A DNA stretch of 64,000 nucleotides, taken from contig CAVSSM010000002.1 of assembly GCA_963730605.1 (NCBI GenBank), positions 384,001 through 448,000 on the forward strand, in the 5' to 3' direction. Below are positions 1-64,000 of this stretch, one piece after another. This DNA comes from an uncultured Chlamydiae bacterium (GTDB lineage: Bacteria; Chlamydiota; Chlamydiia; Chlamydiales; SM23-39). The number at the start of each line of letters is the position of its first letter. The first letter of the stretch is position 1. Below the pieces are notes generated by a model. It saw only the letters and a program-made list of their open reading frames with translations, did not search any database and had not been told where the DNA came from. The position numbers and the translations under genes were made by a program.

Positions 1-520
<520 letters not shown>

Positions 521-796
521 TACAATATTTTCTTCGCCTTCTTCAAGCGCCGATTCAAATTAATGAATTGGCTTATCTCTACTTTGTACTATTTTGTAAC
601 GGCATCTCCGAAAGAATCGCTGGCCCTTTTTTCCTTTTTTTGCTCATAAATAGCGCCTTCGGCTATGAATTTCGCAAAAAAAGAAAAAAATTGCAGAGCG
701 CTTCCTCTGGATCTGCTCGCCAAAAATTGTACAAAATCGAGTTTATATAATAACTATGTGATTTAATGCCTGTAATTCAATCTATCAAGATATTTG

Positions 797-2518
<1,722 letters not shown>

Positions 2519-2822
2519 AGGTCTGGGAAATCTTCGCTTCCCTATTTCGCTTTATGTTCAGTTTTTGATTAAAGCGAAGTAAAAAACATACAAAACCTTG
2601 GGATTTTTGCCAAGTTTTTTAAAATTTCACCTCGATTTTATCTCATTCAATGCACTGAACTCAAGAGCTTTGCAATATTTTTATTCGGTTAAGAATTCCC
2701 CCGCGGGATCTTTGCGTACATGCTTTCAATAAAATTGGTTGCATCATTCAACTGAAATCTTTATTCTGAGCCTGAAATACAACTCTGAGATCTTCAGAGT
2801 GTTCAAAAATGTGGAGAAGGTT

Positions 2823-3902
2823 ATGAATTTCAAATGGCAAAACGCATTCAGCAAAGCGCTGCTCCCTTGCGTTGCAGTCCTCGGGTTATCGACAAATCTT
2901 GAAGCCGCCCTGGACCAAAAAATGTCTAAAGAAAGGCCGAGTTTCGCATTTGCCTATCCAAAGGACCTCAATCTTGCGAATCCTTACGACTTTTACTTTT
3001 ATGTAGAGGGCCTTGCATTCGAAGGGATGCAGACCGGCATGGATTTCGCATTGGTGGACACTGCGCCGGTTCCCTCGCCTGTCCATGGAACCGTTGGGGG
3101 TTTTGGACAAAACGAAAGCTGGGGCTATAATTTTGGCACCCGGGTCGGTTTCGGAGTCTATGTCGATCATGACGCATGGAATTTCGACGTTGACTGGATG
3201 TGGGTGAACGTCACCAATTCGAAGGGATATCAAGCAAGCGGCGGCTCCACCCTCCCAACTATGCTGGCCGACAACGGCAATGGCACGTCGCCATACTCCG
3301 CATATAATACAGCCGGCGCAAGTTGGGGATGCGTATTCAACGTCTTAGACGGCACCTTAGGCAAGCCCTATCACATCAGCCGCAAAGTGATCTTCAACCC
3401 TCATTTCGGCCTCCGGTTCGCCTGGATCGATCAAGAGCTCGGAGTGAATTATGGGGGAGAGACGGCTGCAAGCCATGTTAAATATAAAATAGAGAACGAT
3501 TTTTGGGGCGTAGGCGCCCGGATGGGGGTGAATACGGACTGGGTCCTTGGCTACGGATTCAAGCTTTTCAGCAACCTTTCGAGCTCCGTATTGGCAGGAT
3601 GGTTTGACAACTCCCAAAAATATGGCGTCCCTGGCGGGGCTACCGTCGTAAAACTTACAAACAAGCCCCAAGCGGTTGTTCCAAGTCTGGATCTAAACCT
3701 TGGTGTAGATTGGGGCACTACCTTGGCCGATTGCAAGTACTACCTCGATTTGCGCTTTGGATATGAATTCCAAATTTGGTGGAACCAGTGGTACATAAGA
3801 CAGTTCGTAACAGGCCAAACTGACGGCAATTTCAACAATGTGCCAGGCTATGGCAACCTTTCTCTGAACGGATTTACTTTAAAAGTCCAGCTCGACATCT
3901 AG
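2823..3902 (+). CDS. MOMP-like / Lpg1974-family outer membrane porin
   Basis: Signal peptide, alternating beta-strand pattern, GYEFQIWW and LSLNGFTL C-terminal motifs; start set at MNFKW downstream of GGAG. Confidence 0.8.
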   Translation: MNFKWQNAFSKALLPCVAVLGLSTNLEAALDQKMSKERPSFAFAYPKDLNLANPYDFYFYVEGLAFEGMQTGMDFALVDTAPVPSPVHGTVGGFGQNESWGYNFGTRVGFGVYVDHDAWNFDVDWMWVNVTNSKGYQASGGSTLPTMLADNGNGTSPYSAYNTAGASWGCVFNVLDGTLGKPYHISRKVIFNPHFGLRFAWIDQELGVNYGGETAASHVKYKIENDFWGVGARMGVNTDWVLGYGFKLFSNLSSSVLAGWFDNSQKYGVPGGATVVKLTNKPQAVVPSLDLNLGVDWGTTLADCKYYLDLRFGYEFQIWWNQWYIRQFVTGQTDGNFNNVPGYGNLSLNGFTLKVQLDI

Positions 3903-3921
3903 CCTTATCAATCATATGAGC

Positions 3922-3954
3922 GAGGCCCAGCAGGAAACCGCTGGGCCTTTTTTT
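3922..3954 (+). terminator. Rho-independent terminator
   Basis: AGGCCCAGC-loop-GCTGGGCCT followed by a T-run. Confidence 0.75.
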
Positions 3955-4005
3955 CCCTCGAAAAAAGAGGGTTTGACCTTTTTGTGCGGAGCAGGTTCCT
4001 CGAAG

Positions 4006-5292
4006 TCATAGGTTCAAAGCCTCTTGGATCAAGTAGACTCCGATCCCTGAGAAATAACTGATCAAAGCGATCCATCCGGTTTTTCGCAAATACTCCATGA
4101 AGCTCACTTTTTCCAGGCTCATGAAGGCGATGCCGGCTGCGGATCCGATGACGAGGATGCTGCCTCCGGTTCCCCCGCAATAGGCGAGAAGCTGCCAGAG
4201 GGAGGAGTCGACGGGATGGGTTTGGAGGTCGTACATGCCCATGCTTGCAGCGACAAGGGGCACGTTATCGATGACGGCTGAAATGAGGCCGATGATAGTT
4301 GCGATCCCAGTCAAATTATGGACGGTGCGGTCAAGAAAATGGGCGAGCTCTGCCAATAAGCCTGCCGCATTGAGCGCGTTGATGCAAAGCAAGATCCCTA
4401 AAAAAAACAAAATTCCGGAAGTATCGATGCGGGTTAAGATGTGCGGGATTCGAAGATGCGCACGGGTTTTTTCTTCCCCGTGGATGAGGTCGGTGATGAT
4501 CCAGAGCACGCCAAGTCCGATCAGCACCCCCATGAAAGGAGGCAGGCCGGTCAATGCCTTGAAGATCGGGATGAAAACAAGGGCGCCGAGGCCGAGAAAG
4601 AAAATCAGCCGCGCCCCAGGCTCCGCCTCCTCTTCGCGGGCGCGCTCTTTGAGCCTTGGGTAATTGCCTTTCAACCCAATTCCAAAAATCAAAAGAGCCA
4701 CAACCAATGAAATAAAGCTTGGGAGAAAAAGGGTTTTCATCACGGCAAGGGTCGTGATATTTCCCTTGATCCATAACATTGTAGTCGTAACGTCGCCGAT
4801 CGGAGTCCAGGCTCCGCCCGCGTTCGCTGCGATGACGACCATCCCGCCAAGAGCCATTCTATCTTCGGCCTCCGGCACCAATTTTCTCAGCAAGGAAATG
4901 ATCACGATGGTGGTCGTGAGGTTGTCGAGGATGGCGGACAGAAAAAATGTGATGAGGCCGAGGATCCATAGGAGTTTCCTTTTCGAGCTCGTGCGGATCA
5001 AATCCGTTACGATCTTGAATCCTTTATGAGAATCAATCAACTCGACAAGAGACATGGCGCCTAAAAGGAAAAAAATGATCTGGCTGACGTCGCTGAGGCT
5101 TTCGGCCAAATGGTGGATATTCGCCGAAATTTTGCCGGTATTGATCAGAAATAAAAACATCCAGGTCAACACCGCCATCAAGAGCGCCGAGCCGGTTTTA
5201 TTGATCTTGATGCTCGTTTCAGCAATGATCGCAGAGTAGCCTAAGCCAAATGTGATAAGGATCAGAAGGTTGGCGAGTTGGGTATCTAACAT
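4006..5292 (-). CDS. nhaD: Na+/H+ antiporter NhaD
   Basis: LDNLTTT, AANAGGAWTPIGDVTT and DNVPLVAA motifs; multi-TM. Confidence 0.92.
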   Translation of the reverse strand: MLDTQLANLLILITFGLGYSAIIAETSIKINKTGSALLMAVLTWMFLFLINTGKISANIHHLAESLSDVSQIIFFLLGAMSLVELIDSHKGFKIVTDLIRTSSKRKLLWILGLITFFLSAILDNLTTTIVIISLLRKLVPEAEDRMALGGMVVIAANAGGAWTPIGDVTTTMLWIKGNITTLAVMKTLFLPSFISLVVALLIFGIGLKGNYPRLKERAREEEAEPGARLIFFLGLGALVFIPIFKALTGLPPFMGVLIGLGVLWIITDLIHGEEKTRAHLRIPHILTRIDTSGILFFLGILLCINALNAAGLLAELAHFLDRTVHNLTGIATIIGLISAVIDNVPLVAASMGMYDLQTHPVDSSLWQLLAYCGGTGGSILVIGSAAGIAFMSLEKVSFMEYLRKTGWIALISYFSGIGVYLIQEALNL

Positions 5293-5295
5293 TGT

Positions 5296-6261
5296 TTAAG
5301 ACCTCAAACCTGATTGAAGAATATCGTGCATGCGGAGCAATCCTTTGACGCTCCCGTTTTCCATAACGGGAAGAACCGTAATGAGGCGGCTGCAATCTTC
5401 TTCCATCTTACGCAAAGCTGCGATTGCAAACTCATCCGGACCGACGGTCCGAGGCGCATTCGTCATGAGAGCTCCCATTTGCATCCTCAGGGCGCGCTCT
5501 CCTTTCGAGTGAATGGCCCTTCGTAAATCGCCGTCGGTAAAAATGCCTTCGAGCCGGAAATCCTCATCTCCGATTAAAATGCAGCCGGACCGCTTTCCCG
5601 TAAGGATATGCAGGATATCGATGAGCTTGTCTTGCCGTTTGCAAAGGGGAACCGCCTCGCCCTTGATCATGAGATCCGACACTTTGAGCGTAATCTTGCG
5701 CCCTAAAAAACCCGCAGGATGGTTCGATGCGAAATCCTGAACGGAAAATTGTTTCGCTTGCATCAGGGCGATCGCTAGGCAGTCTCCGAAAATGAGCTGC
5801 GCGGCAGTGGAAGCGGTCGGTGCTAGGTCATGCGGGCAAACTTCTCTCTGAACTGGAAGATGGATCGTGAGATCCGCCGCATCTTCTAGCCGCGAAGACG
5901 GTGCCGAAACAACGCCGATCGTAAAGGCCCCTTTTTTCCGGATATAGGGAATCAGGCATATAATCTCTTCCGATTCGCCGCTTTTGCTGAAGGCAAGAAA
6001 AACATCTTGGCCTGAGACGATTCCGATATCTCCATGTAAAGCGCCGGCAGGAGAGAGGAAAAAAGCCCGCGTGCCGGTGGAAATGAGAGTCGCGGCGACC
6101 TTTTGCGCGATGAAACCGCTTTTCCCGACTCCTGAAAGAAAAAGGGTTCCCTGGCAACCTTGAACCCTTTCGAAGACCTTTTGCACCTCGCCGAGATCAA
6201 CCGAGTCGAAAAATTGATTCAGCGACCGGCGAAAGGCATCGAAGAGAATCCTCATGGACAT
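5296..6261 (-). CDS. kdsD: Arabinose-5-phosphate isomerase (SIS + CBS)
   Basis: GVGKSG, HGDIG, HPAG motifs and tandem CBS domains. Confidence 0.92.
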   Translation of the reverse strand: MSMRILFDAFRRSLNQFFDSVDLGEVQKVFERVQGCQGTLFLSGVGKSGFIAQKVAATLISTGTRAFFLSPAGALHGDIGIVSGQDVFLAFSKSGESEEIICLIPYIRKKGAFTIGVVSAPSSRLEDAADLTIHLPVQREVCPHDLAPTASTAAQLIFGDCLAIALMQAKQFSVQDFASNHPAGFLGRKITLKVSDLMIKGEAVPLCKRQDKLIDILHILTGKRSGCILIGDEDFRLEGIFTDGDLRRAIHSKGERALRMQMGALMTNAPRTVGPDEFAIAALRKMEEDCSRLITVLPVMENGSVKGLLRMHDILQSGLRS

Positions 6262-6314
6262 ATGTTATTGAGCATACTTGAAATCTTCTAAAAAATCGAT
6301 TAACTTCGATTTAT

Positions 6315-7750
6315 ATGATCAAGACACCCATCGCTATCGCCGAAGGCGATGGCATCGGCCCTGAAATCATGCGCGCGACGCTCCACATCATGGACGCTGC
6401 CGGCGCGTTCGTGGAAATCCATAAAGTGGAGATCGGGGAGAAATTGTACGCGCAAGGCTTTGCGACGGGGATGGACCCGAAAATGTGGGACGTCATCCGA
6501 GGAACGAGAGCCTTTTTGAAAGCTCCCATCACGACTCCGCAGGGCGGCGGGTTCAAAAGCCTAAATGTCACGATCCGGACGACCCTCGGCCTTTACGCGA
6601 ATGTCCGTCCTTGCGTCTCCTATTTCCCCTTCGTCGCCACGAAACATCCCGAGATGGATGTCGTGATCGTCAGGGAGAACGAGGAGGACCTGTATGCCGG
6701 GATCGAATACCGGCAGACGCCCGACGTTTGCTCTTCGCTCAAAATCATTTCCCGCGCAGGATCGGAAAAAATCGTCCGCTATGCATTCGAATACGCTAAA
6801 AGGACAGGCCGAAAAAAAGTCACTTGTTTCATGAAAGACAACATCATGAAATTTTCCGATGGGCTATTTCACAAAGTGTTCGACGAGATCGCAGCTCAGT
6901 ATCCCGACATCCTCAATGAACATTGGATCGTCGATATCGGGGCCGCCAAACTCGCCGACACGCCAGAGGTTTTTGACGTGATCGTCATGCCCAATCTCTA
7001 TGGAGATATCCTCTCGGATGTCGCGGCTCAGATCGCCGGCTCCGTCGGCCTTGCCGGATCGGCCAATATCGGCGAGAAAGGGGCGATGTTCGAAGCGATC
7101 CATGGATCGGCTCCTCGGCGAGCTGGCCAAAATGTGGCAAATCCCTCTGGCCTTATCCTCGCGTCCGTCCAAATGCTCGTCCACATCGGTCAACCGGACG
7201 CTGCGGAAAGAATCCACAATGCCTGGCTTGCAACCCTAGAAGAAGGGATCCATACCTACGACATCTTCAAAGAAGGGATCAGCAAGCAAAAAGTAGGGAC
7301 GAAGGAATTTGGCGCGGCCGTCGATCAAAAATCTCGGCAAAAAACCGAAAGAGCTTAAAGCCGTTTCCTATTCCCAGGCGGCACCGCCCCTCATCCATAA
7401 GCACTCTCCCACTTCATCCCGCAAGACAGCTCATCGGCGTCGACGTCTTCATCTATTTTCGAGGGCTCCTGCAACAGTTTTTCGACCGGATTTCCCATAT
7501 CAACATAGGGGCGCTGCGGCTGAAAATGATCACGAACCGCGGAGTCAGGGTCTGGCCGCAGGGTCAGCCCGAAACATTCTGCATCGAACAATGGCGCTGC
7601 CGCTTCATGTCAGACGAAGGAAAAGCAGTATCCCAAAATGATCTGATCCAGATTCTTCACGCCTTCGACCACGTCCAAATGGATGTGATCAAATCGGAGT
7701 TCCTCTACACCTTCGACGGAACCGCGGGATATTCCTCCGCGGAAGGGTAA
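6315..7750 (+). CDS. icd: NADP-dependent isocitrate dehydrogenase (3' part frameshifted, probably sequence error)
   Basis: GDGIGPEI, NLYGDILSD and FEAIHGSAP; C-terminal domain continues in other frames (ORFs 7309 and 7526). Confidence 0.88.
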
Positions 7751-7829
7751 ATTTTCAGTCCCGTTATACTAGTATTTCTTTTATTCAACACTAAATTATT
7801 TTATAATATATTAAAACAAGGAGTTTTTT

Positions 7830-8606
7830 ATGTCAGTTATTGCAAACACACTTTCTAATCCCAAAATACAAGTGAGCCTCGCAATCGGTGGAGTTATCAC
7901 TCAAACGGCCTCCTATGCATTCGGTCCCTTTTCCTGGCCGGCCTGGATAGCCACGGCAGCAGCAAGCCAGGTTTTCGTATTCGGCCTAAACGCTTTGGTC
8001 GACCGATGCCTCCAATCGGTCGCAAGCCGCAACGCCCCTCAACACCAAATACAGAGAGACGCTCTGCCAAATTACAATGGCAACGTCACTGAAGATGAAG
8101 CGATGGCAAGTGCCTTGCAGGCGTCAATGCAAGGAAATGCGATCCTAGGGAGAGATGATTTTCGAGCGATGCGATCATTCGGAAATTGTTCTTTTGCGGA
8201 GATGAATGGAGATGAACTGCCGATCCCGGAAGAATTTTTTATCCAAGTCGGTACCACAAATAGACCCTTCCATGCGGGAAATTTAGTCTTGGCGATTCTT
8301 TCTCAGCAAGAGCCGAAAGATCCATTTTCGAAAATACCTATTCCAAACGAAACCTTAGAGTATCTCGCCCAAATCATGGGAATCAACGGCGGGGCCTTCC
8401 AGAGCATTTGGGTGAATGCCGACACAAATCCTTCCGTAGTAGACATGGATCCTGACGTAACGGCTAGCAACAAGGTGGACAACCGATTTCAACAACTTCA
8501 TACCTTGCTAACATCGAACGTCGGAACCCGCGAAGAATTGCAGGCCAGAAGGAAGTTTTTAGATTTCTTGTCTGAACAAGACGTTTGGAGACAAAAATTC
8601 CGTTAA
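7830..8606 (+). CDS. Hypothetical protein, putative effector (N-terminal hydrophobic segments, UIM-like and U-box-like motifs)
   Basis: 258-aa ORF with GGAG RBS and AT-rich upstream; TEDEAMASALQASM; KDPFSKIPIP. Confidence 0.7.
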   Translation: MSVIANTLSNPKIQVSLAIGGVITQTASYAFGPFSWPAWIATAAASQVFVFGLNALVDRCLQSVASRNAPQHQIQRDALPNYNGNVTEDEAMASALQASMQGNAILGRDDFRAMRSFGNCSFAEMNGDELPIPEEFFIQVGTTNRPFHAGNLVLAILSQQEPKDPFSKIPIPNETLEYLAQIMGINGGAFQSIWVNADTNPSVVDMDPDVTASNKVDNRFQQLHTLLTSNVGTREELQARRKFLDFLSEQDVWRQKFR

Positions 8607-9970
8607 TCAAGGGAAACATCCTCTTCGAGATGCTTCTTGAGCTCGCCTAAGAAGCCGCAGCCGTAGATCCCATCCAAAACGCGGTGGTCGAAGGTCAGGG
8701 AAATCCACATCATCGACCGGATGGCGATCGAATCGTCGGGCATGGCCACCACTTTCTTGGTGATGGCGCCAAGCCCCACGATCGCAACTTCCGGGAAGCG
8801 GATGATCGGAATGCCGATCATCGTGCCGGTCATTCCGAAATTCGTCATCGTGATCGTTCCTTGCCGCGTCTCATTGGCCTCGAGACGCCCCGCGCGGGCC
8901 TTCTCAGCCATTTTAGCGACTGCTCGAGAAATTTCAGGGAGGTTCAGCCGTTGACAGCCTCGGATCACCGGAACCATAACCCCCTGCTCGACGCTCACTG
9001 CGATTCCAAGATTCACAAACTTCTGCATGACGATGGTATCCCCGTCAAGGAATGCGTTGAGGAGGGGAAATGCCTTGAGCGCCCTGGCGATCGCGCGGGC
9101 GACAAAAGCTGTGACGGAGATTTTGGCTCCGTGCTTTTGGAAAAATTGCGCTTTTTGATCTTGGATCAGTTTGACAATTCGCGTCACATCCACTTCAGTG
9201 ACTAAGGAGGCATGGGGCGCTTCATAGAAAGAGCGGACCATATTTTCGGCGATCGCTTTGCGAAACGAGCTCATTTTGACCCGTTCGGATTCGTCATCCT
9301 GGGGAGGCGGCAATGGCAATGAGTGTATGGCGGGGACGTAGTCTTCAACGTCTTTCTTCGTCAGCCGGCCGCCCTCTCCCGTCCGAAGGATCCGGCCGAC
9401 CTCTTCCAGTTTCAACCCTTTTTCCTTCAAAAGGCGCAAGACTGACGGCGAGAGAAAACCATCGGGAACCACAGCGCATTTTATACTGCTCTCGCCCAAA
9501 AAGTGTGAATCTGCCGGCGTCGGACAGCCACCGCTTTTGAGCCCGCCTCCATCGCTAAACTTTTCAAGTTTAGCTGCTTCTACGCCTGGATCAAAATCGG
9601 GGCGCTGCTTCGCACAAAAAATGTCTCCCAGACATTTTTTGTGATTCCGCAGTGGCATTTTCACACTTTTTGGGCGGTCGCAGTATACCTCGTCGGGCGG
9701 TGGAGCTGCTCTCTCAGGGCCGGTCCCGAGTCCGGCCAGGAGGGCCAGCGTTTCCCCGACTTGCATCTCTTGGCTGGGCTGAGCGAAAATCTCCTGGAGA
9801 ATCCCCGCCGCGGGCGACGGGATCTCGCTATTGATTTTATCGGTCGAAACCTCAAGGAGGGGCTCATCCAGTTCCACTTTGTCCCCAACGTTTTTGAACC
9901 ACTGGACGACCGTAGCGCTGACGATGCTCTCACCGAGCTTTGGCAAATTAATTTTAATCGGATCTGTCAT
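8603..9970 (-). CDS. sucB: 2-oxoacid dehydrogenase E2, dihydrolipoamide acyltransferase (68-aa in-frame insertion)
   Basis: Lipoyl STDKI, PSBD GEGGRLTKKD and catalytic FDHRVLDG motifs; which complex it serves is uncertain. Confidence 0.85.
   Translation of the reverse strand: MTDPIKINLPKLGESIVSATVVQWFKNVGDKVELDEPLLEVSTDKINSEIPSPAAGILQEIFAQPSQEMQVGETLALLAGLGTGPERAAPPPDEVYCDRPKSVKMPLRNHKKCLGDIFCAKQRPDFDPGVEAAKLEKFSDGGGLKSGGCPTPADSHFLGESSIKCAVVPDGFLSPSVLRLLKEKGLKLEEVGRILRTGEGGRLTKKDVEDYVPAIHSLPLPPPQDDESERVKMSSFRKAIAENMVRSFYEAPHASLVTEVDVTRIVKLIQDQKAQFFQKHGAKISVTAFVARAIARALKAFPLLNAFLDGDTIVMQKFVNLGIAVSVEQGVMVPVIRGCQRLNLPEISRAVAKMAEKARAGRLEANETRQGTITMTNFGMTGTMIGIPIIRFPEVAIVGLGAITKKVVAMPDDSIAIRSMMWISLTFDHRVLDGIYGCGFLGELKKHLEEDVSLD
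9482..9687. mobile_element. Palindromic MITE E1 inserted in-frame in the E2 gene
   Basis: TIR TATACTGC..CGCCCAAAAAGTGTGAA / TTCACACTTTTTGGGCG..GCAGTATA; TA duplication; net 204 bp = 68 codons. Confidence 0.85.
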
Positions 9971-10904
9971 AAGTGGATCTATTATCTATTTCTTGATTGA
10001 TTTTTGCAATGAGTTTTTCCCACTTTGCTTTTCCTTCCATCCATTCTATTTCTATTTCAATAAATACAATAGGAAGCGAGCAACGGGGACCTTTAATAAA
10101 GTCTTTTTCAGTCGTAATTAATGCTTTCGCTCCCAAGGTCTTGCACCGGGAGGCAAACTGTTCGAGGAGAAGGGGATCCGCCGGCTCGTGATCTGCGAGT
10201 TGCCATTCAGCCACAACAGAAGGCCCCAAATCATCTACATTTTTTTTAAAGATTGCAGGATTGGCGATCCCAGAGAAGAGCCCCACCTTCCATCCTCGGA
10301 CTAAGACCTCCTTCTCTTTCTCGTCCAGAACGCGGCTTACGCGATAGCGAAAGTCTAGGCCATTGCAAAAGACGGCATCGGCTCTCTTTAATCTTTTGGG
10401 GCTGTCTCGCAAAAAACCCCAAGGCAAATAGTGTCCTTTTCCAAAAGGATCTTCCTTTTTTGTAAGAACGATCTCGAAATCGCGGGCGAGCTTCCGGTGT
10501 TGCAAGCCATCGTCGAGGAGGATCAGATCTGCGCCCTCCTTGGCGGCCCGCTTTGCGGTCAATGTCCTCTTTTTGCCGATATAGATTTTCGCTTCGGCCA
10601 AACGGCGCTGTAAAAGCATCGCTTCGTCGGGGATTTTTCCATAGCCCCGTGAAAGGATCGCGACGCGCCGTGTTGCAAAGGAGGCCGCCATCATCTGGAC
10701 AAACGGCGTCTTGCCCGTTCCTCCGGCGACGATATTGCCGACGCTGACGACGGTGCAGGGAACTCTGACGCTGCGGATCCATTTCAGATCGAAGAGTTTG
10801 TTTTTGCAAAAGACTAAGCCTGCAAAGATCCAGCTGATCGGCGCGAAAAACCAAGCGCCCCGTTCAATGAGCCGGCGTCCCAGCAAGAGGACTTTGTTTC
10901 GCAT
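9954..10904 (-). CDS. lpxK: Tetraacyldisaccharide 4'-kinase
   Basis: VGNIVAGGTGKTP, SRGYG, DDGLQH and TTEKD; start set at MRNKV. Confidence 0.92.
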   Translation of the reverse strand: MRNKVLLLGRRLIERGAWFFAPISWIFAGLVFCKNKLFDLKWIRSVRVPCTVVSVGNIVAGGTGKTPFVQMMAASFATRRVAILSRGYGKIPDEAMLLQRRLAEAKIYIGKKRTLTAKRAAKEGADLILLDDGLQHRKLARDFEIVLTKKEDPFGKGHYLPWGFLRDSPKRLKRADAVFCNGLDFRYRVSRVLDEKEKEVLVRGWKVGLFSGIANPAIFKKNVDDLGPSVVAEWQLADHEPADPLLLEQFASRCKTLGAKALITTEKDFIKGPRCSLPIVFIEIEIEWMEGKAKWEKLIAKINQEIDNRSTYDRSD

Positions 10905-11472
10905 AGAATAATTGGTGTTCGACTTGTTCGATGAGAATATGGATTGCCGCCATCTGGGCTTCTTGGATCCGGTCAGAAAAAGGAAAGCCGGAGACGATCC
11001 ACTCGAGATCGCAAAGCCCTCGCATTTTTCCTCCGGTTTTTCCGAGAAATGCAATTGTTTTCAGCCCTTTTTGTCTTGCCGCGTGTGCCGCGGCGATGAG
11101 ATTTTCAGAATTTCCGCTCGTCGTCATTGCGACAAACACATCTCCCGGCTGGCCGAGAGCCTCGACGCCTCGCGAGAAAACCGATTGGAATCCCATATCG
11201 TTTCCAACGCAAGTTAAATGTCCGGGATCTGAGAGAGCAATCGCGGGCAGCGCGGGGCGAAATTTTCGATAGACCCCTGTCAATTCTTCGGCAAAGTGCA
11301 TGGCGTCGCAAAGACTGCCGCCATTGCCCGCGACCAGCAATTTCCCTTTATTCTGGAAGCAATCTGAAATCCAATACGCGGCCGTCTCGATGAAATGAAG
11401 GGCTTGAGGACTTTTAAGCGCATTGGCAGCACGGATCGCCTCTTCGACTGATTTTAGGATCCCGTTTTTCAT
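10864..11472 (-). CDS. gmhA: Phosphoheptose isomerase
   Basis: GNGGS, GNDMGF, TTSGNS and DRIQE; start set at MKNGI. Confidence 0.92.
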   Translation of the reverse strand: MKNGILKSVEEAIRAANALKSPQALHFIETAAYWISDCFQNKGKLLVAGNGGSLCDAMHFAEELTGVYRKFRPALPAIALSDPGHLTCVGNDMGFQSVFSRGVEALGQPGDVFVAMTTSGNSENLIAAAHAARQKGLKTIAFLGKTGGKMRGLCDLEWIVSGFPFSDRIQEAQMAAIHILIEQVEHQLFYAKQSPLAGTPAH

Positions 11473-11689
11473 GGATGGTTTATCCCTAGACACGAGAAAA
11501 CCCAGTCCTTCTTTTAAGCCTGAGGCGATTCTTGCTGATTCGATATACCGCCGAATCACAGCGAGTGGCGCGCTTCCGCATACTCCCGCGAAATAGCGGG
11601 AGACTGAAGACTGTCTCCCCATAAAGCATTCTGAACGCTCGGATGCTTCTCTTTTCGAACCAATTCTTGCAGAGACACCTTTCAGGCTG

Positions 11690-11719
11690 TTGACATTTGC
11701 ATAGACCAAAGCATAACAT
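11690..11719 (+). promoter_or_regulatory. Putative sigma70-type promoter for tnpB (possibly leaderless)
   Basis: TTGACA-N18-TAACAT, ATG 7 nt after the -10 box, no SD. Confidence 0.5.
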
Positions 11720-11725
11720 AGCGCC

Positions 11726-12863
11726 ATGTTAGTTCGGAAATCATTTCAATTCAGGCTGCGTCTTACAAAGAAACAAGCCAAGGCATTGCAAGCCCAGCTA
11801 GACGAATGTAGATGGCTCTATAACGAACTGCTCGAGCAGCGCAAACTTGGCTTACGAGGAACTGGATATTTCTCTATCCAAATATCAGCAACTCATGTTC
11901 TTGCCTCTGTTAAAAGAAGAAAGACCCTGCTCTTGATCAAGTCCATTCGCAGGTATTGCAAAATGTCGTAGATCGTCTGGATAAAGCTTTTCAGGCATTT
12001 TTTCGAAGATGCAAGGCAGGAGAAAAGCCTGGATTTCCCCGTTTTCGCGGTATGCATAGATACAATAGCTTTTGCTATCCGCAAAGCGGATTTTCCCTCG
12101 TTGGCAAAAAACTCAAACTCTCGAAACTCGGCACCATTCGCGATCAAGATGCATCGCCCCATAGAAGGAGAGGTCAAAACCTGCACATTGCGAAAAAATG
12201 CTTCAGGCGAATGGGATGTCTCTTTTTCTTGCGAAGTGAATGTAGAGCCTCTAGCTCCCAAGCAAGAAGCAATAGGAATCGATGTGGCCTTGAACATTTT
12301 GCAACTTTGTCCAACGGACAAGAGATTGCAAACCCGCGGTTTTTCAAGCACGGAGAAAAGGCGCTTGCAAAAGCACAAAGAAAACTTCAAAGCTGAAAAA
12401 AGGCACGCAGGAGAGGCGAAAACAAGGGAAAGGAGTAGCCAAGATTCATGAGCAAATCAGCAATCAGAGAAAAGATTTTTGCCACAAAGAGTCTAAAAAA
12501 ATCATCGATCAATACCAATACATTTGCGTAGAAGATCTGGACATCAAAAAAATGGTAGAAGGATCTCGTTTCGCAAAAAGCATTACAGACGCAAGTTGGA
12601 ATCAGTTTCGTCAGTTCCTCACCTACAAAGCGGCAGAAGCTGGTAGGAAATTGGGATTGGTGAACCCTGCCTATACGACACAAGAATGCAGTCAATGCGG
12701 ATACCGGGAGAGAAAAAACTCTCCGAAAGGAAGCATTGCTGCTTACGATGTGGGTATAAGACGACAAGGGATCTCAACGCAGCGCAGAATATTTTGGCCC
12801 TCGGATTGGATGGCCTGGGAGAAATCCCTAGAAGCCCTCGCCTTTAGGCGAGGGAGCAGTCAC
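11726..12863 (+). mobile_element. tnpB: IS200/IS605-family solo tnpB (several frameshifts) with right end
   Basis: HTH N-terminus, KPGFPRF, RuvC GIDV / VEDL / RDLNAA, Zn finger CSQCG; RE hairpin GAAG-CCCTCGCC-TTTA-GGCGAGGG then TCAC end; no tnpA seen. Confidence 0.88.
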
Positions 12864-12875
12864 AGTACTCTCAAT

Positions 12876-13904
12876 ATGCAAAACACTGCAATCGTCGGAG
12901 CAACTGGAGCGGTCGGACAAGAGATCCTCCGCCTTTTGGGAGTGCGTGCATTTCCGGTAAACCGCCTCCGGTGTTTTGCCTCATCTCGTTCCGTGGGAAA
13001 AAAGATCCGTTTCAAATCCGATGAGATCATTCTTGAAGCTTTGGATGAACATTCTCTAAAAGAGAGGGATCTTGCGTTTTTTGCCGCAGGAGGAACGGTA
13101 TCCAAGGAATGGATCCCGCGAATAAAATGTATGGTCGTCGATTCAAGCAGCGCATTTCGGGAATCGGCGCCTCTCATCATTCCTGAAATCAATGCCCACG
13201 CTCTAAAAACGCATCGAGGAGTCGTCGCATCTCCCAATTGCGCAGCGACGATTTTGTTGATGCCCCTTTTTCCACTACACTGTCAATACAAGGTCAAGCG
13301 CATCATCGCTTCCACTTACCAAGCAGCGAGCGGCGGCGGGGCTTTTTTACTCCAAGAGCTGAAACGGGAAACGGCCGCTTTTCTCGAAAACCGCCCCTAT
13401 TCCAACACTCTCCCCTTTCCCTACGCGTTCAATCTTTATCCTCATAATTCGTCCCTTCATCCGTCCGGCTACGTCGAAGAAGAGCGGAAAATCCTCTTTG
13501 AGACGCGCAAAATCCTCGAAGATCCTACGATTCAGGTGAGCGCGACCTGCGTGCGCGTTCCCGTGCTGAGAGCCCATTCGATCTCAGCCAACGTTGAATT
13601 TCACCGCCCTTTTTCCCTCGATGCCATTTATGCGGCATGGTCGCGCACTCCCGGATTGAAAATCTTCGAAGACAGATCCAACAACCGTTTTCCGACCCCT
13701 TTCGACGCTACGGGAAAAGACGACGTTTTCTGCGGGCGGCTCCGCATTGATCCGAGCCAGCCCAATACGCTCGAATTTTGGGCCGTCGGAGACCAGCTTC
13801 TGAAAGGCGCTGCCCTCAACGCCGTGCAAATCGCAGAGCTTCTTGTTCAATCAAAGGGCGCGGGCGTCTCGAACGTCAGCAGCTCTTTTGTCACAGGATG
13901 TTGA
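12876..13904 (+). CDS. asd: Aspartate-semialdehyde dehydrogenase
   Basis: GATGAVG, SPNC, TYQAASG and DQLLKGAALNAVQ; true start MQNTA (ORF-track extension is tnpB). Confidence 0.93.
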   Translation: MQNTAIVGATGAVGQEILRLLGVRAFPVNRLRCFASSRSVGKKIRFKSDEIILEALDEHSLKERDLAFFAAGGTVSKEWIPRIKCMVVDSSSAFRESAPLIIPEINAHALKTHRGVVASPNCAATILLMPLFPLHCQYKVKRIIASTYQAASGGGAFLLQELKRETAAFLENRPYSNTLPFPYAFNLYPHNSSLHPSGYVEEERKILFETRKILEDPTIQVSATCVRVPVLRAHSISANVEFHRPFSLDAIYAAWSRTPGLKIFEDRSNNRFPTPFDATGKDDVFCGRLRIDPSQPNTLEFWAVGDQLLKGAALNAVQIAELLVQSKGAGVSNVSSSFVTGC

Positions 13905-14497
13905 AAGGCCAGTTTTTGTCCGTGGAGTCGGATGGAGGCGCCGTCTCCACTTTGACTGCCGTAGCGTTTGTCGCCCACAATCGGGTGGCCGATGGCGGAA
14001 AATTGCGCCCGGATCTGATGATAGCGCCCCGTTTCTAATTCGATTTCGATGACTGTCGAATGGATCTTGTGTTTGAGCGTCTTGTAATAGAGGCGGGCGT
14101 GTTTGGCTCCCTCGTCGTCTTTTTTTGCAAGCAGGGCCTGATGGTCCCCGTGGATCAGGTAATGGTCGAGCCGCCCCTCCTTTTTTGCAAGGACCCCTTC
14201 CACTTCCGCGAGATAAATTCTTTGGATCTCCTGCAGCCTCGATTGCTCATTTAATCGGCTTAAAGCTTTGCTCGTGCGGGCGAAAAGGACAAGGCCGCTC
14301 ACAGCGCGGTCGAGACGGTGGATGGCGTGGAGGAACACATTGCCTTTTTTGTGGTACTCCCGTTTCACCCAAAGCTTCAGATGAGCTTCAAGGCTAGGAG
14401 ATGTCTCATCCGGCTGGGTCAGCATGCCGCAAGGCTTTGCCGCCACAGCGATATGATTATCGGCGTATAGAACTTCGGCGCTGTCTAACGACTTCAT
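13847..14497 (-). CDS. RluA-family pseudouridine synthase
   Basis: HRLDRAVSG, TGRYHQIR and GD.RYG motifs. Confidence 0.9.
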   Translation of the reverse strand: MKSLDSAEVLYADNHIAVAAKPCGMLTQPDETSPSLEAHLKLWVKREYHKKGNVFLHAIHRLDRAVSGLVLFARTSKALSRLNEQSRLQEIQRIYLAEVEGVLAKKEGRLDHYLIHGDHQALLAKKDDEGAKHARLYYKTLKHKIHSTVIEIELETGRYHQIRAQFSAIGHPIVGDKRYGSQSGDGASIRLHGQKLAFQHPVTKELLTFETPAPFD

Positions 14498-15257
14498 AAA
14501 GGAGCAGAGTGGTGGCCGATGCGACGTTGAGCGAATCGGCGGTTCCGAACATGGGAATCCGCACCGAGATATCGGCCTCTTTCATCCACATTTCCGAGAG
14601 TCCATATTGCTCCGTTCCCATCGCGATCGCAAGAGGAACTTTAAAATCCGCGCTCGTAAACTCGAGCTCCGCATGGGGAGTTGCCGCGGCAATCGCTATG
14701 CCCCGCTCTTTCAGGAAGCGGATCGTCTCCTCGCTTCCCGCCTCACAGACCGCTTGAGTAAAAAGAGTGCCCACGCTGGAGCGGACGACATTCGGGTTAT
14801 GGATGTCGGTGGTCCGGTCGCAAACGATCACGGCGTCGACGCCGGCCGCATCAGAGGAACGGAGGATGCTGCCGAGATTGCCCGGCTTTTCGATGCTCTC
14901 GGCGATGAGAAAAAAGGGACATGCGGAAAGGGACAAATCGGTCAGTTTTCGATGCATCTGCTTCGCAATAGCGAGCAGGCCGTCAGGGCGGTCCCGGTAC
15001 GATAGTTTGTTGAATACCGCGAGGCTGCACGCAAACGCGCTGCAGTGGGCATCCGCAATGAGGGCCTCTTCGTTTACACTTAAGAAAAATTCCGGACAAT
15101 AAAAAATGGTCTCGACTTGAACTCCCGCATCCACAGCCCGCTTCAACTCGCGATACCCTTCGATCAGAAACTGGTCCGCTTCATCTCGATCGCGTCGATC
15201 GCGAAGCCGCACAGCAACTTTCACTTTCGGATTTTGCAGGCTGGTAATTTCTGTCAT
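14457..15257 (-). CDS. TrmH/SpoU-family RNA methyltransferase
   Basis: EKPGNLG, GTEQYG and SLNVASA SPOUT motifs. Confidence 0.92.
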   Translation of the reverse strand: MTEITSLQNPKVKVAVRLRDRRDRDEADQFLIEGYRELKRAVDAGVQVETIFYCPEFFLSVNEEALIADAHCSAFACSLAVFNKLSYRDRPDGLLAIAKQMHRKLTDLSLSACPFFLIAESIEKPGNLGSILRSSDAAGVDAVIVCDRTTDIHNPNVVRSSVGTLFTQAVCEAGSEETIRFLKERGIAIAAATPHAELEFTSADFKVPLAIAMGTEQYGLSEMWMKEADISVRIPMFGTADSLNVASATTLLLYEVVRQRRSSIRR

Positions 15258-15273
15258 GAGCCTATCCGCAAGG

Positions 15274-16394
15274 TATACCCAAGGAAATTCAAAACTTGGC
15301 AGCAGGTGCCTGAAAGGGACTAAATTTATCCCTAACCCGGCTTCTTAAATCCCGGCCTAAAGTTGACTCCGCGGTCATAGTCGCCAATACAGCGAAAAAA
15401 CCAAGAATCGCTCCTCTAAAGTCTTCAAAGTACTCGTAATAAGTATTGTAAACTACCCGCTCCTTCATCCATTTCCACAGTCGTTCTATCGGGTTTAGAT
15501 TGGGGCTATAGGGCGGTAAAAAGTGCAAACAAACTTTTGCCGTTTCTAGGTACTGCCTCACAGCCCTATTCCGATAGTACGGTGCATTATCGCAAAATAC
15601 ATGGATCTTTCGTTTACTCGGGTAAAATTCTTCGATCTTTTGGAAAAACCGGATTATCGATTCTGCGTTTAAAGTCTCGTCTTCTTGGATTACCACACTG
15701 TGGGTGATGACATCGATGCTCCCTGAAAGATTGAGCCTGGCACGTCCTGTGTTTGCTGGGATCTCTTTACGCACGCCTTTTTTGATCCACCCATAAGCAG
15801 GCTGCACATTGTGCGTTGGATGAACGCCGTCAATAAAGCAGATAGTCTCATCCTCGAGGAGTTCTGCCTTGAGTTTCTCGTATCCGGCGAGCCACTTTTG
15901 TTGCTGCTCTTTGTTGGCTTTCCCGGGTACAACGGCGGGTTTTTTGTAGGAAAATCCGTGTCTTCGCAGCCAATCCCTCAATCCGTGGACGGTATAGACA
16001 ATACCGAAAGTCACTTCTACATATGCGACGATATCCTTGACGTAAAGGTACGTGTGTTCTTGAAGATGAGCCTCAAGTTGCTCGGACTGCGTTTGGGATA
16101 GTTTCTCCTCGGAGCCGCCGCTTTCGGGGCGCAATTTTTTCGACGTTTTGTATGCGTCAACATGGTGACGAACTGCTTCGTCAGAAATCAACAGAACCCT
16201 GGCAATGTCTTTGGGAGCCCACCCCTCATCATAGAGGAGAACAGCCTTTATTCGATCACGCACCCGCCCATCGCGGTCCCCCCGGTGCCGGAGTTTGAGT
16301 TCCTGTCGTTCTGAGTCGGTTAAAAAATTCACGCAGCCATTGTGCAGTCAAGGGAAATTTTCACGCATCAAAATTTTGAATCACGAGCGGTATA
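15274..16394 (-). mobile_element. IS630-family element, copy 1 (1121 bp including TA duplications)
   Basis: Near-identical to 41313-42433; TATACC ends. Confidence 0.95.
15289..16332 (-). CDS. IS630 transposase
   Basis: DNAPYY and LPPYSPNLNPIERLW motifs. Confidence 0.95.
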   Translation of the reverse strand: MNFLTDSERQELKLRHRGDRDGRVRDRIKAVLLYDEGWAPKDIARVLLISDEAVRHHVDAYKTSKKLRPESGGSEEKLSQTQSEQLEAHLQEHTYLYVKDIVAYVEVTFGIVYTVHGLRDWLRRHGFSYKKPAVVPGKANKEQQQKWLAGYEKLKAELLEDETICFIDGVHPTHNVQPAYGWIKKGVRKEIPANTGRARLNLSGSIDVITHSVVIQEDETLNAESIIRFFQKIEEFYPSKRKIHVFCDNAPYYRNRAVRQYLETAKVCLHFLPPYSPNLNPIERLWKWMKERVVYNTYYEYFEDFRGAILGFFAVLATMTAESTLGRDLRSRVRDKFSPFQAPAAKF

Positions 16395-16533
16395 GAGTGA
16401 AAAAGATACGCAGAGATTTTGAGATGATTTTTGCGATTGGAGCCGAAGGCAAGGCTAGAAGCCTTGCCGAGGAGAAAGCGCAAAAAGCGCTCAAAAGATC
16501 CCGTAGATTTTTTATTCCACTTTGCGGATAGGC

Positions 16534-17337
16534 TCATAAAGAGATTCTCGCTACGCATCCGCTCGGAATGGAATAGGTTTCTTCAGATTCGAGCAGCATT
16601 TCATAAGCGTCGATTGGCGCATTGAAAAACTGGCCGAAAAGTTGTTTTAAGACGACCGGAGTAAATCCCGGGGTATGACAGGAAAAAATCAAAAACCGAG
16701 GGCTTCCCGAAAGCACTTCCCTACAGAGTTCGATGAGAGGCTGAATGTCTCTTTCGATTTTAAAAACTTCCCCCTTGCTTCCCCTTCCGAAAGTGGGAGG
16801 GTCGAGAAGAATGCCATCATAGCGGCTTTTTCTTTTGGCCTCTCTTTTCAAGAATTTGATCGCATCGTCGACGATCCAACGGACCGGGGCGGAAGTCAGA
16901 TCGTTCAGAGCGGCATTCTCGCGGGCCCAATCGACCATTCCCTTGGAAGCGTCGAGATGGCAGACGGATGCCCCTTTTTGGAGAGCGGATAGCGTCGCCC
17001 CTCCCGAATAAGCGAAGAGATTGAGCACTTTCATGCCAGGGCTTAAACGCTCTTGCATCCAACCCCAAACGCTAGCGTGTTCTGGAAAAACCCCGATGTG
17101 GCCAAAATCCGTTGGCGCGATTTTCATCTTCACCCCTTCGATTCGTATTTCCCAAGAGGCAGGGATCTTGCGATGAAAGGTCCACTTCGATCCTTCTATT
17201 CGGTTAAAGGTCGCATGAGCCTCAGCCTTTCCTTGCGGCCTCCACACTGCTTGCGGACAAGGGCGGTCCAAGATAAAATCCCCGAACCTCTCCCACTTGC
17301 GGCCATTGCCGCTGTCAAGAAGCTGATAATCCATCAT
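16534..17337 (-). CDS. Class I SAM-dependent methyltransferase (RlmI/RlmK-like)
   Basis: LNLFAYSG and LDPPTFGRG motifs. Confidence 0.85.
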   Translation of the reverse strand: MMDYQLLDSGNGRKWERFGDFILDRPCPQAVWRPQGKAEAHATFNRIEGSKWTFHRKIPASWEIRIEGVKMKIAPTDFGHIGVFPEHASVWGWMQERLSPGMKVLNLFAYSGGATLSALQKGASVCHLDASKGMVDWARENAALNDLTSAPVRWIVDDAIKFLKREAKRKSRYDGILLDPPTFGRGSKGEVFKIERDIQPLIELCREVLSGSPRFLIFSCHTPGFTPVVLKQLFGQFFNAPIDAYEMLLESEETYSIPSGCVARISL

Positions 17338-18440
17338 GAAAAAGTCGCTGAGTTGTGAACAATGCGGCGCCATAAGGCCCCCAAAGCTGTCTGGACGGAG
17401 AACTCGATGCCGGCTCTTCGGTCCTGAGGGGCGCTCAAACGGCCGACATCGATCTCTTTTCCTCTTTCCGCTACCGCGATATAGACCGTTCCCACGGGTT
17501 TATGAACGCTGCCGCCTTTCGGCCCCAATGTTCCAGAAACGCTGATGGCAAAATCGCACTCAGTCTCTTCGAAAAGACCTTGGATCATCTCTTCGACCGT
17601 TTCTCTACTCACCGCGCCCTTACGCGATAAGGTGTCGTGGCGCACGCCCAAAAACCGCTCTTTCCATCGATTGGAATAAGCGACGATCGATCCGGCAAAG
17701 AAAAACGAGGCGTCGGGAATGGCAGAGAGCCTTGCTGCAAGCGCGCCGCCGGTGCATGATTCGGCGAGGCTTAACGTTTTCTTCCTTGCAATCATTTCAC
17801 GGTGGACCGCAACTTCGAGCGTCCCTTCCCCTACATAAAAAGTGGGAAACTGCTCTTGCACTCTACGGATCAAGCCGTCTACCGGATGGGGGCTCCGAAA
17901 TACGACTTGGAGCGATCCGTAGGAGGGATAAATGCCGATTTCTAAACCCGGCGCCTGCAGCTTCCTAAGAAAAGGATCGACTTCCAATTCGCGGAGTAGC
18001 GCGAGCGTGCAGCAGCGGAGATAATAACGTTTATCCAAAGGATAGCGCTCTTCCAAAAGAGGGAGCGCCTCTTCTAAAAACATCCGCTCCATTTCTCTCG
18101 GGACGCCCGGCAAAAGAACTAGGTTGCCTCCAAAAACGCCCATCGCCGTCCCGAGGAGGTTTTTCAGTTCCAGAGGCTTTTCAGTAAAAAGAGGCAATAC
18201 GGCTTGCCGCGTCAAATCATCCAGAGTCGGGCCGAGCCCGCCCGTCGCTACGACAAAAGCGGAGCGGCGCATCGCTTCTTGCACGCATGCGCGAATCGCT
18301 TCGATCTCATCGGGCAAAATAGTATGGCGGCGGACTGAGTAGCCCCGATCGGTCAATGCGCGGCTTAAAAACGCGGCGTTGCTATTGACCGTTTGGCCTC
18401 TCAAGACCTCATCGCCGATGGAAAGAATCTCAACATCCAT
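17334..18440 (-). CDS. cinA: CinA / nicotinamide-nucleotide amidohydrolase
   Basis: GGLGPTLDD, PGVPREM and AESCTGG motifs. Confidence 0.92.
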   Translation of the reverse strand: MDVEILSIGDEVLRGQTVNSNAAFLSRALTDRGYSVRRHTILPDEIEAIRACVQEAMRRSAFVVATGGLGPTLDDLTRQAVLPLFTEKPLELKNLLGTAMGVFGGNLVLLPGVPREMERMFLEEALPLLEERYPLDKRYYLRCCTLALLRELEVDPFLRKLQAPGLEIGIYPSYGSLQVVFRSPHPVDGLIRRVQEQFPTFYVGEGTLEVAVHREMIARKKTLSLAESCTGGALAARLSAIPDASFFFAGSIVAYSNRWKERFLGVRHDTLSRKGAVSRETVEEMIQGLFEETECDFAISVSGTLGPKGGSVHKPVGTVYIAVAERGKEIDVGRLSAPQDRRAGIEFSVQTALGALWRRIVHNSATFS

Positions 18441-18763
18441 GAGCCTATCTCACGATTCTAAAATAGCGATTTTTGATGAATTTTTTCGCATGTTTTATAC
18501 CGAAACAACCTGAAGAATCGGGAATTTGACAAGGAGGCTCCTCAGAATTTGTGTTCGGAGCAAGCGACCATTGCGCGTGCGCAAGGCGCGAGTGAGAACA
18601 AAAATTCTGAGGTAAAGCCGACGCAGTCAAAAACCGATTCTTCAGGTTGTTTCGATATAGCCTCACTTCGCAGGCTATACTTGAGAATGTAGGCCAAGAA
18701 GCGAGGCTAAAAGATTCGGAAAAAGGCGCGAAAAGCGCTGCTTTAGAATAGTGAGATAGGCTC
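18441..18763. mobile_element. Palindromic MITE E6 (~161 bp) containing nested E3
   Basis: TIR GAGCCTATCTCAC.ATTCTAAA / TTTAGAAT.GTGAGATAGGCTC; same 9-bp ends as E5. Confidence 0.82.
18496..18659. mobile_element. ERIC/RPE-like MITE E3 (164 bp)
   Basis: TIR TATACCGAAACAACCTGAAGAATCGG / CCGATTCTTCAGGTTGTTTCGATATA; TA ends. Confidence 0.85.
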
Positions 18764-19433
18764 ATAAGATGGATATTCCTTGGCTCATCAGTTGGGGATG
18801 GCGGCCAATCCAGGAAAAGCATCCCTTTCCCAGCCGGATTGGACTGTTGATCCGCTCTCCTTCCACGATAAAGGGTGTGGCCCTCGACTCCTGCCTCACC
18901 CAAAGCCGCACCTCTTCGAACAGCTTGCCCCGCTCGACCTCTCGCAGTTCCATCGTCTTAGCATCCTGATAGAGGCTTGGAAAGGAAAATTGGATCCCCC
19001 AAAATACGCTTTGCAGCCCCATTGACATAGGGCGGAAGACACCATCCATTTTTGAGTAAGAAAAAGAGTGCGCCTGCGCCAGCAAGACCGGCTTTGCCAT
19101 CTTCATCAGATACCCTTTGTCCGGCACCTCTTGCAGCCACAAAGAGTCAAGATCGTCTGTCATGGCCGCGGCGAGAATTTTCTTCAGCGCAAAATCTTCC
19201 GGAACGCGCCCTTCTTTTAACCCCGCGATCCAAGAACCATATTCGGCAAGGAAACTTTCCTCGGAAAGAGGATGCCCATTGACGATGCCAGTCAGAGGGA
19301 AAATGTAAAACGGCCTCAAGCGCAAAAAGAGCCGCTCGAGCTCAGCTTGTTCGCAAAGAACTTGGAATTTCAACCATTTGGAGCCTTGGTATTCACCCTC
19401 TTTCTCAGGGATGGAGATGCGGAGAAGTCTCAT
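18762..19433 (-). CDS. Hypothetical protein
   Basis: ORF coupled to lspA by an ATGA overlap; start set at MRLLR. Confidence 0.75.
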   Translation of the reverse strand: MRLLRISIPEKEGEYQGSKWLKFQVLCEQAELERLFLRLRPFYIFPLTGIVNGHPLSEESFLAEYGSWIAGLKEGRVPEDFALKKILAAAMTDDLDSLWLQEVPDKGYLMKMAKPVLLAQAHSFSYSKMDGVFRPMSMGLQSVFWGIQFSFPSLYQDAKTMELREVERGKLFEEVRLWVRQESRATPFIVEGERINSPIRLGKGCFSWIGRHPQLMSQGISIL

Positions 19434-19915
19434 ACAGGTTGAGGCGTCTTCTTGAAGGATTCTGCAATGAGGAGAAAAAAGACGCCGATCGTAATATAGG
19501 AATCGGCGAAATTGAATACGGGAAAAGAGCGGCCCCAAAAAGTAAAATGGAAGAAATCGATCACATGGCCATAAAGGACGAAGTCAAGGGCATTGCCGAT
19601 TGCGCCTGTGACGACGAGCCAAAGAGGGAATGCTCCGCGCGCGCTCTTGTTAAAAAGGATCAGATACACCAAAAGACCTAAGATGATCGCCGCCCTGAGA
19701 GCAAAAAGTAGGCTGGGATGGCCCGGGAAAAGTCCGTAAGCTGCACCCGTATTCACAACGTAATTGAGAGAAAAACTGATCCCAAGAAAATCGGAAAAAA
19801 TTCCGAGCCCGCCGAAAGGATAGCCGCCTTTTGTCATCGGAGGAATCCAGGCGATCGCCCCCATCTTCGACGCAATGTCTAAGAGGAAAAGCAAGAAGAG
19901 GACCTGATATCTCAC
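19430..19915 (-). CDS. lspA: Lipoprotein signal peptidase II
   Basis: NTGAAYG, GAIGNALD and FNFADSYI motifs. Confidence 0.93.
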   Translation of the reverse strand: MRYQVLFLLFLLDIASKMGAIAWIPPMTKGGYPFGGLGIFSDFLGISFSLNYVVNTGAAYGLFPGHPSLLFALRAAIILGLLVYLILFNKSARGAFPLWLVVTGAIGNALDFVLYGHVIDFFHFTFWGRSFPVFNFADSYITIGVFFLLIAESFKKTPQPV

Positions 19916-20277
19916 AGGAGACCCTTTTCAAATTTTTCTTGGGCTTTTACAGTCATCGTCGCATAAGGGATCGCTTCGAGGCGCTTGACCGGGATCTCTT
20001 CTTCAGTGATATCGCAGACGCCATAACTTCCCTCTTCGATCTTTTGGAGGGCGCGGTCGATTTGGCGGAGGAGCCCGAATTCTTTGTTAGCGACTTCGAG
20101 ATTGATTTGTTTGACAAAGTCGTCCGTCCCCTCGTCGGCTGAATGCTGGGAATAGCCCTTCGCTTCATCGGGAGTCGTCGCCTCTTTTTTCGATCCTTCA
20201 ATGGTCTGCATGACCTGAGCGCGCAATTCTAAAAGTCTTTTCTTGAAATGATCGATTTCACTTTTTTTCAACGGCAT
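19912..20277 (-). CDS. dksA: DksA/TraR-family regulator
   Basis: HSADEGTD coiled-coil tip; RLEAIPYA (single-Cys chlamydial type). Confidence 0.9.
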   Translation of the reverse strand: MPLKKSEIDHFKKRLLELRAQVMQTIEGSKKEATTPDEAKGYSQHSADEGTDDFVKQINLEVANKEFGLLRQIDRALQKIEEGSYGVCDITEEEIPVKRLEAIPYATMTVKAQEKFEKGLL

Positions 20278-20740
20278 TGGCATCCTCGTTTTGTTGCGGA
20301 GCAATCATCCGGATCGCCTCCAGGAGTTCTCGGATGTCCTTGAATCGCTTATAAACGCAAGCGAAACGGATATAGGCGACCACGTCGGTTTCTTTCAGGT
20401 GCTGCATCACAATCTCCCCAAGCTCGCGGCTCGCGATCTCCCGTACTCCGCGGGCCATCAGATCGGACTTGATCTTATAGGCCAAGGCGCGAACTTGATC
20501 GTGGCTAATGAGCGTGTGCCGGCAAGCGGCATCCATCCCAGAAATCAGCTTCTCCTGTTGGAAATCCTCGTAAGTCCCATCCCTTTTCTTCACTTGGAGG
20601 CTCAAATCGACAGTCTCGAAGGTCGTGAACCTCCGCATACACTGGCAACATTCCCTCCGGCGGCGGATTGCATTGATCTCGATAGCATCGCGCGAGTCGG
20701 TGACCTTCGACTCCTCATGATTGCAAAAAGGACATCTCAT
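20258..20740 (-). CDS. nrdR: Transcriptional repressor NrdR
   Basis: CPFC, RRRRECxxC and AYIRFACVY motifs. Confidence 0.96.
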   Translation of the reverse strand: MRCPFCNHEESKVTDSRDAIEINAIRRRRECCQCMRRFTTFETVDLSLQVKKRDGTYEDFQQEKLISGMDAACRHTLISHDQVRALAYKIKSDLMARGVREIASRELGEIVMQHLKETDVVAYIRFACVYKRFKDIRELLEAIRMIAPQQNEDANAVEKK

Positions 20741-20793
20741 ATCTTTCGAAGACCTGTTTGACAGGTCTCCATTTTTTTGAAAAGAATTCGTTA

Positions 20794-21219
20794 CGGAGAG
20801 GGTGGGATCCCCTCACGCGGGCCTTCGGCCCGTCTCCCGGGGCGGCGATTCGCGGACGCAGCCGCTCATTCGAATCCTACCCCGCAACACGCGCAGGCGT
20901 GTTGCTTCTTCCGCTTTTTGCGGCAAAAATCGGAGAGGGTGGGATCCCCTCACGCGGGCCTTCGGCCCGTCTCCCGGGGCGGCGATTCGCGGACGCAGCC
21001 GCTCATTCGAATCCTACCCCGCAACACGCGCAGGCGTGTTGCTTCTTCCGCTTTTTGCGGCAAAAATCGGAGAGGGTGGGATCCCCTCACGCGGGCCTTC
21101 GGCCCGTCTCCCGGGGCGGCGATTCGCGGACGCAGCCGCTCATTCGAATCCTACCCCGCAACACGCGCAGGCGTGTTGCTTCTTCCGCTTTTTGCGGCAA
21201 AAATCGGAGAGGGTGGGAT
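20794..21219 (-). repeat. Three tandem 137-bp tRNA-linked repeats
   Basis: Units start at 20794, 20931 and 21068; each carries the 15-nt tRNA-Ser 3' end also found at 21205. Confidence 0.95.
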
Positions 21220-21291
21220 TCGAACCCACGATACGTTTTCACGTATACACGCTTTCCAAGCGTGCTCCTTAAGCCACTCGGACACCTCTCC
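21205..21291 (-). tRNA. tRNA-Ser(GGA)
   Basis: GGAGAGGTGTCCGAGTGG...CACGC-TT-GGA-AA-GCGTG, long variable arm, GGTTCGAATCC; CCA not encoded. Confidence 0.96.
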
Positions 21292-21499
21292 ACATACTTT
21301 CCAACCTAGCGAAAAGGCAAGAGAATATCCAAACCGAGCAAAACCCACAAGATGGAATGGCGATTAAAAAATTTTTAGGATACCCAGACCTTGAAGTCCG
21401 AGTCTATTTCAAAAAAATATTATAATTTATTTTTAGTTTTAGTTTTATTTAAACCACAAACATGTTAAAATACTAGAAATCAAAAAAAATGGAGGCATT

Positions 21500-22327
21500 A
21501 TGAGTTATGTTATTTCCACATCGGTTCCCGGCGTCTATGCCAGCCTGAAGAAGGAGGAAGTGTTATTATTGGCTGAACGCTTTTTCCAGTGCCCTGCTGC
21601 GGCTAAGCTTCTTGGTTCCGAGCGGTTCATCAAACCGCTTCTCATAGACTGCGAAAATATTCCGGGGTCTAAATCGGACGTTGAATATGAAAAGAGTAAT
21701 GCTAATCCCTTAAGAGCGATGATCTTAATTCCGGAAAAGCTTCTTCAGTCGACAAAGGCTCTGCTGGATCTTGCCTTTGAGATCTTTAACACCCAAAGAA
21801 GTTCCTCCGGTTTGGATTTGCAAAAGCAGGCTGAGCTTGGGAATGTGGGGATGGATTCTTATGCTAGGAAAAGAGAAGAGCGAGAGACCGCGGACACTCA
21901 GGAACACCATAAATTGATCAAACAATGCGCAAAATCATGGAAGCTATCTCCCAAAACACTGGAAGAATCTTTTCTCAAAGAAAATGAAAACCTAGAGGTT
22001 GACTTATTTAAGCAAGAATACGTGTGCCATACAGATCGGTACCGCCAAGAATGGATCGATATGTTTCAAAAAATTTATTGCAACAAACATCCTGACGATT
22101 TTGGCCGTTCTTGCAAGACTAAAAAGAAAGATCTTTGCGACCAGGATAAGTTGCTCAGAATGTCCCTGTCAGAGCGATCGGAGTTTGCGTTTAAGCGGGC
22201 TTGCAAACTATTTCCTCAAGCCCATGAAAACGTGAAAAACGACCCCGCCACTAGAAAGATGATCCAGAGGGAATGCCCGAGTGCGCTAGGTAAATCCTCG
22301 AATCAACCCATTAAGAAGGATCTTTGA
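21500..22327 (+). CDS. Hypothetical protein (Cys-rich C-terminus)
   Basis: 275-aa ORF with GGAGG RBS and AT-rich promoter region. Confidence 0.75.
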   Translation: MSYVISTSVPGVYASLKKEEVLLLAERFFQCPAAAKLLGSERFIKPLLIDCENIPGSKSDVEYEKSNANPLRAMILIPEKLLQSTKALLDLAFEIFNTQRSSSGLDLQKQAELGNVGMDSYARKREERETADTQEHHKLIKQCAKSWKLSPKTLEESFLKENENLEVDLFKQEYVCHTDRYRQEWIDMFQKIYCNKHPDDFGRSCKTKKKDLCDQDKLLRMSLSERSEFAFKRACKLFPQAHENVKNDPATRKMIQRECPSALGKSSNQPIKKDL

Positions 22328-22337
22328 CCCTTCTTCT

Positions 22338-23402
22338 TCAGCCTTTTTTTTGGGCGAGGATGTAGTGGCTGGTGGTTACGAGGCCTAGGCGATCCGCTTC
22401 GATGAATGCGTCTCCGTCTTTGCAGAGCCGGTCGAACAGCAACTTGAAATGGCCCGGAAGAATCTTGCACTTAACCAGGAAATTGATAGCCCGATTGACC
22501 CGCGTAAAGAACTTATCGGCATTCTCGATCAAAGGCGCTTGGTAGCCCCCAACGCTCGCATTTTCATTTTTCAGGATCTCGAACCCGGCCTCTTGCAAGA
22601 GACGGGTGCAGTTTCCTACGGAATGGGTGCCGATCGCGCCGATCAGCGGCTTGACCCGGCTCATCAAGGCGGCATGATGCGGATTTTTCGGGTCGTATTT
22701 ATCGAGGCTCGCCCATTCGAGGCATGCGAACCGCCCTCCGGGTTTGAGGAGCCGGTGAATTTCTTTGAAAGTTTTCCCCAAGTCTTTCGCGTAGGTGAAT
22801 ATGCACTGGATTTCATAGATATGGTCGAAAGATCCGTCCGGAAAAGGATAGGGGATCTGATTTAAATTTCTTTTAATGAACTCAGTTCGGCTGGATAGTC
22901 CCTTTTGCAGCGCATATTTTCTCGCGCAGGTTAATTGATCGGGGTCGAGATTCAACCCGGTCACATGGGCTCCGGAACTTGTCGCCATTTGGCTTGCGAC
23001 ACGGCCTCTGCCGCACCCGATATCGAGGGCTTTTTTGCCTGGCGCCAGCCCTAAGTCTTTGCACATATTCTTTTCAAAGAGCTTTTGGTTGGCCATAATG
23101 CTAGCCGATAGATCGATGGCCGGAGGGATATACATCTTTTCCACCTGGCCGACAGAGCAAAGATGGTTGAGCACCGAGTAGTAATCGACAATTTTTTTTT
23201 GGATCTCCTGCTCGTAGTTCGGCCCAAGCTTTTTGATGAGGTCTTCTTCTTCAGCCCAATCGCAGTCGTAGATGACGTAAGAGTTGAGAAACGCGTCGAC
23301 TTTCTCGGGAGGCAGAGTATATAGAGTCTTTAAAGACTTTAACACCGTCGATAACCGGTAAGACCAAAATTGGAACTTTGAAGGAAGCGTAGAAAGAGGC
23401 AT
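22338..23402 (-). CDS. SAM-dependent methyltransferase, sterol C24-methyltransferase-like
   Basis: LDIGCGRG, VTGLN, FPDGSFD and LEWASLDKYDPKNPHH; start uncertain (up to 23495). Confidence 0.75.
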   Translation of the reverse strand: MPLSTLPSKFQFWSYRLSTVLKSLKTLYTLPPEKVDAFLNSYVIYDCDWAEEEDLIKKLGPNYEQEIQKKIVDYYSVLNHLCSVGQVEKMYIPPAIDLSASIMANQKLFEKNMCKDLGLAPGKKALDIGCGRGRVASQMATSSGAHVTGLNLDPDQLTCARKYALQKGLSSRTEFIKRNLNQIPYPFPDGSFDHIYEIQCIFTYAKDLGKTFKEIHRLLKPGGRFACLEWASLDKYDPKNPHHAALMSRVKPLIGAIGTHSVGNCTRLLQEAGFEILKNENASVGGYQAPLIENADKFFTRVNRAINFLVKCKILPGHFKLLFDRLCKDGDAFIEADRLGLVTTSHYILAQKKG

Positions 23403-23515
23403 GCAAACCACCTTAAATGAATTTCTTGAAATATTCATATCGAGCTCGATTCTGTCAACTTCTTTCATGTCCTTCCTTGACTTCGGGACCTTCATGCTGA
23501 GATACTGTCCTCGTT

Positions 23516-24664
23516 ATGCTTCTTTTTAGATATATACCGAAACAACTCGAAGATTTGGTTTCTGCCTTCGTCGGACAGCCACAAGCTTTGAGCCCGCCTG
23601 CACCCCACCCCAAAGACGATGCGTCTTCGGGGACCCCGGCGTTCAACTTATTCAAGTTGAGCTGCTTCGGCGGCGCCTTCGCCTGGCTCAAATCTTGGGC
23701 GCTGCTTCGCATAAAAAAGGTCCATTCAAGGACCTTTTTTATGATTTCGCAGTGGCATTTTTCCCAAATCTTCAAATTGTTTCGGTATTTCCCGATCCTC
23801 ATTTTGCTTCTTGCCGGATGCGGCCGGGCCCCGCAGCCTCTAGAAAACGCAAGGCCCCTCGTTCTCGTCAGCATCGCCCCTTATAAGTTTATCGCGGAGC
23901 GGATCGCAGGCAAAGCCTTGGATGTTCAGACGATCATCCCCCCGCGCTCTAATCCCCATGTTTTCGAGCCGACGTCGCGTCAAGTTCTCGAAATCTCTCG
24001 GGGCCAGGTATGGTTTCGCATCGGGGAGCCGTTCGAAGCGAAAGTGCTCCTCTTGCTTCAAGAGAGCCATCCCGGCTTGATCGTCTCTGACTTGCGGGAT
24101 GGGATCGAGTTGCAGCCGTTGGAGGACGTTGACCACTCCCTATGCACTCATTGCTCGTCCGACTCTCTGGACAGACATATCTGGCTGAGCCCGAAGCTGG
24201 CCGGCCAGCAAGCAGTCCATATCGCCAAGGTTTTATCGGACCGCTTTCCAGAGCATAGGGAAGAGATCCAAAAAAACCTTCAAGAATGCCTTGCAGAGCT
24301 CAAAGACCTTGACTTAGAGATCCGAAAGCTTCTAGCCCCTCAACAAGCGCGCTCGTTCATCGTCTCCCATTCCGCTTTCGGATATTTTTGCCACGAATAC
24401 GGACTAGAGCAGCTCTCCGTCGAACAGGAAGGGAAAGACGCCCGCCCGCGCCGTTTGGAAGAGATGCTCTCAAAGGCGAGACGCCTCTCTACAGCAGTCG
24501 CTTTTGCCCTGCCCCAGCATAATAACAAGGGCGCACAGATGATCGCAGATGAGATACACATTCCGATTCGGATGATCGACCCCTATTCGGCCGACTATTT
24601 CAACACCTTGCGAACCCTTGCCCAACTCATCGCCGATCCCCGGAGTGAGATTTCTCCCTCATGA
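23516..24664 (+). CDS. znuA: Zn/Mn ABC transporter substrate-binding lipoprotein (MITE in signal peptide)
   Basis: NPHVFEP, DRHIWLSP and HSAFGYF motifs; lipobox LAGC. Confidence 0.88.
   Translation: MLLFRYIPKQLEDLVSAFVGQPQALSPPAPHPKDDASSGTPAFNLFKLSCFGGAFAWLKSWALLRIKKVHSRTFFMISQWHFSQIFKLFRYFPILILLLAGCGRAPQPLENARPLVLVSIAPYKFIAERIAGKALDVQTIIPPRSNPHVFEPTSRQVLEISRGQVWFRIGEPFEAKVLLLLQESHPGLIVSDLRDGIELQPLEDVDHSLCTHCSSDSLDRHIWLSPKLAGQQAVHIAKVLSDRFPEHREEIQKNLQECLAELKDLDLEIRKLLAPQQARSFIVSHSAFGYFCHEYGLEQLSVEQEGKDARPRRLEEMLSKARRLSTAVAFALPQHNNKGAQMIADEIHIPIRMIDPYSADYFNTLRTLAQLIADPRSEISPS
23534..23788. mobile_element. Palindromic MITE E2 inserted in-frame in znuA
   Basis: TIR ATACCGAAACAA / TTGTTTCGGTAT; 255 bp = 85 codons; core homologous to E1. 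Confidence 0.85.
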
Positions 24665-25431
24665 AACCTGCCGTCGCCGCTTCCAAGCTTTGTTTTGCTT
24701 ATGAAAAAACGAGCGTGCTGCAAAACGCCGCGTTTCAGATCAGGCATGGCGAATTCATCGGGATCATAGGCCCGAATGGCGGCGGAAAAACGACCCTATT
24801 GAAGCTGATCATGGGATTCCTTGCGCCCCAACAAGGCGCTCTCCATGTTTTTGGGAAGCCTCCTATAGACGAGCGGCGCCGGATCGGATATGTGCCTCAA
24901 GTCAATCAGACGGATCGCGATTTTCCGATCACTGTCTTAGAGTTAGTGATGCTGGGCTCTGCAAAAAGTTATTTTATCTATCCTGCCGCGGTAAAGAAAA
25001 AAGCCATTGAGGCGATTGAAGAACTTGGGCTCGGTCCCCATAAATCAAAATCTTTTGCATCCCTTTCCGGCGGTCTTGCGCAAAAGGCCCTTCTCGCTAG
25101 AGCAATGCTCTCAGACCCCGATCTCCTTCTCCTGGACGAGCCGACCGCGAACATCGATCACGCCTCTCGGATCGAGATCTCCAAGAAGCTGGAGGCCTTG
25201 AAAGGAAAAAAAACGATCCTCCTCGTCACCCACGATCTTCGGACCATCATCGAGAATGTAGATCGGATCCTCTGCGTCCAGACGCAAATCACCTCCTATT
25301 TGCCTCGGGAAGTATGCGAACATTTTGCCCTTGGCCTCTATCATGCCCCTCTTCTTCCAACTAAAGCGCCTGAACGGCTGGCGCACAAAGACCCCGAAAG
25401 GAGCGCCGGTGGCTTCCGCCTTTCTCGCTAA
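24661..25431 (+). CDS. znuC: Metal ABC transporter ATP-binding protein
   Basis: GPNGGGKT, LSGG and LLLLDEPT motifs. Confidence 0.9.
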   Translation: MKPAVAASKLCFAYEKTSVLQNAAFQIRHGEFIGIIGPNGGGKTTLLKLIMGFLAPQQGALHVFGKPPIDERRRIGYVPQVNQTDRDFPITVLELVMLGSAKSYFIYPAAVKKKAIEAIEELGLGPHKSKSFASLSGGLAQKALLARAMLSDPDLLLLDEPTANIDHASRIEISKKLEALKGKKTILLVTHDLRTIIENVDRILCVQTQITSYLPREVCEHFALGLYHAPLLPTKAPERLAHKDPERSAGGFRLSR

Positions 25432-26254
25432 CCCTTTCCTTCAGACGGCCCTAATAGCTAGCCTTCTCGCCTCGATTGCGAGTGGGACGATCGGCTCCTT
25501 CGTCGTCGTCAAAAGGATCGCTTTCATCGCAGGCGCGATTTCCCATTCGCTCCTGGGAGGCATGGGCCTTTGCCTTTGGCTCCAAAGGACCTACAGCCTC
25601 CTATGGCTTGATCCATTGTTTGGAGCCTTTGCCGGGGCGATCGGATCGGCCATGCTCCTCGGATGGATCCATCTCAACTACCGGCAGAGGGAAGACTCGG
25701 TCATCGCAGCCATCTGGTCCTCGGGGATGGCTATCGGCGTCATCTTCATTTCCCTGACTCCGGGGACCAACGTCGAATTGATGAATTTCCTCTTCGGCAA
25801 CATTCTTTGGATTAGTCAGAGAGACCTTCTCCTTCTCGGCGCCCTCGATGTATTCATCCTTGGCTTTATTTTATTTTATTACCGCCGCTTCCTCGCCCTT
25901 TGTTTCGATGAAGAACAGGCCCTGCTCCGAGGCATCCCTGTGCGCCGCCTTTATATGCTTCTCCTGAGCCTCGTTGCTGTGACAGTCGTTTTCCTGATCC
26001 AGATCATCGGAACGGTCCTCGTCATCGCCCTTCTCACGATCCCCGCCACTTTAGCCGGGCTGTTTACCCATCGTTTGTCTGTGATGATCGGAAGCGCCAT
26101 CGTCCTCTCCGCCCTTTTCAGCTTCTTCGGCCTCGAAGCTTCCTATTTACTCGATTGGCCGCCCGGCTCCACGATCGCTCTCCTGGCTGCCCTCGTCTAT
26201 TTCGCCATTCTGCCCTTGAAAAGGAAAAAATTTGGTTGGCGCTCTGCCGCCTAA
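25409..26254 (+). CDS. znuB: Metal ABC transporter permease
   Basis: ISHS..GG, LFGNIL and CFDEE motifs; GTG start after AAAGGAG. Confidence 0.88.
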   Translation: MASAFLANPFLQTALIASLLASIASGTIGSFVVVKRIAFIAGAISHSLLGGMGLCLWLQRTYSLLWLDPLFGAFAGAIGSAMLLGWIHLNYRQREDSVIAAIWSSGMAIGVIFISLTPGTNVELMNFLFGNILWISQRDLLLLGALDVFILGFILFYYRRFLALCFDEEQALLRGIPVRRLYMLLLSLVAVTVVFLIQIIGTVLVIALLTIPATLAGLFTHRLSVMIGSAIVLSALFSFFGLEASYLLDWPPGSTIALLAALVYFAILPLKRKKFGWRSAA

Positions 26255-26318
26255 TATGATTGACATCGCGTTAGTCTATCGGATATGATGTCTGCCAACA
26301 TTTCTGGAGGATTCTATC

Positions 26319-26630
26319 ATGTACGCGATCGTCAAAATCGCCGGTAAGCAATATCGGGTTCAAGAAGGGGATGTCATTGATGTTGATCTCCTCCATGCTG
26401 AAGACAAGGCCTTGAAATTCGACCAGGTTCTCTACTTCAACGACGGGACAAAGTCCCATGTAGGAATCCCTTATGTTCCAAAGTGCATCATCCACGCCGA
26501 ACTAGTCGGCAATACAAAAGGTCCAAAAGTGATCGCCTTCAAATATAAGCGATGCAAGAACTACCGCCGCACCGTGGGCCACCGCCAGAAATATTCTCGA
26601 GTGAAAATCACGAAAATCGCAGCAGCTTAA
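26319..26630 (+). CDS. rplU: 50S ribosomal protein L21
   Basis: MYAIV..GKQY and GHRQ motifs. Confidence 0.97.
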   Translation: MYAIVKIAGKQYRVQEGDVIDVDLLHAEDKALKFDQVLYFNDGTKSHVGIPYVPKCIIHAELVGNTKGPKVIAFKYKRCKNYRRTVGHRQKYSRVKITKIAAA

Positions 26631-26642
26631 GAGGATGGATAA

Positions 26643-26891
26643 ATGGCACATAAGAAAGGACAGGGATCTACCCGCAACGGACGCGACTCCAATTCGCAAC
26701 GCCTTGGTATCAAGGCGACCATGGGGCAATTCGTAACGGCTGGCAGCATTATCGTGCGACAGACGGGAACGAAATGGCACCCATGCAAAAATGTAGGACT
26801 CGGCAAAGATTATACGATTTTCGCCCTTGTGGATGGGATCGTCTCTTTTCAGAAAACCGACAAGACCTACGTATCTGTAATCCCCCAGTAA
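26643..26891 (+). CDS. rpmA: 50S ribosomal protein L27
   Basis: [16 protein letters not shown]. Confidence 0.97.
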
Positions 26892-26906
26892 TCCTTTGGG
26901 CCTGCC

Positions 26907-27905
26907 GTGTTCGTCGATAGCGTGAATCTCCAGTTATCGGCGGGACGGGGTGGCAACGGGGTCATCGCTTGGCACCGCGCAAAATACATTCCTAAAGGGG
27001 GCCCAGCCGGAGGCGATGGGGGCAACGGCGGCTCGATCATTTTAGAAGCCGATCCTGAAGTTTTCTCTCTCGAATATTACCGTAACCGTCGCATCGTCAA
27101 AGCCAAAAACGGCATGCAAGGGGGCAGCAATAACTGCAAAGGGAAAAACGGCGCCGATCTCGTTCTCAAAATCCCGATGGGAACTCTTGTCAAAGACTCC
27201 GTAACCAAAGCAATTCTTTTCGACTTCACCGAGAAAGGACAGCGTTGGTCTCTTACCGGCGGTAAAGGCGGGAAAGGAAATACCCGTTTCAAGACCTCTA
27301 CCCACCAAGCTCCCTACATTTGCACGGAAGGAACCCCTGGACAGTCCTGCGAAGTGGAATTGGAGCTCAAGCTGATCGCCGATATCGGGCTTGTCGGCAT
27401 GCCGAATGCCGGCAAATCGACCCTGCTCTCCCGCCTCGCTCACATCGAGGTGAAGATTGCGCCTTATCCATTCACGACGCTCCGCCCCAATCTCGGCATC
27501 GTCCATTTCCCAGAGCGAAAAGTTTTGATCGCGGACATTCCCGGCATCATTGAAAATGCCCATCAGAATGTTGGGCTCGGCTTCGCTTTCTTGCGACATA
27601 TCGAACGAACATTGGCACTTGTCTTCCTCATTGAACTTGCCCCCTATCAAGATCGAGATCCGTACGTTGAGTTTCTCGTTTTGCGCTACGAGCTCGAAGC
27701 CTATAATCCGGCATTGCTCGAAAAACCGTTCCTCGTTGTACTCAACAAGATCGACCAGGAAGGGGCGGCTGACTTGGCCGCCTCTTTTCGTTCTCGCTAT
27801 ACTATTGACAAGAGCAACCTCTTCGAGATCTCTGCTCTCGAAGGTATCGGCCTCGAGCGGTTAAAGCAGCGCTGCGAGAGCTTGTTCAATCAGTCTAAAA
27901 GCTAA
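26907..27905 (+). CDS. obgE: GTPase ObgE/CgtA
   Basis: Gly-rich Obg fold; GMPNAGKST, YPFTT and DIPG motifs. Confidence 0.96.
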   Translation: MFVDSVNLQLSAGRGGNGVIAWHRAKYIPKGGPAGGDGGNGGSIILEADPEVFSLEYYRNRRIVKAKNGMQGGSNNCKGKNGADLVLKIPMGTLVKDSVTKAILFDFTEKGQRWSLTGGKGGKGNTRFKTSTHQAPYICTEGTPGQSCEVELELKLIADIGLVGMPNAGKSTLLSRLAHIEVKIAPYPFTTLRPNLGIVHFPERKVLIADIPGIIENAHQNVGLGFAFLRHIERTLALVFLIELAPYQDRDPYVEFLVLRYELEAYNPALLEKPFLVVLNKIDQEGAADLAASFRSRYTIDKSNLFEISALEGIGLERLKQRCESLFNQSKS

Positions 27906-29574
27906 CGATCAGCCCGAAGTTGTAACGGGAGTGGGTGGGATTGTCGAAACCGTTGTGCCAGAGCTGGACGCCGTAATCGAAGCGGATCGTCACATAGCGG
28001 TCGATCTGATAACGGACGCCGGGACCGATGGAGCCTAGGCTCACAGTCCGGCTTTCGTGGACGAGGGGATTGGTATTGCCCCCATAGCCGCAATCGAAGA
28101 AGGCGAGAAAATAGAGCTCGTCGAAGGAACGGCGCGACCAACCGGCGAGTTTGCCGATGCTGAGTCGGGGCGTTTGGAGAGTGAGGTTGAAAAGAAGGGC
28201 GTTGTCGACGTTGACGACCCGCTCTTCGAATCCCCGGACGGCGTTGTAGCCGGAAAGGGTGAATTGTTCGCTGGGAAGCAAGTTTTTTGTCGAAAGCTGA
28301 CCATTGAGGTCATAGCTGAACCAGAAATGGTCGAAGCGGTAGGCGAAAGAATGGGAAAGCTTGAAATAAACATATGCTGGGCCTGCACCAGGACGGAAGA
28401 CTTCAAATTTTTCCGTAGTGTTGCCGTGAGACATATTGCTTGGAGCGCCATACAGCTCGGCAACTAGAGCTACCTTATGGCAATGGCTCCTATGACCCAG
28501 GTCATAGCCGATCATGAATTGATCGATGCTTACCAGGTTATTGAAAACCAAGACGCCCTTCGTCTTGATACGGGCGATCACCTGCTTATAATCGAATCCG
28601 AGAATGAACTCTTGGAGAAACGAAGTGTTCGTGATAATGGGGATCCGGTAGCGGCCATCGACTTGCCAGCTTTGCGATTTTTCAGTGTCTCCGTTCGGTA
28701 ATTTGGGCTGCACTTGTGTATAGCCGCCATAAGCGATGAGAGTTTGCCTTGCGGGAAAAGGAACGCGGAAAAGGGCTGTCTGCGTATTGAACCGGTTCCA
28801 ATTGGGAGAACAGGTGAATTGGTAGGAAAGTTCCGACTCTTCGACGATCGTTTTGCCGAAATTGATTCCGAAAAAGAAGCGGTCCCTGTCCGTCGGGTCC
28901 GTTCCCGTATTATCTGCGCCCATGTAAAAACGGTAGGGCCACCGGTCGATCGTGGCGAGCTCCAGATCTGCAGTCCCTACTTTCTTGCCTGGACGAAAGA
29001 TGGCATCGGTTCTCCGGAACGGATTTTGGTTCAGCCGCGCCAAATCTTTCAACAATTGCCTCCCATCGATCGGAGATCCGCTCTTTGCGTTGATGGTTTT
29101 CTTGATTTGGCTGGGGGTATAATATTCATTTCCTCGCACTGTGATATTGCCGAGCGTCGCTTCCTCGATGACAACTCGTAAAACACCGTTCGTGACTGGT
29201 TGCCGCGGGATGCTGACGATGACGAAGGGCTGCCCTTTTGCACAATAGAAATCGGCGATATCGGCCTTGAGTTTCCAAAGCGCGCCTTGCGTGAGCGTCC
29301 TGCCGACAAACTCTTCTTGCAGCCGTTTCAGGAAGTCCGGATTCTCAGAGAGAAGAACCACGCCGCTTGATTGCACGCCATTTAGTTCTTTAGGTTCCTT
29401 CTCGACCTTTTCAGAACGGCCAACGATCCAAATGCCCATCAAGGGATCTGCCACCACATCCGATTGAAAAGCCCCCCTAACAGCCAGTGGGGCGCTATCG
29501 ACTGCCAAGGAGTTGGGAGATCCCCAAAAAGACGAAAGGAGCGCCAAGAAACATGCCACGAATAAGTGTATCAT
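27895..29574 (-). CDS. ShlB/FhaC/HecB (TpsB) outer membrane transporter
   Basis: POTRA-like N-terminus, DNTG, VRGF motif and C-terminal Phe. Confidence 0.85.
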   Translation of the reverse strand: MIHLFVACFLALLSSFWGSPNSLAVDSAPLAVRGAFQSDVVADPLMGIWIVGRSEKVEKEPKELNGVQSSGVVLLSENPDFLKRLQEEFVGRTLTQGALWKLKADIADFYCAKGQPFVIVSIPRQPVTNGVLRVVIEEATLGNITVRGNEYYTPSQIKKTINAKSGSPIDGRQLLKDLARLNQNPFRRTDAIFRPGKKVGTADLELATIDRWPYRFYMGADNTGTDPTDRDRFFFGINFGKTIVEESELSYQFTCSPNWNRFNTQTALFRVPFPARQTLIAYGGYTQVQPKLPNGDTEKSQSWQVDGRYRIPIITNTSFLQEFILGFDYKQVIARIKTKGVLVFNNLVSIDQFMIGYDLGHRSHCHKVALVAELYGAPSNMSHGNTTEKFEVFRPGAGPAYVYFKLSHSFAYRFDHFWFSYDLNGQLSTKNLLPSEQFTLSGYNAVRGFEERVVNVDNALLFNLTLQTPRLSIGKLAGWSRRSFDELYFLAFFDCGYGGNTNPLVHESRTVSLGSIGPGVRYQIDRYVTIRFDYGVQLWHNGFDNPTHSRYNFGLIVSF

Positions 29575-29993
29575 TTAGAGCTGCCGGTAGTGATTGAGTG
29601 ATGCATATCATAGAGGCGTTGGAGCGCAGTAGGATATGGCCAGTAAGGGCCATACTCAAATTCCTGATAGAAATCGAGAATTCGGACCGGTTCGCCGGAA
29701 ATCGTCCAATGGGAATAATAAAAACGGGAACAACCGATCGCTTTAGCGGCGGGGATTCCCTTTTCTTTCATCGGATGAGAATAAGACTTGAACTGTTCAG
29801 CAAAAGCCTTTCGGTCGACGATGATGGAAAATTCCTCAATGGATAGCCTTTCAGGAATCAACGTGCGGATCTGCTGCATCGCTTGAAGGCCTATGTTGAG
29901 ATCGCTCCGAATGCTTCCGAAGAAAAGGGCGGGAGTGGCAAAAATCCAAAAAAAGCGCATCGAGTTCACCTGAAAGAAGAGATATTGATACAC
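29571..29993 (-). CDS. Hypothetical protein
   Basis: 140-aa ORF whose stop overlaps the tpsB start. Confidence 0.5.
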   Translation of the reverse strand: MYQYLFFQVNSMRFFWIFATPALFFGSIRSDLNIGLQAMQQIRTLIPERLSIEEFSIIVDRKAFAEQFKSYSHPMKEKGIPAAKAIGCSRFYYSHWTISGEPVRILDFYQEFEYGPYWPYPTALQRLYDMHHSITTGSSK

Positions 29994-30039
29994 AAAAAAG
30001 TTTAATCGAACAAGTAGTTATACCGAAAATTTGAAAAAT

Positions 30040-32481
30040 TTAAAAACTTTTGCCGATCTCGAGAACGCCCTGATGCGATTGATACTGCAAGCCAAACTCG
30101 CCTTGGTATCTTGCATCGATGTAAGGCGCTTTGGAATTAGATGAGATATAGAGCATCGAAAATTCGAAAACGCCCAGGTTTTGAGCTCCCGTGAGCGTGC
30201 TTACACTGAACGACCCTGGAGACCCAACTAGAAAAGCTGTGATCTGCCCTGTATGAAATGTCTTTTGATACATGTAAGAGCCCTTCTCGCGAAAGACGAG
30301 GGAGCCCCATGAAAATGCAGCGATTTCATGAAACCGCAGCCCTGTTTCACCTCGAAGAAAAGAACAAAACCGGCCCTCTTGGCCCATATTGAAACTGGTG
30401 GCGCCTTTTTCTTCAAACCCATTTTCCCAATTTGCCACCCAATCAAGAGACAGGAAGGGTTCGACCCCAAACCATTTGACGCTGCAAAAAGACGAGCGAA
30501 AGCCGTCATATCCAAATTCAAAGTGGGGTGCTAACTGCCATCCATGAATATGCGATCTTGCAACGCCGCTGACTCCGAAAAAAGCAATCTGGCGTTCATT
30601 GCTGGTGAAGTAATATCCGCCCCAAAGCCCCAAATCGAAATAGAAGTGATCTGCATTGACGGTGCCGTAAAAAGTGAGAAAACCCTGGTTGATTTTTGCA
30701 TGCCCCATCCCTTGCTCGTCATGGACATATGTGAAGACATAAGCGCTTCCAGCCCCAATGGCATTATTCTCAATCCCATTATAGTCAAAGGCAGCAATCA
30801 CCCCGCCCACGTTCATGTTAAATTCAGGAGTCTGGTTTTGCGCTTTTTCCCTCGCGTACTCGCCAAACGGGCTGACCCAAACGGCGTAGGGAGATGGCCT
30901 GCAGCAAATTCTCTCATCTGTTGTTTTCATATAAATCTTTTGGCCTGATGGTTGACTGCAAGTCTTCTTGATTTTTGGATTTTTCTGAATTTTTGTGGAG
31001 TTACTGGCTACAAGATCGCTTTCAAGAACTGCGATCTCAGCTTGCGCTGCAGGCTGATTGTAAAATCGCCTTTGCCGCAGGTGATCGCTCATCGCTTGGC
31101 TCGAGGCAAGATATCCATTTTGCGAAGCATAAGTGCTGAAGGCATTGCGCGCAGGGGATACCGACTCCAGGGCCATCTCTTCTCCCGAAGGCAGCAGGGC
31201 AAGAGATCGGATGACATTGATCGGCGCATTGGCATTGAGATAGGTGGCAAGGCTCAGATTATTTCCAGTAAGGCCAGCCGTTGGCATCTGGAGAAGAAGA
31301 GCAACGCCGCCAATCGAAGCCCCGGGGATCTCTAAGAAGCTCCTCAACAGATGGATTGCATGGACATCGCTAGAATTGCCAACCACATAGGCTATTTTAC
31401 CACTGAGCCCGTCGCTTTCGAAAGCAGAACTATCAACGCAAGGTGCTGGAGTCGCAGCCGTGATCGCATCCGTCTTCGATTCGACACTGTTGCTATCTCC
31501 ATTCCCGGCTAGAGCCGCATTGACATCCGGGGGAGGGATCTGGGTGGATCCCGGCTCTATGGGATAAGGTGCTGGAGTCGCAGCCGTGATCGCAGCCGTC
31601 TTCGATTCGACACTGTTGCTATCTCCATTCCCGGCTAGAGCCGCATTGACATCCGGGGGAGGGATCTGGGTGGATCCCGGCTCTATGGGATAAGGTGCTG
31701 GAGTCGCAGCCGTGATCGCATCCGTCTTCGATTCGACACTGTTGCTATCTCCATTCCCGGCTAGAGCCGCATTGACATCCGGGGGAGGGATCTGGGCGGA
31801 TCCCGGCTCTATGGGATTCGGGGCTACGGGTGTAAAGAAGCCCTTCTGCAAATCGACAATATACACATCGTCCGACTTTCCCTTCACATAAGCAGTATTA
31901 AAGTCGGAAAGGGCGATTCCTTCAAGCTGAACGGATCCGTCTCCAAGGGAATTCGGGGTGACGGGGGCATAGGAGCCTGTCAGCAAGTTGACCGAATAGA
32001 CGTTGCCATCGTTATAACCAACTACATAAGCAAGCATTTCATTTGCGATCGCGATGTGGCCAGGTCCCGGATTGCCGGAAATGGTAGTCAGGAGAGAGTT
32101 TGCGCCTGTAGTCAAATTGACGTTATAGACGCTATTGCTATTGTAGTCGACTACATAGGCTGTCGTATTGTTTGCCAAGGCCAAGCCAATGAGGTGAGAT
32201 GCGCCAGAAACGGTCGTCACTAGCGAGTACGTGCCATTTTGCAAATTGATTGCGTAGACGCTATCAGAACTTATCGCATAAGCTAGACTGCTGTTTGCCA
32301 AGGCAATATCGTAGACCCCTGCTACACCGCTTAAGGTCGCTACTTTAGAGCGCGCTCCCTTATCCAAATTGACCGAGTAAATCGTTGCATTGTCATCTCC
32401 CCCGCGCGGCACCTTGGAAAGGCTTGCAGAGACAAGCATGGGACATACAATCAATGAAGCAAAGCAGGAACGCGGTATCAT
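30040..32481 (-). CDS. Autotransporter with beta-propeller-like passenger and 42-aa tandem repeats
   Basis: Signal peptide, AYVV..VY.VNL blade repeats, beta-barrel C-terminus ending in F. Confidence 0.85.
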   Translation of the reverse strand: MIPRSCFASLIVCPMLVSASLSKVPRGGDDNATIYSVNLDKGARSKVATLSGVAGVYDIALANSSLAYAISSDSVYAINLQNGTYSLVTTVSGASHLIGLALANNTTAYVVDYNSNSVYNVNLTTGANSLLTTISGNPGPGHIAIANEMLAYVVGYNDGNVYSVNLLTGSYAPVTPNSLGDGSVQLEGIALSDFNTAYVKGKSDDVYIVDLQKGFFTPVAPNPIEPGSAQIPPPDVNAALAGNGDSNSVESKTDAITAATPAPYPIEPGSTQIPPPDVNAALAGNGDSNSVESKTAAITAATPAPYPIEPGSTQIPPPDVNAALAGNGDSNSVESKTDAITAATPAPCVDSSAFESDGLSGKIAYVVGNSSDVHAIHLLRSFLEIPGASIGGVALLLQMPTAGLTGNNLSLATYLNANAPINVIRSLALLPSGEEMALESVSPARNAFSTYASQNGYLASSQAMSDHLRQRRFYNQPAAQAEIAVLESDLVASNSTKIQKNPKIKKTCSQPSGQKIYMKTTDERICCRPSPYAVWVSPFGEYAREKAQNQTPEFNMNVGGVIAAFDYNGIENNAIGAGSAYVFTYVHDEQGMGHAKINQGFLTFYGTVNADHFYFDLGLWGGYYFTSNERQIAFFGVSGVARSHIHGWQLAPHFEFGYDGFRSSFCSVKWFGVEPFLSLDWVANWENGFEEKGATSFNMGQEGRFCSFLRGETGLRFHEIAAFSWGSLVFREKGSYMYQKTFHTGQITAFLVGSPGSFSVSTLTGAQNLGVFEFSMLYISSNSKAPYIDARYQGEFGLQYQSHQGVLEIGKSF
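31441..31817 (-). repeat. 126-bp coding tandem repeat, 3 copies
   Basis: Units start at 31441, 31567 and 31693; near-identical. Confidence 0.95.
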
Positions 32482-32832
32482 GAAAATCTCTCTTGGAATT
32501 CCCACCATAGACCTAGTTATCATTTTTTGTCCCCCACGCCGAATTTTCTCTATAGGGAACGACGAGCTTGCCGACCTTGCGGGGGGCCTTCGGCAATCTG
32601 CAACTACGGCTATATTACGGCATTTTAAAAACCGACCAGCTTCGAAATATCACATAATCTAATCCTCCCCATACGAAATTCCTAGAATTCTCGAACCTTA
32701 CCCTCTCTAGAAATGCCATAGAAATAACATAACTCGCTTATATAGACCATGTTACATAAATTCTTTTGATGCTTTTTATACGTTAAAGATTGGATATTGT
32801 CCAAATATCGACACATAAGACACAATAAAGTT

Positions 32833-33588
32833 ATGAAGAATTCAACGCTAGGCATGAGCCTCTTACGCCATCTCGCTAATCAAGGGCTGAGAATTTTTTC
32901 GACAGCACAAGCTCAAGCGGCTGGTTCGGAAATAGGAATGAATCCTGATTATGTGTCAGAAGCTTTGCATCATCTGAAGAACGGAGGATGGGTTACTCGC
33001 TTAAAACGCGGAGTCTACGCTATCGCTGCATATGGGCCAGCTCCCCATGAATTTGCCATTGCAATGGCTCTTGTTACCCCCTCTGCGATTAGTCATTGGA
33101 CAGCGATGCATTACCACCATGTCACTCAACAAACTCCTAATAAAGTATTCGCCACTACTCCTCGAGGAACCTCTATTCCGAGATCTCTAGCTAATACTAT
33201 GTTTCGTTTTATCCAAGTGAAGGAGGAGCATTACTTTGGCATAGAAACGGTATGGGTAGATGACATGAGGGTACAGATAACCAACCTCGAAAAAACCTTG
33301 CTTGATGGGCTTATATCGCCTGAATACTGCGGCGATTTTAGTGAAGTATTACGTGCATTTAAAATGGGCAAGGACAAGATTCGTATTCAAGTCATTGTTG
33401 AATATGCATTAAAACTCGATAAAGCAGTTGCAAAGCGTCTTGGCCTAATTTTAGATGGATTAGGGATCGAAAAAAAATACTTAGATCCTTTGCTAAAACT
33501 TCCAATGAAAAGTTACTGTAAATTTGATCCTAGCGGTTCTGTTAAAGGACCTTATAATACAAAATGGAAAATCCGAGAAAACGCATGA
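32833..33588 (+). CDS. Type IV TA antitoxin AbiEi family
   Basis: N-terminal wHTH (RLKRGVY), ISHWTA and T.LEKTLLD motifs. Confidence 0.85.
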   Translation: MKNSTLGMSLLRHLANQGLRIFSTAQAQAAGSEIGMNPDYVSEALHHLKNGGWVTRLKRGVYAIAAYGPAPHEFAIAMALVTPSAISHWTAMHYHHVTQQTPNKVFATTPRGTSIPRSLANTMFRFIQVKEEHYFGIETVWVDDMRVQITNLEKTLLDGLISPEYCGDFSEVLRAFKMGKDKIRIQVIVEYALKLDKAVAKRLGLILDGLGIEKKYLDPLLKLPMKSYCKFDPSGSVKGPYNTKWKIRENA

Positions 33589-33698
33589 ATATCATACCTT
33601 TACGTAATCGCTTAGATAGAGAGAGAAAAAAGAGCGGCATAACATTCGAAACAATTCAACAGGACTATCTCCTCTCCTGGCTCTTATCTGGATTATGA
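33585..33698 (+). pseudogene. AbiEii toxin N-terminus truncated by IS3
   Basis: MNIIPLRNRL...IQQDYLLSWLLSGL; stop supplied by the IS end; ATGA-coupled to the antitoxin. Confidence 0.75.
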
Positions 33699-35058
33699 GG
33701 TGGTCCCAAGTGTCAAGACCAAAAATCGCAAAAGCTAAGCTTATAACCTTGGGTTGTTAATACATCCTTCCTGGGTCTCCGAGAGCCTACCAAGAGGTCA
33801 GAGCATAATACCCTCTGACTACCGAAGGAAGGAAACCAGATCCCCCCATGGGGGGATCGCGCGCGGCGGCAATCCAATCTACCTTTCAAAATAGACCTCT
33901 GCCGGTGCTCGATACTTAAGCCCTTGATGAGGCCGTTTCTCGTTATAAAAGTCGAAATACTTTTTCAGCCCTTGTCGAACTTCTTTCAGGCATTCATATC
34001 CTTTCGGATAGATGTCCTCATATTTCACGCTCCTCCAGAGCCTCTCGACGAATACGTTGTCCAAAGCCCTGCCCTTACCGTCCATACTGATCTTGATCCC
34101 ATTATTCTCAAGCCTTCCGGTAAATTGATTGCTCGTGAACTGCACCCCTTGATCCGTGTTGAAAATCTCAGGCTTTTTCTTCAAAAGTCCTCTCTCTAAA
34201 GCCTCCATACAAAAATCGGTATCGAGCAGATTGGAGAGTTCCCATGCGATCACATATCGGCTGAACCAGTCGATAATCGCAAAAAGATATCCAAATCCTG
34301 CGATTAGAGGGACGTAAGTTATATCTCCGGCCCAGGCCTGATTGGGATGATCAATAACAAGGTCTCTCAGTAGGTAGGGAAATTTTTTATGCTCCCTATT
34401 CGCTACGCTTAAATTCGGCTTCGGGTAAATGGCTTCCAATCCCATCACCTGCATCGCAGTTCTTACTCTTTTTGGGCCTACAAAAAAACCTTGTGCTCTC
34501 ATCGCTATTGTCATCCGACGCCTCCCGTAATAGGGATGCTGAAGATATTCTTCATCGATGGCACGCATGAGCAGCAGCGTTTCCTCAGTTGGTTGTCTCG
34601 CCTCGTAATACAGCCCTGAACGATCCACTCCAAGGAGTCTACATTGTTCTCTCTGGGAAAAAACTGGATTTGCCGGTTCAATGAGGGCGCGTCGTTCATT
34701 CAGATCAAGGTCCCCAATTTTTTTTTAAGCCATTCATTTTCCATTTTCAGACGGCCGATCTGTTCAAACAGCTCAGCTTTTTCTCTTGATTCTTCACTTA
34801 TCTTAGAAGCCTTTCTGGGTTTTTCAAAAATTTGAACCCCCACCTCTAGAAAATGCTTTTTCCAATCAGAGAGAGCCATAGGGTGTACGCCAAGTTCGCC
34901 AGCCAATTGAGTTGCCGTTTTTTCTCCCTTCAAAATCTCCATTACAGCCTTGAGCTTGAACTCAGGCGAATGCTTCCTTCGTATCCGGGTCATTTTGACC
35001 TCCATTTTCATGAAGGTTATAAGTTTAGACAGTGGTCGGAATTTTTGGGACCATTATA
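33696..35058 (-). mobile_element. IS3-family element (orfA 34700-35011, orfB to 33879, -1 frameshift on A9)
   Basis: IRs TATAATGGTCCCAA..GACC / TGAGGTGGTCCCAA..GACC; DDE motifs W.GDITY, DQGVQF, ERLWRSVKYE; T9 at 34718-34726; no flanking direct repeat. Confidence 0.9.
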
Positions 35059-35159
35059 CTCAGTTTTGGATATTTTTTCTCTTTTCTGCATGACGACTTC
35101 CTCTTGAATTTTTGCCTTCAATTGTCTATCCTGTAGCTTTATTTTCAAAGGGTTCCCTA

Positions 35160-36209
35160 ATGTCTCAAAAGAAAATTTGCCTTGCTAGCGATAACTGGAC
35201 ACCGGCACACCCTCTTATCATCAAAGCCATCACTGAGGCAAACGAAGGCTACGCCCCTTCTTATGGTTCAGATGCCTGGACTGAAGAAGCAGGGAATCTA
35301 ATTCAAAGGGCGTTCAAAAGCAAATGCAAAGTCTTTATTGTCCCTACCGGCACGGGCGCGAATATCTTTGCCCTTAGACTTTGCTCCAAAGCTTATGAGT
35401 CGATTATCTGTACGGATATTGCTCATATTCAATATCAGGAGTCCGGTGCTGCTGAAGCTTTGGTAGGATGCAAACTTCTAACAGTGTCAAATAAAGAAGG
35501 CAAAATTACACCGGCAGAAATAGTAAAAAAGCTAAAAAGAGAAAGGGCCTTTGGAAAACACTCTACATCTCCCCGCGTTTTATCGATTACTCAACCTACC
35601 GAGGTAGGCACGGTTTATACTCTTGAAGAACTAAGAACACTCGCGAAGCTATGCAAACAAGAGAATCTTCTGCTTCACGTTGATGGAAGCCGCCTGTATA
35701 ACGCAGCAGTTAGCTTAAATGCATCGCTACATGAAATTACAGAAGCCGCTCAGGTCGATATCCTATCTCTTGGAGGCACTAAAAATGGGTTGATGGGAGC
35801 AGAATCTCTGGTGATTTTTAATCAACATTTGCAAGACGGTAGTGATCACTTACAAAAGCAAATGCTGCAATTACTTTCAAAGATGCGCTATTTGTCTGCC
35901 CAATATATTCCATTCTTTAAGAATGATTTATGGTATACACTAGCTACTCAAGCAAATCAAAAAGCGCAAGAGATTGCCTCTATCATCAAGTCTACATCTG
36001 GTCTTTCTTTGAGCTATCCAGTCGAAACTAATCAGGTTTTCTTCACTGCACCTGCATCATGGATTCCACTTATCCAAGAGAAGATTTTCTGCTACCCTTG
36101 GGACGCTGAGAAAAATGAAGTTCGTTTTATCTCCTCTTGGAACACTTCAGAACGAGACATCAAAGAGATACATTCCATCCTCTCTGAGGTATCTAAACAT
36201 CCAAAATAA
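35160..36209 (+). CDS. ltaE: Low-specificity L-threonine aldolase
   Basis: ASDN, GTGAN, HVDGSR and GGTKNG (PLP Lys) motifs. Confidence 0.88.
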   Translation: MSQKKICLASDNWTPAHPLIIKAITEANEGYAPSYGSDAWTEEAGNLIQRAFKSKCKVFIVPTGTGANIFALRLCSKAYESIICTDIAHIQYQESGAAEALVGCKLLTVSNKEGKITPAEIVKKLKRERAFGKHSTSPRVLSITQPTEVGTVYTLEELRTLAKLCKQENLLLHVDGSRLYNAAVSLNASLHEITEAAQVDILSLGGTKNGLMGAESLVIFNQHLQDGSDHLQKQMLQLLSKMRYLSAQYIPFFKNDLWYTLATQANQKAQEIASIIKSTSGLSLSYPVETNQVFFTAPASWIPLIQEKIFCYPWDAEKNEVRFISSWNTSERDIKEIHSILSEVSKHPK

Positions 36210-36217
36210 AGGACCCT

Positions 36218-36940
36218 ATGACAGCCCTTCTCTATCTCGAAAATGCTTATCTCAAAGAAATGGAAGCAACTATTATTGAAGTTGGAAAAGAGATCGATGG
36301 GCAACAGAGGTGGCTGCTCGTATTGGATAAAACCATTTTTTATCCTAGAGGCGGCGGTCAAGCAACTGATCAAGGATTTCTCTTCACAGATACTTGGAAA
36401 GGGAAAATAAGCCAGGTTTTGCTAAAAGAAGGTAAAGTTCTTCATTACGTTGAAGGCGATCAACCTCCGCCTGTTGGAGCATTAGTTAAAGGAACTCTAG
36501 ATTGGAATAGACGCTATCTCAATATGCGCCTTCACTCAGCGGGGCACATCGTTGATTTTGCGCTGTACCTGTTAGGTTATTCTACATCTCCATTGATGCC
36601 TTTTAAAGGCGAACATGAGAAAAAACCAGTGATTTATTATCAAGGGACAATAGAAAAAGACTTTCAAGAAGAACTCGAGAAAAAAGCCAATGAACTCGTT
36701 GCTCAAGATCTGCCTTTCTCATTTCGTCTTGTTGATACCCAAGAACTCGAGCGTGAAACCATTTATCTCCAGCCTGGTTTGCCAACAAACAAGCCGTTAA
36801 GACTTTTAACTCTGAAAGGAGTAGGCAGCGTTGCCGATGGTGGCACTCAAGTTAAGAGCACAGCTGAGGTTGGATATATTTCTATTCTGCCCATCGAGAA
36901 AAAGGATGGCGTCACCTTAGTTCGTTATCGAATCAACTAA
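36218..36940 (+). CDS. AlaX-like tRNA editing protein
   Basis: TIFYPRGGGQ and RLHSAGH; DGGTQ in place of CGGTH. Confidence 0.85.
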   Translation: MTALLYLENAYLKEMEATIIEVGKEIDGQQRWLLVLDKTIFYPRGGGQATDQGFLFTDTWKGKISQVLLKEGKVLHYVEGDQPPPVGALVKGTLDWNRRYLNMRLHSAGHIVDFALYLLGYSTSPLMPFKGEHEKKPVIYYQGTIEKDFQEELEKKANELVAQDLPFSFRLVDTQELERETIYLQPGLPTNKPLRLLTLKGVGSVADGGTQVKSTAEVGYISILPIEKKDGVTLVRYRIN

Positions 36941-37010
36941 TTCAGAGAATGAAGCTCGATGAGCAGAGCCTCTTCTGCAAATGCATGCTTTTCACCTATT
37001 TCTTCAGTTT

Positions 37011-37132
37011 TGTAAGAAAAAGATAGCACTATTTCTTACATGAGCTGCCTACAACTCATTGATTGTAAGGCAGTTAAGAATCAATAAAAAACCGCTTGCA
37101 TTTGTAAGAAAAACATGCCAGTATTTCTTACA
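37011..37132. promoter_or_regulatory. Two 30-bp inverted-repeat operators upstream of the TA operon
   Basis: TGTAAGAAA-N12-TTTCTTACA at 37011-37040 and 37103-37132. Confidence 0.75.
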
Positions 37133-37754
37133 TGAAGAAGAATCAAAAAAAATCAAATAGCATTGATCATCAAATACTTAATGCAATAACTGCCCTTGGG
37201 CATGGCGCTGTATTTGTTCCAACGGACTTTTTGAGTCTTGGCAGTCGGCAGACTGTCGATATTGTTCTTCATCGACTCGTTCGAAAAGGAACCATTCGCC
37301 GCCTCGCAAGAGGAATATATGATTTTCCTAAAGAACACCCTAAACTTGGAAAGCTTCAACCGTCTCCAGAAAAAATAGCAGAGGCATTAGTTGGCAGAGA
37401 TTGCACTCGTATTCAACCAACGGGCGCTTATGCAGCAAATATCCTGGGACTATCCGAACAAGTTCCTGCTAAAGTTGTATTTCTGACAGACGGGCCAAGT
37501 CGAACGGTAAAAATCGGTACAACAACCATTCAGCTTCGACGAACAACCCCAAAAATATGGCGATGGCAGGACGACTCAGCGGACTTTTAGTTCAAGCTCT
37601 CCGTGAATTAGGTAAAGAAAATGTCACTCCAGAACGACTTGAGCATTTAAAGCGGACTATTCCACTGGATGCACGACAAGAACTACTCAAGGATATTCGA
37701 TTTGCGCCGGAATGGATGCATTCCATTTTCAAGGAATTAGCCGAGGAGGTTTGA
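37132..37754 (+). CDS. DUF6088/AbiEi-like antitoxin (one frameshift in an A-run near 37552)
   Basis: RRLARGIY and AANILGLSEQVP; continues as MAMAGR..APEWM in another frame. Confidence 0.8.
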
Positions 37755-37755
37755 A

Positions 37756-38823
37756 GTGAAACTTGAATTTTTAAAATTATCTTCTGACGAACGACGCCTG
37801 TACATTGAACAAGCTGCCATTCAGAGAAATATATCCCCTGTAATCATGGAAAAAGATTTCTTCGTGTGCTGGTTACTCAGTATTCTATTCGAGTCGGAGT
37901 TCGCTGAAAGCCTTGTATTCAAAGGGGGCACTTCCCTATCAAAAATATTTGGCGCAATCAATCGGTTTTCTGAAGATATAGATCTTTCGCTGTCGCCTAC
38001 TTTTCTTGGACTTCCTGAAACCGCTGCAAATCGCAGTCAAGCTGACAAATGGTGGAAAAAAGCTGAAGAGGCATGTGAAATTGCTGTTCAAACTCAGATT
38101 ATGCCGATGTTAGAAGCATCGACATTGGGCGTATTAGGAAAAAATGAGCAGGCAAGATTCGAGTTTTTAAAAGACCCTCAAACCAAGTCACCAGTAATTC
38201 TTTTTCACTACCCATCATCGCTACCAACAGGGTTTGCCTATATCAAACGTTCTGTAAAACTCGAGTTCGGCTCTCTAACTGATCAGCAACCAACTGGGCG
38301 CCATACAATACGACCTTGGATTGCCGAGGTTTTCCCTGCAGCCTTTCCCGATTGGCAATGTGAAGTCATCGCTCTAGAGATCGAGCGAACTTTCTGGGAA
38401 AAGGCTACGATTCTACATGCAGAATATCATCGACCGCTCGACAAACCAATGCGAGATAGGTTCTCCCGCCATTACGCTGATACCGCGGCACTAGCCAATC
38501 ACCCTGAGGCAATCAAAGCTATTGATCAACATGACCTCCGAGATAGGGTCGTTTCATGGAAAAATCTGTTCTTTCGTGACTCATGGGCAAACTACACTCA
38601 AGCCAAACCCGGTACTTTTCGCCTTGTTCCTAGAGCTGAAAGACTGCCTGAATTGCGACGTGATTACCAGTTGATGCGCGACATGTATCTTACTGAACCT
38701 GTAAATTTTGATGACATACTGAGCACCTTGTCCGAACTAGAACATCGTATCAATCTCACGACACCTCTGCTCTCTTTCAGGGCGAGCGCATCAAAAGTTA
38801 GCGGCCAGCAACACCCTGTGTAG
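37756..38823 (+). CDS. AbiEii-family nucleotidyltransferase toxin (current C-terminus supplied by ISAs1)
   Basis: EKD, FKGGTSLSK, RFSEDIDL, RTFWEK and SRHYAD motifs. Confidence 0.92.
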   Translation: MKLEFLKLSSDERRLYIEQAAIQRNISPVIMEKDFFVCWLLSILFESEFAESLVFKGGTSLSKIFGAINRFSEDIDLSLSPTFLGLPETAANRSQADKWWKKAEEACEIAVQTQIMPMLEASTLGVLGKNEQARFEFLKDPQTKSPVILFHYPSSLPTGFAYIKRSVKLEFGSLTDQQPTGRHTIRPWIAEVFPAAFPDWQCEVIALEIERTFWEKATILHAEYHRPLDKPMRDRFSRHYADTAALANHPEAIKAIDQHDLRDRVVSWKNLFFRDSWANYTQAKPGTFRLVPRAERLPELRRDYQLMRDMYLTEPVNFDDILSTLSELEHRINLTTPLLSFRASASKVSGQQHPV

Positions 38824-39988
38824 GTAGTCATTATCAAGCGCCGCCTTAAACCGTTTGGCTCTAAATTTTTGCCGCTAACAAGTTCACAGCCCTCAGATTT
38901 TCTGGAGCGTGCCCTTCTACTATCGGATTGCGATCTTCGGCGAATACCACATCCAATACCCAATGACATCTGCTCTCAATGCTCCAATGCCCTCTAATCA
39001 CACGAGAGAGGGTTTCCGCTTCGGGTGGTAAACTGCTGATGTAATACTTGATTTCCTGTTGTCTTTTGCCCTCTGCCCATCTCACCGAGTCTAATTTGAT
39101 GATAGACCGTAGGCCCACCCACTCGTTCTTCTGAGGCAACCAGTCCAAATCATCCGTCGCATAAATCTTTCTGAACTCCATTCGTCCATGACCTCTCTCC
39201 TCCGTTTGAAAAATGTTCAACGGTGCATATTCATCTCCGGCCTCTGCTGCCTGGTCGAAATAATTCGCCACTTCATCCTGAAGGGTGGGTTGATTTGCCT
39301 TCAGGGCTAATACATAATCCGCTCCCATATCGCGTATCTGACTGGCGATATTTTTCTGTGTGCCTGCTGCGTCTATCGTGACGATGCTACCTTCCGGCAA
39401 CACCAGTTGCTTGAGCAACTCGGGGATCGCCTTGACCTCATTGGACTTGGAATCATTGCGAAGGTGTCCCAAAACCATATGGTTTTTATCACACCAGGCA
39501 GAGACAATATGGAGGGAGTGTTCTCCTCGTTTTGACGCAGATCGGAGAGTCTTCCCATCTATATTTATCAATTCAGGAACGATGTTCTGTACCGCTTTAA
39601 TCCATTCCAAGAATGCCTCTAGAAATGCGGTCGGATCAATGTGGCAAATAACCCGCCGAAAGGTGTCTGGTGATGGGATACCAGCTCGTAACTCGAGGAA
39701 GGATTGGAGCCAATCGATACGGCTTAACCCAAATTCCTCCATATCTTCCCATCCCTCAGCGCCACAAATCTTGGCCAGTAACGCAATCGTCACAATACCA
39801 ACGAAGTCGTGGTCCAACCGACAGGTTCGTGGATCGGGAATCATCTCGATGTAAATGCTAATGTTGGTTGCTTGAATCATAGTGCCTCCTGAAAAAGGCG
39901 TCTATGATCGTAAAATTTTTACTCAACAGTCAATAAAGTAGGGAGGTACGGACTAGAAAAATGCTGTTTTTTTGATGCGCTCGCCCTG
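38778..39988 (-). mobile_element. ISAs1-family element; transposase 38861-39880 with degraded C-terminus
   Basis: TIR CAGGGCGAGCGCATCAAAA; 9-bp TSD GCTCTCTTT (38769-38777, 39989-39997); IDGKTLR, TIDA and HWSIE motifs. Confidence 0.93.
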
Positions 39989-39997
39989 GCTCTCTTT

Positions 39998-40237
39998 AGG
40001 AGAAGCACTAATCAAGCAAAGAGGTGATGAATTAGTGCAATCCGTGACGAAAATCTTAAATGCAGGCGCTAACGTTAATGACACGTCCTGGAATGGACAC
40101 CGTCCCTTGCAATTATTAATTAAAGCCCAGATAGAATCACGTAAAAAACTTGAACTAGTCAAACGCCTAGTTAGTCTGGGAGCTGATATCCACTCTGCGG
40201 ATAAAAGTGGACTAACACCCTATCAGGTTGCTATTTC
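39998..40237 (+). pseudogene. Ankyrin-repeat fragment, former C-terminus of AbiEii
   Basis: ILNAGANVN..GHRPLQ..LVSLGADIH..GLTPYQVA; bounded by ISAs1 and IS982. Confidence 0.8.
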
Positions 40238-41274
40238 ACGCGATGTGCGAGTTTCCGAAGCGGAAAATCGCACATGATTAATAGAGGACAAGATGCTCAA
40301 ATTGCAAAGGCTCATTTTTTGTGCGCAAGCTGAGCGCAATGCTGGCTGTATGTGCCAGTAATTTTCTCCAAAACCTAGAGCATTGATGCCATAGATCTCG
40401 AGCCCGCACTTTCTCAATGTGAAATCGCTCAGTCAATTGTCCTATGACTGTTTCAACAAGACGTCGAGTCCCCATCATCCATCGCAAAAAATCTTTCGGT
40501 CGCTCATCTTTCATATTTTCTCGTAAAGGGGTCTCCAGATGCAATCCCTGCCCCTTAAGTTGATTCTGCAATTCAGGACGAATATATCCCTTGTCTCCCA
40601 GCAGAAGCCCCTTGATTTTCTCGACCAGTTCAGGGCATACATCCCGTTCATCAACATTTGCTTTTGCAAATGCAGCCCCGGTTATCACCCCGGTCGAACT
40701 GATCACAACGTGTCCTCGAAAACCGTAGTAACGTTCTTTTTTGGTAGCACAATAACCATACGCGGCTTCCCCCTTAAAAATGTGACTGAAGTGAGCTCTC
40801 GCAAATTTACAAATGGGGATTGGCAGGCCGTCTATTATATGCAGGGTGTCTCCAAAAGCGTTCAAGCCAGTTGCTAAGCGCTCCTGTAATAGGCGTTTCA
40901 CCACATGAAGGTTAGCAGCTTGTCTCGCAAAATTTGATCTGTCTGGAATTTTCGGAAAAAAATGAGACCAATGCCTTTTGAAATATTCCCAAATGGTTTT
41001 ATCGCAATCCATCCCTAGAAATTCCCCCACGATTTCGATGGCGATTACCTCACTATCTCTCAGTCCTGGCCCAGGACCTCTTTGGCGCAGTTTTTTTCCT
41101 CTAAGAATTTTTTCCAGCTCATCGTCTATTAGACAAAAGACAGATATGATAAAGTCGTCGATCGACATGCCTTGCACTCCTGTTTGGTTTAAGCGCGAAA
41201 AGTGTGCAGAACGGCATGTCATTTTTCAATTATTTCATGTGCGATTTTCCGCTTCGGAAACTCGCACATCGCGT
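40238..41274 (-). mobile_element. IS982-family element; transposase 40278-41168
   Basis: Perfect 40-bp TIR starting ACGC; YYGFRGH, GDKGY and RRLVETV motifs; no direct repeat. Confidence 0.9.
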
Positions 41275-41312
41275 TAATGCTTTACAGCGACCATTGGGTC
41301 AATATTTACCAT

Positions 41313-42433
41313 TATACCGCTCGTGATTCAAAATTTTGATGCGTGAAAATTTCCCTTGACTGCACAATGGCTGCGTGAATTTTTTAACCGACTCAGAACG
41401 ACAGGAACTCAAACTCCGGCACCGGGGGGACCGCGATGGGCGGGTGCGTGATCGAATAAAGGCTGTTCTCCTCTATGATGAGGGGTGGGCTCCCAAAGAC
41501 ATTGCCAGGGTTCTGTTGATTTCTGACGAAGCAGTTCGTCACCATGTTGACGCATATAAAACGTCGAAAAAATTGCGCCCCGAAAGCGGCGGCTCCGAGG
41601 AGAAACTATCCCAAACGCAGTCCGAGCAACTTGAGGCTCATCTTCAAGAACACACGTACCTTTACGTCAAGGATATCGTCGCATATGTAGAAGTGACTTT
41701 CGGTATTGTCTATACCGTCCACGGATTGAGGGATTGGCTGCGAAGACACGGATTTTCCTACAAAAAACCCGCCGTTGTACCCGGGAAAGCCAACAAAGAG
41801 CAGCAACAAAAGTGGCTCGCCGGATACGAGAAACTCAAGGCAGAACTCCTCGAGGATGAGACTATCTGCTTTATTGACGGCGTTCATCCAACGCACAATG
41901 TGCAGCCTGCTTATGGGTGGATCAAAAAAGGCGTGCGTAAAGAGATCCCAGCAAACACAGGACGTGCCAGGCTCAATCTTTCAGGGAGCATCGATGTCAT
42001 CACCCACAGTGTGGTAATCCAAGAAGACGAGACTTTAAACGCAGAATCGATAATCCGGTTTTTCCAAAAGATCGAAGAATTTTACCCGAGTAAACGAAAG
42101 ATCCATGTATTTTGCGATAATGCACCGTACTATCGGAATAGGGCTGTGAGGCAGTACCTAGAAACGGCAAAAGTTTGTTTGCACTTTTTACCGCCCTATA
42201 GCCCCAATCTAAACCCGATAGAACGACTGTGGAAATGGATGAAGGAGCGGGTAGTTTACAATACTTATTACGAGTACTTTGAAGACTTTAGAGGAGCGAT
42301 TCTTGGTTTTTTCGCTGTATTGGCGACTGTGACCGCGGAGTCAACTTTAGGCCGGGATTTAAGAAGCCGGGTTAGGGATAAATTTAGTCCCTTTCAGGCA
42401 CCTGCTGCCAAGTTTTGAATTTCCTTGGGTATA
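41313..42433 (+). mobile_element. IS630-family element, copy 2; transposase 41375-42418
   Basis: Same length as copy 1 with at least two substitutions. Confidence 0.95.
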
Positions 42434-42526
42434 TATTTTCCGTTACTGGGACATTTATTTATATGATTTTTATTACTTATAATTTATAATAAATCAAATT
42501 AAACTATAAATAAATATGGTAAACAT

Positions 42527-44773
42527 ATGTCGATTAAAAATTTAAATTTATTACGTTACGCATCTGCAGCGCTCTTGCCAATCTTGACTCGGACAAATTC
42601 CATGGTGCCTTTGACCATGATCACTGGAGCAGCAGTCCTGATGCAGGTGGGGGAGGTGGGGGATGCCCCTATTCTTCTTAATATTTGTCGTATAATTAGA
42701 GATCTAACAATAGGCAAGATCTCTCTTGCCTCGCCTATTTTAGGATTAGGGGCGAACTTGTTGACAGACGCTGGAATGTTCGTAGCGACAGCAATAGGAA
42801 GTATCCGCTCTCTCAAAGCCGGAATCACTGGTGATGATCAAGCTTTAGCAAGTTCAGCCCAAAGAACCGTTTTAAGCGGCATTGGAATCGCTGGATTGGC
42901 CTCAGTAGCGCACGGCCTCCAAAACCTAGTACCTGACCACAAAAGTTTTTAAAAAAATGTTTGAATAGTGTTCCATATATGCCTTTCATTTGGAGGCAGC
43001 TATGAACAAAAAATGGTCCGTTCATCTCACAGTTGAGGTGCGCAGCGAACTCGAGGACATTGTTAGAAAAGGGAAGTCATCCGCGCGGATTATCAGAAGA
43101 GCGCAAACTCTGTTATTCGCTGATGAGAAGAAACCAGATAAAGAGATTGCCTCTTTGCTACGGTGCAGCGAGGTGAGCGTTTACAATACAAGAAAAGCCT
43201 ACTGTGAACACGGGCTACAACAATCACTCAATGAAAAAGCGCGATCCGGAAGACCGGAGAAGATGGTTGGAAAGGCTAAAGCCCATTTAATCGCGCTTGC
43301 TTGCAGCGAGGCGCCCGAAGGACGCGCCTGCTGGACAATGCAGCTACTTGCGGATCGTTGCATTACGCTAGAGTTGACAGATTCCATATCGGACGAAACG
43401 GTTCGCAGAAACATTAAAAAAAACGAAATAAAGCCATGGCAAGTAAAGAGTTGGTGTGTTCCAGAAGTGGATTACGAGTATATTTGTCGGATGGAAGATG
43501 TTTTAGATTTATATGAGGAGCCGCTGAACGAAAAGAAACCCGTTGTGTGTTTTGATGAAACACCAGTCCAATTGGTAGATGATGTGTTGGCGCCAATTGC
43601 CGCAGTGCCAGGGAGAGTCAAACGCCGAGATTATGAGTACGAAAGGAATGGAACAAGCAACCTCTTTGTTTTTGTACAGCCCTTGGGAGGCTGGCGGGAA
43701 ATAAAAGTCACAGACCAGAGAACAAAAAAAGATTTTGCCGAGTGCATGAAGGATCTGGTGGACAAACATTTTCCCGAGGCAGAAAAAATTAGGGTTGTCA
43801 TGGACAATTTGAATACGCATCGACTGGCTAATCTCTACGAGACGTTTGAGCCCGAAGAAGCCAGGAGGATCATTAAGAAATTAGAGGTGCGCCATACGCC
43901 AAAACATGCAAGTTGGTTGAACATGGCAGAGATTGAAATTTCTGTTCTTGGCGGTCAGTGCCTCAAAAGGCGAATAGGCTCAAAAGAAGTTCTCGGTAGA
44001 GAGGTGGCCGCTTATGTATCAGATAGAAATGCTAGACGGGCAAAGATCCTTTGGGGATTTGCTATCCCAGATGCGCGAGTGAAAATGAAGAGGCTCTACC
44101 CATGAAAACTTTTGTGGTCAGGTACTAGCTTTAAGTCTTGTTGCATATAGATCTCTTGATTCAGAACAACAGGACTTCATTTTAAAGCATCATTCTATAG
44201 AATCTCTTGCTGGGCAGAAGAAAAACTGCCATGCAGTCATTATCGATGGAAAGTCAAGCGAATGGGGAGCTGATAGATGATCATTCTGATCCTCTGGCAG
44301 TAGAACTCTATCGCAATTGCGATGTACGGACATATCGGGCCGACCCTCATTCAATGGTTCCTCTTTGCGATGCTGCCGAGAAGGGAAAAAAAGCGCTTGG
44401 GGGGCCTGTGGATATCCTCGCTATTTTTGGCCATGCGACTCAAACCCTTTTAGTACTAAAAAATTATACTTACTTTAAAGGAACAAGTTCCGAAACTGTC
44501 TGCTTAAGAGAACACTTACAACCCGAAGCGCAGGTGATCCTCGCTGGCTGCAATACTGCGGCCGGAAACAACTCGTTAGCAGAAAAAGTTTCTCGCCACG
44601 TCAGCGGTATAGAAGTGGTTGGTTTCTCTGCTTATTTATATCCATTTTATACTACTTCCTCGTGGATCGGAAAAAAACTTAAGTTATCGGCTTACTCCAT
44701 TAAAGATTCTCAAGGAAATTGGACCTTCCCGTGGACCAATATCGCTCGCACTTTTAAGAGCGCGTCGAGCTAA
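42527..44773 (+). pseudogene. Membrane-anchored protein with caspase-like/DUF4347-type His-Cys domain, split by IS630
   Basis: Hydrophobic N-part 42527-42928 resumes in frame at 44128; one further frameshift near 44270; AIFGHA and LAGCNT motifs. Confidence 0.6.
42929..44125 (+). mobile_element. Second IS630-family element; transposase 43002-44105
   Basis: TIR GTACCTGACCACAAAAGTTTT, TA duplication in a CTAG target; DNLNTH and SWLNMAEIE motifs. Confidence 0.93.
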
Positions 44774-44897
44774 ATCATGCAGGTTTTTTCCAGTTGAAAG
44801 CTGGGAGATTTATTTTGCTGTTTCGTAGCGAACATATCTTCCCATGACTTGACAAGTGTTGTTCCCGCTTCTTTTACAAGATCCTCATTGGAATATT

Positions 44898-45140
44898 TCA
44901 TCGCAATGCCTCTCTAGATGACTTAAGCAACCCGCTCAGGTAGCTCCGTTCGGCTATCGCTTTCTCCGAATAGAAGCCGTGCTTAGTGTTCGCTTCGATC
45001 ATGCGTTGGCGGCCTTCTTTCGTCTTTGCCCCGGTACATTTTCCGCCGTGTAAACGACATCTCCCGTTCTTCATAGCTGGTTGACGACATGGCTTATGGC
45101 CGTTTGTTCGTGCCTTAGCTCCACACTTTACGGCGAACAT
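44898..45140 (-). CDS. HGGxSTG-domain protein
   Basis: CGAKAR..C..PAMKNGRCRLHGGKCTG. Confidence 0.85.
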   Translation of the reverse strand: MFAVKCGAKARTNGHKPCRQPAMKNGRCRLHGGKCTGAKTKEGRQRMIEANTKHGFYSEKAIAERSYLSGLLKSSREALR

Positions 45141-45679
45141 GGCTTATCTCCTCGATTTTCTGGCATACCCCCGCCCCCGTAGTTGTTTACAACAGCCATC
45201 TTATCAGCGACATGAACGACAGTTACTTTTTGTTCCCCACCACGTCGATAGCGTCCAAGAGCCTCAATGGTTTCATTGTGCAAGCGCATGTATTTAACGG
45301 CGATGTTTCCATAAGCGCTCATAAAATCTACTCGATCTGTTCTGTCAGCTCTTGAAAGACAGTCCATCCCGTTTCTGTAGAGGGCCGCTGCCTGCGAAAT
45401 TAGCCGAGCTTCCACCGCATCCTTCGGCCTCTGCTCATCCAACGTCTCAAGGGCAAGCTGCACAGATTTTACGTGATTTTGTGGGTCGACAGCGCAGGCG
45501 GTTTTAAGTGCTATGTGCTGAGCAAGGCTGCTTCTTTCCTGACCAACAGCGCTTTGTAGCGTTTGATAACAGTGTGCCATCCCCTCATCGATTCCGGCTT
45601 TACTGAGCTTGGAATTATTCTCTTCAATCAGAGCCCTATTTTTTTCAATCTCTTCTCTATACACGGCTTCTTCTGTCAT
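45128..45679 (-). CDS. Hypothetical protein of the type found next to HGGxSTG genes in integrative elements
   Basis: P.DAVEA.L..Q and YRRGGEQKVTVVHV motifs. Confidence 0.75.
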   Translation of the reverse strand: MTEEAVYREEIEKNRALIEENNSKLSKAGIDEGMAHCYQTLQSAVGQERSSLAQHIALKTACAVDPQNHVKSVQLALETLDEQRPKDAVEARLISQAAALYRNGMDCLSRADRTDRVDFMSAYGNIAVKYMRLHNETIEALGRYRRGGEQKVTVVHVADKMAVVNNYGGGGMPENRGDKPCSP

Positions 45680-45906
45680 TGATACCTCTCACAAAATTCC
45701 TTAGAAGCAATCCAATCTTGCCATTCTTCCTGGCTTATTTTTCCGGATCGAAAAGCTTTTTCCATCATCTCGTCCGGGCAGCTGTTTGAATGATAAGCAG
45801 CGAACACCACGTCTTCAGGCGCAACTTGGACGCCTTCTTTCCATATATCTTCGCAAAACGCCTTCATTAAGCCATCTTCCTTGCGAGATCTTTTCTTTTT
45901 TGACAT
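45676..45906 (-). CDS. Small hypothetical protein
   Basis: 76-aa ORF, ATGA-coupled to the downstream gene. Confidence 0.6.
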   Translation of the reverse strand: MSKKKRSRKEDGLMKAFCEDIWKEGVQVAPEDVVFAAYHSNSCPDEMMEKAFRSGKISQEEWQDWIASKEFCERYQ

Positions 45907-45944
45907 ACATCACCAAACATTATCATAAATCGAGTCTAGGCCAT

Positions 45945-47375
45945 TTAAAAGGCCTTTGATGAGACCCTTCCTCTTCTCTGACAAAACCGCTCCTGTAGAA
46001 GATCCGAAGCTGCACCTTTGGTTAATCCAACTGGATGGGCAACACCAAACTTGAGCAAAGCAGCGATCTGTTTTTCTGACGCCGGATCATTTCGCCAGGG
46101 TGCATCTTTCCTTGCGAGGACAGCGGCTCGTTGATTACGCACCCAATCCTCTGCGACCCCTAGCGCGTAGCTCAAAGGCAATTCCCTTTCTGCAAGAGGC
46201 ATAACCCGTTGATCATCATTCAAAATAACACGGTAGCCGGTAGTTGAAACCTTACGCACCCAAATATCACGCCGATCTCCCACAGATAAATGCCAAGCGT
46301 CTCCAACTTGAACCCAAGCAAAAGAAGAACGGTTGAAGAAATCGATCTCTTTGATGTCTGATGTCTCAAAAGCCCCAGAGAAAACCTCAACTGGCTGCGC
46401 CTCCTCTTCAACTAACTCTTTCGGTTTTTTCTCCCTGATTTCGAAGTTTGGCGAGACGATGCCTTCGAGAGAGTTTTCGAAGTTGCAGAGGCCCAGCCTA
46501 GACGCATCAACGAAGTCCATGACAAGGCAATTTGTCTTGCCGGGCGATACTCTAGTCCCGCGACCAACGCATTGAACATAAAGCCCTTGGCTTTTGGTTG
46601 GCCGGCACAAGAGAATCGCGTCAATTTCTGGGCAGTCGAAGCCTTCGGTTAAGACGCCGCAGTTAGTCAATATGCGGATCTTCCCATCTGCAAAATCTTG
46701 GAGAATGCGGCGCCGATCCTCAATGTCCATCCTGCCGTGAACTGTTGCCGACGGGATCCCAGAAGTCTTGAACGACGCGGCCAGGTCTACGGCATGTTTG
46801 ACATCGGCACAGAACGCCACAATCTTTTTCCTGTTCGATCCGTGTTGAATAAAAGAGTCGACGATCAGCTTATTTCTTCCTGGGACGTTAATTGTCCTGG
46901 CTAGCTGAGAGGCAACAAAATCACCGGCCTGAGTCTGGACACCATTTAATGAAACCCTTGTATAAACTCGACTGCCGACAAGAGGGGATAGATAACCATT
47001 TCGAATTCCCCAGGCTATAGAGCGATTGAAGACGATCTCTTCGAAGATTGAGGACAGACCTACACCATCGCCGCGTTTAGGAGTAGCTGTCACTCCTAAG
47101 AGGAGTTTATTCGGATCGCCTAGAAGGAACCCAAGCTCTCGGACAAGTCGCTCATAAGTGGGCGCGGCGCTGTGATGCGCCTCATCGATAATGCAAAGAT
47201 CAAAACTGGCCTCCTTGAGATCGATGAGTCTGTTGTCTCTGGATGCGGATTGAATAGACGCAATGACGATTTGAGCTTCGGGCTCGTGCCTCTCTGCCTT
47301 TACAATCCCTATGTTTGCCGATCCATCCCAGATCATCCCAATCTTTTCGGCTGCTTGGGCAATCAGCTCATCGCG
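45945..47375 (-). pseudogene. SF2 DEAH helicase (RadD/Irc3-like), 5' end with Walker A missing
   Basis: DEAHH, TATP, LTEGFD and QCVGRGTR present; frame begins at RDELIAQ next to an IS66 remnant. Confidence 0.8.
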
Positions 47376-47528
47376 ATATGATATGTATCACGAAATAGTT
47401 GTAACTACCCTGAAGCGTCAGGGGAAGAAATGTCTAGATTATCTTGTGGAAGCCCTAGGCGCCTGGAAAACAGGTTCGTCGGCCCCCACCATTTTTAGCC
47501 AGCCCTGCTATACCCCCTGAACAAATAC
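47376..47528 (+). mobile_element. IS66-family 3' remnant
   Basis: VVTTLKRQGKKCLDYLVEAL resembles a TnpC C-terminus; end CCCCCTGAACAAATAC (GTA-type IR). Confidence 0.6.
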
Positions 47529-47709
47529 GAACCCCAAGCTAGAAGAAAACTGCTTGGTTCGATCTTCCCTGCAAAATTGATCTTTCAAGATGGAAATTAT
47601 CGAACCAGCGCATTGAATCCGGCTCTTGCGCTTATCCTACAGAAAAATAAAGGCTTACAAAATGAAAAAGCCGAAGACATTGCCATTTATGAACATGTCT
47701 CCGGTGATG
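47529..47709 (+). pseudogene. C-terminal remnant of a large serine recombinase abutting tRNA-Phe
   Basis: RKLLGSIFPAKLIFQDGNYRT resembles the C-terminus of tRNA-targeting serine integrases. Confidence 0.6.
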
Positions 47710-47782
<73 letters not shown>

Positions 47783-47825
47783 AAAGCAGACTAGCATAGT
47801 AGGTTAGGGAGTTTTCAGGCAATAA

Positions 47826-47998
47826 GAGACTGTCTACGCACTTCGGTTTCGTCGAGTTTTTGGATTATTTTGGCCGCTTTTCGACTTCACAGCTTGGGGG
47901 GCCATATGCTGCTGTCGATATTGCCCCCCAAGTCTTGAATCGAAAATCGGCTCAAAAGAACCGAAAAATCGACAGAAACGAAGTTCGTAGACAGTCTC
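47826..47998. mobile_element. Palindromic MITE E4 (173 bp)
   Basis: TIR GAGACTGTCTACG / CGTAGACAGTCTC; whole element is an imperfect hairpin. Confidence 0.8.
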
Positions 47999-48006
47999 CA
48001 AAATAT

Positions 48007-50025
48007 TCAGTCGGAGCCCGTGCGCTGGAATGCAGATTCCTGGGACTGAGCGGCCACATTGATCTGGATCATGTCTTTGACGACATGCACCGCTTCTTGC
48101 ATCTGGAGGTCTTCAAGAGTCATTTCGATCGGCTCGTCGATTGAGTTGACCATCGAGCCTGATTGGCGCGCCCGAACCTTTTCGAGCTTTTTGAGAAATT
48201 TTTGATAACTTGGGCTGGCTGCTATCCTCTCAGCGCTTTTTTGCCTTAAGTCAGGAAGCGCCTTCTTCCAGAAAGGGACGACCCTTTGTAAATTGGGAAG
48301 GTACCGCTTTTCAAAAAGAAGTCGGGTCCTCTCATCCAGGTCGATGAGAGAGTCGGCATAAGCCGGCTCCACACTGTCCTGAGAAAGAGGGTATTCGAGG
48401 TAGCGCTCGCCGATGTTATAAGGCCCATATTGGGTCGGGACTACGATGTCGGCAATGACCCCCTCAATCTGGGTGCTTCTTCCGGAGACCGTATAGTAGC
48501 GTCCGACCGTGACTTTGAAAAAAAGGTCGGCGCTCTCATCGGTGATCGTCTGGTACTGGATCGACCCCTTTCCGAAAGTCCGCTCATCTCCCACCACGAG
48601 AGCCACGCCGTAGTCTTGGAGGGCTTGGGCGACAATTTCTGAGGCGGAGGCCGACATTTTTGAGGTAAGGACCACGAGCGGCCCGCTAAAGTAGCTCTTG
48701 CCGACGATATTGCGGAGATAGTAGGTATCCCCTTTCCCGTATTTCGAGATGACGATCACCCCATTCGCAACGAAAAGCCCCGCCACCCGGACAGCTTGGC
48801 CGAGAAAACCGCCGGAATTTTCCCTTAGATCCAAAACGAGCCCCTTAAGCTCCCCAATGCTCCGAAAATTGCGGATCGCTTCCTTGATATCCTTTTCGCT
48901 GCTGACCCCATCGCTGCTCTCGTAAAAGGAGTGGAGGGCGATTTTTCCTATGATGCCCCCTTCTACGACCTCATAGCTAGACTTGATCCGGTCATCCTTC
49001 ATCGCGATCGGCCGCTTTCTGAGAGACACCCTAAAAAAAGTCTCTTTACTGACCGGATCGACCCGTTTGAACCCTAAAATGATCTCCGAGCGGTCCCTTT
49101 TTTTCAAGAGATCGAGAACCTCTTCAAAACTGGTCGACCCCAACGCTTTTCCGTCTATTTCTACGAGGAGGTCATTGATTTTGATCTGACCTGATTGCGC
49201 AGCAGGGCTCCCTTCGATCAGGTCGGTGATCATCACGCCATCGATCCCCTCCGAAAGGACCACGCCGACCCCCTCGAACTGCTTCTCGAGGGTAAGCCGC
49301 ATCTCGTACGCCTCTTCAGGACTGAAAAAAGCAGTGTGGGTATCGAGGCTCTTCGCAAACGACTTCAAGATCCGTAAGGAAAGCAAGTGTTCGATTTTTT
49401 CATTAGCAAGCGGAGATCCGGTCGGATCCAAAAAGAGATAGTTGTTTTCAAAACGGCGCATCTTTTTCTCGAAAAGGCCAAAAACGCTCACCTTCCGGTC
49501 GGCCGAGCCGAGCTGCGTGCGGGCCTGATGAAACTGGTAAAACCGGCCCATCCGGCTCTTCTGCCTCTCCATAATTTCAGATTCTGATTGTGGGTACCGG
49601 GCCAAGCCTAAAATGGGAACATCGGAGTCTTTGCCTCCTGCCGCAAGCATTTGTTCTACACCTAACTGCCTCAGGGTCTGCGCTCTTAGGATAGATCTTT
49701 CGATCACGGAGTTTAGCTCCATGAAATCTAAGTAATTTTTCTTTTGAACGCGGCTTAAAATCTCTTCGGCCCTGGAGTCTTTCATGTTGAGGTAAGGCGC
49801 AACTTCGCTCTCAAGGAGATAAGACTTTTCCAAATCGAACTGCTCGATATAAAGTTTTAGCGACCTTCGGATTAAAGAGGGGGTCAATTGTTTATTCTCG
49901 ATGTGAAAATGGAAGAAACGCTCCATGACGCGCGGGATATCTCCCAATTTCAAATGATCTTGTGAGGAGGCTGGCGCTACCCAGGCCGCGAAGAAGAGGA
50001 ATAGATACAAGATCTTGCGGCTCAT
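48007..50025 (-). CDS. tsp: Tail-specific protease (S41, PDZ)
   Basis: DLRENSGG, SASASEI and TFGKGSIQ motifs. Confidence 0.92.
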   Translation of the reverse strand: MSRKILYLFLFFAAWVAPASSQDHLKLGDIPRVMERFFHFHIENKQLTPSLIRRSLKLYIEQFDLEKSYLLESEVAPYLNMKDSRAEEILSRVQKKNYLDFMELNSVIERSILRAQTLRQLGVEQMLAAGGKDSDVPILGLARYPQSESEIMERQKSRMGRFYQFHQARTQLGSADRKVSVFGLFEKKMRRFENNYLFLDPTGSPLANEKIEHLLSLRILKSFAKSLDTHTAFFSPEEAYEMRLTLEKQFEGVGVVLSEGIDGVMITDLIEGSPAAQSGQIKINDLLVEIDGKALGSTSFEEVLDLLKKRDRSEIILGFKRVDPVSKETFFRVSLRKRPIAMKDDRIKSSYEVVEGGIIGKIALHSFYESSDGVSSEKDIKEAIRNFRSIGELKGLVLDLRENSGGFLGQAVRVAGLFVANGVIVISKYGKGDTYYLRNIVGKSYFSGPLVVLTSKMSASASEIVAQALQDYGVALVVGDERTFGKGSIQYQTITDESADLFFKVTVGRYYTVSGRSTQIEGVIADIVVPTQYGPYNIGERYLEYPLSQDSVEPAYADSLIDLDERTRLLFEKRYLPNLQRVVPFWKKALPDLRQKSAERIAASPSYQKFLKKLEKVRARQSGSMVNSIDEPIEMTLEDLQMQEAVHVVKDMIQINVAAQSQESAFQRTGSD

Positions 50026-50340
50026 GAATCCTTAAGGTAAAAAATGGGAGATAGGGAACTTAAAGGACCGATTTCATACGAACTTAGCGTCGTAGCTTCG
50101 CCTTGTTCCCCTGGTCTCCCAATCCGAATCATAGTATAAAATAATTTGACATGTCAATAAAAAAATAATTTAAAATCATAAACTAAACAAATCCATGCTT
50201 TTCAAAAAGAACTAGAACAAATCAAACGGGGGGTGGGAGGGCGCGAACGGGCTGACGGCTCATGAGCCTTGTGTAAAAATCGATTCTCAGGATATATTTC
50301 TAAGCTATCGTTACTTTTGAAATTGAGGAGATTGGCGCTC

Positions 50341-50710
50341 ATGCCGACATTCAACCAACTCGTTAAGTTTGGCCGCACACCGAAGTTCCGTCGTCGCAAA
50401 TCGCCGGCTCTGCAGCAGTGCCCGCAAAGGCGCGGCGTATGCCTTCAGGTCAAGACCAAGACGCCTAAAAAACCGAACTCGGCCCTCCGAAAAGTGGCCT
50501 GGGTCCGGCTCTCTAACGGCCAGGAAGTCATCGCCTATATCCCCGGCGAAGGACATAACCTCAGGAACACAGCATCGTGCTTGTACGCGGCGGCAGGGTC
50601 AAAGACCTTCCCGGCGTCCGCTACCACATCGTCCGCGGGCTCTCGACTGCGCAGCGGTGAAAGACCGGAAAAAATCCCGCTCAAAATATGGAGCAAAGAA
50701 ACCTAAATAA
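50341..50710 (+). CDS. rpsL: 30S ribosomal protein S12 (apparent frameshifts)
   Basis: MPTFNQLV and [10 protein letters not shown]; ends SKYGAKKPK. Confidence 0.93.
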
Positions 50711-50839
50711 CTTCAAATCAAGTAATTCCAGGAGATTGCAGATCAATTTCCTCGGCTGTGGTTTGACCTGGGTAAGGCTAGGTCGAACCCTGGGCGGGCC
50801 TACAAAGGCCGGGTGAAGTAAGAAAAAGGAAAAAAAACT

Positions 50840-51315
<476 letters not shown>

Positions 51316-51323
51316 GCAGTTTA

Positions 51324-53426
51324 ATGAGCAAACGACCCGAAACCGACAAACTTGAAAATGTTCGCAACATTGGCATCATGGCCCACATCGATGCGGGCAA
51401 GACGACTACGACCGAACGTATTCTGTTCTATTCCGGCCGCGTCCACCGGATCGGCGAAGTGCACGAAGGAGCCGCGACCATGGACTTCATGGAGCAGGAG
51501 CGGGAGCGAGGGATCACGATTACCTCGGCTGCGACGACCGTCTATTGGAAAGATTGCAAGATCAATATCATCGACACCCCCGGCCACGTCGACTTCACCA
51601 TCGAAGTGGAGAGGTCTCTCCGCGTTCTCGACGGCGCTGTAGCTGTTTTTGATGCGGTTGCGGGCGTGCAGCCTCAATCCGAAACCGTTTGGCGCCAGGC
51701 GGATCGCTACGGAGTTCCCCGGATTGCGTTCGTCAATAAAATGGACCGGATCGGCGCTGACTTTTTCAATGCCGTCAAGACGATGCGCGAAAAACTCCAC
51801 GCCAATGCGATCCCGGTCCAATGTCCGATCGGCGCCGAATCCGAATTCAAAGGGATGGTCGACCTCATCGCGATGAAGGCTTACCTCTTCCACGATGAAA
51901 CGATGGGGGCTAAATACGACATCGAGAACGATTCCGGCCGATCTTCTCGACCAGTGCAAAAAAATGCGGATGGAACTTCTCGAAGAGCTCGCGACGATCG
52001 ACGAAGCGAACGAAGAATTCATGATGAAAGTCCTCGAAGATCCCGATTCGATCACCGAAGAGGAGATCCACGCAGCCATCCGCAAAGGGGTTATCACGAA
52101 CAAATTCAACCCGGTTCTTATGCGGCACCGCCTTCAAAAATAAAGGAGTTCAGCAAATCCTCGACGCCGTCGTCCGCTGGATGCCCTCTCCCCTCGATCG
52201 CGGGATGATTAAAGGCCATAAGCTCGACTCCGAAGAGTGGATCGAAATCGCGCCTTCAGACGATAGCCCGCTCTCCGCGCTTGGCGTTCAAGATCATGAC
52301 CGACCCTTATGTCGGAAGACTGACCTTTATCCGCATCTACAGTGGAACGCTTGTCAAAAGGGACGCAGCCTCATCAATACGACGAAAGACAAGGACGAAC
52401 GGATCTCTCGCCTTCTCGAGATGCATGCGAACCAGCGCAAAGACCGAGACGAATTCTTTACGGGAGACATCGCCGCCGTGCATCGGCTTGAAATACACGA
52501 GCACGGGAGACACGCTCTGCTCAGAAGACGACTCCTCTTCTCCTTGAAAAGATGAATTTCCCCGAGCCGGTCATTTCGATGGCGATCGAGCCGAAATCGA
52601 AAGCTGACCGAGAAAAGCTGTCCAATGGCTCTGGGCGCTCTTTCTGAAGAAGATCCCACTTTCCGCGTGAAGACGAACGAAGAAACAGGACAGACGATCA
52701 TCATGGGAATGGGCGAGCTCCACCTCGAGATCCTCCGCGACCGGATGTTCCGCGAATTCGCCGTCGAAGCGAACGTAGGAAAACCAGAAGTTTCTTACAA
52801 AGAGACGATCACGATCCCAGCAAGCACAGAAACCAAGTACGTCAAACAGATCCGGCGGCCGCGGGCAATACGCTCACGTATGCCTGGAAATCGAACCGAA
52901 CGAGCCTGGCAAAGGCAACGAGATCGTCAGCAAGATCGTCGGCGGCGTCATTCCGAAGGAATACATCATCCTGCTGTATCAAAGGGATCGAAGAAGGCCT
53001 CGCAGACAGGCGTTCTGGCCGGCTATCCGCTCGTCGACATGAAAGTCGCGATCACATACGGATCGTACCACGAAGTCGACTCCAACGAAATGGCGTTTAA
53101 GATTTGCGCCTCGATGGCGGTCAAAGAGGCTGCACGGAAAGCAAAGCCGATTCATCCTCGAACCGATCATGAAAGTCGTCGTCGACGACGCCTGAACACA
53201 AACATGGGCGACGTGATCGGCGACATCAACCGCCGCCGCGGCAAGATCCTCGGCCAGGAGTCCGTCAAAGGGATCGTCGACGTCACGCTGAAGTGCCTCT
53301 CAGCGAGATGTTTGGCTATTCAACCAACTGCGCTCGATGACTTCAGGACGCGCCACCTATACGATGGAGCCAAGCCATTTCGAGCGGGTTCCCACAAAAA
53401 TTCAAGAAGAAATTTGTAAAAAGTAA
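51324..53426 (+). CDS. fusA: Elongation factor G (many apparent frameshifts)
   Basis: [25 protein letters not shown] and HEVDS motifs across frames. Confidence 0.93.
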
Positions 53427-53432
53427 GAGATT

Positions 53433-53753
53433 ATGGTGCAAAAGCAACCCAAGAAAAAAAATACGGATCCGCCTCAAGGCGTTCGACCAGCGGATGCTTG
53501 ACCGGTCGGTTCAGATATCGTCGAGACAGCCAAGCGCACAGGCGCCCGCGTCGTAGGGCCGATTCCGCTCCCGACAAGACGAGAGATCTATACCGTTCTT
53601 CGCTCACCTCACGTAGACCGCAAGTCCCGCGAGCAGTTTGAGATGAGAACCCACATCCGCGTCCTCGATCTTCTCGATCCCACCCTCGACACGATCGACA
53701 AACTCAAAGTTCTCCCTGTCGCTGCCGGCGTTGATATCAAAATCAAGGCTTAA
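53433..53753 (+). CDS. rpsJ: 30S ribosomal protein S10 (apparent frameshifts)
   Basis: [16 protein letters not shown] and [10 protein letters not shown] motifs. Confidence 0.9.
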
Positions 53754-53824
53754 GGTGACCACCCTCAGGCCCCCCATGGCCTGGGATTGGCTCTCGCCGC
53801 GCTTGGAGGGTGTTAGGGTATAGG

Positions 53825-54664
53825 TTAGGCTCTCGAGTTAATCGGCTTAGAAGCCTTCTTAACGTCCCTATTTAGCATCAGAGTTGGAGTCTTTGGATCG
53901 TTTATTTTTTGCAATTCCTTTTGCCGGGATCTCCGTTTTGCATAAAGACCTAGCCCGACTCCCATAACGCCGACTCCCGCAAAGATTGCCCCAATTGGCC
54001 AGACTTTTGCCTGGGATGACGCGGGAGATGCAGTACTATTCCCCTCAGCGGAGTCAGTAGAATCTTTAGCTTTGGTCTTTAGGAAATGACCCCTGAAATT
54101 CTTAAGCGATGCAGAAAAGTGTTCCAAGATTTTTTCTTCATCTTCAACTTTAGGTACCATGAGATCGCGTACTTTTTCGCTACCGTAAGCGACCCTGAGT
54201 GGCTCGGCTTCATTAAAATAGATTATATTTTTGTCTGCGGAGTCCACAGACATATATTCAACCATATACTTACGCAACCCGTCCCTCTTCCCGTCCATTC
54301 CTATGCTCGTATAATCTAAAATCTGAAATGCAAATTTTATTTCGGTATTATTAGAATAAAAAAACATGCTCAAAATCTTATCGTAACTGATTTGGAATAA
54401 AATCTTAGAATCGGGCGCGTCAGGAATATCGCATTCAGCCCTACATTTCGGCTTTTCGGGATTCTTCCACGTCTCTTCTTCAAAACAACGAGGATAAAGA
54501 TTGCAAGATGTTAAAGCGTCCCCCCAAACCACTGACAATAATTCAAATAATTTATTTGCAAATTGCGCTACTTTAGGCTCATTAGAGGGATCGAATACAT
54601 CATTTCGATATTTTCGACAAAAATCCGATAACTGATTAGTAGTGTTTAATGCTACTATTGACAT
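53825..54664 (-). CDS. Hypothetical protein with C-terminal TM segment
   Basis: 279-aa AT-rich ORF with GGAGG RBS. Confidence 0.75.
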   Translation of the reverse strand: MSIVALNTTNQLSDFCRKYRNDVFDPSNEPKVAQFANKLFELLSVVWGDALTSCNLYPRCFEEETWKNPEKPKCRAECDIPDAPDSKILFQISYDKILSMFFYSNNTEIKFAFQILDYTSIGMDGKRDGLRKYMVEYMSVDSADKNIIYFNEAEPLRVAYGSEKVRDLMVPKVEDEEKILEHFSASLKNFRGHFLKTKAKDSTDSAEGNSTASPASSQAKVWPIGAIFAGVGVMGVGLGLYAKRRSRQKELQKINDPKTPTLMLNRDVKKASKPINSRA

Positions 54665-54773
54665 ACGCCTCCATTTGACGAGCGAATTTTAGCAGAAATG
54701 AACGAAAAATTCAATAAATAGACTATCAAATAAATAATTTGATCACTGTGGACGCACTAGAAATTATTTTAAT

Positions 54774-55131
54774 CTATTCGCTGGTATCAGACCCTGCCGT
54801 TTGGGTCGTCTGCATCTCATAGCTGTCGAAAATATAGGGAGGCGGAGAACTTTGATGGACCCGCTTCGAGACCACTTTCCCGTCTTTGATCAGCAAGAAA
54901 TAATGCCTCTCCTCGGTATCGCGGCCTCCCACTTTGAACCGTTCGATATATTCATATTCTTCCGTACCGTCTTCTTTTTTGTGGATCGCGTACGGTTCGC
55001 CTGCAAGTTGCGACCACCTCATTTTGCGAAGACCCTAAAGGGATGTCAAAAAAAGCTTGATTCGTCATAAGAGAGCCGCCAGAGGCGCAGGCCGATAATG
55101 CGAGCAGCAGCGCAAAAAGTTCTCTTTTCAA
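54774..55131 (-). CDS. Putative lipoprotein (one apparent frameshift)
   Basis: TTG start MKRELFALLLALSAC; continues into ORF 54774-55022. Confidence 0.6.
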
Positions 55132-55634
55132 AATTCTTCGTCCCCTTCGCTTTCTTGTTCTTCGTCCGAACTCGGGACCTCGTTTGTCCTCTGCCAGATC
55201 CTCGCTTCGATCTGGGTGCGGAACTGGTCGCTCGTCACATACTCGCCCCGCATCTCGTAGCTTCCGTCGGGCTGGACCGTATAGGTCTCGAACCCTTCAA
55301 AATTCATGTCGTTATTGCGGAACTCCCAAGCGATCGCCTGCTCATCGTAGAGGCCCGTTCCGGCGATCCGGCCGATGTTCGGATTTTCCATATCGACGCA
55401 GAACGTTTTCTGCTGGAAATCATAGAATGTGAGTTCGTTCTGCATGTTGTCGGCAAGGCCTTGGATCTGGATCTCTTGAGAAGCTCCTACTTTGCCGGCA
55501 AAATCGCGGTTTTGGACGGTCCAGTTGGTATTGAAGATCAGCTCTTCTTCTACCATGTTCAAGACGATTTTGCCCTCGCCGTACCAACTGCCCGGCGAGA
55601 AGATGAAAAGGTGGGTGAACCGTTCTCTATCCAT
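55128..55634 (-). CDS. Hypothetical protein
   Basis: Coupled to the rodA stop; start MDRER. Confidence 0.75.
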   Translation of the reverse strand: MDRERFTHLFIFSPGSWYGEGKIVLNMVEEELIFNTNWTVQNRDFAGKVGASQEIQIQGLADNMQNELTFYDFQQKTFCVDMENPNIGRIAGTGLYDEQAIAWEFRNNDMNFEGFETYTVQPDGSYEMRGEYVTSDQFRTQIEARIWQRTNEVPSSDEEQESEGDEEF

Positions 55635-56752
55635 CAAAACATGAACCTTCTGCTGTATATGCTCTGTAGTAGGCCGAGCGCCGCCATGGTCGTCAAAAGC
55701 GAACTGCCTCCGTAGGTCACCAAGATGAGAGGGACGCCCGATATCGGCAGAAGAGCGCACATCATCGCGGTATTCACTAGCACATGCATGGCGAGATAAG
55801 CTGCCAGCCCTGCGGCAAGCAGCCGCCCAAAGGGATCCTTGGCCACTGCCGCCACCTGAAAACTAAAATAGATCAAAGCATAAAAAAGGAACAGCAAGAA
55901 CACAACTCCCACAAATCCAAACTCCTCGCCAAACGCCGCGAAGACCGAATCGGTGTGGGCGTAAGGGAGCCATTTGCGGCCGGAGAACTCGCTGCCCCTC
56001 CATCCCGTCCCAGTCAGGCCCCCAATGGCGATCGCCGTCTCCGCCGCCTTCTGGTGATAGGTGTTGGGATTAAGCCTCTCATATTGATATTCTTTCATGA
56101 AGGAGGTGAAGTAGGGGCGCATCTTTTCATGCGAGACGATCCCAAGGAAAAAGAGCCCGACTATGAAAAGGGCGGCGATGCCGCAGCTTAAGCCGAAGCG
56201 GAAGACCCCTTTATGGATCCCACCCACATATCCGAGAGTCATTGCAATCGGATAAAGGACAAGCGCCGTTCCCAAATCGGGCTGTTTCAAGATCAAAAGG
56301 AATGGAATCCCCGCGATCGCAGCCATCTGGAAGGACGAGCGGAATGTATGGACGCTATTTCCTTTTCGCTCCAGGAACCAGCTCAAAGCGATCACGACGA
56401 TCAGCTTCGCCTGTTCGGAGGGCTGGAGGCTGGCAAGATGGGGGATCCGATACCACCGGTGGACATTTTGGATGGGGCTTACGAAAAAAAGGCCCAAGAG
56501 GAGCAGGATGATGGCAACATAAAGAAATAGGCTCCACTGCCGCAGGCGCCGGTAATCGAAGAGGGCCGCGGCGAAAAAGACGGCCCAGCCCAAGCAAAAC
56601 CAGCGGAGCTGTGTTTTTACGAGCGGGGTCCAAAAAACGGAGCTCTCAACCTCTCCCTGGTTCCCCGTCATCGATGAGATGATAAAAAGGCTGATCCCCA
56701 TCAGACACACGATGATCGGCAACACGCGGAAGTCAATGCGGGAAAGGGGCAT
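55634..56752 (-). CDS. rodA: Rod shape-determining protein RodA (SEDS)
   Basis: QPSE.AK, QPDLGT, HTDSVF and TYGGSS motifs. Confidence 0.92.
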   Translation of the reverse strand: MPLSRIDFRVLPIIVCLMGISLFIISSMTGNQGEVESSVFWTPLVKTQLRWFCLGWAVFFAAALFDYRRLRQWSLFLYVAIILLLLGLFFVSPIQNVHRWYRIPHLASLQPSEQAKLIVVIALSWFLERKGNSVHTFRSSFQMAAIAGIPFLLILKQPDLGTALVLYPIAMTLGYVGGIHKGVFRFGLSCGIAALFIVGLFFLGIVSHEKMRPYFTSFMKEYQYERLNPNTYHQKAAETAIAIGGLTGTGWRGSEFSGRKWLPYAHTDSVFAAFGEEFGFVGVVFLLFLFYALIYFSFQVAAVAKDPFGRLLAAGLAAYLAMHVLVNTAMMCALLPISGVPLILVTYGGSSLLTTMAALGLLQSIYSRRFMF

Positions 56753-56771
56753 ATACAGTATTGTATACACT

Positions 56772-57503
56772 ATGCAAATAACGGAAATCCATTTCGATTC
56801 AATCGATTCGACAAGCTCCTATGCAAAGCGGGAATACCCATCGTTCTCGCGGGACAAGATGACCGTCGTCACCGCAGACGAGCAGACAGCGGGTTATGGC
56901 CGCTACAAAAGAAAATGGGTCTCTCCGAAAGGGGTCAATCTCTATGCGACCTTTTGCTTTCGATTGCCATCCAATGCCCTTCACCTTTCGAGCCTTGCAG
57001 AGGTCATGGGCTTGAGCCTAGCCTCGATGCTCATCGAAGAAGGGCTTCACCCTAAGATCAAATGGCCAAACGATGTGCAGCTCAATGACAAAAAAGTGTC
57101 GGGAGTTCTGTGCGAGACGGTTTTTGAAAAGGACTCCATTCAGATTTTCTTAGGGATCGGGATCAATGTGAATATGGAAAAGGAGGCCCTTGCGAGAATC
57201 GACCAGCCGGCGACCTCTCTGAAAAACGAAACAGGGCGCCCCTGGGACGCAAAAGCCTTTTTGAAAAAATTGGAAACCCGCTTTTTAGCCGATCTAGAGC
57301 GTTTTAAGAAAGAGGGCTTCGCTCCTTTCAAGGGCCGCGTGGAAAAGCTTTTGGCTTACAAAGGAGAAAGAATTCGCTGCTTCGATGGAAAAAAAGAATG
57401 GGTCGGCGTCTGCCACTCGCTCAGTCCAGAAGGACTCCTGAATCTCTCTTTGCCGGACGGGACCATCCACGTAGTCCATTCAGGGGATATATTCACTGGC
57501 TAA
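56772..57503 (+). CDS. birA: Biotin-protein ligase (no HTH)
   Basis: QTAGYGR, KWPND and GIGINVN motifs. Confidence 0.92.
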   Translation: MQITEIHFDSIDSTSSYAKREYPSFSRDKMTVVTADEQTAGYGRYKRKWVSPKGVNLYATFCFRLPSNALHLSSLAEVMGLSLASMLIEEGLHPKIKWPNDVQLNDKKVSGVLCETVFEKDSIQIFLGIGINVNMEKEALARIDQPATSLKNETGRPWDAKAFLKKLETRFLADLERFKKEGFAPFKGRVEKLLAYKGERIRCFDGKKEWVGVCHSLSPEGLLNLSLPDGTIHVVHSGDIFTG

Positions 57504-58219
57504 AGCACAGGCACGACTGTCAGAGTTGGATGAATCCGGCTTTTAATGATTTGCTGGATGGCGGTGAGGGTCGATCCAGTGGAAGAATGGCAGGTGGTGC
57601 AAGACCCCTCATAGGCGATATGCACCTCGCCATTTTCCTTGAGCTCGACAATCTTGATCCCGCCGGCGTCGAGTTCGATATAAGGGCGGATCTCCTTGTC
57701 GATCACCTCTTCGATGATCTTCACTTTTTGCAGGTGGGTGAAACCATCCCATCCAGGCATTCCGCCGGGATTTTCCGATGAGTCCCACTCAATGGGAGTG
57801 ACGTCGAAATCGGTGGCCGCATAGGGGATGTCGATGCACTGGTGGACGGCAAAGTCGATGGCTGCGATAGCCTGGTTGAGAAAAGAAAAGGCTTCTTTCG
57901 AAAATGCCGGGATCTCTTTGCGGTCGCGAACGAAACTGTCGAGAAGATCGGCCGAAATCCGGGAAGCCTGGTCGTAATTTTTCCGAAGGACCAGCTCGCT
58001 CGCAATTTCTCCGGCGGCGATCAAGGCGGGCGGCCCGAATACTTGGAACTTTGCATCGGCGATAATCCCATCCCCCTCGTCCACGAGCCAATAAAGACAA
58101 AGATTCCCCTCGCGGCCCGTAACGAGGCGCATGTGCTTTTCTTCGGCCTCCTTGACGGTGAAATAGCCAACGAACCTTAGATGGTCGAGCTTCCCTTGCA
58201 CCTTTTTAGTGAATTCCAT
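57500..58219 (-). CDS. NifU-family protein
   Basis: IRPYIELDAGG and GSCTTC C-terminal domain. Confidence 0.85.
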   Translation of the reverse strand: MEFTKKVQGKLDHLRFVGYFTVKEAEEKHMRLVTGREGNLCLYWLVDEGDGIIADAKFQVFGPPALIAAGEIASELVLRKNYDQASRISADLLDSFVRDRKEIPAFSKEAFSFLNQAIAAIDFAVHQCIDIPYAATDFDVTPIEWDSSENPGGMPGWDGFTHLQKVKIIEEVIDKEIRPYIELDAGGIKIVELKENGEVHIAYEGSCTTCHSSTGSTLTAIQQIIKSRIHPTLTVVPVL

Positions 58220-59307
58220 CAGAAGAGATCCTCCGAAATTTTCCTGAGCTCCTGCACCCGATCGACCACCAGGCGGGCGGCCCTGAGGACCTCCTCTTGG
58301 CTCGTCATCCGGGAAAGCGAAAAACTTAAACCACATTCTCCCTCGAGCCCGGAAGAGGCGAGGATGCTATGCAAGTGCGGAGAGTAATCTCCTCCTAGGT
58401 TTGGATAAAGGCCTTTGCGGCATGAAAAATAATGGAGAGCCTCGGCATGGACACGGGGAAAAAAGAGCGCTGTGGTATTGGGCAAGCGGGGAGATTCCTT
58501 GTAGAGGATTTTCATATCGGGAAGCTGTTTTTGGATTTCGGTTTCGAATAAATCCCGAAGGCGCGCCCCTTCCAGACCCATCGAATCGAGGGAAAGGGTG
58601 GCAAGACGGGCGGCAGCGCCGAGGGCGGCAAGCGATGGGATATCGAGGGAGCCCCCCTTCAAGACATAGGGGACAAGAGGACTTCCCTTTTTAGCAAAGA
58701 GCGCGCCGGAGGACTTGACGCTATGGATCCGCTCGCCAGCGAAACTCAAGTAGTCGGCGCTGGACGTAGAAAATGAAAAATAGAGATTGCCGACGGCGTA
58801 GGAGGCGTCGAGGTGGAGCAAAACTTTCTTCTCCGAGGCTAGCCTGGAAATCTCTTCGATGGGCTGGATGACGCCGGTCAGCCCCTGGGCCATGCTGACG
58901 GAGATCAGTGCGGTGCGCGGAGTGATTAAGCTTGCCAGCTTCGCGACATTGATCTTTCCTTGCGTGTCGACAGGCGCGATTTTAACCAAGCAGCCAAGCT
59001 CCTCGCACCGCTTGAGCATCTGGAGAGTCGGCGCATCTTCGATGCAAGAGGTGATGAACTGCGTCTTCCCCTCTTTGCGGGAAATTTCAGAAAAAACAGA
59101 CCAGATCGCCTGGCAAACCGCTTCAGCCCCCGACGAGGTGAAAACAAAAACGTCCTCCGGGGAAGCGGCGACCAAATCGTAAAGCGGGGCCGTAAGGGAT
59201 GGCGGGTCCGGCGGCCTCTCTTGAAATGCAGCGGCCATCCTCTCTATCGCGGTTTGGCAGACCCGCGATTCGGTATGGGCATTGAGCTCGATTATCCCTT
59301 TGTCCAT
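58219..59307 (-). CDS. NifS-like aminotransferase class V (degenerate active site)
   Basis: FTSSGAEA, TGVIQPI, HLDAS and RLPNT motifs. Confidence 0.82.
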   Translation of the reverse strand: MDKGIIELNAHTESRVCQTAIERMAAAFQERPPDPPSLTAPLYDLVAASPEDVFVFTSSGAEAVCQAIWSVFSEISRKEGKTQFITSCIEDAPTLQMLKRCEELGCLVKIAPVDTQGKINVAKLASLITPRTALISVSMAQGLTGVIQPIEEISRLASEKKVLLHLDASYAVGNLYFSFSTSSADYLSFAGERIHSVKSSGALFAKKGSPLVPYVLKGGSLDIPSLAALGAAARLATLSLDSMGLEGARLRDLFETEIQKQLPDMKILYKESPRLPNTTALFFPRVHAEALHYFSCRKGLYPNLGGDYSPHLHSILASSGLEGECGLSFSLSRMTSQEEVLRAARLVVDRVQELRKISEDLF

Positions 59308-59969
59308 TTTCCCCGGTCGTATGAATAGACGAGAGGGTCTCCCGTCGCGATCTCCAGTTTCACCACTTCCTCTTTCGAGAGCCCATCGAGATGCATGACG
59401 ATGCCGCGGAGCGAATTGCCGTGGGCGGCGATGAAGACGCTTTCCTCCTTTTCCAAATGGGGGATTATTTTTTGTTTGAAATAGGGGAGCGCCCTTGCTA
59501 CCGTCATCTCTAAGCTCTCCCCATCCGGCGGGGCCGTAGCGTAGCTCCTCCGCCAAACCTGAACCTGTTCGGCCCCGAATTTTTTTGCCGTCTCGGCCTT
59601 GTTGAGCCCTTGCAGTTTTCCGTACATCCGCTCGTTCAGCTCCCACGCCATGGTGACGGGCCAAGTCCCTTTTTTCGCCGCTTCGCTATAAATCTTCGCC
59701 CACTCTTCGAGCTTCCCTTGCCCTGGATGCTGGAAAATGGGAATTTTGCCGCTTGAATGATGGAGAAGGGCCAGAACAACGGTCATCTGAGCGCGGATCA
59801 AACTCGATGTGAAGATGACGTCGATGGGAAGGTCGCGGACCTTTTTGCCCCCTTCGATCGACTCTTGGATCCCCTCAGCGCTCAGCGGTATGTCGACCCA
59901 CCCGGTGAAAAGATTTTGTTTGTTCCAAATCGACTGTCCGTGCCGCATCAAAATGAGTTTTGGAAGCAT
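59292..59969 (-). CDS. gpmA: 2,3-BPG-dependent phosphoglycerate mutase
   Basis: RHGQS.WN, LNERMYG and AHGNSLR motifs. Confidence 0.95.
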   Translation of the reverse strand: MLPKLILMRHGQSIWNKQNLFTGWVDIPLSAEGIQESIEGGKKVRDLPIDVIFTSSLIRAQMTVVLALLHHSSGKIPIFQHPGQGKLEEWAKIYSEAAKKGTWPVTMAWELNERMYGKLQGLNKAETAKKFGAEQVQVWRRSYATAPPDGESLEMTVARALPYFKQKIIPHLEKEESVFIAAHGNSLRGIVMHLDGLSKEEVVKLEIATGDPLVYSYDRGKWTKG

Positions 59970-60026
59970 ATAAAAGAGTATAGCACATGGAGGAAAATAG
60001 GGCGATGGATTATACTCAAATCTCTT

Positions 60027-60731
60027 ATGGAAAAGAAAAGATTGAGCAAGGCTTTGGCTGCAGCCGGGGTCGCATCGCGGAGGGCCTGTGAAGAATTGAT
60101 TTTCAACGGCCGCGTCCAAGTCAACGGGACCACAGTCGCGATCCCTCAGACTCTTGTCGACTGGGACACAGACAAGATCCTCGTGGACGGATCGGCTGTC
60201 CGGGGAGAAGAGGAAAAAGTTCACTATATGCTCAACAAACCGGCAGGATATATCTGCTCCAGCGTCAGGCCCGGAAACAAGCCGATCATCCTCGACCTCT
60301 TTCCCAATGCCGAAAAAAGGCTCTTCACGGTGGGCCGCCTCGATAAAGAAAGTCAGGGGCTCCTCCTCGTGACCAACGACGGGCATTTTTCCAACCAAGT
60401 CATCCATCCGCGCCACCGGATCGTCAAGGAATATGTTGTCAAAGCGGCCCAGGAAATCACGGGCGATACCCTTGGCATTCTTGCGGAAGGGGCTAGGGTC
60501 GATAACCGCTGGGTGCGCCCTGTTTTCGTGACCAAGGTTCGCCGCGGCACGGTAAAAATCTGCGTCAAAGAAGGGAAAAAGCACGAGATACGGATCATCG
60601 CCGAGAGAGCCGGCCTCGCGGTCTTAGAATTGACCCGGATCCGGATCGGGGGGCTTGTTCTCGGGTCGCTTCCGGAGGGGATGTTCAGGAAGCTCTCCTC
60701 CAAGGATAAAGAATTGCTCTTTTCTCGATAA
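60027..60731 (+). CDS. rluB: RsuA/RluB-family pseudouridine synthase
   Basis: S4 domain (GVASRR) and VGRLD motif. Confidence 0.88.
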   Translation: MEKKRLSKALAAAGVASRRACEELIFNGRVQVNGTTVAIPQTLVDWDTDKILVDGSAVRGEEEKVHYMLNKPAGYICSSVRPGNKPIILDLFPNAEKRLFTVGRLDKESQGLLLVTNDGHFSNQVIHPRHRIVKEYVVKAAQEITGDTLGILAEGARVDNRWVRPVFVTKVRRGTVKICVKEGKKHEIRIIAERAGLAVLELTRIRIGGLVLGSLPEGMFRKLSSKDKELLFSR

Positions 60732-60749
60732 TTATTTATCCTTTTTTCG

Positions 60750-61430
60750 ATGTTGACGATAGCCCGGCTTTTTGGAAAGTCCCCTTTTGCCCCGCTTCAG
60801 ACCCACATGGACAAAGTCGCTTCATGCATTGGGGAGCTGCCGAATCTTTTCAAAGCGATTCTCGAACAAGACTCCGATGCAATCCAACGGATCCTCGACA
60901 AGATTTCCAAACTCGAACATGAAGCTGATCTGACCAAAAACGATATCCGCAACCATCTTCCCAGAAGTTTGTTTCTCCCTCTCGACCGAAGCGCTCTCCT
61001 CGCGATTCTTTCGCTCCAAGACGCTATTGCAGACCAGGCTGAAGAGATCGCCCAAACCGCCGCCCTGCTCCCATCGCCCATTGGGCTAATTCCCGAAATG
61101 AAAGACGATTTTTCAGCTCTTTGCCAAAAGAACGTCGAAGTATTTCGGCTGGCAAGGCAAGTGATCAAAGAACTGGAAGACCTTCTCGAATGTTCTTTTG
61201 GTGGGATCGAAGCGGAAAAGGTGAAAGGAATGGTGGAACAGATCGCATTTTATGAGTACGAGACGGCGCAAATCAAAAACAGGCTTCTCAAAACTCTTTA
61301 TACCAAAGGGGAGCGCCTTCCCTACCCCTCCTTTCATCTCGGCTTGACCCTCATTCAGAAGATCAGCAATTTGGCCTATCTTTCCGAAAAACTCGGGAAC
61401 CGGATCCGCATGTTGCTGGAGCTAACTTAA
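60750..61430 (+). CDS. DUF47/TIGR00153 phosphate transport regulator
   Basis: LFGKSPF and LEHEAD motifs; upstream of pit. Confidence 0.9.
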   Translation: MLTIARLFGKSPFAPLQTHMDKVASCIGELPNLFKAILEQDSDAIQRILDKISKLEHEADLTKNDIRNHLPRSLFLPLDRSALLAILSLQDAIADQAEEIAQTAALLPSPIGLIPEMKDDFSALCQKNVEVFRLARQVIKELEDLLECSFGGIEAEKVKGMVEQIAFYEYETAQIKNRLLKTLYTKGERLPYPSFHLGLTLIQKISNLAYLSEKLGNRIRMLLELT

Positions 61431-62849
61431 GTGATAGATCTGGCGCTCGCTTTAAAATCGGTCACTCTCCTCCTCGGGTTCTACATGGCCTGGAACATCG
61501 GCGCCAATGATGTGGCCAATGCGATGGGAACCTCGGTCGGATCGAGAGCCCTTTCCTTAAAAAAGGCCGTGTTCCTCGCCGCGATTCTCGAATTTTCCGG
61601 AGCTTTTTTCGTCGGCTCGAGCGTTTCCGAGACGATCCAGAAAGGGATCATCGACCCTGCGATTTTCCATGCCGATCCGCAAGTCTTCGTCCTCGGGATG
61701 ATGGGCTCGCTTCTTGCGACGGGGATCCTTCTCCAATTTGCTTCCTATTTCGGCCTCCCCGTCTCAACGACACATGCCATTGTCGGAGCCGTTCTCGGTT
61801 TCGGGGCCATGGTCGGGGGGGTTGACGCGATCTATTGGGCTGAGGTTGGCTGGATCATTGCAAGCTGGATCCTCTCCCCTCTTTTGAGCGGGATTGCCGC
61901 CTATCTCATTTTCCTCCTCATCCAAAAAAAAATCCTCTTCGCCCTAAATCCCATCGAAGCAGCGCGTTGGCTCGCGCCGTTTTTCGTATTCATGTGCTTC
62001 ATTGTAGTTTCTTTGAGCATCTGCGGAAACGAACAGATTCTTGGACCTATCGATTTCGCCGAAGCCTTTTCGATCTCCTGCTGTTTCAGCTTTGCCGCCG
62101 CCCTTTTGAGTTACAGAGTTTTCAGAAGCCGCCCTCCCCCTTCTACTCTGTTGCCCTCCAGTTTCCATCCAGCCCAAGCCGTGAGCCTTGAAAAAGCGCT
62201 CCACCATATGCAACGGGTCCATCTTTCCAATCGCAGCGCCGATTATGCGGCCCGGATCTCCCGCATCTTGAATGACGTCCGAACTCTTAGCGATGATGTA
62301 AAAAAAGAAGCCCCTTTTCATGACTCGACCGCGCAATACTACGGCGTGGAAAAAACTTTCGTATTTCTCCAAATCCTGAGCGCATGCCTCGTCGCTTTCG
62401 CCCATGGCGCAAATGATGTCGCCAACGCGATCGGCCCCGTCGCCGCTGTCCTGGAAGTCCTCAAGACGAACGCCTTTTCTTCTTATTCGGCCGTCCCGGC
62501 CTGGCTCCTCGCTTTGGGCGGCGCCGGGATCGTGATCGGTCTTGCGACCTGGGGATGGCGCGTGATTGAAACGATTGGCAGCAAGATCACAGAGCTGACA
62601 CCCACCCGCGGGTTTGCCGCTGAGTTCGGAGCGGCTTTCACGATCCTCTTCGCTTCGAAATTAGGCATGCCCATCTCTACGACGCATGCCCTTGTCGGCG
62701 CTGTCTTCGGCGTGGGGATGGCGCGCGGCCTGAAAGCTCTCAATCTTCAGACACTGAAAGAAATCGTCGTTTCTTGGGTCGTCACAATCCCCCTATGCGC
62801 GATCTTAAGCATCGTCCTCTTCTATCTCTTAAAGTGGCTGCTATTGTAG
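61431..62849 (+). CDS. Inorganic phosphate transporter PiT
   Basis: Two GANDVAN motifs and PVSTTH. Confidence 0.94.
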   Translation: MIDLALALKSVTLLLGFYMAWNIGANDVANAMGTSVGSRALSLKKAVFLAAILEFSGAFFVGSSVSETIQKGIIDPAIFHADPQVFVLGMMGSLLATGILLQFASYFGLPVSTTHAIVGAVLGFGAMVGGVDAIYWAEVGWIIASWILSPLLSGIAAYLIFLLIQKKILFALNPIEAARWLAPFFVFMCFIVVSLSICGNEQILGPIDFAEAFSISCCFSFAAALLSYRVFRSRPPPSTLLPSSFHPAQAVSLEKALHHMQRVHLSNRSADYAARISRILNDVRTLSDDVKKEAPFHDSTAQYYGVEKTFVFLQILSACLVAFAHGANDVANAIGPVAAVLEVLKTNAFSSYSAVPAWLLALGGAGIVIGLATWGWRVIETIGSKITELTPTRGFAAEFGAAFTILFASKLGMPISTTHALVGAVFGVGMARGLKALNLQTLKEIVVSWVVTIPLCAILSIVLFYLLKWLLL

Positions 62850-63650
62850 TAACCAGGAAGTGGCATCCCGGACCGCAGCCGCGGTTTGCGCCGCGCCTTC
62901 CGTGATGACACTATAAGCCGGAAGAATGAGCGACTGATAGGCGAACGAGCCCGATTTTTCGAGAGAGATTTTGAGCGCAGCCGTTGCCTGAATGATGCAC
63001 TGGCTCGCAGGCAATAACGCAGCCTTCCAGACCCAAAGGGACGCCGGGGCCAAAATAGACTGATAGACCCAATGAGCCGCTTTTACGACCTCCTCTAAGG
63101 CCGGCCCTATGACAGAACTCCAAGCCCAGATCGTAACATTTACCGTTAGTTCTGCCAAGAGCCGGAGCGAGTGGAAGGCGGCCTCGGCCGCCTTCGAGAT
63201 TCCTTCAAAGCCGGGAACGATGACAGAGGTCCAAACCCACTTCGCCAGAGTGGCGAGCGGCTGCTTTATGTAATGAAATAGGGCCTCAGCCACTGCTTTG
63301 ATCCCTTTCAAGGCCGGAGCGAGAATATATTCGTGATAAAGCGCCGCTCCCTTAGGAATCCCAACGGTGAGGATCCATTTGGGCACCACCCATGTGACCG
63401 TGTAAATGGGGACCGCTACGGATAAAAAGGCGCCTTTGCCCACAAAGACGAGCTTTTCTCCCGCAATGGTTGCCGCGCGCCCCACATGGCTCCACGCAGG
63501 CGTTGACAAAAGATGGGCGCCGCTAAGCTGTAAGAGCCTACCGCTTCCGGCCAGAGCGCCGGCGAAAAGCGTTATGCCCCCAACTCCTAATGCGATGTTC
63601 CTCAAAGTGAAAATGCGTCCCGGTTCCGAGAGGGAAGGTGCTGCAACCAT
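62841..63650 (-). CDS. Hypothetical hydrophobic protein with W..S.I.P repeats
   Basis: ORF with AAAGGAG RBS; start MVAAP. Confidence 0.7.
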   Translation of the reverse strand: MVAAPSLSEPGRIFTLRNIALGVGGITLFAGALAGSGRLLQLSGAHLLSTPAWSHVGRAATIAGEKLVFVGKGAFLSVAVPIYTVTWVVPKWILTVGIPKGAALYHEYILAPALKGIKAVAEALFHYIKQPLATLAKWVWTSVIVPGFEGISKAAEAAFHSLRLLAELTVNVTIWAWSSVIGPALEEVVKAAHWVYQSILAPASLWVWKAALLPASQCIIQATAALKISLEKSGSFAYQSLILPAYSVITEGAAQTAAAVRDATSWLLQ

Positions 63651-63874
63651 ATAAACCACTCCTTTTTTGATTCGCAATAGTAATAAACGCGACGAATAAA
63701 AACAAACAAAAAGAAATAATTTTTGCTCAAGAAAATTATTAAATAAATTAACTTCCATGCTTCAATAAAAATATTAAATTTCCCTTAAAAAATCTATACT
63801 CCTTTACTTTTATCATTAGCTCTTGCTAGGATGTCTGCATTGCAAAACGACCCTAAAACCCTAAGGAGGTTCAT

Positions 63875-64000
63875 ATGGCAATTACCCCAACAGGCAGCAT
63901 GACTGCCGCAAAATCGGCAGCAGTATCATGCTCCAACACAGCGTGCACATGGATCGCAAACACAGCAAGATCCGCTGGAAACGCTGTCAATGCAGGCGCA
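63875..64000 (+). CDS. Hypothetical protein, 5' part (runs off window)
   Basis: AAGGAGG RBS then ATG; open to the window end. Confidence 0.6.
   Translation, partial: MAITPTGSMTAAKSAAVSCSNTACTWIANTARSAGNAVNAGA

Follow-up and report, generated by a model that had tools for sequence, protein, structure and literature searches.

Two hairpin-rich repeats, E1 and E2, lie in frame inside protein-coding genes on opposite strands of the 64,000-nucleotide stretch of DNA analysed here (the window). This locus raises the question of what kind of element can enter genes in this way, how it may move, and at what level its fold is maintained. An earlier note, made from the sequence alone, had described the pair as a mobile family resembling the Rickettsia palindromic elements (RPEs), with an RNA or single-stranded DNA fold under selection. 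With regard to the genome that carries them (83% complete), it encodes three strong TLC ATP/ADP translocases (controls 0/14) and gave no match to FtsZ_C (controls 13/14), both of which are consistent with a chlamydia-like bacterium; the chlamydial marker PF03504 matched neither this genome nor its control and is uninformative, and Pfam gave no match for P0003 or for the proline-rich ORF. The two repeats, their host genes and a further copy in the window are as follows, where R1 is a covariance model from 20 other genomes that contains no sequence of the present one.

9482..9687, plus strand: E1, a family copy of 206 bp (TA + 202 bp + TA), by sequence reading and model R1
9613..9643: hairpin module of E1 (CACAAAAAATGTCT / AGACATTTTTTGTG), missing from the basal 175 bp form
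8603..9970, minus strand: host gene of E1, a 2-oxoacid dehydrogenase E2 acyltransferase, by domain matches
18496..18659, minus strand: third window copy, 164 bp class (net 162), R1 score 94.5 bits
23533..23789, plus strand: E2, a family copy of 257 bp (net 255), by sequence reading and model R1
23607..23637 (C2:407607-407637): nested mini-hairpin of E2 (CCCCAAAGACG ATGC GTCTTCGGGG), 116 copies in the genome
23710..23743: hairpin module of E2 (CATAAAAAAGGTCC / GGACCTTTTTTATG), with an ATG inside at 23741
23516..24664, plus strand: host gene of E2, a ZnuA-type lipoprotein (ZnuA match 1.7e-51)

E1 consists of a basal core with one A-run/T-run hairpin module and lacks the nested mini-hairpin; E2 combines the core with both the mini-hairpin and a hairpin module, and 151 of 206 aligned columns are identical between the two. 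The ordered motifs and three compensated stems described earlier are all present, and the coordinates first given hold for E1 but fall one base short on each side of E2 (23533-23789 vs 23534-23788). A covariance model, the kind of check proposed in the earlier note but here built from other genomes, matches both repeats: R1 scored E1 at 85.6 bits (E 1.3e-15, over model positions 1-175) and E2 at 63.7 bits (E 5e-11). Their folds were more stable than expected from shuffled sequences (z -11.7 for E1 and -10.6 for E2, with 0/200 shuffles as good in each case). In the third copy, which lies between two minus-strand ORFs, the outer arms are as in the family and the centre is different.

Both repeats lie in the reading frame of their host genes. 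E1 is read on the minus strand within ORF 8603-9970, where it contributes ~68 residues (about 96-163) to the linker that joins the lipoyl domain to the E3-binding domain (Biotin_lipoyl 6-77, E3_binding 172-209, 2-oxoacid_dh 227-450). Among the matches listed, orthologous frames are mostly 376-423 aa long and up to 472 aa, compared with 460 aa here, and none of the orthologue rows covers the insert region. E2 is read on the plus strand within ORF 23516-24664 and interrupts codon 6 of the signal peptide (MLLFRY|FPILILLLAGC). E1 and E2 are true insertions, because a congeneric genome (G003) has both sites empty: GAGG-TA[..]TA-AAATGC here corresponds to GAGG-CA-AAATGC there (net insertion 204 bases), and at the E2 site the congener has an unbroken ATGCTTCTTTTTAGATATTTCCCG (net insertion 255 bases). 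Thus, the net lengths, reading frames and opposite strands proposed earlier agree with both the ORFs and the empty sites. In four soil sequencing runs of one study, contigs span both E1 junctions and none joins across an empty site, but these contigs are uninformative on polymorphism at E1 because contigs lose rare variants.

It could be argued that such highly structured inserts in housekeeping genes are removed in the manner of introns or inteins, leaving the host protein unchanged. We consider this very improbable, given that no intron or ribozyme family was matched, that inspection of the sequence revealed neither splice nor intein motifs, that the insert is open only in the frame used (one of six frames in E1), and that net lengths divisible by three would be needless if the inserts were spliced out.

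Two further genes show the same contrast between filled and empty sites. At the copy at C11:81443-81663, the G003 and G001 proteins are contiguous without residues 828-898, and at the copy in RecD2 (C7:30663-30979) the proteins of G001, G002, G004 and G005 run on without a break at residues 338/440. Each of the four sites carries an element here and lacks it in every assessable congener, which bears out the mobility claimed earlier; therefore, these copies are young and have not been long retained. A G003 copy on contig C119 was considered as a shared RecD2 insertion and ruled out, its flanks being unrelated.

Our searches indicated that E1 and E2 are copies of a multi-copy family of small, non-coding, hairpin-folding mobile elements found in many environmental chlamydia-like genomes. 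In the 2.2 Mb genome, nhmmer returned 153 matches (126 loci after merging), and model R1 returned 71 matches at no fewer than 67 loci with 150 of 1029 candidates scored, well beyond the two copies first noticed. Of 150 genomes sampled across the phylum, 49 had family matches, and the family was not found in 26 small genomes of one phylum family. The basal form is 173-176 bp long, and the size classes are 164, 206, 221, 257 and 317 bases, each with a net length divisible by three. A motif scan of genome contigs gave 11 single matches, two of which (L053, L057) are true family members; the other nine, from unrelated taxa, were rejected as chance. Most copies appear to be intergenic and many adjoin gene starts or ends, as judged from crude stop-to-stop ORFs that left 10 of 25 copies without a clear class. 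With regard to earlier descriptions, Rfam matched only rRNA and tRNA in the window at gathering thresholds, and no relevant family came up when E1 and four basal elements were searched by E-value. Neither our literature search nor the accessible portion of a 2024 review of prokaryotic MITEs yielded an account of a chlamydial MITE, in line with the initial impression that the family had not been described.

A conserved core with covarying helices, found across 13 of the 27 sampled families of the phylum, could also be expected of a non-mobile family of chromosomal structured non-coding RNA genes. This reading is the least probable of those we considered, since it sits badly with the four sites that are empty in congeners, the TA that flanks copies, the copies within coding sequences, and the dozens of near-identical copies per genome (e.g., about 19 in G153, at 181-193 bits). 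In addition, two species carry the 317 bp variant at sites that are not orthologous, with 97% identity between the copies.

How, then, might the family move? Full-length copies in this genome begin with TATAC in 23/25 cases and end with GTATA in 19/25, and those of the 20 other genomes do so in 15/20 and 19/20, respectively. Terminal inverted repeats are present as helix 1, whose 24 pairs are formed in 92.2% of cells across the 20 genomes. The flanking TA is clean at the ends of E1 and degenerate at E2 (TA on the left and TT on the right, with a 3-base TAT ambiguity) and at C11:81443 (CA/TA). Such ends and flanks are consistent with a TA target duplication. Two copies of an insertion sequence in the window have comparable ends.

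15274..16394, minus strand: ISa, a 1121 bp IS630-family insertion sequence with ends TATACC...GGTATA, by profile match and ends
41313..42433, plus strand: ISa, second window copy, by sequence match

ISa matched the IS630-family model NF033545 at 218 bits (cut-off 100), and its 14 identical copies are among 29 DDE_3 matches in the genome. One MITE subtype, distinct from those of E1 and E2, begins with the same 21 bases that ISa has at its left end (TATACCGCTCGTGATTCAAAA). Because ISa shares its termini with the small elements, which have no transposase gene and an interior unrelated to it, it is likely to mobilise the family in trans as its autonomous partner. The link is weaker for the E1 and E2 subtypes because fewer terminal bases match (~10 and ~7, respectively, plus a CAAAA/GAAGA-type motif). 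G071 and G153 likewise carry IS630-like elements that end in TATAC (8 and 15 copies, respectively), whereas G268 (94% complete) had no DDE_3 matches, with two candidates scored, despite carrying family elements. What we add to the earlier reading, therefore, is that the family is likely an IS630-type MITE that duplicates TA and has an autonomous partner in the same genome.

The hairpin-rich architecture, the 116 nested REP-like mini-hairpins and the remnants of an IS200/IS605 element in the window could instead suggest movement as single-stranded hairpins by a tyrosine (HUH/Y1) transposase, as for REP/RAYT or IS200/IS605-derived palindromic elements. We regard this as highly unlikely. The IS200/IS605 class makes no flanking TA duplication, whereas TA is found on both sides of our copies, and their termini equal those of an IS630 element. 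Only one Y1_Tnp fragment (54 residues) was detected in the 83% complete genome. Strand bias is also lacking: in the one-contig genome G153, 21 of 41 loci are on the plus strand and 20 on the minus strand, interspersed. Of the Y1 partner, lack of duplication and strand bias that characterise REP/RAYT and IS200/IS605-derived elements, none was observed here.

Taken together, we consider it probable that E1 and E2 are TA-flanked, hairpin-folding MITEs that an IS630-family transposase encoded in the same genome moves in trans. Under this mechanism, the ISa transposase would bind the inverted ends of an element, cut at the flanking TA and paste the element into another TA. Optional small hairpin cassettes nest in the conserved 175-base core of seven helices and thereby give rise to the size classes. 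Insertions into genes would survive only if the frame is kept, stops are absent and the place is tolerant, as the inter-domain linker (E1) and the start of the signal peptide (E2) may be. Finally, the covarying fold is predicted to be needed in the DNA for the element to propagate itself, perhaps because it draws the two ends of a very short element close to each other; this is the least certain step.

The fold comprises 59 pairs in seven helices, with 93.2% of cells paired over the 20 genomes compared with 76.8% in shuffles and 28-44% in slid controls. The covarying core proposed earlier is well supported, in that 46 of the 59 pairs vary on both sides and none of 500 shuffles reached the observed values, noting that the structure tested was predicted from the same alignment. 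Each of the seven helices covaried strongly, with 35 internal pairs among them. In a count of 58 distinct elements, the pair cells were Watson-Crick in 2845 cases, G-U in 65, A-C in 106 and other in 140, and G-U did not exceed A-C in either orientation. Relative to tandem flanking ORFs in this genome, four copies lie on the same strand and five on the opposite strand, based on crude ORF calls. As wobble pairs are not enriched and no orientation bias was seen, the constraint looks DNA-level or strand-neutral, rather than that of an RNA gene read from one strand, and the RNA or single-stranded DNA fold first envisaged is not favoured.

It is nonetheless conceivable that the fold is kept as RNA, in which case a co-transcribed hairpin would affect how stable the mRNA is, how it is processed or how it terminates, and structured copies would be kept by the host. 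The strong covariation, the very stable RNA folds of E1 and E2, the many copies that adjoin gene starts or ends, and the A-run and T-run that border the optional hairpin cassettes would all fit such a role. There is also precedent, as MITE transcripts form stable stem-loops, and those of Correia and ERIC elements are substrates of RNase III and RNase E, according to the available text of PMC10969869. We judge an RNA role to be unlikely, however, given the wobble and orientation counts (transversion mismatches are as common, at 140) and the youth of the copies at all four tested sites. A scan for terminators called none within E1 or E2, and the A-run/T-run hairpins were rejected as terminators.

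Our preferred reading, that of IS630-mobilised MITEs, also has its difficulties. A role of the fold in DNA is a conjecture, because cut-and-paste of double-stranded DNA offers no known reason for covariation in internal helices. Moreover, a conserved interior with variable ends is the opposite of the usual MITE pattern and counts against the MITE explanation. A tentative reading that we hold to be rather doubtful is that the seven-helix fold is itself the working part, as folded DNA or a strand-neutral RNA hairpin recognised by an IS630-type transposase or by the host; the open-frame classes with three-multiple lengths would then be adapted for translation, and the family would be a phylum-wide source of linker and loop insertions in chlamydial proteins.

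As to adaptation for translation, in-frame copies within genes occur on both strands, as described earlier, but a count of them gave at least four supported cases and two candidates, a minority of the 67 or more loci and consistent with survivorship. Most copies have 0-3 open frames, and the net length of the basal form (173) is not divisible by three. Net lengths divisible by three are over-represented (20 of 40 full model matches), yet not all of these are independent because nine of the 20 belong to the one 164 bp class. In 10 other copies, the peptide encoded by the 221/317 bp variant is found again at 83-92% identity; E1 and E2, with opposite reading strands, have no common peptide.

Small size, many dispersed copies, terminal inverted repeats, TA duplication and empty sites make the family an RPE/ERIC-like bacterial MITE. 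To our knowledge, no partner transposase has been reported for RPEs. RPE-1 to RPE-10 and our family alike are short palindromic repeats from lineages of obligate intracellular bacteria; the present family differs in host phylum and in having flanking TA and ends that match a resident IS630 element. The two also share, by description in the available sections of PMC10969869, in-frame positions inside protein-coding genes where a peptide is added at tolerant places. According to the same text, nearly half of the RPEs of R. conorii lie in ORFs (PMC10969869), compared with at least 4 of at least 67 loci here, so that an RPE-like high share is not seen.

ERIC and Correia/NEMIS elements resemble the family as imperfect palindromes of 100-200 bp with inverted ends and stable hairpins, present in multiple copies that are mostly intergenic and occasionally intragenic. 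ERIC reportedly shows TA duplication and compensatory substitutions. Unlike these elements, the family has a candidate transposase, nested cassettes, another host phylum and a core that is conserved phylum-wide while its ends vary. Stowaway elements are eukaryotic and their ends are conserved, as opposed to the variable ends seen here, and we know of no seven-helix covarying core described for them. Among IS630-family insertion sequences, ISa has the TA flanks and TATAC termini of the family, which differs in lacking a transposase. Like the family, Stowaway-type MITEs of the Tc1/mariner superfamily are small, target TA and have a strong potential for secondary structure, and they share with it mobilisation in trans by mariner/IS630-type DDE transposases (likely in our case), as far as the consulted part of PMC6881990 describes them.

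Environmental chlamydiae are seldom discussed as MITE hosts, and this family has about as clean a covarying fold as a repeat could offer. The proteins that it alters include the E2 acyltransferase (linker), ZnuA (signal peptide), RecD2 and a conserved 990-residue protein. In annotation, a family covariance model would guard against wrongly called starts, spurious extension of reading frames and broken contigs in assemblies of chlamydiae. Because a plausible transposase accompanies the family, both the entry of palindromic elements into genes and the need for the fold can now be tested. If the fold is indeed the working part, the family would provide a tractable model, with its partner transposase, for RPE-like gene entry.

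The two copies E1 and E2 of a TA-flanked, hairpin-folding MITE family (TATAC...GTATA ends) were each found inside an open reading frame (ORF) of the window:

E1, 9482-9687, inside the minus-strand ORF 8603-9970, stop-free in the frame used
E2, placed here at 23533-23789, inside the plus-strand ORF 23516-24664, stop-free in the frame used

The copies are identical at 151 of 206 aligned columns, and the shared motifs and three compensated stems described in the earlier note were present in both. Folding energies were -101.7 kcal/mol for E1 (z -11.7) and -115.3 kcal/mol for E2 (z -10.6), values that 0 of 200 shuffles equalled in either case.

The host of E1 is a 2-oxoacid dehydrogenase E2 acyltransferase (lipoyl domain 6-77, E3-binding 172-209, catalytic 227-450), to which the element adds ~68 residues in the flexible linker. 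The best matches to this host in 30 other genomes are split (residues 1 to ~90 and ~165 to 455), and orthologous open frames measure 376-423 aa in most rows listed (up to 472) vs. 460 here. In the congener G003 the two halves abut (GAGG-CA-AAATGC, compared with GAGG-TA[TAC...GTA]TA-AAATGC in the window), so that the net insertion amounts to 204 bases, with TA on both sides. The host of E2 is a ZnuA-type lipoprotein whose site is uninterrupted in G003, reading ATG CTT CTT TTT AGA TAT TTC CCG... (MLLFRYFPILILLLAGC); E2 therefore splits signal-peptide codon 6 and adds 255 bases, with a 3-base TAT ambiguity at the junction and TT as the right flank. A sigma-70-like site lies upstream (23477-23506), and translation may begin either at the old ATG (23516) or at an ATG inside E2 (23741) that has AAGGA just before it. 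With both ORFs stop-free and both sites empty in G003, the proposal of in-frame insertion, read from opposite strands, was confirmed.

Searching the source genome (2.2 Mb, 12 contigs, 50% G+C, 83% complete) with an nhmmer profile of 19 copies returned 153 matches, which after merging left 126 loci with a total of 19,207 bases. The full-length copies (n = 25) span 186-311 bp, starting with TATAC in 23/25 and ending with GTATA in 19/25. Copies are mosaics on a common core, with at least five inverted-end types, one hairpin out of three alternatives, each with an A-run and a T-run beside it (two of the alternatives being the third stem of the earlier note), and an optional mini-hairpin, CCCCAAAGACG-ATGC-GTCTTCGGGG, that occurs in 116 copies genome-wide, also in tandem arrays.

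The mini-hairpin is 31-38 bases long (e.g., window 23607-23637; G000:C1:317830-318040, C7:8766-9082, and C1:625329-626022 of the source genome) and shows a covarying stem (AAAGAC/GTCTT, AAAAAC/GTTTTT, AAAGAT/ATCTTT, AAAGTC/GACTT). Larger elements contain it at three nesting sites, one of which is framed by a repeated GGCGGCG, and its tandem arrays have periods of 36 and 45 bases. The congener G006 contains 33-35 base stretches that are 100% identical. No intact Y1/RAYT transposase was found in the source genome (83% complete).

To evaluate the fold, we used an alignment (A2) of 20 basal elements, one per genome and none from the source genome, with a mean column identity of 79%. RNAalifold predicted seven helices with 59 pairs, of which 46 change on both sides. 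Specifically, for this structure, which was predicted from the same alignment on which it was scored, 93.2% of cells were paired (76.8% in shuffles), 178 cells were double-changed (45.9 in shuffles), and the covariation score was 0.440 (0.148 in shuffles), with 0 of 500 shuffles reaching any observed value. Shifting partners by 1-3 columns left 28-44% of cells paired. Double changes occurred in every helix, and not in the terminal one alone. The covariance model built from A2 recovered 71 matches at 67 loci in the source genome (150 of 1029 candidates scored), among them E1, E2, and one more copy in the window, of the 164 bp class (18496-18659). The earlier note would have abandoned its proposal for a family of these two copies alone with no significant covariation, or for one already described in Rfam or as an ISfinder MITE; instead there are at least 67 loci, covariation is strong, and searches of the window, E1, and four basal elements gave no Rfam family for these elements.

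Selection on the fold, as the earlier note had proposed, agrees with the strong covariation in every helix, but the suggested RNA or single-stranded DNA form fared less well. The covariance model served to align 58 distinct elements, whose helix cells comprised 2845 Watson-Crick, 65 G-U, 106 A-C, and 140 other pairs. With G-U at 65 vs. A-C at 106, wobble pairs are not favoured in either orientation, and the mismatches within helices have the look of simple decay. In the carrier genome G153 (one contig), 21 plus and 20 minus loci (41 in total) are interspersed, which argues against a single-strand mechanism that depends on the replication strand. The Y1 transposase is represented in the source genome by one fragment only, and in tandem gene contexts 4 copies lie on the same strand as their neighbours and 5 on the opposite one (from crude ORF calls, with 10/25 contexts unclear). 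Taken together, these four observations favour a constraint that is DNA-level or strand-neutral and tied to the element's own spread. A strand-neutral role as an RNA hairpin, as in ERIC or Correia, may be an alternative.

In the source genome, DDE_3 matches number 29 and fall into three IS630-like elements. One of these, ISa (1121 bp), has identical transposase copies (n = 14) and scores 218 bits against NCBIfam IS630 (cut-off 100). Mobile and other features of the window include:

1-2427, rRNA operon, with 16S (881-2427, minus) and the 5' part of 23S (1-520, minus)
10864-11727, minus, Y1_Tnp fragment (residues 11-64) heading a SIS-domain ORF, an IS200/IS605 remnant
12552-13904, plus, TnpB zinc-ribbon fragment (Cas12f1-like_TNB, residues 16-55) heading an aspartate-semialdehyde dehydrogenase ORF, likewise an IS200/IS605 remnant
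15274-16394, ISa copy, with its transposase at 15289-16332
41313-44128, IS cluster of an ISa copy (41313-42433) and then the IS630-like ISb, 1203 bp (42926-44128)

Elsewhere in the genome ISb lies inside the third element, ISc. IS630 elements duplicate TA, and ISa has the termini TATACC...GGTATA at five sites with different flanks. Its left end is identical to the initial 21 bases of one subtype of the small elements; ~10 terminal bases are common to ISa and the E1 subtype and ~7 to ISa and the E2 subtype, together with an A-rich motif at an equal distance. The ends of ISb and ISc are different. IS630-like elements also end in TATAC in the carriers G071 (8 copies) and G153 (15 copies), and no DDE_3 match was obtained in the carrier G268 (94% complete). 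The G268 elements share 84-86% identity with E2 across 133 bases. ISa is the likely partner of the small elements, and we infer that it mobilises them.

Across the phylum, BLAST with E2 (E <= 1e-8; 2 candidates scored per genome) detected the family in 30 of 300 sampled genomes and 22 of 165 genera, the matches being complete elements of 173-176 bp that represent a basal form without cassettes. The A2 model (E <= 1e-5; 18 candidates scored per genome) detected it in 49/150 sampled genomes, 35/90 genera, and 13/27 families, with no matches in 26 genomes of one family (rows listed 1.0-1.2 Mb), which by this size may be the classical Chlamydiaceae. Three strong TLC translocase matches and no FtsZ_C match in the source genome (83% complete) are consistent with a chlamydia-like organism. 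A 317 bp variant is ~97% identical between G003:C119 and G000:C7:30400-31300, two different species, at non-orthologous sites with unrelated flanks; this points to an element that was active lately or passed from one lineage to another.

With regard to reading frame, the basal form, at a net length of 173, shifts the frame, and most copies have 0-2 open frames. Net length modulo 3 was 0 in 20, 1 in 9, and 2 in 11 of 40 full model matches (partial and second-strand rows of the 71 left out), and the 164 bp class supplies nine of the twenty modulo-0 copies. The in-frame count proposed in the earlier note gave E1, E2, and two more supported cases, plus two candidates:

C11:81443-81663, 221 bp, within a 1057-residue ORF that is conserved; the orthologues in G003 and G001 lack residues 828-898 and run on uninterrupted there
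C7:30663-30979, 317 bp, in RecD2/YrrC, where it separates the HHH domain from the ATPase; empty in G001, G002, G004, and G005
C4:3246-3562, candidate
C1:12688-13004, candidate

E1 and the 221 and 317 bp copies are read opposite to the model orientation, and E2 in the same orientation. A 164 bp copy (C1:131846-132009) also sits 24 codons ahead of the stop of a 600-residue open frame (G000:C1:131800-133900, minus) that includes roughly 140 prolines in a row and has no Pfam match. In-frame reading is therefore real as a recurrent minority, and the likeness to Rickettsia palindromic elements (RPE) drawn in the earlier note holds for these gene copies; the family is a MITE of IS630 type. This fits the survival of a few insertions, those that preserve the frame and fall within linkers or at termini.

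In a full-text literature search, the passages returned included no paper pairing MITEs with chlamydiae. Passages of the Waddlia genome paper and of the hydra symbiont paper mention only numerous repeats and only IS elements, respectively; 'chlamyd' and 'IS630' each occur 0 times in a 2024 review on MITEs of prokaryotes, and the Cardinium MITE paper concerns an IS982 derivative. Overall, it is well supported that these elements form an IS630-type MITE family whose covarying fold is unusually clean and whose in-frame survivors are RPE-like.

Follow-up and report, generated by a model that had tools for sequence, protein, structure and literature searches.

A small ankyrin module of about 120 residues forms the C-terminus of nine kinds of nucleotide-transferring toxins of the toxin–antitoxin (TA) type in the Chlamydiota. 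In the window, as the whole 64,000-nucleotide stretch of chlamydial DNA analysed here will be called, it is represented by a gene broken by insertion elements. The component parts and the AbiE operon type are already known. What is new, and surprising, is a portable domain on the toxin side, common to Fic and nucleotidyltransferase toxins and found within one phylum. The preliminary description of this DNA knew of no earlier account of such an architecture, and a literature search of titles and abstract openings likewise found no description of AbiEii–ankyrin or chlamydial Fic–ankyrin fusions, a mention in a survey being possible.

The broken gene begins with an AbiEii nucleotidyltransferase domain (37756–38777, plus strand), whose catalytic motifs are intact. 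The piece at 37756–38775 matches PF08843 (E 2.5e-36, 126 bits against a cut-off of 22.5), and the toxin also matches a PADLOC AbiEii model (E 7e-96). It is interrupted by an ISAs1 element on the minus strand (38778–39988), which has perfect inverted repeats of 19 bp (38778–38796 and 39970–39988), a transposase gene at 38861–39880 on the minus strand (NF033564, E 2e-106), and a 9-bp target-site duplication on either side (left copy 38769–38777, right copy 39989–39997, both plus strand). Duplications of 9 bp are also present at three of the four other full-length ISAs1 copies of the same genome. The window copy is 32 bp shorter than its sibling copies, a detail that had been overlooked.

Beyond the element lies the surviving part of the ankyrin module (39999–40237, plus strand). 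It comprises the cap helix, repeat 1 and the first half of repeat 2, the tail being gone, and its 79 residues (39999–40235) match Ank_4 with 23.7 bits (cut-off 22.7). The two pieces were compared with relatives separately throughout. They match residues 1–340 and 342–420 of intact relatives, so that AbiEii and ankyrin are joined in frame once ISAs1 is removed, as had been proposed. They are 94% and 91% identical, respectively, to the closest intact relative (P0003), and at the nucleotide level both are in register with intact relatives, with 96% and 92% identity to L113. The 3' end of the gene is removed by an IS982 element (40238–41274, minus strand; NF033520, E 1e-74), which begins at 40238 and has no target duplication. 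A deletion beside IS982 probably took away the last 38 or so codons. These codons were not found in the 83%-complete assembly, where a tblastn search with P0003 covers only residues 339–421; the preliminary description had suggested looking for them beside other IS982 copies, and they are neither beside the other copy nor elsewhere in the genome. An IS630-type element follows (DDE_3; 41313–42433, plus strand), with 14 near-identical copies in the genome.

The AbiEi antitoxin gene (DUF6088; 37132–37754, plus strand; PF19570, E 2.5e-39, with a match to AbiEi_4) is present as two ORFs, being frameshifted by a one-base deletion near 37550 that the preliminary description had missed. In relatives this gene is intact, encodes 207 residues and lies directly upstream of the toxin (PADLOC AbiEi, E 1.5e-72). 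The deletion may be an assembly error, since it adjoins homopolymer runs and is not covered by reads: contigs from four of the 20 sequencing runs cover neither insertion junction nor the antitoxin frameshift. The window copy of the operon is predicted to be dead. An inverted-repeat operator ahead of the operon is a feature of AbiE systems, and two palindromic operator-like sites, with no strand assigned, are found here: site 1 upstream of the antitoxin (37011–37040) and site 2 touching its start codon (37103–37132). All ten of the relatives' loci examined have at least one such palindrome, corresponding to site 2, and four have a second, upstream one like site 1. Site 2 would allow AbiEi to regulate its own operon. 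By every feature examined, namely domain and fold, motifs, upstream AbiEi and operator palindromes, the window operon is an AbiE system.

The ancestral gene had been supposed to encode an AbiEii protein with C-terminal ankyrin repeats, and intact fusions of this kind, searched for as had been suggested, do exist. The top match, P0003, is 459 residues long, and the intact fused relatives range from 457 to 488 residues; the fusion lies in intact open frames in genomes G064, G088, G428 and others. Among the best 120 homologues of the AbiEii piece, 30 carry the ankyrin part, 15 end in a stub and 75 are without the module, some of the short ones possibly being fragments at contig ends. An AlphaFold2 prediction for P0003 (pLDDT 86.6), of the kind that had been called for, consists of a MenT3/TglT-like enzyme followed by the ankyrin module, and Foldseek gives TglT/MenT3 as the top matches (E 1e-5, TM 0.6 by target). 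Residues K56-G-G-T-S60, R70, S72, D74, D76, K168, E170, E215, K216 and D242 are invariant in 52 sequences. All five AbiEii motifs are retained by 29 of the 30 fused proteins, 14 of the 15 stubs and 72 of the 75 unfused proteins. Among the long proteins 26 of 29 have the same N-terminal offset, as have 76 of the 91 short ones, and by the P0003 model both fused and unfused proteins start in a helical region.

The module opens with a pair of cap helices, continues with two ankyrin repeats and closes with a tail helix rich in proline and tyrosine; its sequence matches Ank_4 and Ank_2. Modelled alone, it is a compact, capped mini-ankyrin (pLDDT 91), which superimposes on 6moj_A (Z 12.4, rmsd 2.6, 111 residues aligned) and 3aaa_C (Z 11.9, rmsd 3.4, 110 aligned). 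The ankyrin fold explains the whole of the C-terminal part of the toxin, and a BID domain is absent. Myotrophin/V-1 and the capped mini-ankyrin binders of DARPin type have the same fold; since many ankyrin proteins tie within 1–2 Z units, the fold does not name a specific relative or ligand. Searches of the ESM Atlas returned generic ankyrin clusters only, and a PDB sequence search and a viral fold library likewise gave only generic ankyrins.

Residue conservation was compared between 47 modules (effective number 25.6) and 190 generic ankyrin repeats. An asparagine (0.82) and a histidine (0.95) are fixed in repeat 1, and an aspartate (1.0) and a serine (0.95) in repeat 2, at positions that vary in the generic repeats; in the tail a proline (0.87) and two tyrosines (0.88 and 0.95) are fixed. 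These residues are kept across modules whose identity falls to 25–50%. We take the fixed positions to be those usually used for target binding in DARPin design. The residues could also be structural, with the tail helix packed on the repeats.

The nine kinds of toxin are six AbiEii subfamilies, whose best PADLOC models differ (02289, 02294, 02305, 02293, 02304 and 02288), two nucleotidyltransferase-like groups (P0134 and L086, the P0134-type proteins being TA-like solely by a weak match to PF08843), and the Fic protein mob_myst_B. The ankyrin fusion to an AbiEii toxin described earlier is real, but it is not a peculiarity of AbiEii: the module is portable over all of these kinds, Fic included. 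A profile built from 12 modules has matches in at least 71 of 400 Chlamydiota genomes, or, after removal of generic ankyrins, in at least 67 of the 400, in 14 families. The 87 matches were classed from the loci read (for G369 and G224, from family matches lying next to them) as 38 Fic/mob_myst_B genes or remnants, 37 AbiEii or nucleotidyltransferase-like genes, three orphan fragments and nine generic ankyrins, the last scoring at most 67 bits and four of the nine being classed without locus sequence. In the same 400 genomes the module is found on 36 of 70 mob_myst_B matches and, among the matches listed, on about 35 of 804 AbiEii matches. In the loci read, which represent the toxin types other than P0133 and P0134, full-length carriers lie behind an AbiEi-like or HTH partner gene.

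A profile of the tail alone separates members from generic ankyrins: in the best 120 of its 127 proteins, 88 matches are on these toxins, 11 are on module-only pieces of 96–141 residues and 21 are generic. The range outside the Chlamydiota was examined by a word-indexed search (3527 candidates), record titles and source names. All of the named true matches of the tail profile, among the matches listed, are chlamydial or labelled 'Verrucomicrobia', and a genome search places five records with the latter label in the window's own order. The module is likely to be restricted to the Chlamydiota. It has no match in the viral contigs, phages and plasmids searched, and a scan of metagenomes with a Fic-type module gave four close and six weak matches. 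Two carriers (P0212 and P0183) have the source name Ca. Protochlamydia phocaeensis, presumably the cultured amoeba symbiont.

The modules have histories different from those of the toxins that carry them. Window-type, P0133-type and P0134-type toxins have modules that are 85–86% identical, whereas the P0133- and P0134-type toxins themselves align with that of the window over just 54 residues or give no BLAST match. In a quick tree built from 90 modules over 126 columns, in which many forks are unsupported, one supported clade of 36 rows contains four toxin kinds, and three kinds are found together in another supported clade, of 12 rows. In AU tests on 40 of the 90 rows, selected after the first module tree had been seen, a single clade was rejected for the Fic modules (p-AU 0.004) and for the L090-type modules (5e-14), and not rejected for the window-type modules (p 0.065). 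The sequences thus indicate that the module is exchanged between unrelated toxins.

Judged by substitution rates, the module is also under purifying selection, with a dN/dS of about 0.15. The median is 0.148 for the module, as against 0.116 for the enzyme (16 genes, 116 of the 120 pairs, which are not independent), and the values for the Fic fusions are 0.169 and 0.136 (32 of 45 pairs, again not independent). Frequent loss, or cutting to a stub, nevertheless marks the module as dispensable. A tree of 68 Fic rows has 14 module changes, and long and short members occur together in one 90% cluster. The filter for Fic ORFs demanded the core motif and a certain length, and was passed by 30 of 34 earlier ORFs and nine new ones; the final arginine of the Fic motif, which was outside the filter criteria, is present in all 39.

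On the basis of these observations we tentatively propose, with slightly less than even confidence, that the module works inside the bacterium as a sensor or adaptor, being a plug-in domain for binding through which the toxin would gain a second trigger. From what is known of the family, the AbiEii domain would add nucleotides to tRNA 3' ends, and an autophosphorylation induced by the antitoxin would silence it, as happens with MenT3 and the AbiEii of S. agalactiae; both the tRNA 3' nucleotidylation and this mode of silencing are given in the available part of a recent preprint (10.64898/2026.01.19.700257). S72, in the S-x-D-x-D motif, is the counterpart of the autophosphorylated serine and is invariant here. 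The concave face of the module would bind one conserved ligand found in chlamydiae, for which a chlamydial protein, a protein of a phage or mobile element, and a small molecule are candidates. Since the enzymes are unrelated, and their partners also, the module face probably binds neither, which suggests a common outside ligand. Its binding would promote the action of the toxin regardless of which cognate antitoxin accompanies it. The frequent loss of the module from proteins whose catalytic motifs are intact makes a trigger likelier than a brake. Several observations weigh against the proposal: the module is dispensable, few of the AbiEii matches bear it, its fixed residues could be structural, and a single clade of window-type modules was not rejected. 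In addition, none of 32 phages was held off by the AbiE of S. agalactiae (10.64898/2026.01.19.700257, available part), so that a defence role of AbiE is not automatic.

A more specific version, in which our confidence is lower again, is that the module is a lineage-specific, swappable mini-ankyrin sensor for one cue, which fits any Fic or AbiEii-type toxin and would bring many TA systems under one switch. Candidates for the single cue are a factor of developmental or host origin and a phage or element that invades the cell. The module may also mark the start of a path that leads from TA toxins to ankyrin effectors.

Alternatively, the module could turn TA toxins on the eukaryotic host, either by binding a host protein or by aiding export (type III, type I, or release by lysis). 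The toxins would then be incipient effectors, comparable to VbhT and the Beps of Bartonella or to AnkX of Legionella. A shared host ligand would account for the fixed residues and for the harmlessness of loss, and ankyrin proteins of Orientia are reportedly type I substrates, which would count in favour of export. All of the named carriers are Chlamydiota, which are obligate intracellular bacteria (PMC9997750, available part), and the joining of a secretion domain to the C-terminus of a Fic toxin is one recognised way for a TA toxin to become an effector (PMC5675462, available part). The models for Legionella Ank effectors, however, score far below their cut-offs on these proteins (for AnkX, 20 of 1400 bits). 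Type III secretion signals are N-terminal, and no N-terminal extension was acquired with the module, though such signals lack a consensus. The module has no match in 29 genomes of a small-genome family (f4), which says little, as genomes of that family are also without AbiEii (0 of 30). A protein-sensing, triggered role fits better than host targeting, because there is no N-terminal extension, because the toxin genes are still coupled behind partner genes with the operator kept, and because there is no enrichment of F-type type IV secretion systems (T4SS). We therefore regard a host effector as unlikely.

No more probable, in our estimation, is a module that is simply a passenger, or a tag for folding or stability, fused by recombination during the exchange of TA cassettes. 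It would sit at the downstream edge of the cargo in tRNA-linked islands, and would be kept because a misfolded tail is harmful. Gain and loss are indeed frequent, there are the three orphan module fragments, and 25 of 95 module loci (which overlap and are mostly short) hold a tRNA gene. The relatives' copies of the operon lie in variable islands, often near tRNA-Phe, and in the window a tRNA-Phe gene (47709–47782, minus strand) is at the edge of a variable island. A passenger would, however, be expected to fuse to other cargo as well, and no non-toxin partner domain was found among the 99 protein matches listed or the 78 genomic matches. The residues that stay fixed even between modules 25–50% identical, and a dN/dS almost as low as that of the enzyme, also argue against it.

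It is very improbable that the module acts like the BID domain of VbhT, as a C-terminal label by which a conjugative type IV system would pass the toxin on to other bacteria. The C-terminal position on unrelated TA toxins does parallel the BID fusions (PMC5675462, available part), and an F-type TraC is present in the genome from which the window comes. This TraC, the sole marker searched, is nevertheless found in eight of 67 carriers and 34 of 333 other genomes, kin among them not being independent; it is absent from several carriers assembled in one or two contigs (G428, G334, G190, G172, G249, G213, G090 and G307), and the module has no match in plasmids. There is a small chance that the explanation is other than those considered here. 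The frame match in the window might also have arisen by chance, a normal AbiEii gene being read on into part of an ankyrin gene unrelated to it. This reading is refuted, and we give it practically no weight: 75 of the best 120 homologues do stop near the RIN motif and lack any remnant of the module, but 30 have it, including the top match with 94% identity; the fusion lies in intact open frames in G064, G088, G428 and others; and both pieces are in register with relatives.

The in-cell sensor that we propose can be compared with several known systems. AbiEi–AbiEii of S. agalactiae and MenAT3 (TakA–TglT) are like the window system in their antitoxin–toxin order, and the likeness extends to the PF08843 and PADLOC matches, the MenT3/TglT fold, the G-G-T-S and S-x-D-x-D motifs and the upstream palindromes. 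The chlamydial system, known here from its sequence, differs in the extra C-terminal ankyrin module of about 120 residues on the toxin; the word 'ankyrin' does not occur in the available part of the AbiEii preprint (10.64898/2026.01.19.700257). VbhT and the Beps of Bartonella are likewise TA toxins, Fic included, that have repeatedly gained a C-terminal domain (PMC5675462, available part). That domain is BID, whereas the chlamydial toxins carry ankyrin, include nucleotidyltransferases and show no co-occurrence with F-type T4SS.

In AnkX of Legionella, also an intracellular bacterium, a Fic domain is followed by ankyrin repeats, and the chlamydial Fic fusions resemble it in this order. Unlike AnkX, they are mob_myst_B proteins of about 300–350 residues with two repeats, lying behind mob_myst_A-like HTH genes, and they score 18–20 bits on the AnkX model (NF043028, 938 positions), against its cut-off of 1400. 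The same pair of HTH and Fic genes is found in the mobile mystery proteins A and B (TIGR02612/TIGR02613). The fused proteins score above the TIGR02613 cut-off; that model has 186 positions and no ankyrin, whereas the module is present on the 36 of 70 chlamydial copies noted above.

In TAC systems the ChAD tail belongs to the antitoxin and depends on a chaperone encoded in the operon, and in CapRel the sensor part is the antitoxin itself. The chlamydial module is similar in being a transferable or built-in element that would add an input to a TA system. It differs in being on the toxin and folded, with a separate partner kept and with no conserved third gene in the module loci read. If the single-cue sensor is correct, the module would be the equivalent, on the toxin, of the ChAD tails and the BID domains.

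These results touch on how AbiE/MenT and Fic toxins are set off in vivo, on the role of TA systems in obligate intracellular bacteria and on the origin of ankyrin effectors from bacterial enzymes. The module is also the first lead on mobile mystery protein B, which is uncharacterised. One small domain on nine kinds of toxin is a ready bait, whose binder should expose the cue, and natural pairs with and without the module are available within one 90% cluster.

The window contains traces of a further system of this type. A second AbiEi antitoxin (32797–33588, plus strand; PADLOC AbiEi, E 4e-66) is a homologue of the one paired with the L096/L098 toxins, which bear the module, and is followed by the first 37 codons of a second AbiEii of L096 type (33585–33695, plus strand; 84% identity over 43 residues). 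This gene too is cut by an insertion element, at about 33696, and its L096-type relatives carry the module.

AbiEii genes are abundant in environmental Chlamydiota: in the 400-genome sample, 281 of 401 genomes have them, and together these give at least 804 matches. None was detected in the small-genome family f4 of the same sample (0 of 30 genomes).

In the window, the AbiEi antitoxin gene (37132–37754) carries a one-base frameshift as assembled, which represents either a real loss or an assembly error. Despite this frameshift, the catalytic domain of the AbiEii-ankyrin toxin is still an open frame, the present reading being 37756–38823. The ISAs1 copy that splits the toxin gene lacks 32 bp found in its sibling copies; this gap, at 38864/38865, affects the transposase gene's 3′ end. 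Each end of the IS982 (40238–40277 and 41235–41274) contains an internal 15-bp palindrome. The same ends appear to be present on a short element on contig C4.

The window also contains a second AbiEi gene, followed by the first 37 codons of an AbiEii of a different subfamily, the L096 type (together 32797–33695), which an insertion element breaks off at that point. The ankyrin module is present on this toxin's relatives too, and the L096 locus and the window have neighbour genes in common; the island may therefore once have been home to two module-bearing toxins. One contig (L114, G310:C28) carries both kinds of fusion, AbiEii-module and Fic-module, in two genes separated by 4.5 kb; both are close to tRNA genes, and their modules are divergent from each other.

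Modules are also found without a complete toxin. In L094 (1571–2005, genome G297), a module preceded by an acidic leader lies directly downstream of an unrelated 351-aa gene, and no toxin is detectable with it; it is either a relic left as an orphan or a rare case of the module being used on its own. Two Fic genes positioned after a mob_myst_A-like gene (L107, 2415–2756; L073, 2462–2920) are missing most of the catalytic domain, and their module is still partly or wholly open.

Elsewhere in the window, an autotransporter gene (30040–32523, PF03797) has a Pro/Ala-rich unit, repeated three times, in its passenger region. An HGGxSTG-domain gene, a gene for a 183-aa protein of unknown function and a truncated-looking helicase gene (44898–47336) adjoin tRNA-Phe and are probably leftovers of an integrated element. 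An intact F-type TraC is located on a different contig of this genome (G000:C8:6869-9253).
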